A stretch of 64,000 nucleotides of DNA from a candidate division TM6 bacterium GW2011_GWF2_37_49 (GCA_000989955.1 LBTE01000003.1:33847-97846), one strand, 5' to 3'. Positions 1 to 64,000 are shown, numbered from the stretch's first letter. Numbers and translations: made by a program. The notes: a model not told the origin generated them from the sequence alone.

Positions 1-21
1 CCACAATTACAGTTAGATCAA

Positions 22-1077
22 TTGACGAATGAAAATACTTTTAGCGTCGAGCTCAACAATGATAATTTCAAGTCAAGAGTAACACAGCAGAATGAAAAGC
101 ATTTATTGCCAATAGATGAAATAAAAGAGTTCTTGCAACATCTTAATCAGGATAACAGCGATTTTATCGTTTTAAGCCTTGGCACAGGATACATAAAAAA
201 TCAAATAATTCCCAGCTATTTGCAAGATCTTGCAAAAGAATACCCTGATAAAAACTTTATCAATTATGCCATAGATCCTAAATTTTTTACGAGTAAATAC
301 GTAGACGAAAAGGATCAACAAGACGAAAACGAATTACTTGAGAGTCTGCAGCAAATTTCAAGTTCAAACAACATTTACAAATATCGAGATTTAGATAACT
401 TAAAAATTGCCTTATTTTCAACATTTTTACCTGAATTAAATGATGATACACAAGAATTAACACTCTTTTTTAAAATATTAAGAAGTATATTAAAAAATAA
501 ATTGCGTAGAGGATGCATTATTTTTTTTCATGTATGGTATACTCCTTGCAATCCATGTAACAACAATAGTGGACTAATGTTGACTTATGAACATTTACGA
601 TCTAAGGTTCCTGCTCAAAAGTCGAATTTACGATTTTTTGTCGGTAGGCAAACAGTTTGGGATCCTGAAGATACCCCTCATGGGCTAGAGCTTTATGATC
701 CGATTCAATTCAATTTTCAACTCAGTTACGCCGACAATATTATGTATAGCCTCAGTAAATCCAAAGACATTCAACAACAACAATGGACAGCCATTGAAAA
801 TGCTATCAATAAAACAAAAAACGTAAAATTTTGTTACAGAATAGACAAGGTACTGATCGACGAGAAGCAATGGAAAATGAATGGAATACAATCAGCAGCT
901 AACATAAACACTCGTGATGTCTGTGCACTTTACACAGGCAAACTAAACGAGAGCATTCGTAACAATCAGGAAACTAGTTTGCGAAGTATTGATCAAGAAC
1001 TAAGTAAACGAGGGAAGATGCTGCAAGATACAACCCATGGCTTCAAAATTGTCGACTCGCCGCCTTCTGATGAATAA
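22..1077 (+). CDS. Hypothetical protein (start uncertain, near window edge)
   Basis: 351-aa ORF, no recognisable motif. Confidence 0.6.
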   Translation: MTNENTFSVELNNDNFKSRVTQQNEKHLLPIDEIKEFLQHLNQDNSDFIVLSLGTGYIKNQIIPSYLQDLAKEYPDKNFINYAIDPKFFTSKYVDEKDQQDENELLESLQQISSSNNIYKYRDLDNLKIALFSTFLPELNDDTQELTLFFKILRSILKNKLRRGCIIFFHVWYTPCNPCNNNSGLMLTYEHLRSKVPAQKSNLRFFVGRQTVWDPEDTPHGLELYDPIQFNFQLSYADNIMYSLSKSKDIQQQQWTAIENAINKTKNVKFCYRIDKVLIDEKQWKMNGIQSAANINTRDVCALYTGKLNESIRNNQETSLRSIDQELSKRGKMLQDTTHGFKIVDSPPSDE

Positions 1078-1094
1078 GACAATTTTAAACATGT

Positions 1095-1125
1095 TCAATA
1101 TTTTGACGTAGCGTCAAAATATTGA
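1095..1125. terminator. AT-rich hairpin after ORF 22..1077
   Basis: tcaatattttgacg-tag-cgtcaaaatattga perfect 14-bp inverted repeat. Confidence 0.5.
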
Positions 1126-1136
1126 TTTCTAGGCTT

Positions 1137-1271
1137 ATACATCAGCTCTACACTTCGTTATGTAGCCACTAATCAGTTGTAGCGAAAAAACAATAAATTT
1201 ATCGCTTCGGCCTACGAACATTGATTGGGAGCTGTGTTACAGAGGTTTTTTATAAAAACTGCAAGAAGTGC
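1137..1271 (+). repeat. 135-bp dispersed intergenic element, copy 1 (+ defined as ATACAT...TGCAAAAAGTGC)
   Basis: atacatc at 1137, gattggg and aactgcaagaagtgc at family offsets; divergent copy. Confidence 0.7.
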
Positions 1272-1288
1272 CATCGATTAAATTTAAA

Positions 1289-1366
1289 TGGCGGGGCTGA
1301 CGAGACTCGAACTCGCGACCTTCCGCGTGACAGGCGGACGCTCTAACCAAACTGAGCTACAGCCCC
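1289..1366 (-). tRNA. tRNA-Asp(GTC)
   Basis: Reverse complement GGGGCTGTAGCTCAG...ccgcc-tGTCac-gcgg...GTTCGAGTC...CCA. Confidence 0.97.
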
Positions 1367-1444
1367 TCGAACTTTTAAAATGAATTTAACCGTTCTAAGG
1401 TTAAACCTATTGTGCCAAATATTTTGAATAATTCAAGAAAAAAA

Positions 1445-3331
1445 TCATAATTTTATAACCTTTACAATACTTGCAGCGTCTATTCCAGCATCACTTAATA
1501 ATTCTTGTGGGCTGCCAGATCGGGATATGTGGTCCAGGCCAAGCATCTGCACTCGTACATCGGAGTTAATTAAACTGCTTGCAATCATAGATCCGATTCC
1601 ACCATTGATGTAGTGATCTTCCACCGTAATCACGCGATTGTCAGACTTTTTTGCCGTCTTTAAAATCGTTTGTGCATCAAGCGGCTTGATGCTGTACAAA
1701 TCGATTACCGAGACCAAAAAGCCCTCTTTTTTCAGTATTTCATAAGCCTTTAATGCTTCGTGTAATGTTATACCGGCAGCAACAATACAACATCTGTCTT
1801 TTTGGCTTTGGCGCAACACTTTGCAGCCGCCGATCGCAAATTTTTCGTTGATATCGTAAAGCATTGGCGTATCAGCACGGGTTGTTCTGACGTACGAAAT
1901 ACCTTTATTATAATTTGCGCTTAATTCAATCAATTTATACGCTGAAACGCCATCGCTTGGATAAAGAATTACCGAATCAGGGATCGTGCTTATCATCGCA
2001 ATATCTTCAAGAGCCATCTGCGATGGGCCGTCTTGCCCAATCGAAACACCGCAGTGGGAGCCACAAAGGCGCAAAGCGTGCTTACCAACACCAGCCATGC
2101 GGATCTGATCAAATGCTCGCGTTAAAAATGCGCCAAATGTCGATACCAAAGCAATTTTGCCGCGCGCTTGCAAACCCGTGGCCACTCCAATCATATTTTG
2201 TTCAGCAATAAAGCATTCAATAAATCGTTCCGGATAATCTTTTGCAAACATATCTGAAAACGTTGAATTTTTAACGTCTCCATCAAGAGCTATCGCGTTT
2301 TTGCAAGACTTACCGATAGCTGCAAGCGCGTACCCATAAGCCTTACGTGTGGATAATTTTTTATCATCGGCAAACAAGGCCTTGTTTGGGTCTTTTGCCA
2401 AATCGATAGACACATGAGCCTGAACAACTTGCGCTTTTGACTTATCTGGCGCAGGGATTATATATTTAGTTTTTGATTTAAATCCAACATCTTTTTTGAA
2501 TCGCACCAGCATTTTTTGAATTAATTTTTCGGATTCATCAGCGCTTAGCGGCTTACCATGCCAGCTTTGCTTGCCTTCAATATCCGTAATTCCATAGCCT
2601 TTTTGCGTTTTTGCAATTATCATTGTAGGCTTGTTTTTGGATTTATGAGCTTTTTGTATTGCGTTAAAAATTTGTTTTACATCGTGGCCATTGACAGTCA
2701 AGGAGTTCCAACCAAAAGCCTTAAATTTGGCAGCGATCTTTTTAATATCTTGGTCAAGCATTGTTTGACCAGATTGGCCTAACCCGTTGCAGTCTACAAA
2801 GCCTATCAAGTTATCAGCCTTGTTGTACGCCGCAAGCTCGGCAGCCTCCCACACGGAGCCTTCTGCTATCTCTCCATCACCAAGCAACACATATGTTTTA
2901 TAGTCTAGTTTATCTAATTTCGCATTCAGAGCCATACCAAGGCCGATAGAAAGCCCCTGACCCAGCGAGCCAGTGGCCGCTTCGTTAAAAGCAAACCTTG
3001 GCGTTGGATGCCCCTCAAAAACAGAATTAAATTCACGCAAACTCATCATTTGCTCGTTTGTTATTACACCTGCATTTTTCCATGCGGCATAGACAACCGG
3101 TATTGCATGCCCCTTTGAAAGAATAAAACGGTCATTTGCAGGATTAGATGGATTTTTTGTGTCATAGCGCAAAAAATTAAAAAATATCACAGAAACAATA
3201 TCGGCTGCAGACATGCAAGAAGTTGGATGGCCAGATCTGCTCTTTGTTGTAGCGCGAATGGAATCTACTCGTAAATTTAACGCCTGGTGCTTTAAAAATT
3301 GTACTTTTTCTTTGTTTAAAGTATTTTTCAT
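1445..3331 (-). CDS. tkt: Transketolase (single-chain ~620-aa type)
   Basis: SGHPTS, DRFILSKGHA, TGSLGQG, GDGE TPP motif, IAEQNM, GQDGPSQMALED. Confidence 0.95.
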   Translation of the reverse strand: MKNTLNKEKVQFLKHQALNLRVDSIRATTKSRSGHPTSCMSAADIVSVIFFNFLRYDTKNPSNPANDRFILSKGHAIPVVYAAWKNAGVITNEQMMSLREFNSVFEGHPTPRFAFNEAATGSLGQGLSIGLGMALNAKLDKLDYKTYVLLGDGEIAEGSVWEAAELAAYNKADNLIGFVDCNGLGQSGQTMLDQDIKKIAAKFKAFGWNSLTVNGHDVKQIFNAIQKAHKSKNKPTMIIAKTQKGYGITDIEGKQSWHGKPLSADESEKLIQKMLVRFKKDVGFKSKTKYIIPAPDKSKAQVVQAHVSIDLAKDPNKALFADDKKLSTRKAYGYALAAIGKSCKNAIALDGDVKNSTFSDMFAKDYPERFIECFIAEQNMIGVATGLQARGKIALVSTFGAFLTRAFDQIRMAGVGKHALRLCGSHCGVSIGQDGPSQMALEDIAMISTIPDSVILYPSDGVSAYKLIELSANYNKGISYVRTTRADTPMLYDINEKFAIGGCKVLRQSQKDRCCIVAAGITLHEALKAYEILKKEGFLVSVIDLYSIKPLDAQTILKTAKKSDNRVITVEDHYINGGIGSMIASSLINSDVRVQMLGLDHISRSGSPQELLSDAGIDAASIVKVIKL

Positions 3332-3963
3332 TTTTGAGCCCCTTTTAAAAAATCAAATACGAATTGACTCCAGCTTTCCATGTTCTGATAATGCTTTTGA
3401 CACTCCTCAATCGACAACAGTTCTCCGCTCTTAAGCTCAGACTTCACAGAAATATTATTATTATCACCAGTCAAAAGTATGATAAATCCGAGGTGTACCT
3501 GGCCAACAGCATCTTCATCATAATTTACAAGCCCCAGCGGCTTGACTTGCAGACTTCCTTCGTAATTCACCTCTTCATTAAATTCACGTTTTGCCCACTC
3601 AAAAATATCATCGCCAGCTATATCTTCCTGCCTGATGTGTCCACCAATGCCAAGCGAAAACTTGCTCTGCAGGCGAGTTTCACTAGCTGTACTCTGACGT
3701 TGCATGATAAAAAGCTTATTTTGATGGATAAAAACAATGTATGGTATTATTTGTTTGTAAGCTGGGTCTAGCTCCATTTCCGAACGCCATTTAAATTCTT
3801 TGTGTGTTTTTATGATTTCAAGGTAACTAGAAAACCCTTCTAGCGGCAAAAAACCATTGAAAGCTTTCTCCGGAAATAGATCTTTGCGCGGTACAACCAA
3901 TATTTTTTCGTCTTTTTTAATGATCGTTTTATTAGCATCAAATTTGTTTTTTTGTGTTTCCAT
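3328..3963 (-). CDS. NUDIX-like predicted phosphoesterase (YmaB/COG4112-like)
   Basis: E.DP.YKQIIPY, SLGIGGHI, REFNEEV Nudix-like box, VGQVHLG, MESWS. Confidence 0.85.
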   Translation of the reverse strand: METQKNKFDANKTIIKKDEKILVVPRKDLFPEKAFNGFLPLEGFSSYLEIIKTHKEFKWRSEMELDPAYKQIIPYIVFIHQNKLFIMQRQSTASETRLQSKFSLGIGGHIRQEDIAGDDIFEWAKREFNEEVNYEGSLQVKPLGLVNYDEDAVGQVHLGFIILLTGDNNNISVKSELKSGELLSIEECQKHYQNMESWSQFVFDFLKGAQK

Positions 3964-4149
3964 TCACTTCTCCATAAATTAAAAAATTCAAAGGCTTATG
4001 CGCCAACGTAGCAAAAAAAGCTTAGGGGGGCAACATTGCTAGCCAAAATTATTTGCATAAATTACCACTTTATTGACTTTTTCATCAAATAAATCGAAAA
4101 ATCAAAATATGTTGTTAATTGTTTGTTTTTTTATAAAAGGACCTAATTT

Positions 4150-5991
4150 ATGCTTTATAAAATACTTTTTTTGATAATAACATTTGCACTAAACAGTGCC
4201 TTATTTGCTGACAACATAACTGTCATAAATCATACAACAAATCCAGTTTGGGTTGGGGTTTACAAGGTAAAGGCCAGTTGGTTGGGCACAAGTATTGGCG
4301 ATGCAGATTTACAAAATAAGATTGTGAAAATTCCAGCCGATGGTAAAACTGAATTTGATCGACCACGTGTGAAATTAAAAATCAATCGTGAGGTCTTTTT
4401 TTCTGATGTCGAAAAAGATCTAAAAAATAAATTTAATAATTATGAATATAAATTAATAAATAAAATACCCGCAGGAACAACAAAAGGCTCAACTTTCCAT
4501 ATTGCAGAAAAAGATGGCGTTATTAAAGGATACCATGAGATTGAATGGAAGGTTGTTAAGCCCATTATTGAAGCACTTAGAAAGATAACCAAACCGATAC
4601 GAGACAGTTTCGCCAAAGGCCCTCACGGTAAAGAAACAGCCGTTGTTCGAAGAGGTTCAAATTTGGCACCGGAAGAAGTAGCGTTCTTACATAAAAGAGA
4701 GTCAAAGGTAAAAAACGCCCTAGAAAAGCTTCTTAAGATAAAATTGGATGGTAAAAAAATTCCCAAAATTGCTCTTTGTATGAGTGGAGGAGGAATGAGG
4801 GCCGCAACGGTTGCAACAGGCGTATTTGAAGGATTAGAAAGCACTGGATTGCTTGACGCAACAACTTATGTTGCTGCTCTATCTGGATCTACTTGGACTG
4901 TTGCTAGCATTGTAGAACTTGGACAATCAACTCAGGATTATTGCAAGCATTTTACGGAATCACTTACAAGTCTACATGCTTTCAATTTGGCTGATGCAAT
5001 ACATGTTTTGCAACCTAAAGTCTTATCTAATCAGCAAATAGGGCCTGTCGATTTGTATGGAATGTTATTAGCTGCTACATTTTTTCACCACAAAAAAAAT
5101 AAATACGGTAGCCACGATATTCAATTATCTGATTCTCAACGACGTATAAAAGACGGTAACCTTTTCTTTCCTATCTACACAGCTCTCCAAGTTAAGGATA
5201 GCAATCTACATTGTGCAGAGTTTACGCCTTACGAATTTGGCATCGATGATTGGAATATGCATATTCCAATTTGGTCATTTGGTAGAAAATTTGTAAATGG
5301 AACATCAACAGACTTTGCAACTGAGCAATCGCTTGGATTTTTAATGGGAATATGGGGATCTGCGCTCTCAGGATCAATCAAAAATATTATTAATACCGCT
5401 AAAAGTACACTACCAAATGTTATTTTCAAGGCGTTGAATGATATTTCTGTAGAAATCGGAGTTAGTAGCATTAGAGCTGCAGCCATTAAAGCATATAATC
5501 CATTGTATGCAGTTAAGGATTCTCCTTTTAAAAACTGGGAACAAATTACTCTGATGGATGCAGGGTATGTGAATATCTTCCCATTCCATCCAATCTTTAA
5601 TAAAGAACGCGAAATTGGTATAATAATATTTGTTGACGCTTCAGGAAGTGTTTTCAAAGGCACTCCGGATTTTAAGGAAGTAGTTAAATATACTCAAGCA
5701 AACAGAATACCATTCCCTCAAATAACGTTTGATTTTTTGACGAAAAATCAGGTAAATCTTTTCAGTGATAAAAAGAATGCAAATGTGCCAATTGTCATAT
5801 ATTTAGCACCAGTTAAAAATAAAAAATTTAATTCTTCATATGATCCTAAAAAAGAATATCCTAGTACTTTCAAATTTATTTACACACCAGAAGAAATTAA
5901 AAATCTCAAAGGCGTAATGAGACAAAATATTATTGATCATAAAGACAAAATTATTGACGCAATTAGACAAAAAATAGAACAAATTTCGTAA
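4150..5991 (+). CDS. Secreted lysophospholipase / cPLA2-type phospholipase (PLA2_B-like)
   Basis: Signal peptide; SGGGMRA, ALSGSTW nucleophile motif, FPIYTAL, EFTPYEFG, LMDAG. Confidence 0.85.
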   Translation: MLYKILFLIITFALNSALFADNITVINHTTNPVWVGVYKVKASWLGTSIGDADLQNKIVKIPADGKTEFDRPRVKLKINREVFFSDVEKDLKNKFNNYEYKLINKIPAGTTKGSTFHIAEKDGVIKGYHEIEWKVVKPIIEALRKITKPIRDSFAKGPHGKETAVVRRGSNLAPEEVAFLHKRESKVKNALEKLLKIKLDGKKIPKIALCMSGGGMRAATVATGVFEGLESTGLLDATTYVAALSGSTWTVASIVELGQSTQDYCKHFTESLTSLHAFNLADAIHVLQPKVLSNQQIGPVDLYGMLLAATFFHHKKNKYGSHDIQLSDSQRRIKDGNLFFPIYTALQVKDSNLHCAEFTPYEFGIDDWNMHIPIWSFGRKFVNGTSTDFATEQSLGFLMGIWGSALSGSIKNIINTAKSTLPNVIFKALNDISVEIGVSSIRAAAIKAYNPLYAVKDSPFKNWEQITLMDAGYVNIFPFHPIFNKEREIGIIIFVDASGSVFKGTPDFKEVVKYTQANRIPFPQITFDFLTKNQVNLFSDKKNANVPIVIYLAPVKNKKFNSSYDPKKEYPSTFKFIYTPEEIKNLKGVMRQNIIDHKDKIIDAIRQKIEQIS

Positions 5992-6020
5992 AATATTAGC
6001 TTTTTTAATCTTTTTCTTAA

Positions 6021-6073
6021 AATAAAAGAGGTCTTGTGGGGTAGACAAACTACCCCGCAAGACCTCTTTTATT
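6021..6073 (+). terminator. Rho-independent terminator (possibly bidirectional)
   Basis: aataaaagaggtcttgtggggtag / ctaccccgcaagacctcttttatt long stem with A/T tails. Confidence 0.8.
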
Positions 6074-6168
6074 TATCATATTTGAAAATCGTTAGCAGTT
6101 TTTGCTAAAATGAAGATGTAAATACATTGTTAGTGTAAATTACAATCAAAAAATTGGAGGAATTGTTT

Positions 6169-6789
6169 ATGCTGGACTTTGTAAAAAATATTTTAAAATT
6201 TATCGTTATATTTTTAATCTTAGATGGGTGCGTTTACTTCAATGCCAATCCAAAAAAACTTACCAATGTATCTGGCGACAAATATCTTTATTTAAAATAT
6301 GTTCCAATCGCTGACAGATTCAGCAATGTTTACAAATTCCAGTTGGTACTTATGCCTCGTAAAGAAGATGCTACAGACTTAAATATAGAGCTTGTAGACA
6401 TGAAAGACGAGAAAGGGAATCTGGTTGAAAAAACTGTATTTGGAAGCCGTGGCCGCTATATGATGGCAAACATAAAAACACCAGATAACAAGTATCTTGT
6501 TTTTTATTATCCTGACAATGCATACCCAATCACCACGACTCAGGGTTCAGATTTACATATTCAAGCTTTGGATAAAATCCCTTCAGATATGCCGAAATAT
6601 ACATGGTTGATATTTCATCATTATCAGCTAGACCAGTACTTCTTTCAACCTGTATTAAACGATTTTTGGTACCTTCAACGAATGCAACACAAGGCAATTA
6701 ATGGTCTTCCTGTTGTTGATGTTTTGCCGTACGAAGGAACCCCTGAAAGTACTGGTAGATATTTTATTTTTTGGAAATTAGAAGATTAG
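6169..6789 (+). CDS. Hypothetical exported protein
   Basis: ATG 6169 follows GGAGG; hydrophobic N-terminus. Confidence 0.65.
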   Translation: MLDFVKNILKFIVIFLILDGCVYFNANPKKLTNVSGDKYLYLKYVPIADRFSNVYKFQLVLMPRKEDATDLNIELVDMKDEKGNLVEKTVFGSRGRYMMANIKTPDNKYLVFYYPDNAYPITTTQGSDLHIQALDKIPSDMPKYTWLIFHHYQLDQYFFQPVLNDFWYLQRMQHKAINGLPVVDVLPYEGTPESTGRYFIFWKLED

Positions 6790-6834
6790 GCATAAACGAT
6801 GATGTATGAATAATTTTTATAAAGAAAGAAGGTT

Positions 6835-9342
6835 ATGAAAAAGCATGAAGTGTTGATTATTGCTGGCGCTTTTTTGTGTGTTAATTTGTGTAATGCAGAA
6901 ATTGAAAAGTCTAGCTATAAGCCATTAGATGAAATTAAGCGATCCTGGGAAGATTTTAAATCAAAGGCATCAAGTGCTGCAGAAGCCGTTAAAAAAAAGG
7001 CGTCAACTGCTGCAAAATCCGTAACTAAATCAGTTAAAAAAGTTCAGGATGCTATAAAAAAAACTAGTTCCAAAGTTTCGCCAGAAACGGATTTATCTAA
7101 GCAAAATTTGCCACAAAAACAAGCAGCCTCCACATCATTTATTTATAAAATTCCTGTAATTTCAAAGTTTGTTAATAAGTATATAAAGCCAAATCCTGAC
7201 GTTGTAGAAATGCTAGATGGTATACGAAAGTCTGCAGCAGATTGGAAGGCTGAAAATGGCATTCTTAGTGGAGCAACTGCTTTGAAAAATTTGGATTTTC
7301 AGCTAAATTTATACAAAAAGAATCCAGCATATAAAAAAGAATGTTCAAAATTGAGAGCAGAAAGATACATTTTGTCGGCTAAAATGCTTGAAGATATTGA
7401 TACATATTCTGATGATAAATTAAAAAAATTAGAACAGGCAGAAGCACTTTCAATTTTAAAGGTCTTGAAGTATGAAAATGATATCAAATTATATGAATCA
7501 GATCAAAAAGAGGCTGAGCGCCACAAGCCAGGTATGATAGGACAACAAAGTTCTGAACCTGATGTTGGCGCTATAATTTTAAAGTCTGCTGGGTTTGCTG
7601 TTTCAACTCCTGATTTAGATCATTTTCAGATCAAACCGATAGGACGAAACGCTGAAACTAAAGGCTCTCTTGCTGAGAAGAGGGCAACAGTCATCGAGGC
7701 TATTTTAGCCGATTTAAATAATCAGCTTAAGGAAAAGAAGTTAATAGATGAATCGCTGCTTCAGGAGATAAAAAGCCTCCTGCCAGAACCTGGCATGTTT
7801 GATGCTCATGGTAGTTCTGATAGAGCTTATAACTTGATCGACGAATTTAATAAAATATCAAAGGACAATGATGCGGCTAAAAAACAGAAAGAGGGTCCTG
7901 AGGCAGCCAAAAAGGCAACCAAAAAATTAGAAGCTGCTAAGATGAAGTTAGAGATGTTTATGCAAAAATTGGGGTTTGTAAAAAGTTCAACAGTTGAGGG
8001 TAGGTTTGATAATAAAGCGCCAAAGCATGCTGCGCATGTTGTTCAAGAAATATTGGGCATCAAGGAGGAGGATTTTCGCAAAGCTATTGCAAAAGATCCA
8101 GCAGTATTAAAAAAATATCTTGTTGTCAGAACAGCGGATGATGGCACAGTGACTGGGTATGCTCTTAAGAATCCAAAAACTGGAGCCGAAGTAGAGGTTG
8201 GGTCCTACAAAGAACCAACTAAGGAAGATTTGGATCATGCTGCTGACGACAAATTAGATAAAATTATTGAACAGCAAGGAGAGGGTTGCTTAACAAGGGG
8301 TGGTTCGTTTTCTATATTAATAGCTGAAAACAGCGAAGCAGCAGCGGCTATTAATATAGGGGCAATGCAAGCAGATCCAAGTTACAGAGGTGCCACAATT
8401 ATTACAGCATCTAATTTTCATGGGTTAGAGACTGTGCATAAAGATGATGTTTATGGATCGATAGAAGAAAATGGTAATATGCAAAGCGTTAAATTTTCAG
8501 ATGGATTAGGTAAGCCTGTAAGTGGATATTATAGGGATCTTACGCAAGGGCCAGGAGTTGCATTGTCAACACCAGCAGCGACTATTTTTAGAACTTATTT
8601 TAAGGGGTGTGTCGATAATCCAGACGATCCAAGTAAATGGCCACAACGACCTGATGGTAAAAATCAAGATACTAATTTGTTAAGGGATTTTGACATTAAA
8701 ACACAAAATGGATATGTAATATCTGATATTAATTCGTTAAAGTCGCTATATCAACAATCTGCTTTTGCCAAATTTAGATTGGCAGTGCAGGACGGGGTTG
8801 AAGTTACCGGAGGCGCTGTTAATGGTGGAAAACATACAGAATTTAGAGATCCAAATCAGAAGGTTAGACAAGTATTTGTTGCGGCGCTTGATGTTGGTCC
8901 AGGAAGTACATTTAAACCTAAATCCGAGGAAGAGAGACAAATATTAAAACAAGCAGCCATAAGCGTATTAAAGATGAGTTACAGCGCTGCTATAAAAGCA
9001 GCCTTTGTTCAAGGAAGTAAAAAAGTAGTAATGCCTCTGGTTGGCGGTGGTGCGTTTGGCAATGATCCAGCCTGGATCAAAGAGGCTATTGAGCAAGCAA
9101 TGGAGGAGAATAAAGCGTATATTCATGCTGGTGATATACATGTGGAATTAAATGCTTTCCGTGACCAAAAGCCTGATCCAGAAAATGGTAAAGCTGGTAC
9201 AGATTACGTAAGCTCATATAAAGGACTAGTACAGAGTTTTGGTGGTGAAGTAAGAAGATTTGGAACGGATACGACTGGTCAAGTAGTTACAAAAGTTGAA
9301 AAAATTGAAGCTGCATTAACAGAACCAATAACATCAACCTAA
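6835..9342 (+). CDS. Large secreted protein with C-terminal macrodomain-like (ADP-ribose hydrolase-like) region
   Basis: Signal peptide; ASNFHGLE, DLTQGP, ATIFRTYF, LVGGGAFGNDP motifs. Confidence 0.6.
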   Translation: MKKHEVLIIAGAFLCVNLCNAEIEKSSYKPLDEIKRSWEDFKSKASSAAEAVKKKASTAAKSVTKSVKKVQDAIKKTSSKVSPETDLSKQNLPQKQAASTSFIYKIPVISKFVNKYIKPNPDVVEMLDGIRKSAADWKAENGILSGATALKNLDFQLNLYKKNPAYKKECSKLRAERYILSAKMLEDIDTYSDDKLKKLEQAEALSILKVLKYENDIKLYESDQKEAERHKPGMIGQQSSEPDVGAIILKSAGFAVSTPDLDHFQIKPIGRNAETKGSLAEKRATVIEAILADLNNQLKEKKLIDESLLQEIKSLLPEPGMFDAHGSSDRAYNLIDEFNKISKDNDAAKKQKEGPEAAKKATKKLEAAKMKLEMFMQKLGFVKSSTVEGRFDNKAPKHAAHVVQEILGIKEEDFRKAIAKDPAVLKKYLVVRTADDGTVTGYALKNPKTGAEVEVGSYKEPTKEDLDHAADDKLDKIIEQQGEGCLTRGGSFSILIAENSEAAAAINIGAMQADPSYRGATIITASNFHGLETVHKDDVYGSIEENGNMQSVKFSDGLGKPVSGYYRDLTQGPGVALSTPAATIFRTYFKGCVDNPDDPSKWPQRPDGKNQDTNLLRDFDIKTQNGYVISDINSLKSLYQQSAFAKFRLAVQDGVEVTGGAVNGGKHTEFRDPNQKVRQVFVAALDVGPGSTFKPKSEEERQILKQAAISVLKMSYSAAIKAAFVQGSKKVVMPLVGGGAFGNDPAWIKEAIEQAMEENKAYIHAGDIHVELNAFRDQKPDPENGKAGTDYVSSYKGLVQSFGGEVRRFGTDTTGQVVTKVEKIEAALTEPITST

Positions 9343-9533
9343 GTTGCTACCAAAATTAGAATTTAAACTTATTGCAAAGATAAGTTGTTTATGCAGACAA
9401 GGGTTATTCAAATTACAAGCTTGAAGATGAATAAAAAAATTAAAAACCTTTCAGAAAAATGCTGGCAGATGCAGTAACAGCAACATCAAAACTTATATAA
9501 TTCCATCGCGACAAAACGCAGATTTAAGCAGGT

Positions 9534-9668
9534 ATACATCAGTTACGTATTACAGAACATGCGCAAGCATAGGCCTTGCTAGCATTTTGACAAAATTTAC
9601 AACTCGGCCTGCTTGGCGCGATTAGATGTGCTATTTCGAATAAAGTTTTAAAAAATTGCAAAAAGTAC
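9534..9668 (+). repeat. 135-bp dispersed intergenic element, copy 2
   Basis: atacatc 9534; ataggc, ttgacaaaatttac, gattag, cgaat, attgcaaaaagtac at fixed offsets. Confidence 0.8.
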
Positions 9669-9791
9669 ATGCGTACTTTAAAATATTTAATTCAGTGAAT
9701 GTGTAAAGTGCAACCTTATGAGTTATGTTAGCCTTCGTATGAATGTTTTCTTATAACTAAATTAATGCGCAATAAATATTAAGAAAGGCAC

Positions 9792-11042
9792 ATGGTGCGG
9801 TATATAAAAGAAATTTTAAAAGTAGCAATATTTATTTTTTCGATATTGACTGAAAACTTTTTGTTTGCAGCATATGGTCAACCGGTAGCAAGTACGTCTG
9901 AATCATTTTTATCATTAATGCTTGAAGAAATGTGCGATGTGTCGAGCGGATTGGTCGGTTTGGATAATAAAAAAGTATTTTATTCATTTACTCAGTCCAA
10001 GACTGGCTATAAATCATGGCAATCAATTGGGGACAAAATTATTTATATGTACGATGTAAAAACTGGACAACTTACAGGCACGTATAACCTTGGACGCAGA
10101 GTTGCATTCGGCCCAATTTTTAGCCAGAATGCAAAAAAAATGGCTTGGACAGAGCTAATATCTGACAAAAATTACGTAGTTAAGTTATGCGATGTAGATA
10201 CAGGATTCAATGAATATGAGTTTCCTTGCAACGCAATTTGCATGCCAATTCCTCAATTCAACTCAGATTGTAATGTTTTAGCATGGATTGTTCGAAATTT
10301 GCATGAAAAAAACAAGTTATACGCTTTCGATTTATATTCTAAACATCACGAAAATTTTATGTTTAATCAAAATATGATTGATTGCGTATTTGCTCCAAAT
10401 TTTAAAAAAATGGCACATGTATTTATAAAACCAAGCCCTAAAATCGAAGGGCCTATCATTACAATTAAATTATACGATTTATGTACTCTTAGTAATAAAG
10501 AAGTTGATTGCTACGCAGAAAATGTTTCCGGTATTAACATCTGCTTGAGTGGCAAATATTTGATCTATAAAACGTTACAACCTAATTACGACCATTTTGG
10601 TAAGTGTAATATTATTACAAACTTGTGCGATGTGGACGAAAACAAAATTGTATATTCAGAAAAAAATGTTTCGTTTTCTGATTTTAGCACTAACGGTAAA
10701 CTATGCGCGTTTCTGATTACAGAACCAGTAGTTGGAGCGTGTAATTTCAATGTAATAATCAAGTTATTTAATATGGAAACAAGAAGCGTTATACATGAAG
10801 CCAACTGTGGAGTAGGAGGTGTCACTGCTTTCAAGTTTAGTCCAAACTGCATCAAGCTAGCTTATTTAACAGTGCATTCAAATAACAGTGTAACAATTAA
10901 TGTTTATCATATTGCTTTAAAAACAATCTACAAGACTTTCAATTGTGGAACAACTCATATAACATGCTTTGACTTTAACAAAGAAGGCGATCAAATCATA
11001 GCCGTAACAGCGGCTGGCAATATTGTAACTTTTCCAATTTAA
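9792..11042 (+). CDS. Secreted beta-propeller (WD40-like) protein
   Basis: Signal peptide; repeated FSxxxKKxA...IKLyD blades. Confidence 0.7.
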   Translation: MVRYIKEILKVAIFIFSILTENFLFAAYGQPVASTSESFLSLMLEEMCDVSSGLVGLDNKKVFYSFTQSKTGYKSWQSIGDKIIYMYDVKTGQLTGTYNLGRRVAFGPIFSQNAKKMAWTELISDKNYVVKLCDVDTGFNEYEFPCNAICMPIPQFNSDCNVLAWIVRNLHEKNKLYAFDLYSKHHENFMFNQNMIDCVFAPNFKKMAHVFIKPSPKIEGPIITIKLYDLCTLSNKEVDCYAENVSGINICLSGKYLIYKTLQPNYDHFGKCNIITNLCDVDENKIVYSEKNVSFSDFSTNGKLCAFLITEPVVGACNFNVIIKLFNMETRSVIHEANCGVGGVTAFKFSPNCIKLAYLTVHSNNSVTINVYHIALKTIYKTFNCGTTHITCFDFNKEGDQIIAVTAAGNIVTFPI

Positions 11043-11130
11043 TATAAATCATTAATAATAGATCTCTTCCCAGGCTAAAATTTTGAAAAGCTTAATTTTA
11101 CCGATTATACCATTCTAAACAGGACTTTGC

Positions 11131-11730
11131 CTACACATTTAAAACACTGAATTCTCCAGCATTGTTATAAAAATTTTGAACATGATTTTGAGAAGAAACT
11201 TCGGTGCATTCAGCTTTTCGCTGCTGTTTGCTTTTGGGGGGCTTTCTTAAAACATCTACCAGATCGTCAAAATGATCAGCTCTAAAAACATTAACAACTT
11301 CATCAACACTTTGTGACGGTTTGTCAATATTTGCAACTTCGATAATTGCTTGAGCAAGGTACGCGGCCATGATGTGAGCTTTTTGTTTCGACAGTGCCAA
11401 CATCTGGCATTGATGCATTCCAAATTTTTGTTTTGATTTTCGATTGATTTTCTCCTGTGGCCAACCTAAATTGTACGCTTCGACTTGTTGCTTTGCTGGC
11501 AGGTTCATGTTGCTCACCAAAAAAACTGTCTCCCATCCCCCAAAACGCTTTTTTCGTTTGTATGCGGTGAAAAAATATGTTTTGCCATAAAGTTTAGCTT
11601 TGATCCTTTTTTCTCGTTCGTTGCGTAATAATTTCAATGCTGGAACGTGTTTCAACTGAAGCCTTTTACCACCACGCGTAACAACGCATCTACTGCTTGG
11701 AATCCGCATGATAAATTTATGTTTGGTTTT
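11131..11730 (-). mobile_element. Truncated DDE transposase (IS4/IS701-like), C-terminal half only
   Basis: FLVSN...YNLGWPQEKINRKSKQKFG..CQ resembles YxxRWxIExxxRxxKQxLG; N-terminus absent, in-frame stop just upstream. Confidence 0.75.
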
Positions 11731-11784
11731 ATGACGTTTTCAATGTTACAGACTACTTCAAAAGCTTGATTTGGCGCGTGCCGA

Positions 11785-12621
11785 TTATTCAATCTCAAAA
11801 TCGAAATAACTGATATCTTCTGATGCCGGGTAAGGTTCATTTTTTAATGTGTAATGCCACCATTCTTCAGCATATGGCTTAAAGCCGTGCTTAATCATTG
11901 CTGTCATTAAATAATTGCGAAGATGTTTGAACTGTTCTTCTATGAGGTTGTTTTGATGGTGCGATGCTTCATCAAATAAATCAAACGATGATCCCATGTC
12001 AACGGTACCATCATCGAGAAGTGTAATTTCAAAACCATCAAGAAGCGTTCTCTTTATTTCCTGAATCGGATGAAGAGATTTTTCTAATTTAATAATGGTA
12101 AGGTCTACGGTGCTTCCACGACTATGACCTGAACGTGCGGCTACATAACCTAGTTCAAACACTTTATCTTTATCGACCCGAGGATAATAGTAAGATTTTT
12201 TTGTTTGATCGGCGATATTCGTGCTCCATAGCATAAAATGATTAACGGCACGTTGTGGACGGTAAGCATCATAAACGACAAGATTGTAGCCATCTTTGAC
12301 TACTTCTTGTTGAACTTGCTTTAATGCTTCTGCCGCCTGTTTGGTTAATATAATAACTGGCTGTTTATATCCATCTACTATCTTGCCTACAAAGTTTTCT
12401 GTTGTGCTGTATCGAGGCGAAATAATGATTGTTGGGTCTATTTCGCTAAGATAGACAAAACCTTTATCACGAGCCTCTTGGGACATCTTAAGACTAGCGG
12501 CACTGGTCGTATCCTTGGGCATCTCAAGGCCAGCGGCGCTTGCCGTACAAGTTGCAAAAATAATAAAATAACTAGCGACCAACAATGAATATAGCTTTTT
12601 CATGGACATTTTCTTTTTCAA
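11785..12621 (-). CDS. ddpX: D-alanyl-D-alanine dipeptidase (M15D, VanX/DdpX), exported
   Basis: YDAYRPQRAV, SGHSRGSTVDLT, DMGS.FD.F, EEWWHY. Confidence 0.92.
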   Translation of the reverse strand: MKKKMSMKKLYSLLVASYFIIFATCTASAAGLEMPKDTTSAASLKMSQEARDKGFVYLSEIDPTIIISPRYSTTENFVGKIVDGYKQPVIILTKQAAEALKQVQQEVVKDGYNLVVYDAYRPQRAVNHFMLWSTNIADQTKKSYYYPRVDKDKVFELGYVAARSGHSRGSTVDLTIIKLEKSLHPIQEIKRTLLDGFEITLLDDGTVDMGSSFDLFDEASHHQNNLIEEQFKHLRNYLMTAMIKHGFKPYAEEWWHYTLKNEPYPASEDISYFDFEIE

Positions 12622-12687
12622 TCTTTACATGTTTCAAAACTAGAGTAAATTGTATTTAAAATTTATATATTAATCAATTGGGAAAAT

Positions 12688-13362
12688 ATGAATAAAATCA
12701 TGATAAAACTAAATAAATTATTGGTTTTAGCTCTAGCCTTATTTTCTTCAGTGTACTCGTTTGGAAATATTGAAAAAATAGGTCAGGCATTGGAAAAAAG
12801 GATTGTAGGAAAATCATGGGAAGCTGCATGCCCAGTTCAACTCAGTGAATTGCGTTATTTGACTATTCCTTACTGGGGATACGATGAGCAAGAGCATTCT
12901 GGTGAAATGATAGTTCATGAAAAAGTGGCACAAGACGTTTTGGACATTTTTGAAGAGCTTTTTGAAAACAAATTTCCGATCCAGTCAATGAAATTAATTG
13001 ACGAATACTTCCAGCCAAGCAGAACAAAAAGCGATGTTGATGATGCGTCAATGCTTGATAATAATTCATCAGCTTTTTTCTTTCGTTATATCGGTAAAAC
13101 AACGATCGTGTCAGAACATGGTTTGGGAACTGCAATCGACATTAATCCACGTGTAAATCCATTCGTAAGAGGTGATTATGTTTGCCCAACTTCAAGTAAA
13201 GAATTCTGTGACAGGACACGTAAAGATGTTAAAGGCTTGTTAACCGAGGATTGTAGATGTGTTAAGGCTTTTGAGGCGCGAGGTTGGAATTGGGCGGGTA
13301 AATGGAAAAAGGTTCAAGATTACCAACATTTTGGCAAGATTCAAAAAGAGTCTCTGCAGTAA
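12688..13362 (+). CDS. M15 family metallopeptidase (Peptidase_M15_4-like), exported
   Basis: NNSSAF..R, SEHGLGTAIDINP..NP, GW.W.G.W...DYQHF. Confidence 0.85.
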   Translation: MNKIMIKLNKLLVLALALFSSVYSFGNIEKIGQALEKRIVGKSWEAACPVQLSELRYLTIPYWGYDEQEHSGEMIVHEKVAQDVLDIFEELFENKFPIQSMKLIDEYFQPSRTKSDVDDASMLDNNSSAFFFRYIGKTTIVSEHGLGTAIDINPRVNPFVRGDYVCPTSSKEFCDRTRKDVKGLLTEDCRCVKAFEARGWNWAGKWKKVQDYQHFGKIQKESLQ

Positions 13363-13497
13363 TACATGTTATTCTTCTTGTTGATAACGCAGCTAAGCCG
13401 ATATATAATTAATTTCATGTATGTCAGATTGTAAAAAGTATGAACTTTACACAGCGAGTGTGTTAAAAATCAACTAAAAAAATAAAAAAGGGCTTTT

Positions 13498-13947
13498 ATG
13501 AAAAATTTAATGTTTTGTTTTGGGTTTTTAATGCTTATTTCATTTGTCGGTTGTGGCCTAAAAGATGCATCTTTTTCTAATTATTTTAAGGCGGACAAAA
13601 TTTATAAAATTGTGCCAAGCTCAAACTATGATGCAAAAGATGAATCTGATGCTGTAAAACTTTTGCCAATCGATCTTGAGTCTGGGTTTATTCACGTTGC
13701 ATTCGGAAATCAGGTCGAAAAAATATTGAAGAAGTTTTTTACCGGAATTGATAATGTTCTAGTTTTAGAGCTTGATCAAAATGTTTTAGCGGAAAATGGC
13801 ATAGAGATGCGCAAAGAACGTAATAATCCTGGCGGAGACTCATTTCCTCATTTGTATGGCAAGCAACAAATTTCAGTCAAAGCTGTGGCTTCTGTGATTA
13901 ATGTGGAAGAGATGATTGATGGATCTTGGTCAATTGTTAAACATTAA
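13498..13947 (+). CDS. DUF952 domain lipoprotein
   Basis: IYKI, D..SGFIH, FPHLYG; lipobox-like FVGC. Confidence 0.8.
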   Translation: MKNLMFCFGFLMLISFVGCGLKDASFSNYFKADKIYKIVPSSNYDAKDESDAVKLLPIDLESGFIHVAFGNQVEKILKKFFTGIDNVLVLELDQNVLAENGIEMRKERNNPGGDSFPHLYGKQQISVKAVASVINVEEMIDGSWSIVKH

Positions 13948-14008
13948 ACCGCTTTCGAAACCATGACTACAACTCATAATTACAAATCTCCGCAATCAGC
14001 GCAATACA

Positions 14009-14194
14009 ATTCCAAGTTGTTAAAGTACCTAAAATAAAGATTTTTGCGTTTGGTTGTAAATCTACGATTGGAAGCTAGCTGTAAATGGCAGTGGCATTTT
14101 TCCTTATTTTGAAAATTTTAATTCGGCAAGCCCCATCCAATCGCACGTTGCTGGCGGGGTCTAAAAAATTATAAATTTCTTGGCAAGGCCGATG
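14009..14194 (-). repeat. 186-bp near-identical inverted repeat, partner at 32605-32790
   Basis: Reverse complement matches with about 9 mismatches by manual count. Confidence 0.9.
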
Positions 14195-14228
14195 CAGCGC
14201 CAAAAAAGACCGGGCATACTTAATGTAT
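14094..14228 (-). repeat. 135-bp dispersed intergenic element, copy 3
   Basis: attcg, ccaatc, ctaaaaaattataaatttcttgg, gccgatg, aatgtat. Confidence 0.92.
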
Positions 14229-14268
14229 GCCCCTAAAAATCATGGCGTTGGCTTATGTTTTATATTTA

Positions 14269-15414
14269 TTAATATTTTGCGATGCTTTCAAGTCCCTGAG
14301 CTGTAATTTTTTCATTTAATGGGAACGCTTCTTTTCCCGGATAAACAATGGTAAGGTGATCAAGCTTTAGATCGGCAATTGCAATTTGCATGGATTTTGT
14401 AACTTTGGGAACATCGGTATATTTAAATTCAAAACCCAATCGCTTTCCATCTTTAAATACGAATAAGTCTAATTCAGCATCAGCATGAGTTGCCCAAAAA
14501 AAACATTCTTCCGATCGAAGATCATATGCTTTAATGATCTCTTCTAACGCAAAGCCCTCCCAAAATGCTCCTAATTTAGGGTAAGTATCTAATTCATTAA
14601 AAGTTTGAATATTAAGTAGCGCATGCAAAATTCCACTATCGCGAAAATAAATTTTTGGAGCACGAACTTGTCGTTTTTGTAAATTCTCAAACCACGGAGA
14701 TAGCTCACGAATCATGAATGTCCCCACAAGAACATCCAGATATTTACGAGCGGTATGATCGGAAACACCTAAAGATCTTGCAATCTCACTAGCGTTGAAA
14801 GTTTGTCCATGATAATGAGCAAGCATAAGCCAAAATCGACGCAATTGTTGCGGCGGAATATTAAAACCAAGATTTGGAATGTCTCGTTCTAAAAAAGTTG
14901 TTATATAATTTTGTCGCCACAAAAAACTGTCGGCATCATTTGAAGTAAAATATGAGCGAGGAAAACCACCCCTCATCCAAAGTTGATTTAAATTTTCGGT
15001 TTCGGCTAAAGAAAATGGGGGAAACTCTACAAAACCTATGCGACCAGCCAATGACTCGGATGATTGACGAATTAAATCGCGAGACGCACTTCCCAAAATT
15101 AAAAGATTTCGTTTATAGGCAGGATCATCGACTAATACTCGAATTACAGGAAAAAGATCCGGACGCATTTGAATTTCATCAATTACAATAAGCTTCTCGG
15201 GATCACTTGAAAGCGCAAGCATGGGGTTTTCCAGTCGAGCAAGATCAAGAGGCTTTTCCATATCAAATAATCTAGCAATACCGCCTCGCATCTCTTTAAT
15301 AAAAATCTGTGCAAGAGTAGTTTTGCCAACCTGGCGTGCACCAAGCAGTGCACAAACCGAGTGTACATGGAAATTCTGTTCAATTTTTCGTAAATAATGT
15401 TCTCTTTTCAGCAT
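14269..15414 (-). CDS. AAA_14 ATPase with DUF4143 (wHTH plus PD-(D/E)xK-like C-terminus)
   Basis: GARQVGKT, IDEIQ, GSAS, ESLAGR, GGFP, PKIYFRDSG, ELD...GFEFK. Confidence 0.9.
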   Translation of the reverse strand: MLKREHYLRKIEQNFHVHSVCALLGARQVGKTTLAQIFIKEMRGGIARLFDMEKPLDLARLENPMLALSSDPEKLIVIDEIQMRPDLFPVIRVLVDDPAYKRNLLILGSASRDLIRQSSESLAGRIGFVEFPPFSLAETENLNQLWMRGGFPRSYFTSNDADSFLWRQNYITTFLERDIPNLGFNIPPQQLRRFWLMLAHYHGQTFNASEIARSLGVSDHTARKYLDVLVGTFMIRELSPWFENLQKRQVRAPKIYFRDSGILHALLNIQTFNELDTYPKLGAFWEGFALEEIIKAYDLRSEECFFWATHADAELDLFVFKDGKRLGFEFKYTDVPKVTKSMQIAIADLKLDHLTIVYPGKEAFPLNEKITAQGLESIAKY

Positions 15415-15419
15415 CGATT

Positions 15420-15460
15420 CTCCTTGAAATTTCGAAGTTATAGTTCGAGACTACAAGGAG
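15420..15460. promoter_or_regulatory. Imperfect palindrome over the RBS/leader of the AAA_14 gene; putative operator
   Basis: ctccttg..tcgaa..ttcga..caaggag. Confidence 0.45.
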
Positions 15461-15476
15461 TTTTGTGTAAAATCAA

Positions 15477-15611
15477 GCACTTTTTGCATTTTTTCCAAAA
15501 CTCATTCGCTAGCCCTCATCCAATCAGGCCCCGCCGGCCGCATCTAAAAAATTGTTAATTTCTTGGTAAAGCCGATGCAGCGCCAAAAAAGAAAGGGCAT
15601 ACTTGATGTAT
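15477..15611 (-). repeat. 135-bp dispersed intergenic element, copy 4
   Basis: gcactttttgca, attcg, ccaatc, ctaaaaaattgttaatttcttgg, gccgatg, gatgtat. Confidence 0.95.
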
Positions 15612-15641
15612 TCCCCTAAAAATCATGGGGTGGGTTGGGCA

Positions 15642-16832
15642 TTAATCGATAAATTTAGTAATCGGAGATTTCAAAAAATCGCTCACAGGAATGCCTTGAT
15701 CGCCAACCAACAAGACTCGACTTGGCTTAAACTCTCTAACAAATAAATCTATGCCCGAGCGTCTAAAATTTTCTGGACCACTTTTAACCTCGATTGCGGT
15801 TATGCTGTCGCCGCGCTTTAAAACGAAGTCTACCTCACTGTCGCCTTCACGCCAGTAAAATAGCTCAATCTGAGTACCGCGAATGCTGTTTAATAAATGT
15901 GCGCCAACTACCGACTCTATCAGCCTTCCCCAGAAAGAGCGATCTTGAATGGCATCTTTAAATGTCATGTTTGATTGAGCCGTCATCAGAGCCGTATTGT
16001 ACACGGAAAACTTTGGACTGGAGCCTCGTTGCCGTACTTGTTGATTTGCAAATTTTTGCAGTCCTGCAAGCAATCCAGCTCCTGACAACAGTTCAAGGTA
16101 GTGCGCCAAAGTGGTAGTGTTTCCACTGTCCTGGAGCTGCCCAAGCATTTTTGTGTAAGAAAGCATCTGCCCAGAATACGAGCATCCAAGCTGAAATAGG
16201 CGTCTGAGTAGAGCCTGCTTGTTTATATGTGTCATGAGAAGAATATCACGTGAAATCGTAGTCTCAATGAGCGAATCATTGATGTAATTTTTCCATCGAG
16301 AAGGATCATTCTCATCTGCAAGCGGTGCTGCCCCAGGATATCCACCGAAGTATGCGTATTTTTCCAGCGTCCAGCCAAATATTTTACTCATCTCATCAAA
16401 CGACCAGTGCGTAATCGGTATAATTTCAAAGCGACCGGCCAAGCTTTCGGTTAATCCTTGCTGCACAAGCCATGGTGACGAACCAAGTATGATAACCGAT
16501 AAGTCAACCTTGTCGCGAGTATCGGCATCCCACAAAGATTTTATAAGACTGGACCAGCTCGAAATTTTTTGTACTTCATCGATTATAAGAACGCAACCTT
16601 TTCCAGCAACAATCTTTTGCCTGGCAACTTCCCATTGCTGCTGCAGCCATGCAAGGTCTTGCAACGTTGCAAGGTCGGCCGATATAAAATGGAATGGTTT
16701 ATCCAAAACCTCGGAGACCTGCAAAGCCAACGTTGTCTTTCCGACCTGGCGAGGTCCTAGCAAAACTTGGATGAATCTACGTGGCTCTTGGATTCGACTT
16801 ATAAGCTGATTAAAGATGGGCCTAGCTTGCAT
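15642..16832 (-). CDS. AAA_14 ATPase with DUF4143
   Basis: GPRQVGKTT, IDEVQK, GSS, ESLAGRF, GGYPG, YWRE...EVDFV...IEVKS. Confidence 0.9.
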   Translation of the reverse strand: MQARPIFNQLISRIQEPRRFIQVLLGPRQVGKTTLALQVSEVLDKPFHFISADLATLQDLAWLQQQWEVARQKIVAGKGCVLIIDEVQKISSWSSLIKSLWDADTRDKVDLSVIILGSSPWLVQQGLTESLAGRFEIIPITHWSFDEMSKIFGWTLEKYAYFGGYPGAAPLADENDPSRWKNYINDSLIETTISRDILLMTHINKQALLRRLFQLGCSYSGQMLSYTKMLGQLQDSGNTTTLAHYLELLSGAGLLAGLQKFANQQVRQRGSSPKFSVYNTALMTAQSNMTFKDAIQDRSFWGRLIESVVGAHLLNSIRGTQIELFYWREGDSEVDFVLKRGDSITAIEVKSGPENFRRSGIDLFVREFKPSRVLLVGDQGIPVSDFLKSPITKFID

Positions 16833-16864
16833 AATCTGCCTCCAACAACTTTTAAATATTAAAT

Positions 16865-16894
16865 TTACTCAACACACTGAGTAATATTACTCAG
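16865..16894. promoter_or_regulatory. Palindromic putative operator upstream of AAA_14 gene
   Basis: Perfect 18-bp palindrome ctgagtaatattactcag plus extra ttactca half-site. Confidence 0.55.
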
Positions 16895-16980
16895 CTTAAT
16901 TCGTAAAATCAATTCATGGGCAAAATAGTGCAAAAAAGGCGTTAAAATCCATCATTAAAGCATGGCTACAAAAGCCGCTG

Positions 16981-17116
16981 GCACTTTTTGCAGCTTTTGA
17001 AAAAAGTTATTCGGCAGCAACGACCCTGTCATGCCCCGCCGGCCGCATCTAAAAAATTGTTAATTTCTTGGTAAAGCCGATGCAGCGCCAAAAAAGAAAG
17101 GGCATACTGAATGTAT
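16981..17116 (-). repeat. Dispersed intergenic element, copy 5 (136 bp)
   Basis: Nearly identical to copy 4 from gccccgccggccgcatct onward; one extra base in A tract. Confidence 0.95.
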
Positions 17117-17177
17117 GCCACTAAAAATCATGTAGTTGGCTGTGTCTTATTTTTTTGTAACCTATTCAAACTTAAGC

Positions 17178-19316
17178 CTAAACTTCGATCTGTCCATCCA
17201 AAACCTGTTGGGCCTGATCAATGAATTCATCGCCAAAACCCTCTTCCTTCAATATTTTCAGCGTCACCACCTGATCAGAAACGCCTGGTTCCAGCTTAAA
17301 TGGATATCGAATTCTTTGACCTGGTGTTTCAATAACCGTGACTTTGTAATTTTTAAATCGGCCCGTTGACTTTTCGAGTGTTGGAATTATTGGAAAGTGT
17401 GTGTTTGTTATGCACATACCCAACGGATGTAACCCAACAAGTTTTATCAAGCTGTAAGCAGCGGCCTGTCCCTCTCTGAACGTTGTACCATTAAATACTT
17501 CATCAATGGCTGTCAAAACATATTCATGTTCCTTGCATGATTTATAGGTTTTTTCAACGTCTTGTGCCCTTAAAACACCAGCTTTAAAGTGTGAGTTACC
17601 CGCAGCAATGTCGTCCGTAATATTCAAGTAAGTAATGATTTTTTTAAATAGTGTAAGTGTTAATTCTTTGGCCGGCGCAATACCCAAGCTTTGTGCCAAA
17701 ATTATCGACATAACAAAGGCTTTGGTTACGGTAGATTTACCGCCAGCATTAGGGCCAGTGATAATGACGTTCTGTGGCACATCATAAGATAAACCAACCG
17801 ACAAAGAACTGGAAACCACTTTTTCTGGATTTATAAACATATTCCAAAAATCAACGGCTTTAACCGACGGAGTCGATACAGAGACTGGATCGATGTAGGT
17901 TGGAAAACAAATCGTAACATGTTTGTCTTGAAATTCTTTATAAAGCTTTGCAATCGAAAGTTGTGCATCAAGCTCGCCAACTGCTACCATCGCCTGAGTA
18001 AGCTGCTCTTTGTGCGCATGCATAAGATTAAATGCTGCGAATATCCGTCCCGCATAAGACAACATGGAGGCCTCGCCCTTAAAGGTATTTGTCTCAAGAA
18101 GTTCCAATAAATGCCTAACATCGTCAGAAGCTTGTATAATCTCTGCAAGTTTGACGTCACAACTTGCTACTGCAGGCATGTGCGAGCTTATTACAGGGTT
18201 TGCTTTAACTTTCGCTAGCATACTTTTTATATTATTTAGATATGTAGCAACGTGAATAAGCCTTTCCTGGATGCATTTTTTTATCACGAACAGCTCTTGC
18301 AGATCACCCCAGAAGAAGCGTGGCAAATAGGCTGCACTGACCACACCTGATATAACGTCGGAACCTCCTTCAGCTAATCTATTTTTGGGGAAAGCCAATT
18401 TTAGACCAATCAAAAGTGCGCCAAGCGCTCCTAAAAACATGCCCAGACTTCCCATACTTAACTTTTTGTTTGTTTCCTCTAACCAAAGTCTAACTTTATT
18501 ATCTTCGGCGGCGAAAAGAGAAACAGCATGTAGTGGTAGAGTAACAGCTGCAGCAGCCATAGTTGCGCCAATTAAAAATACCTGAAAAGTTTGAGTTTTA
18601 TCAAGAACATCAAGCGCAATTTCGTTTTTATTAAGCCTGGATTCGAAATTTTTAAAATAAGGAACTTTGATTTTTCTATCTTTCATCAAGCTCAAAAAAG
18701 TGTCTTCTTCCCAAAAAGATAACATTGCAGTTTCTGGCATAACCAACTCTTTCAATTGTTTATCAAGGTAGTCAAAAAGTTCAGGATTTCCGACTAATTC
18801 TTTGATTACTTGCTGTTGATTTTCAAGTTGTTCAATGTTGCACAACGGATTCACAACTTTGCCAAACAACGTAGCCTTACCAACTTGGGTACATGTACGG
18901 TCAATTTTGGATGCCAAATAAAAGGCTGGATCGGATTTTGGCCCACATAATATTTCGAGATCTTGCCATGTTTTTTCGTCCAAAACATCGGTAGAAATCA
19001 AATTTTGTTGGCAAAGTAGATTAAAAACAGCTGTCCGTTTTGCTTGCTCGCTAGGATTAAGCAGCGCCGTGTGTTTGTCGTACAAAATTTCATAAAACTC
19101 TTTTTCATCGCTTAGAATAGCATTTATTGCATCTGGCTTTTTATCTAAACTAATGTTCACAAGCGTTTTAAGGTTTTCATGCGCTATTGCCTGATAAAAA
19201 CTAGTTGAAGATTTAGGCGTGCAAACATCCGTATTTACAGCCGCCTGCTCTCCCACCAAGCTGACAGAAACTGACGCTGCTAAAATAAAACCTAACAGGA
19301 AGCGGCACTTAAACAT
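17178..19316 (-). CDS. MutS domain-V ATPase family protein with signal peptide and TM segments
   Basis: ITGPNAGGKST, SHFKAGV, IDEVFNGT, NTHF, FKLEPGVS; no mismatch-binding domain I. Confidence 0.85.
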   Translation of the reverse strand: MFKCRFLLGFILAASVSVSLVGEQAAVNTDVCTPKSSTSFYQAIAHENLKTLVNISLDKKPDAINAILSDEKEFYEILYDKHTALLNPSEQAKRTAVFNLLCQQNLISTDVLDEKTWQDLEILCGPKSDPAFYLASKIDRTCTQVGKATLFGKVVNPLCNIEQLENQQQVIKELVGNPELFDYLDKQLKELVMPETAMLSFWEEDTFLSLMKDRKIKVPYFKNFESRLNKNEIALDVLDKTQTFQVFLIGATMAAAAVTLPLHAVSLFAAEDNKVRLWLEETNKKLSMGSLGMFLGALGALLIGLKLAFPKNRLAEGGSDVISGVVSAAYLPRFFWGDLQELFVIKKCIQERLIHVATYLNNIKSMLAKVKANPVISSHMPAVASCDVKLAEIIQASDDVRHLLELLETNTFKGEASMLSYAGRIFAAFNLMHAHKEQLTQAMVAVGELDAQLSIAKLYKEFQDKHVTICFPTYIDPVSVSTPSVKAVDFWNMFINPEKVVSSSLSVGLSYDVPQNVIITGPNAGGKSTVTKAFVMSIILAQSLGIAPAKELTLTLFKKIITYLNITDDIAAGNSHFKAGVLRAQDVEKTYKSCKEHEYVLTAIDEVFNGTTFREGQAAAYSLIKLVGLHPLGMCITNTHFPIIPTLEKSTGRFKNYKVTVIETPGQRIRYPFKLEPGVSDQVVTLKILKEEGFGDEFIDQAQQVLDGQIEV

Positions 19317-19574
19317 GAATAAACCCTTTGTTTATGCTGTTAAATAATTTATTACAAATTTGACGCAGGGTTTAAGATTATCAAACCGATATAATTAGTC
19401 AAAAGGTTTTAATCCTAAAGTCGATATATTTAGTTAACAATTGTAAATATATAAACAATATGATATCATATAACATGAAACGTATAATTTAAACAAAAGA
19501 GAGTCTCATGCCTCTGGAAAATAGAATTTTACGATAAAAAAATTTAAAAAAGCGCATGGTGGAGGTAAAAAACA

Positions 19575-19874
19575 ATGGATAAAAGACCAGATTTCAAAAG
19601 CTTTAAAGAAGAGGCTATGAAAAACGCAAAAGTAAGGGCGGAATACGAAGCTTTACGTCCTGAGTTTGAGCTCATGATGGAGTTTATCAGGGCGCGTAAG
19701 GTAGCAAAGTTATCGCAAAAAGCTCTGGCAAAAAAGCTAAAGCTTCAACAACCAGCAATCGCTAGACTAGAAAATGGTGGCTACGCCAAAACTTCTATTT
19801 CTAAACTCTCTAAAGTTGCCAGTATTTTGGGCTTCTCTCTCAAGATTTCTCTGCACGAAAAAAAACGAGCTTAA
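19575..19874 (+). CDS. XRE-family HTH protein (HigA-like antitoxin)
   Basis: RAEYEALRPEF, LSQKALAKKLKLQQPAIARLENG. Confidence 0.85.
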   Translation: MDKRPDFKSFKEEAMKNAKVRAEYEALRPEFELMMEFIRARKVAKLSQKALAKKLKLQQPAIARLENGGYAKTSISKLSKVASILGFSLKISLHEKKRA

Positions 19875-20003
19875 CTCGCAGTTTTTCCAAAACCCATTCG
19901 CCATCCACGACCCAATCGCTGCCAGCAGGCGGGATCTAAAAAATTGTTAATTTATTGGTAGAGTCGATAAGATCGAGACATTGAAGCAACATTATGAATG
20001 TAT
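19869..20003 (-). repeat. 135-bp dispersed intergenic element, copy 6
   Basis: attcg, ccaatc, atctaaaaaattgttaatttattgg, gtcgat, aatgtat at fixed offsets. Confidence 0.9.
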
Positions 20004-20040
20004 AGCCCTGAATATGGCAGCTTTGACGCGCTTAAGATAT

Positions 20041-21147
20041 TTATATATTTTCTTGAAAATTAACAATGAAACTCTGAGTCCATACATTTTTGACTTTTTG
20101 AACTACGGCTTGATCAAAACAGAGAGCAATAACGCAATCGCCACCGCCAGCGCCAGAAAATTTGGCGACAGCCCCACAAGATTCTGCCTGAGCAATCATG
20201 CGTTTGAGCACTGGGGTTTCTAGCTCAACGCCGGAAATAGAAGATAAATTAAGCAGCAGCTGCCGATTTTGCTCTATCAATGATAAAGTATCGGCTTTGT
20301 TACTTTTCTTGATTGCCAATATTAGTTTTAGAACAACAGTATTTATATCATCAAAAATGCTTTTGTAGTCATCAAAATTATTTGTTTTGAATTCATGCAT
20401 TTTTTTAATCATCTCTGTCGTAGACGCGCTAACACCAGAAAATCCGACAACAATTCGTAGCCCCGCAGGCAGTTGTAATTTTTCAATACTAAGGCTTGGC
20501 CATGGCATAGACACAAGATAGCTCAACGGTAGGCCTTCGCGGATGGCTTTTTCCAAAAACAATGGATCAAAACACGAATATGCAAGCGTCGTTTGACATG
20601 TAGATGCTGCAACATCAAATCCACTGCCAATTTTGCCCGAAGCAAGATAGTGCGCAATGCAGGCGAGTTTAAAGATAATGTCTTGAACAGATTCGACTTC
20701 AACATCAAGGCCATGAAGCGCCAAAATTGCCTTGCAAACGGCAACTGTTGTTGCAGCGCTGCTGCCAATACCCATTTTCAAAAAGTTGGAAGATGCTGTA
20801 TCGAGCGTGGATAGTTCCGATTTTATGGATATTTCAAAACCTTCTATTTTTTTTGACTGTTCTTGTAAAAATTGCAAAGTAACCTGTGTTGAATAAAAAC
20901 AAAATTTAAATCTTGCCCAAAATTCATCCGTTTTGGCTTGATCTACACTAAAGTTCTGTCCATCCCAAAAACCCGTTACATTCTGAAGCCCAACGTCTGG
21001 AGCATGAAAAATAATATTGTCCACCGCAGTGATTGATGCTTCTACAAATTTATCAACAGCTGTGACGATGCAAAGATTGCCTGCTTCCAGCACACTCCAC
21101 TCTCCAGCAAGCATAATTTTCCCGGGCGATTTAACTTTTAACATCAA
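20041..21147 (-). CDS. mvaK2: Phosphomevalonate kinase (GHMP family)
   Basis: PGKIMLAGEWSVL, KMGIGSSAA, GSGFDVAAS, KFSGAGGGDC; adjacent to mvaD. Confidence 0.88.
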   Translation of the reverse strand: MMLKVKSPGKIMLAGEWSVLEAGNLCIVTAVDKFVEASITAVDNIIFHAPDVGLQNVTGFWDGQNFSVDQAKTDEFWARFKFCFYSTQVTLQFLQEQSKKIEGFEISIKSELSTLDTASSNFLKMGIGSSAATTVAVCKAILALHGLDVEVESVQDIIFKLACIAHYLASGKIGSGFDVAASTCQTTLAYSCFDPLFLEKAIREGLPLSYLVSMPWPSLSIEKLQLPAGLRIVVGFSGVSASTTEMIKKMHEFKTNNFDDYKSIFDDINTVVLKLILAIKKSNKADTLSLIEQNRQLLLNLSSISGVELETPVLKRMIAQAESCGAVAKFSGAGGGDCVIALCFDQAVVQKVKNVWTQSFIVNFQENI

Positions 21148-21164
21148 TTCAAAATCTCAATATT

Positions 21165-22118
21165 TTATGCAATTTTACTTACAATTATTTGCTCAATTCC
21201 ATCAATAGTTTTTAACTTGTCTAAAACGCTCTCTTGATTTGATGCATCTGTAATGATTTTAACGTTTGGGCCGGCATCGATCGTGAAATAGCATTGAATT
21301 CCAAATTCTCTTAAAAATTTAACCATATCCATCACTGCCACAGTTTTATCATTAAAATAATTAATCGCTGGGGTTGAATCTTGCATGGCTTGGTGCATTT
21401 CAAGACAATCAAGTTCGGCCAAAGTACCGACAGATTCAATATTTTTTTGCCTAATCGCTTCGATCATATCATTTAAACGTAGTTCCGAGCGCATTATCCA
21501 ATCGGTATAAGATTTAGACGTTGCAACAGTAATTTGCATGCCATTGCTAGAGCTAATTTTTTTCTGCGCTGATTGTACAACCACAACGATGATTCGAAAT
21601 TCTGGCCAATGACCAGCATCAAATAACTGCTTAGCAAAACAATCTGAGCCGTCATCCATTGAACCTTTGTGCCAAACAACAAAACCTCCATAAACAGATC
21701 GGCTTGCTGACCCAGAACCAAGTCTTGCAACCATTGATAACTCTTTTTTATCAAGATTTAATGCGCATAAATCGTTAAGAGCTTGTGCCAAAGCTGCAAA
21801 AGCACTTGAGCTGCTGGCAAGTCCTGCGGCTGTAGGAAAATTATTAGATGAATCAACTGTGAAATATTTATTAATTCCAAATTTTTGGCGAAATTTATTT
21901 AGAAATTTTATAAGCTTTGCCAAAGCATAACCTTCTACATTGATTCCATTAATCAAAAGGCTGTCCGCATCACTAAATCTAATTTTGGTTAATGTACTCA
22001 ATGCTTCAAGCGAAACAGAAAGACTACTTTTTGTTGGAAGCATCAAATCTTCATTGCGCTTACCCCAGTATTTTATCAGGGCTATGTTTGCACAAGCTTT
22101 TGTGGTTGCATAATTCAT
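21165..22118 (-). CDS. mvaD: Diphosphomevalonate decarboxylase
   Basis: NIALIKYWGKR, NNFPTAAGLASSSS, GSGSASRS, FTIDAGPNVK. Confidence 0.96.
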   Translation of the reverse strand: MNYATTKACANIALIKYWGKRNEDLMLPTKSSLSVSLEALSTLTKIRFSDADSLLINGINVEGYALAKLIKFLNKFRQKFGINKYFTVDSSNNFPTAAGLASSSSAFAALAQALNDLCALNLDKKELSMVARLGSGSASRSVYGGFVVWHKGSMDDGSDCFAKQLFDAGHWPEFRIIVVVVQSAQKKISSSNGMQITVATSKSYTDWIMRSELRLNDMIEAIRQKNIESVGTLAELDCLEMHQAMQDSTPAINYFNDKTVAVMDMVKFLREFGIQCYFTIDAGPNVKIITDASNQESVLDKLKTIDGIEQIIVSKIA

Positions 22119-22133
22119 TAGAATGCCTCAAGA

Positions 22134-22805
22134 TTAAAGTACAATTAACAAAAGCAAAAATAACAAAGCACAGGCAAAAACAGAATCAAATCTGTCTAAA
22201 AAACCTCCATGGCCAGGCAAAGCATTGCCAGCATCTTTTAGTCCTTTGCGGCGCTTTAAAAACGACAATAAAAAGCCACCTGCAAACGCGCAAAGTGTAA
22301 ATAGTACAGAAAACAAAAACAAACTCAGCATATTCAAGCTTAATAGCCATGAAATTTCAATTCGAGGAACAATAAAAATATTTAGAATGAAAACGGCAAA
22401 AATGCTACCAAACAAGCCCTCCCATGATTTTCCAGGACTTACGGTTGGACACATTTTATGGGAACCAAAGGCTTTTCCGAAAATATATCCGAAAGTATCT
22501 GCCGTCCAAGCAACTAAGATAGGATAAAGCGGAATCAGTAAATTCAAGGTGTGATATTTGTAGTTTAAATACATGAGACTGCCGATAGAAAGGCCTGGAT
22601 AGATCAAAGCAGTTGCAACAAAAAATATCGGATGCAAATCTACAAGTTTAGGTAATTCAAATAATGTAATAATCACGAATATGGCCACAAACATCATTGA
22701 AAAAAGTTCAATCGAATGTAGGTAAGCTCCGCCAACACAAAACAGTAAAATAATTGATGTAAATAAACGCTTAAAAAATTCTAAACTAAAAATAAAATTA
22801 ATCAT
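22134..22805 (-). CDS. cdsA: Phosphatidate cytidylyltransferase
   Basis: DTFGYIFG, SPGKSWEG, KD.G..LPGHGGFLDRFDS; ATG 22805 overlaps truA stop. Confidence 0.93.
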   Translation of the reverse strand: MINFIFSLEFFKRLFTSIILLFCVGGAYLHSIELFSMMFVAIFVIITLFELPKLVDLHPIFFVATALIYPGLSIGSLMYLNYKYHTLNLLIPLYPILVAWTADTFGYIFGKAFGSHKMCPTVSPGKSWEGLFGSIFAVFILNIFIVPRIEISWLLSLNMLSLFLFSVLFTLCAFAGGFLLSFLKRRKGLKDAGNALPGHGGFLDRFDSVFACALLFLLLLIVL

Positions 22806-23554
22806 TTGTAAACAACCTTTCGCAAACAAAGTCCGCAACCCTCAGCCTTTGTCAAAATTTGTTTTGGATCTGGGTTGTCCAAAAGTCCTTGCAGGTAGTT
22901 TATCGACAAATCAGGCCTTCTGACAACATCTAAGGCATATCCGATCATTCTTCTAATTTGAAAGTGTAAAAAACCTGGCCCCTTAATTATAATTCTTACA
23001 GCTCCGAATCTTGCCAATTTTTCAACTTCTATGCTATCAATTCTTCGAATCGTGCTTTTGCCCTCTTCTTCAATTTTGCAAAATGATGCGAAATCGTGCT
23101 CACCAACGTAGAGCTGCAACGTTTTGTAAAATTGATCAAGGTCAATCTTATTAATGAATTTGTATTGCCAGCCATACCTCGCAACAAAAGGAAGCGGGCG
23201 TTGCAAAAAAAGATGGTAATAATAAGTTTTTTGTAAAACATTGAAACATGGGTGAAAATCGTCATCTACCTCAGACAGCTCGCGAATAAAAATGCTACCA
23301 GGCAAACGAGCATTCCATGCCGATTGAATTATGTTGTTAGGAATATTTAAATCATCACATCTAAAAACAGCAACCTGGCCCAGTGCATGAACGCCACCAT
23401 CCGTCCTTGACGATCCTATCAACGAAATATTTTGCCCAAACACATGATAAAAAGCCTTTTCAATAGCAGAAGAAACGGTAATAACATTTGTTTGTTTTTG
23501 CCATCCAAAAAAATCTGTACCATCATACGCTATCACTACTTTAAATTTTGGCAT
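22802..23554 (-). CDS. truA: tRNA pseudouridine(38-40) synthase
   Basis: YDGTDFFGWQ.Q, SRTDGGVHALGQV, GEHDFASF, FLHFQIRRMIG. Confidence 0.95.
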   Translation of the reverse strand: MPKFKVVIAYDGTDFFGWQKQTNVITVSSAIEKAFYHVFGQNISLIGSSRTDGGVHALGQVAVFRCDDLNIPNNIIQSAWNARLPGSIFIRELSEVDDDFHPCFNVLQKTYYYHLFLQRPLPFVARYGWQYKFINKIDLDQFYKTLQLYVGEHDFASFCKIEEEGKSTIRRIDSIEVEKLARFGAVRIIIKGPGFLHFQIRRMIGYALDVVRRPDLSINYLQGLLDNPDPKQILTKAEGCGLCLRKVVYK

Positions 23555-23574
23555 TTTTAGTCCCTAATACCCAT

Positions 23575-23630
23575 AAAAAGCTAAACCCCCATCCAGGCGA
23601 ACGCCTAGGACAGGGGAAATGGAGGTTATC
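23575..23630 (-). terminator. GC-rich hairpin with U-rich tail; terminator or small-RNA 3' end
   Basis: Minus strand cccctgtcctaggc-gttc-gcctggatggggg-tttagctttt. Confidence 0.55.
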
Positions 23631-23718
23631 AAATCTAATCATCACGTATCTTACAACAGCTAAAATTAAAAATCAAACTAAATTTGAAGAACAAAGTTAT
23701 TGTTGAACAGCTGTACAC

Positions 23719-24870
23719 TTAAGGTTTAACTGAAATTTCCAGATATATTTTTTTGTAATCGTTAACCACTTTTTGAATCGAAAATTTTTCAGCAACAAGC
23801 TTTAAATTGCAAGCAGAAATTTGATTGCGAAGAGACGGTGATAAATATAGTGTATTAATTGCTTGGGCATATTCAGCGACATCCGTCGGCGCTACTAAAA
23901 AACCATTTATTTTATCTTTAATAACATCGTGCTGTTTGTCGTGATGAGTAGAAATCACAGGAAGGCCGAACGATAATGCCTCAAGCAATGAGATAGATAA
24001 ACCCTCGCTTTTTGATGAAAGTGCAAAGCAGTCAAATAAATGATAAAACCGATACGCATTTTCACGAAATCCGGTAAATATAACGTTATTTGATAAACCT
24101 AAATCCCGTGATAATTGTTGTAACGTAATAAATTGGCTACCGTCTCCAATAATTACAAGTTTTAAGTTAGGCGAATGTTCTTCGTTTTTTTTATAAAAAG
24201 CAGCAAAAGCCCGAATTAATACATCATACGACTTTATGGGCTCGAGCCTGCCAACGGCTCCTACAACAAAATCATTATCCGACAAACCCAAATCAGCTCG
24301 TTGCAGTTTGCAATAAAAAGCCTTCTCCCTTAATTCCTCAAAATTTATTCCATTTTTTATAACGGTTAAATTTTGCGCAATGCTATTTTTTACATAATTA
24401 TTTTTAATTGAATTTACTATGCACTTAGAATATGAAGCCCTCACGCTCTCTGAAACTGCCACAATTTTTGCAGCGGAAGATGCAGTGAATCGGTCCAAAA
24501 AATTTCTAAATCGACCTTCGTCAAAGCTTGAGCCGTGCAAATCGCAAACAAGCGGCACAACGGTAAATTTAGCCAAAATTCTTGAAATAATATTTGCAGA
24601 CCATAAAGAAGAATGTAATAGATCGGGTTTTATTTTTGTTATGAGACGCTTTAACCGTAAAAAAAGAAGGGGCGAGTAACAAATATATCGCCCCGAAATT
24701 TTAAAAACAGGAATGCCAAGATCTTTAATTTTATCAACGTTGGGACCATCATAAAGATATGCAACAACGTGTTGATCTTCTGTATCAGATACAGATTTTG
24801 CTAGATAATTATATAAAGCACTTTCAGCGCCACCAAATTTCAAACTTGTTATAAAATGCAAAATTTTCAT
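23719..24870 (-). CDS. Glycosyltransferase family 4 (GT-B)
   Basis: GGAE, VGRLEPIK, IGDG, SKSEGLSISLLEALSFGLPVI. Confidence 0.9.
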   Translation of the reverse strand: MKILHFITSLKFGGAESALYNYLAKSVSDTEDQHVVAYLYDGPNVDKIKDLGIPVFKISGRYICYSPLLFLRLKRLITKIKPDLLHSSLWSANIISRILAKFTVVPLVCDLHGSSFDEGRFRNFLDRFTASSAAKIVAVSESVRASYSKCIVNSIKNNYVKNSIAQNLTVIKNGINFEELREKAFYCKLQRADLGLSDNDFVVGAVGRLEPIKSYDVLIRAFAAFYKKNEEHSPNLKLVIIGDGSQFITLQQLSRDLGLSNNVIFTGFRENAYRFYHLFDCFALSSKSEGLSISLLEALSFGLPVISTHHDKQHDVIKDKINGFLVAPTDVAEYAQAINTLYLSPSLRNQISACNLKLVAEKFSIQKVVNDYKKIYLEISVKP

Positions 24871-24887
24871 TGCACTTTATTCAATTT

Positions 24888-27371
24888 TTATTCGGCATCA
24901 TCTACATCATCCTCATCATCCAAACAAGAGTCCAAGTTACGAATAGGAGCCTCAACTCCTTTTTCAAAGAAGTTTACTAAGCGCTTACTTCTAGACGGAT
25001 GTCGTAGTTTGCGAAGTGCTTTAACTTCAATTTGGCGAATTCGCTCACGCGTAACAGAAAAGTCTTTACCTACCTCTTCAAGAGTATGCTCTGAAGCAAC
25101 GTCAATACCAAATCGCATCTTCAAAACCTTTTCCTCACGAGGAGTCAAAGTTTTAAGAACTTCGCGAACTTTTTCTTTCAAATCTTCGTTAACAACAGCA
25201 TCAACTGGAGAGTATTCATTCTCATCCTCGATGAAATCTTTTAAAGATGTATCGTCACTATCGCCAACTGGTGTTTCAAGAGAGACTGGTTCTTTTGATA
25301 TTTTAATAATATTTTTTATCTTTTTTTCTTCTAAATTCAGCTCTTTGGCAAGTTCAGAATAAGTCGGTTCTCTACCAGCTTCTTGAATATAATTTCGAGT
25401 AATTTTATTGATCTTACTTAGGGTTTCAACCATATGTACAGGAACACGAATTGTACGTGATTGATCAGCAATTGCACGTGTTATAGCCTGACGTATCCAC
25501 CAAGTTGCATATGTTGAAAATTTAAAACCACGCTCAAACTCAAACTTTTCAACTGCTTTTAACAATCCAATATTACCCTCTTGAATCAAATCCAAGAAAT
25601 GTAAGCCTCTATTGATATATTTTTTTGCAATATTAACAACAAGCCGTAAATTTGCACGCGCAAGATCGTCTTTGGCCTCTTTATCTTTTTTCTGAGCCAA
25701 TGCAAATTGCATGTACAAAGACGCTATCTTCTCTTTTTGTAAGCCAGCCTCTTGCTCAGTTTTTTTAATCATCTTTTGAGAGCTACGAATGGATGATTCA
25801 AATCCTGCTATTTGATTAATATCGTCTTGTGTTTGTTTTTTAAGATTTTTATAAAACTTAAGTTTTTCATCTAATCCTTTAATTTCCGTTTCACGCTCTT
25901 GAATTTTGAAGACCAACTTTTCAATACGCTTACCAAATTTACGTATAAGTTTATTTGAATATTTGATGTCAGTAATCGCTTTTACGACGTTTTTCTTATT
26001 TTGATCAACCTTGGTAAACATTTCTTTTTTTTTGGCTTCACTTTCTAGCTGCCCACGATAGGATCGATAAATTTTATCCTCGTTTTCGATTAAATCTTTT
26101 ATTTTATTAAGATGCTCTAAAAGCCTAATCTTTTCCTCTTCAAATTTTGGAGAATTATCCTCATCAAAATCAGAAAATTGAATTATCTCTTTTAAAAACA
26201 AAGGATCGCGTTCAAGTCGCTCTGAAAACCCAACCAACTCTTTTGCAACAAATGGAAATTGTGATATACTGTCAATAGATTGCTTTTTACCTTCGGCTAT
26301 TTTATCAGCAATAACCTTTTCAGTCGTTTTATTCAAAAGAGGAATTTTCCCTATCTCCTTTAAATAAAGTTTAACCGGATCATTTAATTGGCTAGGTTCG
26401 ATAAAACTTTTTAATCTTTCTAGCTCTTTGTCATGCTCAAAATCATCGTCAAGTCCAACATATTCGGAACTTTCAAGTGAAGCCTTTAAATCTTTTTTGG
26501 CTGGCAATGCCCCAGATTCTTCTTCGCCAAAAAAACCACCTTCAGAAAGCCCACCTTCAAGCTCGTCCTGCATAATAAAATCTATATTCTCTTTTTCAAA
26601 CATGCTTACAAGCTCGTTTGTGTCTTCCTCTCCCAACTTGTTTTTTGATGTAAAGGCAAGCAATTCTTCATAGCTAAGAACACCCTCATTTTTACCTTTT
26701 TCAATTAATGCGGCTACCTGCTTTTCAAGTAGCTTGAGTGAATTTACCTGCGTAGCACCACTTTCCTCAGCTTCAATTAATACAAAATCTTCATCATCGA
26801 GAGAGACTTCATCCAGCCCAAGGTCCTTGATTGAATCTTTAATATTTGAGACATGCGCAATTTTCGATTTTTCATTCAACGCATGCGCAGATAGAACAAC
26901 ATTTTTTGTTTTTTTATTTTCGATAGCCGATGTCTTCAATAATTTTGCATTTTTAGGATTTTCCACTTTTATTTTTTCAGCCACCTTAACCTGATCTTTT
27001 GTTTCTACTAAAGCTTTTTTGTGCTCAATTTTAGCTGGCTTAGCTATTGATTTAATTTTAACAGAATATGGCTTTGCAATAATTTTCACTTTGACCTTGG
27101 CGGAACTTTTGGAAATCAAAGCATGACGTGTAGTAGCAGCTTTTGCAATAAATTTTTTGGCTTTTTTTACAAACTTAGCGTTTTTAGATTTTGTTAAATT
27201 TTGTTGTTTTTTTAAAGTTTTTGCAACCAACTTTTCAGCCTTTTTTTTTAGCTTAGATTGAACAGGCTTAGCTACTTTTTTTTGCAACTGAGCCTTTTTT
27301 TTGTCACCAGGCTTTGTCATCTTTTTATTCTCTTTTTTATTTATCTTTAATTTTTTAATCATTTTTTTCAT
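24888..27371 (-). CDS. rpoD: Primary sigma factor with long Lys-rich N-terminal extension
   Basis: [60 protein letters not shown]. Confidence 0.97.
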
Positions 27372-29230
27372 ATTAGTCCCCGGCTTTGCATCCCCTCCTT
27401 CAACTTCAAAAATTTAATCAACAAATCGTTAAGTCTTGTGGGATTGTTCATCTCCTTTGCTTTTGCCATTTCATCCTTGATTCCATGCAAAATAAACTTC
27501 CAGTTGATTTTGCAAAATTTAAATACCAACTGATCAAATGCCTCTTTTGACAAATCTGCACAATGCTTAACACTTAATTTAATAACAAAATTCTTTTCAT
27601 CTAGCTCAAGCCTGTCAAGAAATCGCAAAAATAGGCTTTTACTGCCCTGAGATTCTCCACAATTTTTAATAAAAACATAAAGTTTTTTTAAAAGCTTTTG
27701 GAAGTTTTCTGAAAAATATGGAAGTAAGTATTCATCCAATCGCACATTCCCTCGCATTTTCAATTCACTATCTAGTATAGCAGAAAATATTTTTTCTTCT
27801 AGCAAATTCAAGTCACTATCGGCGGAATAACCATCCAACTCACTCGTCAACAAGCTGGCATCGGTATTATCAGATGTCAAATTTTCGAATTGATCTTTTG
27901 CCTCGTAACTTTGGCTTAAATATTGATCAACGTGTGCCTTTTTTTGCTTTTGACGATCAAGAAGGCTTTTAAGCGAATCAAATGGCAAATTCATGACCAT
28001 TGAAGCCTGAGAAAGCAAAAGATCCCGCTTAAACGAATCGCCAATCTTAGCGATGACACCAATAATTTTCTCAGCTAGAAACATTTTTTCAGATAAAGCT
28101 TTTTGCTGAAAGTTTGCTCCCAATGAATTAATGAAAAAATTAAATATATCCAAAGATTTTTGTATAAAAAGCTCCATATTATAGCCATTTTGTAACAATG
28201 ACGCTGGATCATCTTCGGCAGGCAACTGGATTACATGCAAGTCCAATTTGGCCTCCCAACAAAATTCTGCCAGTCGTAAAATCGCGTTTTGTCCAGCTTT
28301 GTCGCCATCATACAAAACATATAAAGCTTTAATATATCTTGAAAGCTGCTTTAAGTGATCAATCGTACAAGCAGTCCCAAGTGTTGCTACTGTATTTTTA
28401 TAGCCAAACTGAGCCATCATGATACAGTCTAGATAACCCTCGACTAAAAACCCAACCCCCTTTTCATGCATTGACTTTTTAGCACTGTCAAATGCAAAAA
28501 GCAATTTGCCTTTGATAAAGCCATCAGATTCTCGACTGTTGTAATACTTTGGCCTATCATCCCCAGCTTTAAAAATACGCCCACCAAAGCCACAAAATCG
28601 ATTAGTCGAATCTTTTATTGGGAACAATATTCTTTCTTCAAACGGTGAATAAATATTTGATCTACCTTCATGCAAAATGCCAGAATCCAAAAGATCTTTG
28701 AGTAAAATGCCTTCATGCGCCATGTCTTTCAGAAATCTATTAATTTTGTTTACTCCGCCAGGAAAATATCCTATCAAAAAACTATTTATGGACTCATCAT
28801 TAATTCCACGGCTTTTGATATAGCCCAAAGCAATTTTATCATTCAAAAGCTGTTGATTGGCCCATAGCGCAAAAGCCTTACAAACCGCAAAATATGCATA
28901 CTTTTCTTCAGTATTTTCGGATACAAAATTTTTTGATTTTTGCAATTCTTGTGGCAATTCAATTCTGTATCGCTCGATTAAAAACTTGGCAGCCTGTAAT
29001 TGATTCAAGTTTTCAATTTTTGCGATAAACGAAATTGCATCGCCTGAAGCGTGACATCCAAAACAGTAAAAAATTTGCTTGTCAGGACTAACCGTAAAAG
29101 AGGCATCTTTTTCGCTGTGGAACGGGCAAGATCCCTTTAAATATAGCCCTATCGGTCGAATCTGAACATAACCAGAAACAACGTCTACTATTGATAATTG
29201 CGATTTTAAAAAATCAAAAAGCGATGACAT
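27368..29230 (-). CDS. dnaG: DNA primase
   Basis: [16 protein letters not shown] zinc finger, KYYNS, VEGYLD, YDGDKAG TOPRIM. Confidence 0.96.
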
Positions 29231-29235
29231 AAAAA

Positions 29236-30033
29236 TTACTGCGTTTTTTTATTATATAAACCGATTGTAAAAAAGGCTCCCAAAGCTCCGATCAAAACAA
29301 CTAAAACACTAACTTGAATCCCAGAAAGAAGGAAATCACAATTTAAAAAATTAAAATGTGTTAAATCGCCTCTATCACCTCGATAAAAGTCTATAAAAAA
29401 CCTTGCAAGGCTATCAAAACATAGATACGCAAATGTTATTTGTCCGTTTTTGTTTAAAACGTTACGTAACAAAAATAGAGCAACAAAAATCAGTAATGAC
29501 GTAACGCTCAAATAAAGCTGTGTTGGATATAACGGCACATTTAATGGGGCTATGCTGTTGGTATTTGTGAAGATTACAGCAAATAAATTATCGTAGCATT
29601 CAACTCCGTAGCAACATCCTGCTAGAAAGCAGCCTATTCTTCCAAATGCTTGCACAATCGGCACATAAATAGCGATAAGGTCGAAGTATTTAAAAATTGC
29701 AACCTCTATCCACCACAAATAAATTGATAGAGTCAGCAATACGCCAAGAATTGAGCCTAAAATTACAAAACCGCCGTCCCAGACCCTAAAAATATTCAGC
29801 CAATTCTTCGCAAATGAGCTCCATTCGTAAAAAACAAAAAATGCTCGACCGCCAATAAGCCCTGAAATAAGGCCAATAATCATGGTATTTAAATACTGAT
29901 CATCACAAATTATTTCTCGACGTTTTTTGTTATAAAAAGTGCACAACAAAAACATTGAAAAACCTAAAACTATCATAACACCATACGATTGAACACAAAA
30001 AGGGCCGTAAATATGCATTATTCTTGGATACAT
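29236..30033 (-). CDS. lgt: Prolipoprotein diacylglyceryl transferase
   Basis: GGR, W.GG, QAFGRIGCFLAGCCYG, PTQLY, RFFIDFYRGD. Confidence 0.92.
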   Translation of the reverse strand: MYPRIMHIYGPFCVQSYGVMIVLGFSMFLLCTFYNKKRREIICDDQYLNTMIIGLISGLIGGRAFFVFYEWSSFAKNWLNIFRVWDGGFVILGSILGVLLTLSIYLWWIEVAIFKYFDLIAIYVPIVQAFGRIGCFLAGCCYGVECYDNLFAVIFTNTNSIAPLNVPLYPTQLYLSVTSLLIFVALFLLRNVLNKNGQITFAYLCFDSLARFFIDFYRGDRGDLTHFNFLNCDFLLSGIQVSVLVVLIGALGAFFTIGLYNKKTQ

Positions 30034-30128
30034 AAAACATCCTTTGAAAAAATATGCGCTAATTTAATATAATTTCGATTGTATCAAAAATATCCCCACA
30101 TCGATAGCCAATTTTTGGAGAAATTGTC

Positions 30129-31127
30129 ATGAATTATCTATTAAAACGTTCAACATTTATTATTATTTTTTTAATTTACTGTCATGCAAATTTTTTGGAT
30201 CTAAAGCCTGCAATTCAAACAGAATTAAACACGAATCCGTCAAAATTATCTGCGCACACGCCAGATAACATCACAGAGCCTGAAAATATTATACACAAGC
30301 TAAAGAACTCGATCTCTTCACAAGATTCGTTTTTTTACATTCTACTGCTTTCATTTCTGGCAGGCATTTTTATAAGCTTCACACCATGCGTTTATCCAAT
30401 GATTCCGATAACTGCAGGTATTTTGCAAACACAGGCAACAACATCAATGTCTCACAATTTTCTGTCATCATTGTTTTACGTTCTTGGAATGGCCGTTATT
30501 TATGCTGGTCTTGGTGTTATGTCCGCCACCACGTCTATTGTTTTTGGTCAGTGGACATCAAATCCAATTTTTATATTTTTTATTGTTCTATTATTTTTAT
30601 TTTTGGCGTTTTCACTGTTTGGGTTTTATGAAATTAAAATGCCACAATTTTTAACCAGAACGCAAGACTCCCAAATTCAGGGATCCCAAACCAAAACCTC
30701 GCTGCCCAAGAGCTTTTTACTTGGTTTTTTTTCGGGCGCTATCGCGTCGCCGTGCATTACGCCGGCCCTGGCAATACTTTTGACATTTGTTGCAGACAAA
30801 GGCAACCCCGTGCTGGGATTTTTTGCCCTCTTCATTTTTGCGCTTGGAATGGGCACGTTATTGATAATCATCGGCACAGCATCATCTTCACTAAACGCCT
30901 TGCCAAGATCAGGTGAATGGATGCTTAAAGTTAAAGAATTTATTGGATTTTTGATGATTGCGATGAGTATTTATTTTTGCAAGCCTTTGATTTCTGCAAA
31001 AATAGCCTTCATGCTGTACTTATCTCTGTCAATATTCATTTTGGTGTTTTATGGGATAAAAATTGTACAAAACATTAAAAAACACCAAACGCCAAAATCC
31101 AATAACACCTCCCAAAACCCTCATTAA
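30129..31127 (+). CDS. DsbD/CcdA-type transmembrane electron transporter (no C-terminal thioredoxin domain)
   Basis: SFTPCVYPMIPI, ASPCITP, LPRSGEWM. Confidence 0.88.
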   Translation: MNYLLKRSTFIIIFLIYCHANFLDLKPAIQTELNTNPSKLSAHTPDNITEPENIIHKLKNSISSQDSFFYILLLSFLAGIFISFTPCVYPMIPITAGILQTQATTSMSHNFLSSLFYVLGMAVIYAGLGVMSATTSIVFGQWTSNPIFIFFIVLLFLFLAFSLFGFYEIKMPQFLTRTQDSQIQGSQTKTSLPKSFLLGFFSGAIASPCITPALAILLTFVADKGNPVLGFFALFIFALGMGTLLIIIGTASSSLNALPRSGEWMLKVKEFIGFLMIAMSIYFCKPLISAKIAFMLYLSLSIFILVFYGIKIVQNIKKHQTPKSNNTSQNPH

Positions 31128-31134
31128 AACAGCT

Positions 31135-31269
31135 ATACATTCATATTAGGCTTCCAAAAGCACGACCTGTTCGAACCAATCTAGAAATTTATAAATTTTT
31201 AAATACCTCCAGCAGACATCGATCTAGAGCGGTCTAAACAAGCATTTTTTCAAAAAGTGTAACTATTCA
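31135..31269 (+). repeat. 135-bp dispersed intergenic element, copy 7
   Basis: atacat 31135; ctagaaatttataaatttttaa at +46; ends tgtaactattca. Confidence 0.75.
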
Positions 31270-31350
31270 GGTGCCACATAAAAAATGTCAAAATGCTGCA
31301 GTTAAAAGCTTTTTCACTGTTGACAATGCGAAAATCCAGACTCGATCAAA

Positions 31351-32244
31351 TCACTTGTTTATTATTCGCTTTATTTCATTCGCAAATAATTGGGTTATGT
31401 CATTTATAAAAAATTTGCTTGAAAGAGCGTTGTGTTGAATGCTATTTGTTACGAAAATTTTGCTGATTTTTGATTCTTCCAGCTTTAATAAGGCATCCCG
31501 TGATAAAACTGCGTGAGTTATACATGCTTCTACCGATAAAGCTCCACAATCAAGTAAGAGTTCAGCCGCCATGCAAAGCGTATTGCCAGTATCGACAATG
31601 TCATCAAAAATAACGCATGATTTATTTGATACATTCCCGATAACTTCGTTCATAGAACATGTATTGAACTTTTCCCTACTTTTGTCGACTATGGCAAACT
31701 TTGCACCAACCATGATCCCAAATTTTTGTGTGCGCTGGAGCCCCCCAGTATCGGGAGAAACAACAACAAAATCCTTGCGATCCCTGAATAATTCGGCAAA
31801 AATAGGTGCTGAATTTAAGTTTTGTACATCAATTCTGAAAAATCCCTCAACCTGAGGTGAGTGTAAATCCAAAGTTATCAAATGATCCACCCCTGCAACT
31901 TCGATTAAAGAAGCAACCAAACGTGCCGAAATTGGTCCATAATTGTATGTTGGGCGATCTTGTCTGCCATATCCCAAATATGGAACAACAGCAATTATTT
32001 TTTTAGCACCAGCCCTCTTGGCTGCATCAACCATCAATAAAAGTTCCATGAGACGGTCGTTGGCGGGTTTTGCAGTAGACTGAACTATTATGATATCTTC
32101 ATCTCGCATGTTTGTTGAAATTTGCACCCTAAGTTCATCATCGGCAAATCGCCTTATGTCAGCTTCTATGCATTCAACTCCTAAGCATTTGCTTAAATTG
32201 TCTGCCAATTGTTTTTGCTTATTACTTGTTATAATTTTGGACAT
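31351..32244 (-). CDS. prs: Ribose-phosphate pyrophosphokinase
   Basis: FAD.E, LMELLLMVDA, PYLGYGRQDR, DLHS, VSPD.GG, DDIVDTG.T; GGAGG RBS. Confidence 0.95.
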   Translation of the reverse strand: MSKIITSNKQKQLADNLSKCLGVECIEADIRRFADDELRVQISTNMRDEDIIIVQSTAKPANDRLMELLLMVDAAKRAGAKKIIAVVPYLGYGRQDRPTYNYGPISARLVASLIEVAGVDHLITLDLHSPQVEGFFRIDVQNLNSAPIFAELFRDRKDFVVVSPDTGGLQRTQKFGIMVGAKFAIVDKSREKFNTCSMNEVIGNVSNKSCVIFDDIVDTGNTLCMAAELLLDCGALSVEACITHAVLSRDALLKLEESKISKIFVTNSIQHNALSSKFFINDITQLFANEIKRIINK

Positions 32245-32259
32245 ACACTTAACCTCCAA

Positions 32260-32511
32260 TTAAGATTTACAGCGGTCTAGGTCGCATTTATTTCTTTCAT
32301 GAATAACATTAGCCACATCACCAACTTTTTGAACAATTCGATCAATGCCTTCTTGCAAAAGTTGCGTTGTGTAGCTAGTTGGTTGAGGATTGAGTCTTCA
32401 TTGTGCAATAACCTCATCTAGTCTAGCAAGCCAGAATGCAGGAGGAAAGTCAATACAATTGAAGCAGCTGTAATTTCCGCTATGACACGTTGATCCTGTT
32501 GGTATAATACC
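32260..32511 (-). pseudogene. hisIE: HisIE relic (phosphoribosyl-AMP cyclohydrolase C-terminus plus phosphoribosyl-ATP pyrophosphohydrolase N-part)
   Basis: Manual translation GIIPTGSTCHSGNYSCF...LARLDEVIAQ*RLNPQPTSYTTQLLQEGIDRIVQKVG; internal TGA, both ends missing. Confidence 0.85.
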
Positions 32512-32570
32512 ATTCTAATTTTAAAACCTACAAAACATTGCGCCATTCCAAAACATGCATAGACAGACTG

Positions 32571-32705
32571 ATACATCGACTATGGCCTCTCGCATGCGGC
32601 TATTCATCGGCTCTACCAAGAAATTTACAACTTTTTAGACCCCGCCAGCAACGTGCGATTGGATGGGGCTTGCCGAATTAAAATTTTCAAAATAAGGAAA
32701 AATGC
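32571..32705 (+). repeat. 135-bp dispersed intergenic element, copy 8
   Basis: atacatc, catcggc, ccaagaaatttacaactttttag, gattgg, cgaat. Confidence 0.92.
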
Positions 32706-32790
32706 CCCTGCTATTTACAGCTGGCTTCCAATCGTAGATTTACAACCAAACGCAAAAAGCTTTATTTTAGGTACTTTAACAACTTGGAAT
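32605..32790 (+). repeat. 186-bp near-identical inverted repeat, partner at 14009-14194
   Basis: Direct manual comparison. Confidence 0.9.
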
Positions 32791-32980
32791 GAATTAGCCG
32801 TTGCATTTCATTCTTGACTTTGCCTGACTTTGCCCAGGCTCTTAGACTAGAACAAATTCAAGCTGTAATTTGCATCCAATATATTTCGGGTTAAATTCAT
32901 TGCATTACAATGGTATAGTGAATAAAATTAGAAATATAGACACGCCTAAGCAAATTTCATAAATAACAAAGAGGTTTAAT

Positions 32981-34657
32981 ATGAAGAAGCTTCCTGTTGG
33001 GTTATGTGACTTCGAAGAAATCATATCAAAAAATTATTATTTCGTTGATAAATCCTTGTTAGTAAAGGACATTCTTGATGGCGGAGCAAAGGCAATTTTA
33101 ATTCCACGACCACGTCGATTTGGTAAAACATTAAACATGACAATGATCAAATGTTTTTTCGAAAAAACAACAGAATCTAAAATGCATCTTTTTGATAATT
33201 TAAATATTGCAAAACACAAAGATATCATGGCGTATCAAGGTCAATATCCTGTAATTTTTATGACATTTAAGGATATTAAAGAACCAAATTGGGAAGAATG
33301 CTATGAAAAAATTAAAGAAGTTATAGGTAATGAATTTAGGCGTTACAAATATTTACTTGAATCACAAATTCTAGATGACAAACAAAAACGAGATTTTTTG
33401 AATATCATCGATTGTTCCGCGAGCCAAAATATTTTTGAGAATTCGCTAAAAAATTTATCAGAATATCTAGCAATATACCATAATAAAAAGCCAATAATTT
33501 TGATAGATGAATATGATGTTCCTATTCAAGCAGGTTTTTTAAGTCATTACTATAAAGAAGTTATAAGCTTTATGCGAGGAATGCTTTCTGGAGGATTAAA
33601 AGATAACCCAAATTTGAGTTTTGCTGTGATGACTGGAATTTTACGTGTAGCAAAAGAAAGTATTTTTAGTGGGCTAAATAACCTTAAGGTTTGCTCACTG
33701 CTAAATAATGCCTACTCTGATAAATTTGGGCTGCTTGAACATGAAGTTCATGAATTAATGACTTATTTTGGCTTTTCAGAGAAAATGATTGATGTAAAAG
33801 AATGGTATAATGGATATGCTTCTGGTGACGATCACACCATTTATAATCCATGGTCCATCATAAATTTTGCAGATAATAATGGTAAATTCTATCCATACTG
33901 GTTAAATACAAGTGATAATTCGATTGTAAAAGAATTAATCGAAAAAGGAGCAGTGGATTTTAAATTAGATATTGAGCAACTAATAGCTGGAAATAACATA
34001 GAAAAATATGTAAATGAGAATATCATTTTTGATAGTGTTTTTTCACAATCAGATGCTGTCTGGAGTTTCCTATTGTTTAGCGGCTATTTGACATTTGATA
34101 AAATTTACTTAAAAGAAGAGCTTATTTATGGCTCACTACGTCTTCCAAACCTTGAAATCAAATCTTTTTATAAAGTTGTAATTCTTGAATGGCTTAAAAA
34201 CAAAATAAGCATGAATAATTATACCATGATGCTCAATTCGCTGGTTTCTGGAGATATAGAAGAGTTTAAAAATATTTTCTACGATTTTGTCATTAAAACC
34301 TTAAGCGTGTTTGATACAAGTGGAAAAGAACCTGAAAAATTTTATCATGCATTTGTGCTTGGAATGCTGGTTAGCCTGAGCGAAAATTATGAGGTAAAGT
34401 CAAACAAAGAGAGTGGATTTGGGCGCTATGATGTGATGGTAATTCCAAAAAATCCAAAACTTCGGGGTATAATTATGGAATTCAAAAAAGTTACAGACCT
34501 AATTGACAATTCACTTGATAAGGCGGTTGAAATTGCATTAACGCAAATTGATGATAAGAAATATGCAACAGAGTTATTGGCCAGAGGTGTTGAAAATATC
34601 GTGAAATTAGGGATAGCTTTTGATGGGAAAAGGGTGCTAGTTAAAGAGCGTATGTAA
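32981..34657 (+). CDS. AAA-ATPase_like plus PD-(D/E)xK nuclease (PDDEXK_9) protein
   Basis: KLPVG..DF, RPRRFGKTL, LIDEYD.P, WYNGY, YNPWS, EKFYH, SN.ESGFGRYD, MEFK. Confidence 0.9.
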   Translation: MKKLPVGLCDFEEIISKNYYFVDKSLLVKDILDGGAKAILIPRPRRFGKTLNMTMIKCFFEKTTESKMHLFDNLNIAKHKDIMAYQGQYPVIFMTFKDIKEPNWEECYEKIKEVIGNEFRRYKYLLESQILDDKQKRDFLNIIDCSASQNIFENSLKNLSEYLAIYHNKKPIILIDEYDVPIQAGFLSHYYKEVISFMRGMLSGGLKDNPNLSFAVMTGILRVAKESIFSGLNNLKVCSLLNNAYSDKFGLLEHEVHELMTYFGFSEKMIDVKEWYNGYASGDDHTIYNPWSIINFADNNGKFYPYWLNTSDNSIVKELIEKGAVDFKLDIEQLIAGNNIEKYVNENIIFDSVFSQSDAVWSFLLFSGYLTFDKIYLKEELIYGSLRLPNLEIKSFYKVVILEWLKNKISMNNYTMMLNSLVSGDIEEFKNIFYDFVIKTLSVFDTSGKEPEKFYHAFVLGMLVSLSENYEVKSNKESGFGRYDVMVIPKNPKLRGIIMEFKKVTDLIDNSLDKAVEIALTQIDDKKYATELLARGVENIVKLGIAFDGKRVLVKERM

Positions 34658-34676
34658 AAATTTATGGGGGAGATAT

Positions 34677-35417
34677 ATGAGGATACGCAATTTGGTATTT
34701 ATAATATTTAGCGGTTTGATTTGCAACTTAAATGTTTTGGCAAATGATGCCACAACATGTTCACTGCTGAATGCGGCAAGTGCTGGCGATCTTGAGGGAG
34801 TAGTAGCAGCAATCACTGCGGGAGCCGATGTTAATGCAACTATTAAATGCGATGGGTATGAGAATGGCCTCTCAGCGCTACACTTGGCTGTATCTCAAGA
34901 TTATAGCTTAATAGTTAGCGAGCTACTTAAACAAAAACAAATTAATGTAAATATTATCATCAAAGAGTGTGGCAAATACAAGGGATTCACACCTTTACAT
35001 CTTGCAGCATTTCTTGATTCTGGTAAATCGGCCAAATAGCTCTGCAATCATCCAAACATTTTGGTTAACACAAAAGTAGACAGTTGCGGAAAGTACAAAG
35101 GATATACACCTCTTCATCTTGCCTCAGTTCGAGGATACGCGTCAGCTGTTCAGGCTCTTGTTCAACACAAAGATATTACCATTAATGAGGCAATCGAATG
35201 TGATGGGAAATATAAGAGCTTTATGCCGCTGCATTTGGCCATATTCAAAGGATACAGGTTTGCAGTTATTGAACTGTTACAGCACAAAAATATTGATGTG
35301 AATGCTACTATCAAAAATGATGGTGAATACAATGAATTTACACCATTAAAACTTGCAGTATCAATTGATTATCCCAAAATCATACACGAATTGTTGAAAC
35401 ACAAAGCCTATCAATAA
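34677..35417 (+). pseudogene. Secreted ankyrin-repeat protein split by in-frame TAG at 35037-35039
   Basis: ORFs 34677..35039 and 35061..35417 are in one frame; G.TPLHLA repeats continue across the stop. Confidence 0.85.
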
Positions 35418-35455
35418 TCCGAGACTTGTTAAATAATTATTAACTTATAAAAAAA

Positions 35456-35490
35456 TGGCTCCCCTGGAAGGATTATTTTAGAACTTTTGC
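35456..35490 (+). mobile_element. Probable att-site relic duplicating the tRNA-Asn 3' end
   Basis: tggctcccc identical to 38370-38378; reads WLPWKDYFRTF. Confidence 0.45.
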
Positions 35491-35609
35491 ATTTCAATTT
35501 GTTGGAATTGAAACGATACTACACAATGAATTTTGTAAAATTGCGGTTTGACGTAAACATCAGTTATCCTGAAAATGATATTTATTTATTTTTTATCTAA
35601 GGGTGGGGT

Positions 35610-36596
35610 ATGATGATATTTAAACTATGTCTGTTTTCAGGTTTATTGCTATTTTATAACGCTATACTTTTTCCATGTACGGATACAGCAGAGATAAAGG
35701 CGCCTAAAAAGCTTACCTTCAAAAAGTTATATACCTTAAAGGGGCATGTCGATGTTGTGCAGTTTTTAAAAATACTCAAAGACGAAGTACTTATTTCAGG
35801 ATCTGCCGATACAACAATGCGAGCGTGGAGCATGGAAGGCACTTGTATAAAAAAATTATACAATAGCAGGGGATGGATAAATAAAATTATTGAATTATCA
35901 GATGGAAGAATTGCTTGTGGCGCAAATGGTGGTGGAATAAATATTTGGAACATGGAAAAAAATTCATACATCACATTACCCAATCTAAAAAAAGAAAATT
36001 ATTACGGCAATTCAGTCATTCAGCTGGCAAATGGTAATTTAGCCTTCAGTACCTGGAAGGGTGACATAAATGTCTGGGATATCGAAAAGGACACGTGCGT
36101 AAAAACAACCGCATTAAAAGAGCATGCGGCTTGGATAAGTTCGCTTATTGAGCTAAAAGATTCTAATTATTTGGCAACATCCTCATGGGATTCAAATATA
36201 AGAATTTGGGATGCATCAAATGATAAAATTTCCAGCATTAGAACGCTTTTTGGACACACGGACTGTGTTAATGCAGTTGTACAAATAGATGAAAAACGTC
36301 TAGCATCAGCTTCTGATGATAAAACAATTAAAATTTGGCAAATTGATTGTAATGAAAACAAAGCAACTCTTTCTGGGCATGATGATGGAGTTTATGCACT
36401 AATTATTGTGGATGGAAAAATTATTTCTGGTTCGCGAGATAAAACCGTAAAAATTTGGGATTCTGAATCAAAAAATTGTCTATTAACAATCCCATGTGAA
36501 GACAAAATACATTCACTAGAATTCTCTGCAAAAAATCAATATCTTTTTGTTGGACAAAGCGGCGGAAATATTGAAGTTTTTCAGATATTTTTATAA
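35610..36596 (+). CDS. Secreted WD40-repeat protein
   Basis: Signal peptide; LxGH...SGSxDxTIKIW repeats. Confidence 0.92.
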   Translation: MMIFKLCLFSGLLLFYNAILFPCTDTAEIKAPKKLTFKKLYTLKGHVDVVQFLKILKDEVLISGSADTTMRAWSMEGTCIKKLYNSRGWINKIIELSDGRIACGANGGGINIWNMEKNSYITLPNLKKENYYGNSVIQLANGNLAFSTWKGDINVWDIEKDTCVKTTALKEHAAWISSLIELKDSNYLATSSWDSNIRIWDASNDKISSIRTLFGHTDCVNAVVQIDEKRLASASDDKTIKIWQIDCNENKATLSGHDDGVYALIIVDGKIISGSRDKTVKIWDSESKNCLLTIPCEDKIHSLEFSAKNQYLFVGQSGGNIEVFQIFL

Positions 36597-36609
36597 ACAT
36601 ACTAAAATT

Positions 36610-38211
36610 TTATTTTTCTTGGCTATTGTTGATATATTTAACCTTGTAGGTCAAATCAAAATTTTTTGGTTCACGCTTAAAAGACAACCCCAGCAATGTT
36701 ATTGGCTTACCATAAACAAGCAATGACTCATAGTAATGGCGCTGATCAACCTGGTCGAGAGCTACATCTACAGAACTGTTAAGTTTTATTTCAATTACGT
36801 ACAATACATTTGGTAACTCAAGAAGTAAGTCAATACGACCATGACTCATCGAATATTCCGATTGTGATTTAATACCAGCTGCACCAAATGTAACCTGTAG
36901 CAGCGCATGATAAAATTTTTCTTCCTTCATATGTAATTGATATGGAACATTGGTGAAAAGTTGTTTGATTAATGTAATAACCTCATCAATATTTCCTGCA
37001 ATTAAAGCCGCTCTAAGCTGTAGCGATATCCGTTCAGCTGATATAAAATCAAGCTGAGTAAAAATTCCAAGAAGATGCGTCTGTAAGGCAGTTTTAACTT
37101 CATAGTTTGGATATCCAAGCCTGTATAATTTTTTGCCTTTGTCGAAGTTCTTAATCGTAAGATATCCTGTTTGAAACATAAGTGATGGAAGCGGCGTTGC
37201 CCTAACTTCAAATATCCCCAAGGATTCTTCAGTCGTTTCAAATTTTTCTGGATCAATAATGCGATATTCTTCCTTACGATACTCTTTTTTAAGTTCTTCA
37301 ACTAAAAAATTAGGGGTTCCTGACTGAAACCAAAAATTTTTGAACGAACGAGCTCGTAACGCATTCATAAAGGAAAAAGGATTGTATACAGAAAATAAAT
37401 TGCTTCCAAATGTGTATCCGTTATACCAAGTTTTGATTTGAAGCCGAAGATCATCGTATGAAATATTTTCTAAATTGCACCATTCCTTGATGTAATCACT
37501 AAAATAGGAATCCACCTCTTCATTTGTATAACCACAGATATTTGAATAGGCATTATCAAGAGTTATATCGAGTAAGTTGTTTATTCCAGAGAATAGTCCG
37601 GCTCTTGCAAATGCGCTGACACCAGTTATAAAAACAAAATCGATAAAAGCATCCATTCCTTTAATTGCTGCAAAAAAACGGCGTGTAGCATTGCGAATTT
37701 CTTCAGCTTGATTAGCATCCTTGAGAACCTGCAAAATGGGATTATCATATTCGTCAACTAGAATAGCTACCCTGCCAAAACGGTTGTATAATTCCTTCAC
37801 AACATCGCGCAGCGCAAGTTCTGGATTTGTTGTGCTTATTTCAACCTCAAGAGAATAGTCTTGTACAACTTCACCTAAGGCATGACACAATCCTGTTTTA
37901 AATGTTTCTGTGCTATCTATACCAAGAGACGATAGATCAAACTCAATTACACCATACTTTTCCCAGTTATAATCACTGTTATGAATCCATAATCCTTCAA
38001 AAAGCTCTTTGTTTCCATGTAAAATTTCTCTAAGTGTTGAAACAAACAATGATTTTCCAAACCTACGAGGGCGAGAAAGAAAATACCGATTACCACCAGT
38101 AATAAGATCATAGGCATACTTGGTCTTATCAACATACAAATAACCAGATTTACGCATTTTACGAAATGTGCTGATATCAATGGGAAGTTTTAACAACACG
38201 ATATTCTCCAT
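36610..38211 (-). CDS. AAA-ATPase_like plus PD-(D/E)xK nuclease protein
   Basis: YVDKT, SRPRRFGKSL, LVDEYDNP, WYNGY, YNPFS, EKFYH, GRIDL...IEIK. Confidence 0.9.
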   Translation of the reverse strand: MENIVLLKLPIDISTFRKMRKSGYLYVDKTKYAYDLITGGNRYFLSRPRRFGKSLFVSTLREILHGNKELFEGLWIHNSDYNWEKYGVIEFDLSSLGIDSTETFKTGLCHALGEVVQDYSLEVEISTTNPELALRDVVKELYNRFGRVAILVDEYDNPILQVLKDANQAEEIRNATRRFFAAIKGMDAFIDFVFITGVSAFARAGLFSGINNLLDITLDNAYSNICGYTNEEVDSYFSDYIKEWCNLENISYDDLRLQIKTWYNGYTFGSNLFSVYNPFSFMNALRARSFKNFWFQSGTPNFLVEELKKEYRKEEYRIIDPEKFETTEESLGIFEVRATPLPSLMFQTGYLTIKNFDKGKKLYRLGYPNYEVKTALQTHLLGIFTQLDFISAERISLQLRAALIAGNIDEVITLIKQLFTNVPYQLHMKEEKFYHALLQVTFGAAGIKSQSEYSMSHGRIDLLLELPNVLYVIEIKLNSSVDVALDQVDQRHYYESLLVYGKPITLLGLSFKREPKNFDLTYKVKYINNSQEK

Positions 38212-38369
38212 CTGTGATTTGTTTGGATCTTTTATTGAAATTTCTCACTTAATCAAAAGAATACCAGAACTAAAAAAGATAGCAATTTTAGAAAACTCGC
38301 AAATTGTATTAATATCAAAATACCTTTAAATAAAGAGTAAAATTGCAACATTTGCAAATAGAAAAACAG

Positions 38370-38445
38370 TGGCTCCCCGAGCAGGACTCGAACCTGCGAC
38401 CTAACGATTAACAGTCGTGTGCTCTACCAACTGAGCTATCGAGGA
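38370..38445 (-). tRNA. tRNA-Asn(GTT)
   Basis: Reverse complement TCCTCGATAGCTCAG...cgac-tGTTaa-tcg...GTTCGAGTCC...CCA. Confidence 0.96.
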
Positions 38446-38465
38446 ACAATGATTTCAAAATGTCT

Positions 38466-38500
38466 TGCCATGCGTACTCCGACAAGCTCAGAATGAACGA
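38466..38500. repeat. Degenerate REP-like sequence between tRNAs
   Basis: ctccgacaagctcagaatgaacg, related to the element at 46867-47013. Confidence 0.45.
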
Positions 38501-38513
38501 CCTTGGCGAAATA

Positions 38514-38590
38514 TGGTGGGCGAAACAGGATTCGAACCTGTGACCCCCTGCTTGTAAGGCAGGTGCTCTAACCAGCTGAGCTATTCGCCC
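38514..38590 (-). tRNA. tRNA-Val(TAC)
   Basis: Reverse complement GGGCGAATAGCTCAG...cctgcc-tTACaa-gcagg...GTTCGAATCC...CCA. Confidence 0.97.
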
Positions 38591-38709
38591 ACTCAGATAT
38601 AAAAATATTTTCAAGTATTTAACTTGCTAAAATGGTAAATAAAAAAAGGGTTTTAGTCAAAGCTTTTTTACATTAAACAAATACTTATTTTTATGGTCTT
38701 TGCCAATTG

Positions 38710-40242
38710 CTATTTTGTTTTTTTATAATTCATCACGAATTCGACTAAAAGCCTCACGCCAACGCCAGTTGCGCCTTTGCCAAGATAATTGATGCCCGGC
38801 ACTTCATCTGCTGTTCCTGCGATATCTAAATGTGCCCAGCGAGCTTTTTCGACAAAATTTTCAAGAAAGCATGACGCTGTAACGGTTCCAGCAAGATAAG
38901 CTCGCGACCCAGTGTTGCTCAGATCTGCGACGTCTGATTTGATAGCGTCTTTAAAGTCATCGTTTTCCAGCGGCAACGGCCAGACCATGTCACCGGTCAA
39001 TAATCCCAGATTTTGCAACGAGTCAGATAACGCTTTGTCACGCGTCATAATAGCCGAATAAAAGTGTCCAAGCGCGTAAGCACAAGCTCCGGTCAGCGTA
39101 GCTATATCGATCATTACCTCGGGTTTATAAAATTTCTCAGCGTAATGCAACGCATCAGCCAAAATTAAACGCCCCTCCGCATCAGTGCTTCTAATCTCGG
39201 CGGTTTTGCCATTCATGAAAGTAATTATATCGTCCTGGCGGGCTGCTTTGCCGCTTGGCATGTTTTCAACCAACGGCGCAACCGCAACCACGTTAACATC
39301 AGGCTTTAACTGCGCAATAATTTTCATTGATGCAATTACGGCCGCTGCACCGGACATGTCAAACTTCATACCGTGCATAGAATCGGAAGGCTTCAAGCTT
39401 ACTCCACCGGTGTCAAAGCAAACGCCTTTGCCAACAAGCGCAATTGTTGGAGCATCTTTTTTATCGGTTTTGTATTCAAGAACAACAAATTGTCCTGGCT
39501 GGTCAGATCCTGCATCAACGCATAAAAAGCCACCCATGCCAAGCTCTCGCGCTTTATCTTCTCCAAAAATTTTGCCTTCAAGTGCAAACTCATCAGCTAT
39601 TTTTTTTGCATTTTTTGCCAGTTCAAGTGGAGTTAAAATATTGGCAGGCAGATCGGCCCAGTGCCTGGCATCGTTGATTGCACGTCCAATAATTGTTCCT
39701 TGTTGCAGCGCTAAAAGATGCATAGAATGAGAGCTTTGATCTGTTTCAATAAATAGTGTGCCGCTCCATTCTTTTTCTTTTTTGTCGGATTTAAATTTGA
39801 TGAATTCATAATCAGCCATGTAAGCGTTGATGGTCAACTGCTTGACTAGCTCGGATGAATCCACGCTAAACGCAGTTGAATCTGGAAGTGCGACAACGGC
39901 TGAATGAATTTCAAGATTTTTTAATTTTAGAATTGCACTTGCAAAAGCTCGACGTAAAAGCTCGAGTTCTCGATGCCAAGAGCTTTTTAACTTGCCCAAT
40001 CCAACAAAAATAAATTGCGCAAATTTACCATTTTTATTTGCAGTCAAAACAAATAATTGTCCGGTCTTGCCATTAAATTTATGCTTTTTTAAGATGTCTT
40101 TAATCTTTGGATAATATTCTTTGTCTATTTTATCAAGACTCGCCAAGTCTGAGGCAGACATCATCTCTTCGGTCGTTAAAAAAATGTAGCCTTCTACGTC
40201 ATTTTCCCAAAAATTTTTTTGCGTTAATTCAACTGAAATCAT
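38710..40242 (-). CDS. pepA: Leucyl aminopeptidase (M17)
   Basis: LVGKGVCFDTGG, MKFDMSGAA, STDAEGRLILAD, IATLTGA, WAHLDIAG. Confidence 0.95.
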   Translation of the reverse strand: MISVELTQKNFWENDVEGYIFLTTEEMMSASDLASLDKIDKEYYPKIKDILKKHKFNGKTGQLFVLTANKNGKFAQFIFVGLGKLKSSWHRELELLRRAFASAILKLKNLEIHSAVVALPDSTAFSVDSSELVKQLTINAYMADYEFIKFKSDKKEKEWSGTLFIETDQSSHSMHLLALQQGTIIGRAINDARHWADLPANILTPLELAKNAKKIADEFALEGKIFGEDKARELGMGGFLCVDAGSDQPGQFVVLEYKTDKKDAPTIALVGKGVCFDTGGVSLKPSDSMHGMKFDMSGAAAVIASMKIIAQLKPDVNVVAVAPLVENMPSGKAARQDDIITFMNGKTAEIRSTDAEGRLILADALHYAEKFYKPEVMIDIATLTGACAYALGHFYSAIMTRDKALSDSLQNLGLLTGDMVWPLPLENDDFKDAIKSDVADLSNTGSRAYLAGTVTASCFLENFVEKARWAHLDIAGTADEVPGINYLGKGATGVGVRLLVEFVMNYKKTK

Positions 40243-40282
40243 TTTAAACCTTTCTATTATAAATTTCATAAATGTCAGTGAT

Positions 40283-40438
40283 ATAAATTTTTCTGTAACT
40301 TATGACCAAACAACACGTCATCCTTGCGTAAGCTGGGATCCAGTCGAATTCTGTAATTTCAAAACGAACGTTTTTTCTGGATTCCCGATCAAGCCGGGAA
40401 TGACAGCGTTTAGGGTTTTAGGTTTCAGAAGAGGTCTA
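40283..40438. repeat. Nested palindromic MITE/REP-like element
   Basis: Inner gtcatccttgcgtaagctgggatccag...ctggattcccgatcaagccgggaatgac (40317-40404); outer right end aggtttcagaagaggtcta with degenerate left partner. Confidence 0.6.
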
Positions 40439-40532
40439 TTTTGATTTGATTATATCAAATTTGTTGGCGAATTAACGCATGAAATTATATATCGTCAAAA
40501 AATCGACCTGATCAAGCCTCAAAAATACGCAG

Positions 40533-40667
40533 GCACTTTGTGCACTTTTTTAAAATCACATTCGATAAACCAAGCCCAGTCATGGTCGGCAGAGCGCATT
40601 GTAAAATTTGTTAATTTCTTTACAAAGCCCATGCATCCGCACTTAGCGCAAGTTGTGGTTAATGTAT
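40533..40667 (-). repeat. 135-bp dispersed intergenic element, copy 9
   Basis: gcactttgtgca, attcg, taaaatttgttaatttctt, gcccatg, aatgtat. Confidence 0.9.
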
Positions 40668-40716
40668 AAGCGTGTTTATGATAGAGTTGGCGATATGGGT
40701 AAATTATAAAATATGA

Positions 40717-41811
40717 TTACAAAAACAAATTCGATAAAAAATATTCAGCCCTTAAAACCTTGATGCCGTTTTTGTCAAACTCATTTCTCAAGAATTTAAC
40801 GAGTTGAATTGCTGGGGAATTATATTTTTCGTGGAAATAAATCAATGACCGGCTCAACGCACTATCAATTTCGTCTTTGTACACCAAGGCAAAGTCAACC
40901 TCCTGCCCGTCTTTTGTTCGCAAATAATTTAGATAATATTCTTCGGCCTGATAATCAGTCTTTGCGTAAACATGCTTCAACAAGCTAACTGCTACTAAAT
41001 TTTCAAATTTAGCACCATCATCTCCCTGAACAAGGCCAGTATCAAAAAAATATATTTTGGGCTCTTTTAATAAGCTGCGGGCAATATTTTTTGAAAAAGG
41101 TGTCACCCTAAAAACTATAAATAATGCCTCCAAAATTTGTATATACTTTTTGATAGTTATGGGCGATACGCTCACATCCTCCGCCAAAGATTGGTACGAA
41201 ACAGGAGTTCCGACGCGGTTTCTTAATAAATTAAAAACAAGCTGCATCGACTTAATATTATAAATTTTATCAATTTCAAAAACATCCGTACTTAAAATAC
41301 TGTTGACGTACTGAAGCCTCCATCTGTTTGCCTCAATATCGTTTTCAGCCAAATAAGGCTCCGGAAAGCCGCTTCGTACAATTAATTTATCTATATCGAT
41401 CGGCTCGGCAACCTGTTTGACCTCTGCGAGCGATAACGGCATTAATCGATGGCGAAAATAGCGACCAGCCAGCGAATCTCCAAGTTGGTCATAGACATCC
41501 AGTCGAGCGCTACCAGTTACCAAAACACGCATCAGTTCAGGCTTTGTATCAAATACCCCTTTTAAATAATTCTTCCAATTTTCCATTTTATGGAGTTCAT
41601 CAAATATTAATAATTCAGTTGAAGGCAACCAAGACTGGGACGTAATAATTGCACGATCCAAAGCCTGGTCATAATTAAGATAGACAGTGCGCTCAAATCC
41701 ACGCGCAATATCTTTTGCTAGCCAGGTTTTTCCTGCCTGGCGTGGGCCAACGAGTAGGACAATTTTTTTTTCAAGATCCTTGAGGATCATCTCTTTTTGA
41801 GTTCTTTTCAT
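40717..41811 (-). CDS. AAA_14 ATPase with DUF4143
   Basis: GPRQAGKT, FDELHK, TGSARL, DSLAGRY, SGFPEP, EPKIYFFDTG, EVDF. Confidence 0.9.
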   Translation of the reverse strand: MKRTQKEMILKDLEKKIVLLVGPRQAGKTWLAKDIARGFERTVYLNYDQALDRAIITSQSWLPSTELLIFDELHKMENWKNYLKGVFDTKPELMRVLVTGSARLDVYDQLGDSLAGRYFRHRLMPLSLAEVKQVAEPIDIDKLIVRSGFPEPYLAENDIEANRWRLQYVNSILSTDVFEIDKIYNIKSMQLVFNLLRNRVGTPVSYQSLAEDVSVSPITIKKYIQILEALFIVFRVTPFSKNIARSLLKEPKIYFFDTGLVQGDDGAKFENLVAVSLLKHVYAKTDYQAEEYYLNYLRTKDGQEVDFALVYKDEIDSALSRSLIYFHEKYNSPAIQLVKFLRNEFDKNGIKVLRAEYFLSNLFL

Positions 41812-41831
41812 AAGACTATTCTATATCAGGA

Positions 41832-41857
41832 TATCGAAAAGTCAAGACTTTTCGATA
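41832..41857. promoter_or_regulatory. Palindromic putative operator upstream of AAA_14 gene
   Basis: tatcgaaaagtc-aa-gacttttcgata perfect 12-bp arms, 20 bp before the start codon. Confidence 0.6.
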
Positions 41858-42014
41858 AAGCAATATCGTTTAGTCGGAGGCGCCTGTGGTTAAAGATGTA
41901 AGTATCTTGGCTATTTTCAGACTGAAATTATTGCCGTTTTTTATTTTTTCATATTTAAGTTATACTATTCAAATACATTGCAAAATAAACCATTTAAACT
42001 TTAAGAATTAATTT

Positions 42015-42929
42015 ATGGATTATCTAAAAAAAATGTTATTGGTTATCGGTTTTGCGTTGCTTACGCTTTCAGGCGGTGCAGCGCAAACCAGCGTTTGTAC
42101 AGATGAATCATTGCAATTAACACAACCTGCAGCCCCAAACAATGACATAGTCGAAACGTTTGAAAAATTAGCTCAGCAAGCGTTGTTTGCACAAAAACCG
42201 TTAGTCGTTTCGCGAATGCTGCTCGGAACTGTGCGAGAGTTTGTTAAAATTTGCGGATTTCTAGTATTTTCGCATTTGGCAGAACTAGCTCAATTTCAAG
42301 GCCTAACCGCAATGGGAATGACATTTCATGGCCTGAGCATACTAGCTCCAGTGCTTTCTGATAGAATCATTTATAAAAAAGATAAATCTCTTACAAAACT
42401 TCAGCAGCTCGAAAAATATGTGACATCGTTAACCACTGAACAAAAAAATGAGATATATGCTTTATTTCAGGAAAAATACAACGTGCCGCTGAGCGATAAG
42501 GTGTCAAAAGACCTTGATAATCAGCTGATAAAAAATGGTCGAATATTTGTAACCGTTTTCGATGTTTTATTTCCGATCTTTTTATTATTTTTTGCCGATA
42601 TATTAAACTTTTCCTATGAATTTGGGGAACTTGCACCAGGGGAACTTGCAGAATTCGAATCTATTAAAGTGTGGTGGGGGAAAATTAGCAAACTTAACGC
42701 AGAAGGCTTGACTCGATCTATTGAAATGATCAAGGACTATAACGACCCTTCAACGATGTACTTCTTCAGAGGTTCATTCTTCAGATTTTTCGCATTTTTG
42801 ATTGTTCTTGCAACTGATATTCCGCAGGTTTTAATAAACGCAAAACACAGCTCTGACTATCAAAGAAACTCCGCGCTTGCCAAGATTAAAGATGCATTAA
42901 CATTATCCAAACCAAAAGTGGAAGCTTAA
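42015..42929 (+). CDS. Hypothetical exported/membrane protein
   Basis: Signal peptide plus hydrophobic segments. Confidence 0.7.
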   Translation: MDYLKKMLLVIGFALLTLSGGAAQTSVCTDESLQLTQPAAPNNDIVETFEKLAQQALFAQKPLVVSRMLLGTVREFVKICGFLVFSHLAELAQFQGLTAMGMTFHGLSILAPVLSDRIIYKKDKSLTKLQQLEKYVTSLTTEQKNEIYALFQEKYNVPLSDKVSKDLDNQLIKNGRIFVTVFDVLFPIFLLFFADILNFSYEFGELAPGELAEFESIKVWWGKISKLNAEGLTRSIEMIKDYNDPSTMYFFRGSFFRFFAFLIVLATDIPQVLINAKHSSDYQRNSALAKIKDALTLSKPKVEA

Positions 42930-42932
42930 TTT

Positions 42933-43927
42933 ATGAAAAAATTAAAAAACTTATTTTTGGGTATTAGTTTCACATTATTCGTCTTTTCAATCTATGCCAA
43001 CGAAAACATAACACAGCCAACCGAAAGCACGACTCAATCAACTGAATGCAAAGATGAAGACCTACAAAAATTAAATACAGAAATAGCTGCGCTCGAAAAT
43101 ATCATAAAAAAACCAAAGAAGAGTTAGTCATCACAATATACGGCTTGAAGCATTATATGACCTTTTTTGCAAAACTTATGGCGTATGTTTATGCTGGTAT
43201 GTTGATTCACGAAATGGGGCATGCCTGCGTTAGCAAGTTATTTGCACCTGGCGTTCCTACGCCCATACATCTTTTTGCCGATTCTAGCGGCCAAAATGGC
43301 TCCAAAGAAATTTTGTTCAGTATTTTCAACATTCATGTCCATAAATCATTTTATGAAGGCGGTTATTGTTGTACAGCCCTCCCTGCCGATCTGGGGCAAA
43401 ACTATAAACTTAAAGAGGCTCTAATCCGGATTGCTGGTGGTGCCGCATTTTTGCTTTTTGCGTACGTGTGTTTTGCAGGGCAAGCCGCTAAAATTAAACA
43501 CCAAGAATGTGGAAATTTAAAAAAATCTATAATTTTTGGATTCAAAAACGCACTCACTCCGTATAAAAATTTGTTTTTAAATAAAAAGCTATCCAAAGTC
43601 GAACTGATTGCTAAATTGGCCTTCATTTCCGTACAGATTTTACATATCGTATCTCAAATTTTTTATGCATTCCTTCCATCTTCATCAACAAACCATGCGG
43701 ATGGCACAATGTTTTGGCGCATGATATGCGATAGAACTCCAATTCCAGGAAAATACGTTTCAAGCTTGGCGGATTATTGCGCTATACTGATTTTATTGGA
43801 AAAAAGCATATCCGTATTTAATAAATATTTTGAACACCCTGAAGTTGATGAACAAACACAAACGGACGATCCGTCGCTAGAAAACCAACTTGAAAGTTGG
43901 TTCGGCAAGGCACTGTCTACAAGGTAA
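42933..43927 (+). pseudogene. M50-like membrane zinc metalloprotease, frameshifted at A7 run 43106-43112
   Basis: One extra A joins the 64-aa signal-peptide ORF to the 260-aa ORF carrying LIHEMGH and a downstream DG. Confidence 0.7.
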
Positions 43928-43972
43928 AATATTCGATTACACGCCCCAATTACATTCCTCAAAAATGCGCAG

Positions 43973-44107
43973 CAAGTTTTTGCACTTTTTTAAAATAGCA
44001 TTCGATAAAACCGACCCAATCGATGCTAGCGGGCGGACTTATAAAATTTGTTAATTCATTAACAAGGCCGACGCAGTCGAGATTTATGGCGACGATGATC
44101 AATGTAT
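43973..44107 (-). repeat. 135-bp dispersed intergenic element, copy 10
   Basis: tttttgca, attcg, ccaatc, taaaatttgttaattc, gccgacg, aatgtat. Confidence 0.9.
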
Positions 44108-44126
44108 GTGCCTGAAAATCAATGTT

Positions 44127-44744
44127 TTACTTCAATCGTTCTTGAATATCTAAAAGCTGTTTTTTAAACGATTTAATATTATCCCAGAATTCTTGGTCTT
44201 GCTTAAATGCTGGTTGAACCTGATCTTCGGCCGACAACTCTTGACTTAAAGTTGCACCAACAATATCATCCTCCGCAGGCTTTGCTGTTTGTTCTTCTAC
44301 GAAGGTTTCAGGTTCAGTTATTTTTGGTGTAAATTCGACAATTTCTGGTGCTTGAATTTCTTGAGCCAGTTCTTGAGTTTCAACCTTGGCTTCAAGCTTA
44401 ATTTCCAAAATTTCTGGTTGATCTGCTTGCACTGCAACTTCAGCCAAAATAGGCTCCGCTGCAGGCTCTTGAATATTTGACTTTGCAATTGATTGGATTT
44501 GTTCGGCTTTTTGTGCCAAGACGCTTGGAAGTTGCTGTTTGGCAACTGTTGGCGAAAGTTTTTCACCGTACAACATGTCGCGTATTGCTTCAAAGGTTAT
44601 CAGGTCTTCTTCGCTGTACTGCATTCCAGCGCGATTCAAATTAAATTGTTTTTCCCAGGTGCGTATTACAAATTTTTTGACCCCAAGCATTGTGGCGATT
44701 TCATCGGCCTTGTAATGCTTACTGTTTTGAGACATCTCCAGCAT
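44127..44744 (-). CDS. MerR-type HTH protein with acidic low-complexity tail
   Basis: YKADEIATMLGVKKFVIRTWEKQF...YSEEDL. Confidence 0.75.
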   Translation of the reverse strand: MLEMSQNSKHYKADEIATMLGVKKFVIRTWEKQFNLNRAGMQYSEEDLITFEAIRDMLYGEKLSPTVAKQQLPSVLAQKAEQIQSIAKSNIQEPAAEPILAEVAVQADQPEILEIKLEAKVETQELAQEIQAPEIVEFTPKITEPETFVEEQTAKPAEDDIVGATLSQELSAEDQVQPAFKQDQEFWDNIKSFKKQLLDIQERLK

Positions 44745-45309
44745 TAGCTTCTCCTTTTTTTTCAAATGTTATCAACACTTGATCTTGTTGTATCAAATTT
44801 CCTTCGGAAATTAAAATACTTTTTACAAAAGCATCAAAAGGAACCCTTATTTCATTTTCCATTTTCATAGATTCAATCGCCAAAACAGGCTTGTTTTTAT
44901 TGACCTGCTCTCCGTTTTGCACAAATATTTTTGTGATGCGTCCTGTCAAAGGACTTTTGAGCGATAATTTTTCTGCTCCATAAAATTTGACTGACTCATT
45001 TAAGGCACATGGAAAATTTTCGCCTACCAAAGCAGGTATTGTTTTGGGTTTGATTTTTTGCAAAGTTAGCTGTGGACCTGAGTTAAGCAGGTCAATAATT
45101 ATTTGATCTTTATTTTTAATTGATGGCATACACATTTTTTTCGGCTGCCCGTTAATTTGAAGGTAGACCGTATTTTGTGCTTCATCAAATTTTATAACTT
45201 TGACTAGCACCTGCTTTTGACCAATCTTAAGTTCTAACAAATTTTTATATTGTTTTAAGATCTTGACTGAATATTTTTTATTATCAATTAAGAATTCTTT
45301 TATTTCCAC
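44719..45309 (-). CDS. Biotin carboxyl carrier protein
   Basis: SPLTGRI, ESMKMENE biotinylation motif. Confidence 0.88.
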   Translation of the reverse strand: MEIKEFLIDNKKYSVKILKQYKNLLELKIGQKQVLVKVIKFDEAQNTVYLQINGQPKKMCMPSIKNKDQIIIDLLNSGPQLTLQKIKPKTIPALVGENFPCALNESVKFYGAEKLSLKSPLTGRITKIFVQNGEQVNKNKPVLAIESMKMENEIRVPFDAFVKSILISEGNLIQQDQVLITFEKKGEANAGDVSKQ

Positions 45310-46823
45310 TGCTGCGCCTTCCAGTTGTTTGCTGCTACAGAAGCGTTATTTGTCGTGATGGGTTGTTGATCTTGCAGTTTTTGAATAATTGTTGCGGCAA
45401 CAACTCCAAGCTCTTCAATCGTTAAATCTGATTTATGCTGTGAAACCTGTAATTTGCTTGCAGAGCATATTTTTTTTGTTTGTTCCGTGCTTAAAAATTG
45501 TGTATGAAATTTGCCATTTTTAAAAGCTTCGGTTTTTATTAAATCAGTTAAAAATTTTATGTTTGTCGTTACACCGTTTATGCAAAAGCTTTTTAAAGCC
45601 TGTTCTACGTAAGCTACTGCCATTTCACGCGATTGGCCATAAACAGTCAACTGTGCCTGCATTGGGTCAAAAAATGGCGTTATTTCTTTGTTCAAGACTA
45701 AATCATGATCTAGGCGAACAGTTGGGCCACTTGGCAGCTGTAAACTTTGAATTTTGCCAGTGCATGGTGCAAAATTGTTGTTGGGATCCTCTGAATAAAT
45801 CCTGCATTCAATCGCATGTCCACGTCGATGAAATTCTGTCTGAGCGATTGGAATCGTGTTATTTTCAGCAATAAAAATTTGCATTGCAACCAAATCCACT
45901 CCAGTCGTCATCTCTGTGACAGAGTGTTCGACTTGCAGTCGAGTGTTCATTTCTAAAAAAAAGAATTCTCCGTCCGACGTTACCATAAACTCTAAAGTTC
46001 CAATGTTTTTATAACTTACAGCTTTGGCAAGCCTGAGTGATGCTGCATACATTTTTTCAAGTGTGTTTTTGTCTACAAAACTACATGGAGCTTCCTCCAC
46101 AATTTTTTGATATCGGCGTTGAAGTGAGCAGTCACGTTCAAAAAGATGAATAAAGTTTTGGCCATCTCCAGCTATCTGAATTTCGATATGTCGAGGGTTT
46201 ACAAGGTATCTTTCGACCAAGATTTTTGTAGTACCTGTTAATTTTTGTGCTTCAGAAATTGTTAGCCGCAACGCGGATTCAAGTTCGCCTGGACTATCAA
46301 CTCGTCTTGCTGCCTTGCCTCCGCCACCTAGAGGGTCTTTTAATATCAGAGGAAAGCCTATATTTAAAATCTCTTGTAGCACAACTTTAAGATCAGTGAC
46401 TACATCTATTTCTATTCCAGAAATTATTGGCACACCAGCCAAATTTGCGCAACGTCGGGCTTCGTTTTTATCCCCCATCAATTTTATAGTTTCTGGGTTT
46501 GGGCCTATCCAGGTAAGTCCAACATCGACCACTTTTTGCGCAAACATATGATTTTCAGACAAGAATCCGTATCCTGGATGAATAGCGTCAGCACCCGATT
46601 TTAAAGCAATTTTTATAATTTCGTCTTGATCCAGATATGCCAAATATCCATCTTTATCGATTGGATAAGCATAGTCTGTATTATAAATGTAAGGACTGGA
46701 GGCATCTTGCGGACTAAATATCGCAACTGTTTCGATACCCAAAGATTTGCACGTAAAATTTATTCGATTTACGATGCCTCCACGATTTGCGATTAGTATT
46801 TTTTTAATATTTTTGCTACTCAT
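45300..46823 (-). CDS. accC: Acyl-CoA carboxylase biotin carboxylase subunit
   Basis: ILIANRG, IHPGYGFLSEN, GGGGK, ERDCSLQRRYQK, LEMNTRLQVEH, ECRIYSEDP. Confidence 0.92.
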   Translation of the reverse strand: MSSKNIKKILIANRGGIVNRINFTCKSLGIETVAIFSPQDASSPYIYNTDYAYPIDKDGYLAYLDQDEIIKIALKSGADAIHPGYGFLSENHMFAQKVVDVGLTWIGPNPETIKLMGDKNEARRCANLAGVPIISGIEIDVVTDLKVVLQEILNIGFPLILKDPLGGGGKAARRVDSPGELESALRLTISEAQKLTGTTKILVERYLVNPRHIEIQIAGDGQNFIHLFERDCSLQRRYQKIVEEAPCSFVDKNTLEKMYAASLRLAKAVSYKNIGTLEFMVTSDGEFFFLEMNTRLQVEHSVTEMTTGVDLVAMQIFIAENNTIPIAQTEFHRRGHAIECRIYSEDPNNNFAPCTGKIQSLQLPSGPTVRLDHDLVLNKEITPFFDPMQAQLTVYGQSREMAVAYVEQALKSFCINGVTTNIKFLTDLIKTEAFKNGKFHTQFLSTEQTKKICSASKLQVSQHKSDLTIEELGVVAATIIQKLQDQQPITTNNASVAANNWKAQQWK

Positions 46824-46866
46824 TTTTATGTTCTAATTTCGTTTTTTTCAAGGCACCAATTTACCA

Positions 46867-47013
46867 GCTCGTGGTGAGTGTCTGCCGATCCTTCGATACG
46901 CGCACTTCGTTCGAACTCCCAGCCTTCGCGCCGGCCTCCGTAGCCACGTAGGGCGTAGGAGAGCACGCTTCGGCGGGCGGGCAGGACGAGCGGCTGGCGT
47001 ATCAAACCATGCG
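46867..47013. repeat. GC-rich nested REP-like palindromes
   Basis: gctcgtggtgagtg..gtatcaaaccatg outer; atccttcgatacg..caggacgagcgg middle; ccttcgc..gcttcggcgggcgggc inner. Confidence 0.65.
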
Positions 47014-47150
47014 GAAATAAAATTTATCTATCTTAAGAATGGTATAAGCTATCGGATAAACACCATACTTGTCAAATGGTCCTGTCAGCCGCGCGTTAAT
47101 ACAGGTAGAAAGCAAGCAGTGTTTAGCAAGAAAAAGTATTTAAAATGGAA

Positions 47151-48569
47151 TTATTTGTTATCAACCAGGCTTTCTCCAACTTTATTAATTTTTCCAGCGC
47201 CGATGGTTAAAACCAAATCTCCGACCTGAACCTCTGATTGCACTGCGTTTTTAATATCATTGTAAGTTGGCAAACACATCACTTTTAAATTTGGGTTACG
47301 ATTTTGAATTGCCTGAGCAAGGTTTTCGCTTGTGATTCCAGAGATTGGTTTTTCGCTTGCTGGATAAATTTCCGCAAGATACAGAGCATCAATTTTGTAG
47401 AAATCGCTCGAGCCTGCTAACACATCCACAAACTGATCCCAGCATTTTTGCGTTCTGGTAAAGCGATGTGGTTGAAATACAACGTGTAGTCTTTTATTTT
47501 TGCGTTTCTGTGCGACTAGGAGGGTATTTTTGATTTCGGTTGGATGGTGTCCATAATCATCGAATACATCCACACCATTGAATATACCCTTAAATTCAAA
47601 TCGTCGTTCAACGCCCCTAAATGATTCTAACGCTTGTATAATAACATCAAGCGCTATGCCCGATTCCATGCACAAAGCTGTTGCTGCTAACGAATTTAAA
47701 ACATTGTGAATGCCTGGCATATTAAGTGTTATGCGTCCAAGACATGTTTGAGTTACTGTTCCAGTGTTTATATCGAATTGATTTTTGTACAGATCAAAAA
47801 TGGTTTGTGATTTGCCAAGCTCAATAACTTTGCCCATTAGATCGGCTTTTTCAGATAGTCCATACTTAACAACGTTGATGTGTTGCAAAGGTAAAATTGC
47901 TTGAATATTTTGATCATCGATGCATACGAAAGCTTTGCCATAAAAAGGCAATCGACCCAAAAAATCTTTAAATGTATTTTTAATATCTTCAATGTCTTTG
48001 TATGTGTCAAGATGGTCATTGTCGATATTTGTCACCACAGCCATTGTTGGATGTAGATAGAGCAAAGACCTGTCGCTCTCATCGGCTTCGGCAATCAAAA
48101 AATCACCATCACCGAGCTGGGCATTGTTATTGATGCTTTTTAGCACTCCTCCAACTATGACAGTTGGCTGCATACCACCTTCGATCATGATGTGCGAAAT
48201 CAGTGATGTGGTTGTTGTTTTGCCATGCGTTCCAGAAACAGCAATGCTATACTTGGTCCTCATAAGCTCAGCAAGCATGATAGCCCTAGGAATAACTGGA
48301 ATCCCCTTTTCAATAGCTGCAAGCACTTCAGGGCCTTGCATGTCTACGGCGGAAGAATAAACAAGAACATCTGCATCTACAACGTGATTTTTATCGTGTC
48401 CACAAGAGATTAAGCAGCCTATTTTTTGTAAATGTTCTATAGTTTTGCCAACCCCAGAAAGGTCACATCCACTAACCTTGTAGCCCTGCAGCCTCAATAT
48501 TTCGGCAATTCCACTCATTCCAATACCGCCAATACCCATGAAATGGATATGCTCACATTTTTTATACAT
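47151..48569 (-). CDS. murC: UDP-N-acetylmuramate--L-alanine ligase
   Basis: GIGGIGMSGIA, GTHGKTTTT, EADESD, GVERRF, DDYGHHPTEI, FQPHRFTRT. Confidence 0.97.
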   Translation of the reverse strand: MYKKCEHIHFMGIGGIGMSGIAEILRLQGYKVSGCDLSGVGKTIEHLQKIGCLISCGHDKNHVVDADVLVYSSAVDMQGPEVLAAIEKGIPVIPRAIMLAELMRTKYSIAVSGTHGKTTTTSLISHIMIEGGMQPTVIVGGVLKSINNNAQLGDGDFLIAEADESDRSLLYLHPTMAVVTNIDNDHLDTYKDIEDIKNTFKDFLGRLPFYGKAFVCIDDQNIQAILPLQHINVVKYGLSEKADLMGKVIELGKSQTIFDLYKNQFDINTGTVTQTCLGRITLNMPGIHNVLNSLAATALCMESGIALDVIIQALESFRGVERRFEFKGIFNGVDVFDDYGHHPTEIKNTLLVAQKRKNKRLHVVFQPHRFTRTQKCWDQFVDVLAGSSDFYKIDALYLAEIYPASEKPISGITSENLAQAIQNRNPNLKVMCLPTYNDIKNAVQSEVQVGDLVLTIGAGKINKVGESLVDNK

Positions 48570-48629
48570 TTTTTATCCTAAAAAATAAAAACCCCACCAG
48601 CTCTCACGATTCTCAATTTTATAATAAAT

Positions 48630-49784
48630 TTATAAGAAAAATTTTGTCAATCGATCGATACCTTCTTGCAAAACATCTAGATCTCTCGCAAAACAGATTC
48701 GAATAAACTGAGCTCCGCTTGGGCCAAATGACTTGCCTGTGACCACACCAAGCTTTGCGTTATGTAGTATGCTCAAGCATAGGTCGGTTGTGTCGTTATA
48801 ATCTCTTACTTTTGCAAATACAAAAAATCCACCACTTGGAACATTGAAAGAGAGAATGTTTTTATCGACAAGAGGTTGTAATTTTTTTACTGCAAAATCT
48901 CTTGCGATTCTGACCCTGCACGACAATTCATCAACAAGGTCTTGTCGACTTAATGCGTAAAGCGCTGCATACTGAGCTGTATTATTCAAGCAGTTGAGCA
49001 TAGCGTCTTGAATGCTTGCAAAAACTGGAATCAATTTTTCATGTGCAACTAAATATCCAATGCGCCAACCACTCATGGCCATATTTTTGGAAAATGTATT
49101 GATTGAAATTAGATATTCGCTCTTGCCGATCATGGTAAAAATAGACTCAAATTTATCATCAAAAACGTAATCCCGATATGCCTCGTCAACAATCAAATAA
49201 ATTCCGCGAGCTTGGCACCAGTTTAAAAGCTCAACAATTGTGGTTTTTGGGATAAACATACCGATTGGGTTTGATGGATTTGAAAATACAATTATTTTAG
49301 TTTTTTCTGTTGTGGCTGACTTAACTTTTTCGATATCCAATTCCCATTCAATTTTACCTGAATCTGTGCAGCTTTTGAGGCATGAAACAAACACGGATTT
49401 AGCTCTGCACATCATGGTTGATATGTTGTAGGCTGGATAGGATGGTTCTGGAATAATTACTTCGTCACCTGCATCAAGTAAGGCGGTAAAAACGACATTC
49501 AGTGCGCCAATTGCGCCATGTGTGACCAAAACATTTGAAACATCTACACAATTTTTGTATTTTTCTGAAATAAAATCAGCAATTTTTTGTCTGAGCGGCA
49601 ACAAACCATAGCAACTTCCGTAGCTATCAGTTTTTGATGTATCAAGCAGCCCTTTTAAATGTTGCTTGATTGGCGAAGGAATGCCGCCGACTTTTAAGGC
49701 TCCCTGAGACAATGATACGTACTCATCACTGCCATTTACAACTTCTTCAACCTTTTTAATACCAGATAAAGGAATTTGTAACAT
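48630..49784 (-). CDS. PLP-dependent aminotransferase class I/II
   Basis: NPSNPIG, VDEAY, TFSKNMAMSGWRIGY. Confidence 0.92.
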   Translation of the reverse strand: MLQIPLSGIKKVEEVVNGSDEYVSLSQGALKVGGIPSPIKQHLKGLLDTSKTDSYGSCYGLLPLRQKIADFISEKYKNCVDVSNVLVTHGAIGALNVVFTALLDAGDEVIIPEPSYPAYNISTMMCRAKSVFVSCLKSCTDSGKIEWELDIEKVKSATTEKTKIIVFSNPSNPIGMFIPKTTIVELLNWCQARGIYLIVDEAYRDYVFDDKFESIFTMIGKSEYLISINTFSKNMAMSGWRIGYLVAHEKLIPVFASIQDAMLNCLNNTAQYAALYALSRQDLVDELSCRVRIARDFAVKKLQPLVDKNILSFNVPSGGFFVFAKVRDYNDTTDLCLSILHNAKLGVVTGKSFGPSGAQFIRICFARDLDVLQEGIDRLTKFFL

Positions 49785-49949
49785 ATTTTTCCCCCTAAAA
49801 TTTTAAGCATATTAAACAGCACATCAGTCTGTGTGAAATATTGTGGAATATATGGTATAACAATTTTACAGGATTTCTCAAGAATAATTTTAGTGTTTTT
49901 CCGTATTCAGAAATAAAATACGATGGTCAAATTCATGACAAATAGGGTT

Positions 49950-50084
49950 ATACATCGACCCGCATCTTCTAAACGTTCGCATTTATAAGGCTTGCAGAAG
50001 AATTGACAAATTTTATGACACGGCCTTCCAGTCAAGATCCAGAGCTGTATTTCAATCACTTTTTTTCAAAACTGTAACTATTCA
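49950..50084 (+). repeat. 135-bp dispersed intergenic element, copy 11
   Basis: atacatc 49950; aattgacaaatttta in the core; ends aaactgtaactattca. Confidence 0.75.
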
Positions 50085-50088
50085 GGTT

Positions 50089-50119
50089 CCTAGTCTAATA
50101 AAACTCGAATTAGACTAGG
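50089..50119. terminator. Hairpin downstream of PLD gene
   Basis: cctagtctaat / attagactagg 11-bp inverted repeat. Confidence 0.4.
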
Positions 50120-50208
50120 CTTAGGTGAGCTTGGGTCGACGTATAGGTCTAGATATCGTACATTTGACTAATTCAGATGCTTTAATTAAACATTAAACTT
50201 ATTAAAAT

Positions 50209-50835
50209 TCAAATTTGTTTTGAAACTGGAAACTGCATTATCAATTCTTTTAGCTTTTCCCAAAATGTTTTTTCTGAATCATAATTGTTGTTTTTGGGCT
50301 TTCTATGAGAACCCTTATTCAAAAAGCATCTTTTTTTGAGTATTTCAAAGTGTTCTTCAAACTTTTGACAGACTTTTTTATTGGTTGTAAGAATAACATT
50401 TTCTTGATTTTTTTGGTTTGCACTTTTTGTCCAGTTAAATGATCCTGTCCATATTTTTTCATCTAAAATGGCAAACTTATTATGCATCAGTGCCCCAAAT
50501 TTTTTATTTTTGCTATCATCTGCAAAAACGTATACGTCAATTCCAGCTTCTTGCAGCACTTTTGACTTTCCGTACTCATAATCGGCAGTTGCCTTATCAA
50601 TGATGATTTTGACATCAACGCCACGTTGTTTTGCTGACACTAATGCTGCGGCTATTTGCTTATCTGTAAGCATATAAACGGCAGCATACACCCTTTTTTT
50701 TGTGGTATTTATGATCTCAATTAAACGCTTTGTTGGACTATCATCAGGTGAAAAAAACACCTCCGATCTTGGATTTAAACTTAAAAATGGAATAATCAGA
50801 TATAAAACACAAAAAATTTTTATCGATATTTTCAT
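50209..50835 (-). CDS. Phospholipase D-family (single HKD, Nuc-like) exported protein
   Basis: VFFSP, MHNKFAILD...TGSFNWT.SA...NQEN. Confidence 0.9.
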   Translation of the reverse strand: MKISIKIFCVLYLIIPFLSLNPRSEVFFSPDDSPTKRLIEIINTTKKRVYAAVYMLTDKQIAAALVSAKQRGVDVKIIIDKATADYEYGKSKVLQEAGIDVYVFADDSKNKKFGALMHNKFAILDEKIWTGSFNWTKSANQKNQENVILTTNKKVCQKFEEHFEILKKRCFLNKGSHRKPKNNNYDSEKTFWEKLKELIMQFPVSKQI

Positions 50836-50954
50836 ATACTTTCTCACCTTCTTATTCAGGAGTTTGAATTTTTTAAAGATTATATTTAATTTTATATCAT
50901 TCAAAAAAAAAGTCATGCGAGTGGTAATAATACAGTAAAAAGGAGAACGGAATC

Positions 50955-51548
50955 ATGAATCACATGAAGTATTGGGTAGCATTTATCTGGTTTATTTATT
51001 GTTCATTGGTAGCCAAAACACTTGAACAAATGCAGGTATTGCACAAAGATATTGGCAATGAATTAATGAGTATCAGAAAGGAATTTACGGCGGCTCAGCC
51101 TAAAATTTATTCTCTTTTAGACCAAATTAATCGAATGTATAATTTGGCAAAAGTGTCACTAGAAAAAAAACATCAGTTAAAAATTGATCTAAAAAATAAA
51201 ATTGTAGAAAATCAAAAAATTCAATCAGACCTAAATTTATTAAAAACTAAACTTCATGAAGCGGAGGCTGAACGAGATAAATATTCAAAGAGTTTTACAT
51301 CATTAAACAAAGAGCTGCAAATTGAGAAGGTTCAATCAGCCATTTTATCAAGAGAAAAAAAGGAACTTGATCAAGAAAAGCATGAGCTTCAAAACAAAAT
51401 AATAGATGCCAAAGACGACAAGTATAATAAAAAAGATATGATCACTGATAGCATACTAAAAGACTTAACGGATGAAGAAAAAGATCTTCTTAAAACATCT
51501 CAAAACTTAACTCTAAGCTCTACCTCGGCTCCAAGCTCGCCACGCTGA
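50955..51548 (+). CDS. Hypothetical exported coiled-coil protein
   Basis: AGGAG RBS, signal-like N-terminus, K/E/L/Q-rich heptads. Confidence 0.7.
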   Translation: MNHMKYWVAFIWFIYCSLVAKTLEQMQVLHKDIGNELMSIRKEFTAAQPKIYSLLDQINRMYNLAKVSLEKKHQLKIDLKNKIVENQKIQSDLNLLKTKLHEAEAERDKYSKSFTSLNKELQIEKVQSAILSREKKELDQEKHELQNKIIDAKDDKYNKKDMITDSILKDLTDEEKDLLKTSQNLTLSSTSAPSSPR

Positions 51549-54295
51549 TCTTTTATTGCCCTAACGTTGATATCATCACTCAGCATATATTCGAGCTGAG
51601 CGCTAAAATCATCTTGTAGGTTAAAGTTTTTTTGGATCTGCGCCTTTACTTGATCATTTACGTTAATGTTGATAGTTCCCTTGATGCCGCCACGAGCTGA
51701 CTGATCGGTAAAATCAGGGGATATTTGAATGTATTTCAAAGGTTTTGTTATTTTATGTAACAAATTATTTGATTCTGGCAAAATTTTCTTACTTCCCAAA
51801 ATCACATTGTAAAGATTTTGTTCTACCATCGCCAAAAGATCGGTTTGCAGTTTATAATTTTCCGAACCAGAAAGGAGTAAGCTTAAAACCTGCTCTTCTG
51901 TTAATTCCGGCGTGGATTCAACTAAAATAGTAGGTTTTTGTAATGATCCAGAGGCTTGCATAGAAACCATGTATTTATTGATTCTGTTTTTTGCGATTAA
52001 ATCTATGACTGGATCATTCATTTGATTTGCAACAAATTCGATTTTACCATATTCTATCATCAATTTATTTTGTAAAACCTTTATAAATCCACCATCTAAT
52101 TTTACTGTTCCAGTGAGTTGTGGGATATTTATAATCCCATTTCCTCTTTTGTGCGTAATTCTCAAGTTTAATGATGCATTGGTTTGAAGAGTAGGCGTTT
52201 TAGCTTTAATCGGGTATTCTGTAACAATCTTAATGTCAAAATTTATGTCTTTTGTGGATGGAAGTATGCTGTTCCAGCCACCATAAAAATTGTATTTATC
52301 GCTTGCCGCAAATATATTTTCTTTTAGAAGTGATTTTTTTAGATAAATTTGACCAAACACATTGCTTTCCGAATTTACATCCTTTTTTATCAGCACATTA
52401 CCATAAATTATGCCCAATAAATCTTTTTTGTAATTTATAAGCAAGTCAGTGATCTGAATTGGAAAATGTAAAAATGAAACAGCGAAAGATTTGTCGAGAG
52501 TTATCGATACTTTGGGACTGCTAATTTCACCCTTAAAAAATCCAACCTTCAAATTATTTAAATAAATTTTGCGAGGGAAAACCAATTCAAATTCTGAGTC
52601 AAATTTATTAATCAAATTTTGGCTTTCAGGAATATAAAAAGATCCGTTTTTGAGATTTAATTTACCACGTAATTTCCCCCAATTCGCTTGATCAATTTGA
52701 AGGTTAAACAGGCCTCCATGGCTTAATAATAAATTTTTAGTGCTAGGATCTAAAAACTGTCTGAGTAGCGAATAATTTACATCTCCGCTTAAGATTACGT
52801 CATTCTTGTGTTTTGTTTTAAAATTTATTACAGAATTGTTGGCAACACTGTATTTAATTTTGGAAAAATGTAAATTTGGTATGGTTTGTAGTTGCAATGA
52901 ATAAAGATCATCTTTGCAGTTGCCGTCCAGGCTAAGTTCTTTGTTACAAAATTTATAAGTACCATCAAAGCTTGTGTTTTGATCAGTTGTTTGATTATTG
53001 ATAATGGCTTTGTATTTTCCGTCAAGCTCAAGGTTGCTATCAAAACTTACAGAAATAAACGCATTTTTAGGATAAATTACGTAGTCCCCAAATCCCAAAT
53101 TTACGATTTGATTCTTTAATGGCTTAATTTGACAACTATTTAAAAACTTTCCTACGCCTTTTTTATTTTTAAAATTCCAAGCGCAAATCCCATTAAATTT
53201 TATGTCAGAGGCTAACTCTAGCCCAATTTTTGATATAATTGATTTAGTGCCGTTTTTGATCAACTCTAGCGATAATTCTTTGCAGGCAAACATTTTGTAG
53301 TTAACGTCCGATATAACGACCTTGCTTTTTGGGTTTAAGTTCATTAATTCAAGGCCTAAGCTAGCATTTATTTGAGCCTGACCGTTGATTTCTTTCTGAG
53401 CAACAAACTCATTTTTATGGCTACTTAAATAATTAAATATGTTTACCATATCGGCCAGCTTAAAAAAGCCGTTAATATTTAAACTATTTTTGAGGTATTC
53501 AATCGCAATATTCAAAGATTTGTCTGAGGTGGTTGCATTGATTTGTTTGTACGCTTTGTTCCAATGTGCATCTAACAAAAACTGTTTATTTGGTATTGGT
53601 GGAACATCTTTGATTTTTGAATCAAACTTAGCCTCCCACCCAGATTCATCTCGAAGTTTATCAAAATTGCAGCGCACATTTATTTTTTGAGCAATGACGT
53701 TATCATCAATATTTATTTGTGCATCGTTAAAATTAATCTTTCCACTCCAGCTATATTTTTTGTGGTCTTTTTTTTCGTGTTTTTGAATTATACAGTTACC
53801 AACTGAAAATAAGTGGATTTTATTTGTTTGGGTGTTTATTTCACAGTCCAAATTATTTATTCGAATCGATTTTAAATTTACATCAAGGCCAGATATGCGA
53901 TCAGCAAGCATGTTTGCGATATGGTCTGCGATTTCAAGCTTGCCATCATTAAAAATTGTTTTTGCTGCAACATTATAAAATTCAAGCGATAAATTTATTT
54001 TTCTTTTTAAAATAAAGGCAAGCGGAGATACATGAATTTTGCACTGCTCAAACTTCCAGTTACAATTTTTTTTTCGTGGATCTGAAACAAGGCCATTTTT
54101 TAAGTAAATAGAGCAGGTAAAAAAGTTGATGCGCGCTGATTGTTTGGTGATTGTAATTCCCCAAATGTTTTCTAACTTTGAAATAAGCTTTTGAGACAAG
54201 GCCACTTCAATTTTTGAGTTATTTTGAATAATCCATACAGAAGCCATTAATCCAAAGATGATAGCTCCAAATAAGGTAAAGATTCGCTTAATCAT
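51500..54295 (-). CDS. TamB/AsmA-like translocation and assembly module protein
   Basis: N-terminal TM anchor, beta-rich body, C-terminal P.L.G...G.I.F...DP.IDL.A...GSLQKP...STPELTEEQVLSLLL. Confidence 0.75.
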   Translation of the reverse strand: MIKRIFTLFGAIIFGLMASVWIIQNNSKIEVALSQKLISKLENIWGITITKQSARINFFTCSIYLKNGLVSDPRKKNCNWKFEQCKIHVSPLAFILKRKINLSLEFYNVAAKTIFNDGKLEIADHIANMLADRISGLDVNLKSIRINNLDCEINTQTNKIHLFSVGNCIIQKHEKKDHKKYSWSGKINFNDAQINIDDNVIAQKINVRCNFDKLRDESGWEAKFDSKIKDVPPIPNKQFLLDAHWNKAYKQINATTSDKSLNIAIEYLKNSLNINGFFKLADMVNIFNYLSSHKNEFVAQKEINGQAQINASLGLELMNLNPKSKVVISDVNYKMFACKELSLELIKNGTKSIISKIGLELASDIKFNGICAWNFKNKKGVGKFLNSCQIKPLKNQIVNLGFGDYVIYPKNAFISVSFDSNLELDGKYKAIINNQTTDQNTSFDGTYKFCNKELSLDGNCKDDLYSLQLQTIPNLHFSKIKYSVANNSVINFKTKHKNDVILSGDVNYSLLRQFLDPSTKNLLLSHGGLFNLQIDQANWGKLRGKLNLKNGSFYIPESQNLINKFDSEFELVFPRKIYLNNLKVGFFKGEISSPKVSITLDKSFAVSFLHFPIQITDLLINYKKDLLGIIYGNVLIKKDVNSESNVFGQIYLKKSLLKENIFAASDKYNFYGGWNSILPSTKDINFDIKIVTEYPIKAKTPTLQTNASLNLRITHKRGNGIINIPQLTGTVKLDGGFIKVLQNKLMIEYGKIEFVANQMNDPVIDLIAKNRINKYMVSMQASGSLQKPTILVESTPELTEEQVLSLLLSGSENYKLQTDLLAMVEQNLYNVILGSKKILPESNNLLHKITKPLKYIQISPDFTDQSARGGIKGTININVNDQVKAQIQKNFNLQDDFSAQLEYMLSDDINVRAIKDQRGELGAEVELRVKF

Positions 54296-54311
54296 TTAAT
54301 CCAAACAACAT

Positions 54312-54881
54312 TTATAGTCCAATCCAATTCATACCGTTATAAATATATCTTCTTAGATAGGATACCCGAGATGGCGAGCAAGTTAAAGCGCCCATATTTT
54401 TATTTTGCCTGTCAATGAAGTATACGCTCCCAGACGTGATTTTGCCACTTGGCAGGAATTTTATGCTTAAATTATCCAGGGCTGCATTGTTTTTGGCTTC
54501 AACGGCTATTGACCTGTCGATGCTTATCGGTCCCTCTATCTTGCGAGTAGGCTTTGTTGGCGGGCCAAAAACGCCTGGCATGAAGCCAAATTTTATACCG
54601 TTTTCCAACAAAAGCATAAGTTTTTCTGTTTTTGATTTTTGGCAGCTACAAGCATTTTGTTGTAAATCAAAGACCAAAGTTTGAGTTTGACCGCTGGCAA
54701 TGGCCAATTGTTGCAGGTAACGATAAAATACTTCCAGCCGTTCAACCTCACTTTTAAGATAAAAATTGCCCAAAAAGTTGCGAACCGGCACAGTCATCAT
54801 CAAAATAATTAAAAGCAGGCTCAAAACCAGCAATATTTCGAATAGCGTAAATGAGGCTTTGGTTCTCAATTTTGGCTCCAA
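54312..54881 (-). CDS. Prepilin-like (pseudopilin GspH/FimT-type) protein
   Basis: KASFTLFEILLVL type IV N-terminal methylation-like site; F.PSG. Confidence 0.75.
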   Translation of the reverse strand: MEPKLRTKASFTLFEILLVLSLLLIILMMTVPVRNFLGNFYLKSEVERLEVFYRYLQQLAIASGQTQTLVFDLQQNACSCQKSKTEKLMLLLENGIKFGFMPGVFGPPTKPTRKIEGPISIDRSIAVEAKNNAALDNLSIKFLPSGKITSGSVYFIDRQNKNMGALTCSPSRVSYLRRYIYNGMNWIGL

Positions 54882-54973
54882 TGTTTAATTAATGGTCTAA
54901 GTTTTAGAGGCTTCTACTCGTTAAAAAACATACAGTCAAGCCTGGCCACAAATCAAGTATCTCAAATCAGAGG

Positions 54974-55108
54974 GCTGTTTTTGCAGTTTTTTGAAAAATT
55001 GTTCGGTAGCTCAGATCAGATCGTGTGCCGCAGGGCGGCACTAAAAACTTGTTAATCTGTCCGCGGTCTCGATTCAATCAAATATTTCGCCAACCATAGC
55101 CGATGTAT
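54974..55108 (-). repeat. 135-bp dispersed intergenic element, copy 12
   Basis: tttttgcag, gttcg, ctaaaaacttgttaat, tcgat, gatgtat at fixed offsets. Confidence 0.85.
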
Positions 55109-55257
55109 CATGCTTCCAATGGCGGCTTTTCGCCCCCCCCCTTTTTTTTTATTTTCTATTTGAATTTATCGTCAGGTATTTGCTAGACTAAACTTAGAAT
55201 CAACAGAGAATTAACTTTGCAAAACAAACGAGTGTATATTTATGAGGAGGATGTACC

Positions 55258-56052
55258 GTGAGTGTGATTAAAAAATTAATGTTGCTGGCGATGTTTGCTG
55301 GCTTAGCCGTAACAACCGGTTATGCGATGACGCAGTCTAAGGAATCTGAATTAACTGGCGCAGCATGGATGGGCGATACTGAACGTATAAAATCACTTAT
55401 TGAATCGGGAGCGAATCCAAATTATAGTGATAAGTCCGAGGATACACCTTTACAGAATGCAATATACAGCAACAAAGTTGAATGCATTAAGTTACTTATT
55501 AAATTGGGAGCGAATCCAGATTTAATAGATAAATACGGCAATACTCCATTAATGAGTGCGATACAACGCGGCAATGTTGAGGTTGTTACGGCGCTACTTG
55601 ACGCCGGAGCGAATCCAAGTCAGGTTGATCGTAGCGGCATGAGCCCTTTAGTGAAGGCAGCATATTTAGACAGCCATGAATGCATTCCACCACTTATTAA
55701 ATTTGGAGCGAATCCAAATGGAATAGATGATGTCGGCATGCCTCCATTAATTGAAGCGGTAAAACACAACAATGTTGAATCTGTTAAGGCGCTACGTAAG
55801 GCCGGCGCTAATCCATGTGTGACTTTTGATAACGGCTTGACTCCCCTGCACTATGCATTCGCGGTCTTGAATCACAAGAATGGTATTGCTATGATTAAAT
55901 TATTAATCAGCCTTGGAGCAGATTATAAAGCGAAAAATTCAACCGGACACACTCCATTACAAGTTGCAAATAAAAGAAACTACACCAAACAAGAACTTAT
56001 CGAAATTGCTAAGTTTATTAAGGAATATGAATACACATATAACACCTTATGA
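55258..56052 (+). CDS. Secreted ankyrin-repeat protein
   Basis: Signal peptide; six GANP...G.TPL..A repeats; GAGGAG RBS. Confidence 0.93.
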   Translation: MSVIKKLMLLAMFAGLAVTTGYAMTQSKESELTGAAWMGDTERIKSLIESGANPNYSDKSEDTPLQNAIYSNKVECIKLLIKLGANPDLIDKYGNTPLMSAIQRGNVEVVTALLDAGANPSQVDRSGMSPLVKAAYLDSHECIPPLIKFGANPNGIDDVGMPPLIEAVKHNNVESVKALRKAGANPCVTFDNGLTPLHYAFAVLNHKNGIAMIKLLISLGADYKAKNSTGHTPLQVANKRNYTKQELIEIAKFIKEYEYTYNTL

Positions 56053-56099
56053 GGCAATAGGCTGCTCACTTCAATAACATTAAGCCTAAAATTTTTACC

Positions 56100-56119
56100 G
56101 GCCCGCGACATCGCGGGCC
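56100..56119 (+). terminator. GC hairpin between convergent genes
   Basis: ggcccgcga-ca-tcgcgggcc followed by ttcttt. Confidence 0.65.
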
Positions 56120-56135
56120 TTCTTTGTGCGCCAGT

Positions 56136-56176
56136 GCCGATGTATTGGCGTGTTTGTGATCTTGTGATTGATGTAT
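56136..56176 (-). repeat. Partial copy (13) of the 135-bp element
   Basis: gccgatg and gatgtat at the family spacing; remainder not recognisable. Confidence 0.5.
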
Positions 56177-56216
56177 ACCTGTGTAGGTCGCATGATCGAC
56201 CGGTGTATCGAACAAT

Positions 56217-58940
56217 TTATTTTACCGCAATCGATTGACCATAAACGGCTTTGACCGGAAGCCCAAGTGCATTTTCAAATAATGCGTAGTTTGGCTCGGA
56301 TAACATTGAGGTAAAGGCATCTTTTTGGCCAACGCTGCTTACAACTTTAATGGCTTCTCTAACAAATTCAAGAGCTGTTTTATCTGGTCCCTTGCCGACT
56401 TTCATAGGTAGATAAGGTGCGTAAAGAGATCTAAACTTTTGCATGCCATCATGCAATGATATTGAAGCTTCAACAAGTTCATTTTTGGCATCATCATAAG
56501 CTTTTTTGTTGGCCGTTTTTTTATGATTAGCTCTCAAGGCTTTTACGGCTTTTGCAATGACATCTGAAGCATCAGACATTTTTTCATTCGATTCTTTGGT
56601 GCACTTTTCAAATTCCTCGGAAGGGTTTATTGTAAATACACCGCTTGAATTGCGCAATTTTATTGAAGTTGCTTTGCTTGTTATAAGATTGTTATATGCG
56701 TCTGATACCATTTTTATACCACGCAAAAATACAGCAATCAATGCATCAGATGTTTCGCTTTTACCTAGCAAAAAGTCTTTTGGAAGCGTTGCTTCACGCA
56801 ATGCTTGAAATTGTTGTAAATAAATATCTAGCGTCGATACAAGCAATTCATCTTGTACTTCTGATTTTGGCTCGCCAAGTCGAGGTTTGGCAATGTTCTG
56901 GGTGATTGTTTTTTTGCCTGACTTTATTTCATTTAATATAGCTAACGTCTTTTTTAATGAATCGATATCTTTTTTCTCAAAGCCTGCACTGATAACACTT
57001 TTAATTGTAGTTGTAACAAACGGAATAAGCGCTCCCATTCGTTTTTTCAATTCCACCGTCTGATCCGCTGCGGATTTTGGCAGCTTGTCGCCAAGGTCTG
57101 CAATAAGTCTTAAATTTGCGTGAACTATGAGTTTTTGATCACTGAACGAAAGACCATCAGTGATTAACGGTACGACTGTTTCGGTTGTTGCTTGTATTAT
57201 TTCGTTGTAATTCAAGGCCGTGCTTCGAGTTGTTAAAATGGCTTCTTGTAACACAGATGAATTTTGTTGAGCTGATTGCACTGATTTTATATCATCGGCA
57301 TACACCTTTGTGCTCAAATTATCAATATATTTTGAGATAGCCGAAGGCATGTTTGATTGCAGTTCTTGCATTGATGTGTTTGCGTACTGCTTTGTTTGGG
57401 CAAGCCTTGCGCATAAAATCATTGTATGAGTGCGTATCTTCTGAATTTTATCGAAATCATTTTTGAGACTTGAATCATTCAACACGTCTTTGTTTAGGAG
57501 CGCTGCTTTGAGAAAAAACAAAAATGCTGCATTTGGATTGAGTATTAGGCTGCATGCGTCCTGATCTTCAGAATTAATTAAACTTGTTAATGTATCGATA
57601 TTTATACCGCATCCGTCAATTTCCTCCGGAGTTATAGATACTTTGCAAATCAGTGGAGCTCCAGGATTGCCAGCCCCCTCTTCTTCAAAATTGAATTCAA
57701 CGACAAATTCATGCTCTGTATTATCAATTGTTACAGGATCTAGTTTAATTTTAAAATTTTTATTGTAGTAATCTTCGCTTTCTGTGGCCTTAATAAATGC
57801 TTCGACTAAATTTTGGCCTATAAAATTAGCAACCATGGATATTTTTTGAGCACAATCACTATCAGCCGCTGGCTCTCCGTAAGCGCTTGGTGAATGTGGC
57901 GACTTACCATCTTCAAGATCATCACGAAGTCTATCTATTTCGCGTTCATAATCTTTATCGTCTTGTTGCTCAATTCCAAGCAAAGTAAGAAGACCTGAAA
58001 TGACCGTTCCTCCGCTCAAAATCCCGCTTCCGACCAAAAATCCTCCAGTTACCTTTTTTTTCGTTGAATTAGCTTGCGCTTCTTCATCACCATCAACATT
58101 TTTAGCTGTATGCTTCTTTTTAAAAGTAAGACCTTCGCCAAATTGTATGGCTTTATCTGTCAAAAACCTTGCAGTTGTTTCAATATCGTGTGATTTAACA
58201 AGTTCTTTAACCGATAGTGGTGCGCGTTTTATATATTCGTCCAACTTTTTCTTTTTAGCTTCAATAGCTTTTTCACGCTTTTTCTTGTCTTCCTCTGATT
58301 CTACGATTGGAGTTTTTTTTAATTCATCAAGTTCAACTATTAATTCAATAAGTTTTTGTTTTGTAATTCCGTCGGTGGATTCGGCTTTTTTAATTGCAGG
58401 TACACCATCGAATAGTTTGTCGATATCAGCCGCGAACTTTGCATCAAGTTTTTCACTTACACGACTTACCGCCTTTGTTACGGCTGGTATTATACGATGC
58501 TTCAATGCGACACTGTCTGGATCTATTTGTCTAAGAGCATCTAACGCAGCCTTTTTTTGACCATCGGTTGTATCAGGGTTATCAGAGTTTATTATTTGTT
58601 GTAATTTTGCGGATTCATCGGCTTTTGCTTGGCGAGCTGAATCCGGATCTAATACCGCAAGATGCTTAATAGCCTCAAGCCTATCCGCAGTTGACGTCTT
58701 TGTATCAGCTATTTTTTTGTTATAATCCGCTATAGCTTTTTTTTTATCTCCGCTGTATGCTCTTTCAGCTTCTTCTGTCCGCTTTTTTTCAGCAGCTGCT
58801 CGTGACGCTTTGAGCAAATTGGCCGCATCAGACTGTTTTGCCGCATCTGATGATGCAGAGCGTACTGATCCATGAAAGCCAAACAACATCGTCAGCAAAG
58901 CTGCCGATTTAAGTAATCTATTATTCATTATCTCTTTCAT
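56217..58940 (-). CDS. Large hypothetical exported helical protein with internal hydrophobic segment
   Basis: 907-aa ORF, signal-like N-terminus, TM-like GGFLVGSGILSGGTVISGLLTLLG. Confidence 0.75.
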   Translation of the reverse strand: MKEIMNNRLLKSAALLTMLFGFHGSVRSASSDAAKQSDAANLLKASRAAAEKKRTEEAERAYSGDKKKAIADYNKKIADTKTSTADRLEAIKHLAVLDPDSARQAKADESAKLQQIINSDNPDTTDGQKKAALDALRQIDPDSVALKHRIIPAVTKAVSRVSEKLDAKFAADIDKLFDGVPAIKKAESTDGITKQKLIELIVELDELKKTPIVESEEDKKKREKAIEAKKKKLDEYIKRAPLSVKELVKSHDIETTARFLTDKAIQFGEGLTFKKKHTAKNVDGDEEAQANSTKKKVTGGFLVGSGILSGGTVISGLLTLLGIEQQDDKDYEREIDRLRDDLEDGKSPHSPSAYGEPAADSDCAQKISMVANFIGQNLVEAFIKATESEDYYNKNFKIKLDPVTIDNTEHEFVVEFNFEEEGAGNPGAPLICKVSITPEEIDGCGINIDTLTSLINSEDQDACSLILNPNAAFLFFLKAALLNKDVLNDSSLKNDFDKIQKIRTHTMILCARLAQTKQYANTSMQELQSNMPSAISKYIDNLSTKVYADDIKSVQSAQQNSSVLQEAILTTRSTALNYNEIIQATTETVVPLITDGLSFSDQKLIVHANLRLIADLGDKLPKSAADQTVELKKRMGALIPFVTTTIKSVISAGFEKKDIDSLKKTLAILNEIKSGKKTITQNIAKPRLGEPKSEVQDELLVSTLDIYLQQFQALREATLPKDFLLGKSETSDALIAVFLRGIKMVSDAYNNLITSKATSIKLRNSSGVFTINPSEEFEKCTKESNEKMSDASDVIAKAVKALRANHKKTANKKAYDDAKNELVEASISLHDGMQKFRSLYAPYLPMKVGKGPDKTALEFVREAIKVVSSVGQKDAFTSMLSEPNYALFENALGLPVKAVYGQSIAVK

Positions 58941-58941
58941 T

Positions 58942-60408
58942 TCACTTCCTTGTTTTGCCTGCGATTACGTCTTTAATATCTTGTATTTGCTTTTCATCTT
59001 CTTGTCGTGATTTTTGAAGTTCAGCAAGCTGTTTTTGATTGTCTTTTAAACGGTCTGTTTCGTCGTTAAATTTTCTAAAGTTAGCTGTAATTTGTTCTTT
59101 TTGTTGCTCAATATCAAGCCTTTCATCAAGTGACCTCCATGTCGTTTCGTTAATCTTATCAAGCAACTCTTGCGCGTAGGCATCTACTCCTTTTAACGGC
59201 TGAGTCGCTTCAGTAGATTGTGGATCTTTACCCTCTTTTTGTTTTTGCAATTCATCGTGCTTAGCCTTAAAATCAGCTTCTATTTTTTTTATAGATTCTT
59301 CTCTTTTTTTAATCTCATCTACAAGTTTAACTGTCTCTAGATACGTTTCATAAATTTTTACCTCCAAAGGCCCAATCGCAGCCTCTGCAGATTTTTGTGC
59401 TGATTTTAATATTGCTTGAGTCTCTTTATTTTTTGGATCAGCTTTTACCGCGACTTGCAATGCGGCTACAGTCTCAACAAGCTGTTGTGGCGTTCTTTTA
59501 TCAACATATACTGCTCGCTTTGCTGCTTCTTTGGCATTTTCTTGAGCTGTTTCTAATTTATTAATTTTGGTATAAACTTCTTTCCTAGCAGCTTCTAAAT
59601 CGGATTTTTGTTGAGTCAATTTTTCAATCTCGGCGCCTGACTTGGATTTATCTTCCATTTTTTTATCAATTACCGCAATTTGTTTGGTAAGTTTACCAAC
59701 TTTCGCCGTTTCATCTTTTATTGCTTTGCCTAGCTCTTTGATTTGCTTTTGTGTTTTTTTTATACCTTCTTGAACTTGATAGCGTAAAGATTGGTATTTA
59801 ATGAGCTGATCAGGTGTTTTTAAGCCTTTCTTTGCCAATTCTTCAATAGCATCAATTCCTTGATCAACAAATAAACGGTTAGCGTTACTTGATTTCGCCA
59901 AGGTATCTTGTTTATCAGCCTTTCTAGATTCAGCATCTTTTTTAAAATTTTGAAATCGCTGTTCGATAGCCTTAAATACAGAATTAAATGCCTTTGGCGC
60001 ACCTTCTTGCTCTTTTTTGACCTGCGCATCCGCAAAATTAGTCGCATCAGGTTGTTGCTTTGGCTGTGGTTGGAATATTGGCTTGGGCATGAAGGGTTGA
60101 TCAGGAGCTAGTTTATGCGGAGTCTGTGCCTGTAAAAATGGCTTGATTGTTGATGGAGAATCTGGCTGTTTTGGAGGAATATCTGTTGAAGATGGCAGCC
60201 TATGCCCACCTATAACAGGCACCTTTTTTGTTTGTGGGTCCGTTGGCACTTTGCCTTTGGACCAAGGTTGACCAGGTTTCTGATATTCTTCTTGTTTCTT
60301 TTCCGCTTTATCAACTTTCCACTCACTGCCTTCCATTCCAAAAACGTTGTCCGATACGAGTATGACTAGGCTGATAAACAATATTTGTGATATTCCGTGA
60401 CGCTTCAT
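58942..60408 (-). CDS. Secreted Pro-rich/coiled-coil protein, paralog family member 1
   Basis: MKRHGISQILFISLVILVS leader; KAFNSVFKA, LKTPDQLI, RTPQQLVETVAAL shared with neighbours. Confidence 0.8.
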   Translation of the reverse strand: MKRHGISQILFISLVILVSDNVFGMEGSEWKVDKAEKKQEEYQKPGQPWSKGKVPTDPQTKKVPVIGGHRLPSSTDIPPKQPDSPSTIKPFLQAQTPHKLAPDQPFMPKPIFQPQPKQQPDATNFADAQVKKEQEGAPKAFNSVFKAIEQRFQNFKKDAESRKADKQDTLAKSSNANRLFVDQGIDAIEELAKKGLKTPDQLIKYQSLRYQVQEGIKKTQKQIKELGKAIKDETAKVGKLTKQIAVIDKKMEDKSKSGAEIEKLTQQKSDLEAARKEVYTKINKLETAQENAKEAAKRAVYVDKRTPQQLVETVAALQVAVKADPKNKETQAILKSAQKSAEAAIGPLEVKIYETYLETVKLVDEIKKREESIKKIEADFKAKHDELQKQKEGKDPQSTEATQPLKGVDAYAQELLDKINETTWRSLDERLDIEQQKEQITANFRKFNDETDRLKDNQKQLAELQKSRQEDEKQIQDIKDVIAGKTRK

Positions 60409-60511
60409 TATTTTTCCTTTCTCAATTTATAACTGCACTAGCACACGTATCACGAATATAGATAGTTGTTGAAGAAAATGAAATAAAATAATTATTTATT
60501 AATTTTTATAT

Positions 60512-60646
60512 CGAGTTTTATTGATAATCGAAAAGCGTATCTGAAACCAACGTCCAGATCATGCCTGGAAGCCCGCATCTAAAAAAATATTATTTTCTTG
60601 TTAGCGCCGATTGGTAGGCGCGTTTTGACGAATGGGGTTGATGTAT
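60512..60646 (-). repeat. 135-bp dispersed intergenic element, copy 14
   Basis: cgcatctaaaaaaatattattttcttg, gccgat, gatgtat at fixed offsets; other end degenerate. Confidence 0.8.
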
Positions 60647-60674
60647 ACCCCTGTGGAAGATTGATTTGGCTCGT

Positions 60675-60711
60675 ATAATCGAGAGGCGGTGATTAGCCGC
60701 CTCTCGATTAT
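60675..60711. terminator. Terminator-like hairpin after 60722..63313
   Basis: ataatcgagaggcgg / ccgcctctcgattat 15-bp stem. Confidence 0.75.
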
Positions 60712-60721
60712 TGTTATTGAT

Positions 60722-63313
60722 TTATTCAGATTCAAGAAGCTGTTTTTTTGTATTGACTGTCATCTGCATATCATACACATGCTGATATCCGCTGCTTTTT
60801 TCATCAATTATTGCCATGACTTTATCTATATTTTCCGCAAGTTTGGACATTGCCGATAGCCGCTCTTGTTTAGTTGGTAAAGCCTCAATTTTTTGTAGTG
60901 TACCATTAATATCTTTTACAAGGCCTTGTGCCGTTTTATAGCCTATCACTCTTGTACCTTTTTGGCTGGGTCCGGATTTTGGTTTGGTTAATTCTTGAAG
61001 CGGTTCCTCTTTTAGCCATGCACTCGTTGTATCAACTTCTGTTGTGGCGCTTTGTTTCCTGTCCTGCGCAGCTTTTGCATCTTCCTCTGTTGCTGGTCTT
61101 AATGCTGGCATATCGTCATCTTCTTTCGGCCGCTTGCCTGCAATCGCATTTTTGAGTGATTGTAACTCTTTTTCTGTAGACTGTTGTGATTGCGCAAGCT
61201 GATCAAGCGCCTTGTCTGCTGCATGTAATTCTTTTTGATTTTGTTCAAGCCAGGCTTGTGACGAATAGATTTTAGTATCAAGATCCTTACGTTTTATTGT
61301 TAATTCAGCTTTTACTTTTGTAGGTGTCTTTGGGTCTTTAATTTTTTCGTCATATTCGTTAAGCTTTTTTTGGTCAGTCATCTGTTGCAACGAAACTTCA
61401 CTTATTCGTTTTATACTTTTTTGAACAGTATCTTCCTGCTTGGCGACATCTTTAGCATCTTCCTTGCGTTTCTGCTCTAATTCTTTGAGTTTTGCTTGTG
61501 CGTCTTTTGTGGCTGATTTTAATGTTGCTGGAGCCCCTGGAGATGTGTCGTCTCGCAATGCGAATACCGTAGCGGCAATCTGTTGCGGCGTTCTGGTATC
61601 TGCAGGTATTGGCGTTTTGGCGACCGCTTCGGCTGTTGCTTTGGCGCGAGCTAATGATTCGATTTTAGATTCGCAGCCTCGATATTTTACGGCTGTTTGC
61701 GATATATTCATCAAAATAGCGTTTTTTTGTGTACTTAATGCTTGTATTTCTGCATCCAATTTTGCGATTTTTGTTTGAGTGTCACCATCAGTACTAGCGC
61801 TTTCTGGTTTACTTTCTAGCTCTTTTTTAATTTGCTCTAATTGTTTAATTTTCGTATTCAATTTCTGTTCATCTTTAACAAGTTTTTTACGTTTTGAATC
61901 CAAGGCTTTTTGCTCTGCATCAACTTCTTTTATGGCTGCGTCTAGCTCTTTGGCTTGACCTTGTGCTTTTTTTACATTTTCTTGAACTTGGTCGCGTAAA
62001 TATTGGCATGCAATGAGCTGATCGGTATTTTTTAAGCCTGTATCTTGCAATTGATCTATGGCCTTAATACTATCGTCAACAACTTGCTGGATAGCTTTAC
62101 TTGATTCCACCAAGAGATTTTGTTGAGTCGCTTTTTTAGCTTCAAGCTCTTTTTTATTTACTTGAATTTGCTGTTCGAGAGCTTTTTTCATGTTGCCAGG
62201 AGCATCTTTTGCTTGCTTAACAAGCGCAACCACTTTTTGATCTAACAGTCTTATCTCGCTGGATATCTTATCATAAAAATTGCTTAAGTCGCCAAAAGCT
62301 TTATCTACAGCCTTAAATACAGCATTAAATGCTTTTTGTGCACCTCCTTGCGCTCTCTTGACGTGCGCATCCAGTGTTGCGGTAGCTTGATCTAGTTTTG
62401 TTTTTATTTTTGTAAGTTCAATATCTCTTCTTATATCTTCTGCAACTTTCTTAATTGATTCAAGATTTTTTTTGGCCTGTTCAAATTCAGCCTTTCTGTC
62501 AACATTTTTGTGATCTTTGTGTAGCGCTGTCTTGGCGTTGCCTACATCATCTTGGTATGCAGAAATTAATTTTTTAGTGCTTGTCTCTCTTTCCTTCAAG
62601 CTTTCTGATAATTCTTGTTGTTTAGTTTCAAGTTGTTTTTGTTGCTTTTTAATCTCTTCGTCTGTCGCTTTTCTACCATCTGGCAAAAATTCGCCTAACC
62701 GCGTGGCATTTAATTCCATAATCTTCTTTTGAATATCGCTTATATCTTGATATATTTGATCGGAAGCCTCTTTGTGTGTCGCAATTTCGATTATACGTTC
62801 ATTTTTTTTGTATGCAAATTCATCCGGATCCGCTGTTTCACGCCTTGAAGCGGTTTGGCCACCAGGCTTATGAGCCGCATCATCAGTTAAACCCATTCCT
62901 CCAACAAATTGACCATCTTGTTTTGGCGTTAAAGGCTGTAGTTTAAAATCAGTAAATCTAGACGTAGATGGCTTTGATGCAAAAGCTGTAGGAATATCTG
63001 TGGGTGAAAATGGCTTGGGCATGGAGGATTGTTCAGGAGCTGGTTTATGCGGAATCTGTGCGGGTGAAAGTGGCATGATTGTGGATAAATCTTTTTTTGA
63101 TTGGGTAGGAATATATGCGGGTGATGTTGGCTTAGGTGTGCCTGGAGTGTCGGGAAGCATCCTTTCTTTCTGTCCTTCTAATTTTTTTTGATATTCATCA
63201 GCTTTAGCAGCTTTGGCCGCATCTGCCCCATCTTCCGGTCCTCCAAAAACTTTGCCCGATACGAGTATGACTAGGCTGATAAACAATATCTGTGATATTC
63301 CGTAACGTTTCAT
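60722..63313 (-). CDS. Secreted Pro-rich/coiled-coil protein, paralog family member 2
   Basis: MKRYGISQILFISLVILVS leader; KAFNAVFKA, LKNTDQLI, ADTRTPQQ. Confidence 0.8.
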   Translation of the reverse strand: MKRYGISQILFISLVILVSGKVFGGPEDGADAAKAAKADEYQKKLEGQKERMLPDTPGTPKPTSPAYIPTQSKKDLSTIMPLSPAQIPHKPAPEQSSMPKPFSPTDIPTAFASKPSTSRFTDFKLQPLTPKQDGQFVGGMGLTDDAAHKPGGQTASRRETADPDEFAYKKNERIIEIATHKEASDQIYQDISDIQKKIMELNATRLGEFLPDGRKATDEEIKKQQKQLETKQQELSESLKERETSTKKLISAYQDDVGNAKTALHKDHKNVDRKAEFEQAKKNLESIKKVAEDIRRDIELTKIKTKLDQATATLDAHVKRAQGGAQKAFNAVFKAVDKAFGDLSNFYDKISSEIRLLDQKVVALVKQAKDAPGNMKKALEQQIQVNKKELEAKKATQQNLLVESSKAIQQVVDDSIKAIDQLQDTGLKNTDQLIACQYLRDQVQENVKKAQGQAKELDAAIKEVDAEQKALDSKRKKLVKDEQKLNTKIKQLEQIKKELESKPESASTDGDTQTKIAKLDAEIQALSTQKNAILMNISQTAVKYRGCESKIESLARAKATAEAVAKTPIPADTRTPQQIAATVFALRDDTSPGAPATLKSATKDAQAKLKELEQKRKEDAKDVAKQEDTVQKSIKRISEVSLQQMTDQKKLNEYDEKIKDPKTPTKVKAELTIKRKDLDTKIYSSQAWLEQNQKELHAADKALDQLAQSQQSTEKELQSLKNAIAGKRPKEDDDMPALRPATEEDAKAAQDRKQSATTEVDTTSAWLKEEPLQELTKPKSGPSQKGTRVIGYKTAQGLVKDINGTLQKIEALPTKQERLSAMSKLAENIDKVMAIIDEKSSGYQHVYDMQMTVNTKKQLLESE

Positions 63314-63348
63314 TATTTTTCCTTTCTCAATTTATAACTGCACTAGAA

Positions 63349-64000
63349 CTATCGTTTTTGCGTCATCGACGTTTCAGTCTGAGTTGGCGACCTCACAGTG
63401 CCTGCAATCGCATCTTTGAGTGAATCTATGACGACTAATTCAGCTGTCATTGTTTTTGATTGAGCATCATACGCATCTTTGGCACGCTTTTGCTGTCCAG
63501 TACCCTTTTCTTGTTTTAACCACTGTTTTCGCAGCCCTCTTAACTTTTTAGCATCTTCCTTGCGTTTCTGCTCTAATTCCTTGACCCTTGCTTGTGCGTC
63601 TTTTTGTGCTGATTTTAACATTGCTGAAGCCGCTACAGACTTGTCGGCTCGCAATGCGGATACCGTATCGACAAGCTGTTGCGTCGTTCTGGTATCTGCA
63701 GGTATTTCAATTTTGGCGACCGCGGAGGCTGTTTTTTTAGCAAGATCTAATTCTGTTTTTTTCTCTCTGCATTCGTCAAGCTTTGCGACTATTGACGGCA
63801 CCTCCGTAGCAATAGATGCTTTTTTTGCTTCTAACGCTTTTATTTTTTCATCCAATTTTGCGATTTTTGATTGAGTGTCACCATCGGGGCCTTCTTGTTT
63901 ATTAGTTAGCTTTGTTTTAGATGCTTGTAATTTTTTAATTTCTTTATTCAATTTCAATGTATCCGTAGTAAGTTCGATTCTTTTTGACAACAAGGCTTTT
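63349..64000 (-). CDS. Coiled-coil protein, paralog family member 3 (probably truncated by window edge)
   Basis: DGDTQSKIAKLD, IPADTRTTQQ, KELEQKRKEDAK, LKDAIAG shared with 60722..63313. Confidence 0.8.
   Translation of the reverse strand, partial: KALLSKRIELTTDTLKLNKEIKKLQASKTKLTNKQEGPDGDTQSKIAKLDEKIKALEAKKASIATEVPSIVAKLDECREKKTELDLAKKTASAVAKIEIPADTRTTQQLVDTVSALRADKSVAASAMLKSAQKDAQARVKELEQKRKEDAKKLRGLRKQWLKQEKGTGQQKRAKDAYDAQSKTMTAELVVIDSLKDAIAGTVRSPTQTETSMTQKR

Follow-up and report, generated by a model that had tools for sequence, protein, structure and literature searches.

A dispersed, fixed-length intergenic element of about 164 bp, evenly spaced in the genome of a candidate division TM6 bacterium

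The window analysed here is a 64,000-nt stretch of contig C3 from an uncultivated groundwater bacterium (assembly of 23 contigs, 1.487 Mb, 92% complete). It contains 13 copies of a small, non-coding, A+T-rich, multi-copy and mostly intergenic element. A profile HMM was built from the 13 full window copies and used to scan the genome with nhmmer; window coordinates equal C3 coordinates minus 33846. The scan returned exactly 13 matches inside the window, five on the + strand and eight on the − strand. A sequence-only reading of this DNA had listed 14 copies of a dispersed, fixed-length family. The family is real, and 13 of the 14 match the profile; the remaining one, a "partial" copy at 56136, had no profile match at E < 0.01. 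The copies and their nhmmer scores are as follows.

1113..1275, + strand: element copy, core ∼164 bp, ATACAT at 1137 (C3:34959-35121, 107 bits)
9510..9672, + strand: element copy, ATACAT at 9534 (C3:43356-43518, 107 bits)
14004..14091, − strand: long-form 3′ arm on the copy at 14094, ending in an inverted-repeat tip (from the inverted repeat and the tip match; 14004 counted manually from the printed sequence)
14092..14252, − strand: mosaic element copy, ATACAT read on the − strand from 14228 (130 bits)
15475..15634, − strand: element copy, the best-scoring in the genome (139 bits)
16977..17140, − strand: element copy whose 5′ end is a terminator-like hairpin and T-run (134 bits)
19871..20027, − strand: element copy (122 bits)
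31112..31269, + strand: element copy starting in the final codons of the ORF at 30129-31127 (92.5 bits)
32507..32800, + strand: long-form unit (∼295 bp) of a young subfamily (core 123 bits; subfamily alignment; right end, ∼32800, approximate)
40529..40691, − strand: element copy (124 bits)
43969..44128, − strand: element copy (123 bits)
49926..50084, + strand: element copy (102 bits)
54971..55129, − strand: element copy (107 bits)
60513..60670, − strand: element copy, one of three near-identical (104 bits)

Across the genome, the profile scan gave 241 matches, of which 197 were near full length and 44 partial, indicating few degraded relics. The unit is ∼164 bp long and begins 23 bp upstream of the hexamer ATACAT, where information content rises abruptly; it fades near +140. 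The most conserved part is internal, and the ends are sharp and non-symmetric. ATACAT is invariant in the near-full copies (197/197), and the islands listed from the window were recovered, at their fixed offsets, in the genome-wide consensus. The 22-nt island noted in the first reading occurs at six sites with ≤3 mismatches, against 0.02 expected from shuffles. Profile self-comparison and pairing tests found no overall palindrome, as had been stated. A weak short palindrome lies near +74 to +83.

The length of the element is held while its sequence drifts. Model columns 26-160 span exactly 135 nt in 155 of the 197 near-full copies, 136 nt in one and 116-134 nt in 41. Many of the 41 shorter copies look like 3′ local-alignment trimming. 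The 135-bp core of the sequence-only reading therefore stands as a spacing kept genome-wide, although the true unit is ∼164 bp. Insertions occur in only 11/197 copies, gaps affect ≤5/197 copies in any interior column, and conservation in an ungapped alignment anchored on ATACAT stays sharp to about +135. Mean pairwise identity was 0.573, as against 0.575 predicted from the column profile alone, and the variable columns are therefore saturated. Indels are thus near-absent despite saturation. An element whose length and islands are kept while the rest drifts looks more like a selected, putative protein-binding site than a decaying repeat. Overall, these data support the reading of a genuine family, not described before, whose length is strict and whose spacers are free; they point to a double-stranded DNA site in which spacing is important.

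The element is not coding: any given reading frame was open in at most 40 of 187 copies, in agreement with the earlier statement that none is shared. Nor is an RNA or single-stranded DNA fold conserved. MFE z-scores were −0.5 and −0.3 and RNAalifold predicted 0 consensus pairs, in contrast to bacterial MITEs, whose transcripts form a long stable stem-loop (PMC2229807). The best corrected mutual information was 0.17, without a Watson-Crick pattern, and the pairing excess over independence was ≤0.06 on every diagonal. The lack of fold and covariation is consistent with a double-stranded DNA site. An Rfam scan of the window at gathering thresholds returned three tRNAs only, and a scan of three copies at E up to 1 returned no match. 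According to our own, crude ORF picks, on which all gene neighbourhoods rest, 24/197 copies overlap an ORF by >30 nt. Genome-wide, copies occur on either strand and in intergenic regions of every kind, with a near-random orientation relative to neighbouring genes (65/46/45/38). The proposal of a structured 3′ RNA fails because there is no structure and this orientation is near random. The element might still act as RNA, whether it encodes a small RNA or is part of a UTR and read via linear motifs. Many copies lie 30-60 nt past a stop codon, and a terminator-like hairpin and T-run is present at the 5′ end of three window copies, including sites at 17119-17101 (copy at 16981) and 14232-14212 (copy at 14094). 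However, copies also occur in divergent regions and no promoter-like site was seen at a fixed element position; together with the structural, Rfam and orientation data, this makes an RNA role extremely improbable.

The strict length had been attributed to helical phasing. A period of 10.5-10.75 bp in AT content was the top spectral peak, in the two outer thirds of the element and not in the middle third, but its significance was marginal (p 0.01-0.07, depending on the null) and conservation itself was not periodic (p 0.97). We also scored the element against an IHF-like consensus. At ≤1 mismatch, IHF-like sequences were present in 64/187 copies at register −21..−9 and in 46/187 at register 47..59, against a background of 0.18% per position; exact matches numbered 23 and 8 of 187, respectively, and a typical copy has two mismatches. 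The genome encodes two HU/IHF-family proteins, both scoring below the curated IHF and HU cut-offs.

A strong DNA gyrase site, in which two wrapping arms flank the region of cleavage, might also display a periodic pattern confined to the arms. The E. coli gyrase motif is described as 130 bp long, its central part being flanked on either side by a region in which GC content is periodic (PMC6379681), and the element is of the same order of length. BIME-2 repeats, as presented in that source, provide a precedent for dispersed repeats as gyrase sites (PMC6379681), and even spacing would suit supercoil management. Nevertheless, the E. coli motif, in the same account, is degenerate and read indirectly (PMC6379681) and is not a repeat family, whereas the element has sharp ends and invariant, specific islands such as ATACAT (197/197). 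As the periodicity is marginal and the element is 164 bp rather than 130 bp, we regard a gyrase site as very unlikely.

The absence of terminal inverted repeats, noted in the first reading, holds for the core and not for all copies. MITE-type terminal inverted repeats on the 164-bp core were rejected by profile self-comparison, which found no inverted match between the ends. By contrast, the copy at 32571 is part of a longer unit of ∼295 bp, the tips of which are inverted repeats; the copy at 14094 carries the 3′ arm of this form. The unit at 32507..32800 comprises a left tip (32507-32530), the core (32548-32707) and a 3′ arm whose right tip is degenerate; the left arm was matched here, at C3:66353, with one mismatch. 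It belongs to a young subfamily of about 14-20 copies with 85-97% identity. By manual count, the long-form tips match in inverted orientation at 9/9 bases at the tip and 18/26 overall, and none of 184 copies examined had both tips within two mismatches. TA, a frequent target duplication of bacterial MITEs (PMC2229807), lies outside 5/9 left and 2/5 right tips of the long form. The copy at 14094 is a mosaic, with a 5′ third like the copies at 15477 and 16981 and 3′ two thirds like the young subfamily (HSPs from +35/+48 to +226 at 89-97%); 14009-14228 and 32571-32790 form an inverted repeat of 90% identity. Junctions in mosaic copies fall near +14 and +35 to +48. Thirteen copy pairs, involving 19 copies, are ≥80% identical only from about −23 to +140 and have unrelated flanks, some on different contigs. 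These data indicate that the bare core is copied as a discrete unit. In the three near-identical copies (C3_94492, C3_98732 and C3_100729), the shared identity runs from −77 to +293; they were duplicated along with neighbouring paralogous genes. The claim that the family does not resemble a MITE is therefore only partly upheld: the core lacks inverted repeats and a fold, but there is a young subfamily with inverted tips, the core is copied as a unit and mosaics occur.

Such copies raise the alternative of a purely selfish, non-autonomous mobile element, whose islands would be a platform for a transposase or recombinase and which would bring the host no gain. One long-form tip abuts a 40-aa fragment of an IS200-family transposase, and the genome contains further remnants of mobile genes, namely an IS3-type ORF, IS4/5 fragments and a split IS91 gene, with two IS200 fragments in all. 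On the other side, no element-like ends were found around the resident transposase remnants. DDE_3, TnpB and IS110 had no match in the 92%-complete genome. Target-site duplications of 3-8 nt were not above background in 187 copies over a grid of boundaries, where old ones would have eroded, nor were any present in the 19 younger, core-precise copies. No target motif was found, and no conserved bases occur outside the left edge; the conserved CAA at the element edge could in principle be a mobile-element target.

The copies are evenly spaced. The coefficient of variation (CV) of the spacing was 0.52, as compared to 0.905 ± 0.059 for the null, with 0/1000 nulls as low; when region type and length were matched in the null, it was 0.57 versus 0.927 ± 0.064 (null minimum, 0.74). 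Spacing ranges from 1.7 to 11 kb (5th to 95th percentile) and is typically ∼6 kb, with genes between copies. Only six pairs of neighbouring copies are <600 nt apart, about a third of usable intergenic regions hold a copy, and copy orientation showed no relation to GC skew. No copy is present on a contig of 57.5 kb that looks accessory or foreign, which is among the points favouring a selfish element. Even spacing could likewise reflect avoidance of nearby insertions, or target immunity, instead of function. However, hard exclusion cannot explain copy number and CV together, because ∼237 copies would need a 4-kb exclusion, which gives a CV of 0.31 versus the observed 0.52-0.57.

The family was seen in this lineage only. 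It is present in metagenome relatives at 70-92% identity, in some cases at shared sites, but the genomes of 70 sampled relatives yielded weak single matches only. Copies are retained at shared sites despite ∼30% divergence at 4-fold sites. All five orthologous pairs align ungapped, four of them having been found via a fixed-spacing 20-base pattern that forces conservation and the lack of indels from +1 to +88. Over the five pairs, identity climbs with the information content of the family (58%, 66%, 73% and 86%). After removal of the ascertaining pattern columns, the top information class was 82% identical, versus 70.5% at 4-fold sites (p 2e-4). Four indel events per 86 substitutions were counted in non-element intergenic DNA of the same contigs, as against none in the element. 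In the sole pair found otherwise, identity showed no trend with information content (88%, 80%, 70% and 88%) and the absence of indels was not significant by itself. Family-conserved columns diverge less between orthologs, although the way in which the relatives were found biases this test in part.

The flanks of six copies in relatives map to two different places in this genome, an observation that a selfish element would also accommodate. The persistence of copies at the same sites argues against such an element, as does the intact length and islands of copies that are mostly mutually saturated, with few partial relics. Taking these points with the missing duplications, target motif and matching transposase ends and with the poor fit of hard exclusion, we consider a purely selfish element possible but unlikely.

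The breaks in synteny, in contigs of relatives that had been selected for carrying the element, bear equally on another alternative. In this, the element would be a target of site-specific recombination, with accessory arms of the kind known from res, cer/psi or attP, and would allow blocks of genes to be inverted or shuffled. At three shared regions (upstream of groES, at C2:21.2 kb and at C6:101.4 kb) the copies of the relative and of this genome point in opposite directions, a 13-15-nt remnant of the element tail lies beside an inverted copy, and the mosaic junctions near +14 and +35 to +48 could be read in the same way. The genome encodes three tyrosine recombinases, but two resemble standard XerC and XerD proteins; the third adjoins an IS91-family gene. 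Moreover, no dyad-symmetric core site is apparent, bar the short palindrome mentioned above, and breakpoints would be intergenic in any case, where about one third of usable regions hold a copy. We judge a recombination site to be quite improbable.

Our preferred explanation, which we put forward tentatively and with slightly less than even confidence, is a lineage-specific element of ∼164 bp and ∼240 copies that works as double-stranded DNA, serving as a protein platform of fixed geometry, spread by mobility, retained by selection and possibly organising the chromosome. The short islands, at their exact distances, would be bound by one or more sequence-specific proteins, and an HU/IHF-type bending protein may join them to form a defined wrapped or bent nucleoprotein complex. 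The family would have spread by some form of mobility, after which old copies would stay put while selection protects the islands and forbids indels; the benefit to the host is likewise something we infer. The even spacing of ∼6 kb is suggestive of a role across the whole chromosome, for instance in delimiting supercoil or loop domains. A selfish element would account equally well for the young copies, the inverted-repeat tips, the core-precise copies and the mosaics. A more specific form of the preferred explanation, which we hold to be conceivable but on the unlikely side, is that the copies are evenly spaced nucleoprotein anchors, seeded by a mobile element and then adopted by the cell. In these, a bending protein and a sequence-specific partner would form a wrapped complex on the 164-bp platform and delimit domains of ∼6 kb in the small chromosome, as a bacterial counterpart of insulators or loop anchors, with each copy under selection. 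As the organism is uncultivated, tests would have to be made in vitro or on metagenomic data.

Bacteria commonly have dispersed intergenic repeats, whose function is rarely clear. We did not find described together the combination present here, namely a long non-palindromic unit, almost no indels despite saturation, conserved islands at fixed offsets and significantly even spacing. If the copies are selected, they would represent ∼240 sequence-defined sites for chromosome organisation or insulation in a small, probably host-dependent bacterium, and a clear case of a mobile element turned chromosomal infrastructure. If they are selfish, target immunity in a very small element would have left its mark in the even spacing, and this too would be unusual.

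Among known systems, IS200/IS605 and IS91-type (HUH) elements resemble the family in lacking terminal inverted repeats and target duplications, and remnants of both are present in this genome. HUH elements need subterminal hairpins, however, which are unsupported here, and the ends of the resident remnants are unlike those of the element. In PATE-like derivatives of IS200/IS605, each end has a subterminal hairpin, and the left flank contains a conserved tetra- or pentanucleotide that serves as the target. A PATE-like element was rejected: hairpin z-scores at the element ends (−0.33 and −0.12) were no better than those of flank controls (−0.59 and −0.41), and the left edge has no conserved bases outside it. 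Integron attC sites have imperfect inverted repeats that fold as single strands and stand in arrays of one orientation next to an integron integrase. An attC was likewise rejected, in line with the first reading, as there is no fold, copies occur in both orientations genome-wide and the recombinases score best as Xer-type, below the integron-integrase cut-offs. The 1.7-11 kb spacing with intervening genes sets the family apart from CRISPR, with its short repeats a constant short distance apart and its unique spacers, as had been asserted, and the absence of an overall dyad, with a pairing excess of ≤0.06 on every diagonal, from the 127-bp imperfect palindrome ERIC/IRU. The E. coli gyrase motif, as described, shares a long site with a centre and two arms, and a helical period in the composition of the arms, which in the element is marginal.

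The CcrM-associated intergenic repeat (CIR) of Caulobacter and Brucella is described as lacking terminal inverted repeats and containing a conserved DNA motif (PMC2229807), both of which recall the element; the CIR motif, in that description, is a methyltransferase site, and no such site was identified in the element. Correia elements (CREE/NEMIS) of Neisseria are likewise high-copy, intergenic, non-coding repeats, of about 100-155 bp; the present family has ∼240 copies. According to the published outline, an IHF-binding site lies inside the 155-bp form, which is located almost exclusively between genes (PMC2229807), and Correia elements have been linked to rearrangements (PMC9778887); in the present family, candidate IHF-like matches recur at two fixed registers and synteny is broken at some copies. 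The same outline gives Correia elements 24-bp terminal inverted repeats, TA ends, target duplications and transcripts that fold into long stem-loops (PMC2229807). Compared by description only, the element core differs in having no inverted ends or fold and in showing no duplication above background: 24-26-bp inverted repeats with TA ends are absent from it, and inverted tips are confined to the subfamily of ∼20 copies.

REP/BIME sequences of enterobacteria are dispersed intergenic repeats like the present family, and some BIME forms bind IHF. REPs are short GC-rich palindromes in alternating orientation, whereas the element is a single 164-bp non-palindromic unit; its lack of palindromic structure and its single copies agree with the initial view that it is not a REP. 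In the accounts cited, REP/BIME sequences are nucleoid-protein binding sites that may contribute to genome organisation (PMC6379681; PMC2817692).

The 14 places listed by the sequence-only reading were read and oriented, and the 13 full copies were aligned to build a profile HMM. These copies constitute one family, with five on the plus strand of the window and eight on the minus strand. The profile recovered the 13 and no other copy in the window; the remaining listed copy, at 56136, gave no match. The 22-nt island singled out in the sequence-only reading had six matches at up to three mismatches, as compared to 0.02 expected. The source assembly is a draft of 1,486,996 bp in 23 contigs (37% G+C, 92% completeness, 2.8% contamination). 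Across this genome, the profile yielded 241 matches at E<0.01, of which 197 were near-full, starting no later than model position 11 and ending no earlier than 153. The other 44 were partial, so relics are few. By our arithmetic, the element accounts for ~2.5% of the genome, with a density of ~1 copy per 6 kb.

Information content was calculated from 187 copies anchored on the ATACAT hexamer (+1), with no gaps allowed. The 5′ edge of the element is sharp: information starts 23 nt upstream of ATACAT, at a CAA-containing edge. At the 3′ edge, it fades gradually at ~+135 to +140, and the flanks carry none. The unit is therefore ~164 bp. The 135-bp core described earlier is indeed of fixed length, model columns 26 to 160 spanning exactly 135 nt in 155 of the 197 near-full copies, but it is not the full conserved unit. 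The islands described with it were all found at fixed offsets across the genome-wide copies. Indels were almost absent among the near-full copies: insertions occurred in 11 of the 197, and each interior column was gapped in five copies at most. Pairwise identity across the 135-nt core averaged 0.573, essentially the value expected for independent draws from the column profile (0.575), indicating that the variable columns are saturated. For 33 copies, a neighbour of >90% identity exists.

A coding function was rejected: the best frame was open in only 40 of the 187 copies, in agreement with the earlier observation that the copies share no reading frame. A structured RNA or single-stranded DNA was rejected on several grounds. 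The MFE z-scores of the two strands were −0.5 and −0.3 (80 copies), RNAalifold predicted zero pairs, and the ends and centre of the element folded no better than flank controls in regional folding. The highest corrected mutual information was 0.17 bits, a Watson-Crick pattern was absent, and pairing on every anti-diagonal was at most 0.06 above independence. A stem of at least 5 bp around ATACAT was present in 32.6% of copies versus 26.5% when the arms were swapped between copies. A search of Rfam at the gathering score returned three tRNAs and left the element unmatched, and three element copies had no Rfam match at E up to 1. Similar DNA was not found in plasmid and phage collections.

Gene context was taken from crude ORF-based picks of 1242 genes. 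Both neighbouring genes lay on the element's strand for 65 copies and on the opposite strand for 46; 45 copies lay between convergent genes (5′ gene on the element's strand, 3′ gene opposite) and 38 between divergent genes (5′ gene opposite, 3′ gene on the same strand). Orientation relative to genes therefore hardly matters, and the placement after genes in the same direction that is apparent inside the window does not generalise genome-wide. Neither GC skew nor the strand of local genes was related to orientation. The structured 3′ RNA proposed from the sequence alone thus failed on two counts, a conserved fold being absent and orientation being of little consequence, and we regard an RNA role as extremely improbable. 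Of the four sequencing runs listed as containing the window, none was of RNA.

Regulatory signals were also considered. The copies contained 18 promoter-like sites versus 15.3 expected, none at a fixed position in the element, which argues against a promoter role. A terminator role was rejected since terminator-like hairpins were confined to the subfamily of copies 14094 and 16981. In these two copies, a 7–8-bp hairpin with a T-run incorporates the invariant ATACAT (14212–14232 and 17101–17119, respectively, both on the minus strand) and resembles an intrinsic terminator; it is absent from the rest of the family. Copy 15477 has nearly the same sequence as this hairpin, yet was not flagged by the terminator scan.

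At the level of double-stranded DNA, A/T-rich motifs related to one another recur in the profile near −13, +55 and +106, all in direct orientation, and a short palindrome lies at about +74 to +83. We also scored the copies for the IHF consensus. On the reverse strand, register −21 to −9 had 23 exact occurrences and at most one mismatch in 64 of the 187 copies; register 47 to 59 had eight exact occurrences and at most one mismatch in 46. The background was 0.18% per position, and the typical element copy had two mismatches. The genome has two HU/IHF-family genes (C1:288292–288558 and C9:22203–22469), whose products both scored under the curated IHF and HU cut-offs.

Support for the helical phasing suggested by the sequence-only reading was marginal. 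The AT content had its strongest period at 10.5–10.75 bp in the outer thirds of the element and not in the middle (p 0.01–0.07, depending on the block null), but conservation was not periodic at 9.5–11.5 bp (p 0.97). As described, the E. coli gyrase motif spans 130 bp, comprises a centre and two periodic arms, and is degenerate (PMC6379681). The element resembles the motif so described in the AT period of its outer thirds and its non-periodic middle; it differs in possessing invariant hexamers where the gyrase motif is degenerate (PMC6379681). Overall, a specific gyrase site seems to us highly improbable.

The distribution of the copies is more even than chance. Copies occupied 201 of 1219 intergenic regions, comprising 51 of the 181 between convergent genes, 36 of the 187 between divergent genes and 114 of the 851 between co-directional genes. 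Start-to-start spacing of 230 profile matches averaged 5.9 kb with a CV of 0.52. Placement in the same number of random intergenic regions yielded a CV of 0.905 ± 0.059, the observed value being reached in 0 of 1000 trials. When region type and net length were matched in the null, the CV was 0.57 for the real copies and 0.927 ± 0.064 for the null (null minimum, 0.74). Gaps were depleted at both extremes: those of <1.5 kb made up 2.7% versus 14% in the matched null, and those of >12 kb 6.4% versus 16%. A hard-exclusion (parking) model was rejected because it could not reproduce copy number and CV together: ~237 copies required a 4-kb exclusion and gave a CV of 0.31. An element that is purely selfish and shows target immunity is a rather unlikely explanation in our estimation; retention of the copies by selection is favoured because old copies persist intact and their spacing is even.

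Among the large contigs of the source assembly, C4 (57,565 bp; loci L065–L067) alone gave no element, and switching off the search filters did not change this. A single strand carries its genes, among which are a type I restriction-modification system, histidine kinases, an ammonium transporter and a TraG/TrwB-like ATPase. C4 may represent either the recent acquisition of an island or mis-binning; the contamination figure is 2.8%. Three further ORFs of the genome were noted. The RpoD of the window (24888–27371; 827 aa) carries an N-terminal extension of ~200 aa preceding its match to the RpoD model. The ORF at 55258–56052 contains three tandem-like repeats of 99 nt (33 aa), and its product may be an ankyrin-type repeat protein. 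By eye, the N-terminus encoded at C6:107772–109160 looks like that of an ATP/ADP translocase, which, if true, would fit a host-dependent lifestyle.

Several observations bear on how the family spread. About 14–20 copies, including window copy 32571, have in common a longer unit from ~−65 to +230, at 85–97% identity. The left tip of this long form adjoins at least 20 copies, and the right tip matches the left as its inverted complement (9/9 at the tip, 18/26 overall, by hand count). Both tips within two mismatches were found in none of 184 copies. Copy 14094 is a mosaic: its 5′ third resembles the neighbouring copies 15477 and 16981, and the 3′ part, together with an 85-nt arm, resembles the young, long-form subfamily. 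In 13 pairs (19 copies), some on different contigs, identity of 80–92% was confined to ~−23 to +140 and the flanks were unrelated; the bare core was therefore copied or converted as a discrete unit. Target-site duplications were seen neither at element boundaries nor at the younger core-precise copies. In the window, three adjacent large ORFs on the minus strand (58942–63999) have many repeat segments in common (D4, D5, D7–D10 and D12) and represent a tandem paralogous gene family, the element copies 3′ of the genes having been duplicated along with them.

A parent transposon was not found among the transposase and recombinase genes of the genome, none of which had element-like flanks. These genes include two Xer-like recombinases, one IS3-type ORF and weak IS4/5-type fragments. 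A third tyrosine recombinase, also Xer-like, lies on C13 (382–2382; locus L070); directly after it comes an IS91-family transposase gene in two pieces, as overlapping ORFs of 187 and 206 aa. The DDE_3, TnpB and IS110 families had no match in the source genome. A role of the element as a recombination site appears improbable. IS200-family remnants occur at C6:42531–42740 (98 aa; locus L071) and C2:13957–14082 (40 aa; locus L072). The start of the latter coincides exactly with a long-form arm tip, as if the gene had been cut by the element or by a rearrangement. A short palindromic repeat of the CCAGG...CCTGG type is present beside the former (L071, ~1870–1900) and 3′ of the copy with ATACAT at C11:11326; with similar flanking bases at both sites, this hairpin may be a REP-like or IS200-end sequence.

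The range of the family is narrow. A sequence-only covariance model run on 40 relatives (24 from the same family, 16 from other families of the order) found nothing convincing, its one match having E 4e-4. A further 30 genomes of the family gave single matches of 15–18 bits in four genomes. As a range probe, we used a pattern of 20 bases at fixed spacing, which fits 120 of the copies in the source genome. In 185,579 species genomes, its own excluded, the pattern matched one stretch, which the profile did not confirm; in metagenome contigs, it matched at least 48. Among the matches listed, these scans gave 49 loci: 33 were at least 98.5% identical to the source genome, 13 were relatives at 69–96% identity, and three (L011, L022 and L023) were rejected as chance matches unconfirmed by the profile. 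The relatives' 13 loci, among the matches listed, contained 17 profile matches.

By flanking synteny, five copies in relatives are orthologous to source-genome copies, and all five pairs aligned without gaps over 163–164 nt. Identity of the orthologues climbed with the information content (IC) of the family, from 58% (IC<0.2, n=85) through 66% and 73% to 86% (IC≥1, n=250), as compared to 70–71% at 4-fold degenerate sites of the flanking genes. Non-element intergenic DNA of the same two contigs had four indel events per 86 substitutions; the elements had none. Four of the five pairs were found via the 20-base pattern, such that 20 conserved columns and the lack of indels over +1 to +88 were built in. 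With the pattern columns removed, the top IC class still had 82% identity (152/185, p 2e-4 versus 0.705); the one pair found independently of the pattern had no trend of identity with IC. Because the way in which the relatives were found biases this test in part, we consider selection at individual sites likely but not proven. The stronger argument for selection is at the family level: ~200 copies are mutually saturated, their length is intact and relics are few.

The relatives also differ from the source genome around the element. The flanks of six copies in relatives map to two different places in the source genome. At three shared regions, including C6:101.4 kb, the relative's copy has the opposite orientation, and upstream of groES the inverted copy is adjoined by a short remnant of an element tail. 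We claim no excess of breakpoints, since the relatives' contigs were chosen for carrying the element. When DNA contigs of two runs were aligned at 80% likeness, short contigs broke at copies, the joints being cross-mapping between copies. In one relative with 92% identity, ~850 extra bases lie directly 3′ of the orthologous copy (L018:1325–2170 versus C5:21437–21460); at this element edge, either the relative has gained an insertion or the source genome has undergone a deletion.

In the reading that we tentatively favour, at a little under an even chance, the islands at exact distances on double-stranded DNA would be a platform for a defined protein-DNA complex. The family would have spread by some form of mobility, and intact old copies would then have been retained by selection, possibly for chromosome organisation. 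We judge recombination-site, gyrase-site and RNA roles less likely than either this platform or the selfish element. No described equivalent was found in the part of the literature that was searched. The closest described systems are Correia elements, compared by description, and BIMEs. The terminal inverted repeats, palindromes and folded transcripts that define these systems fail in the element, which is therefore of the same dispersed-intergenic-repeat kind but a member of neither.
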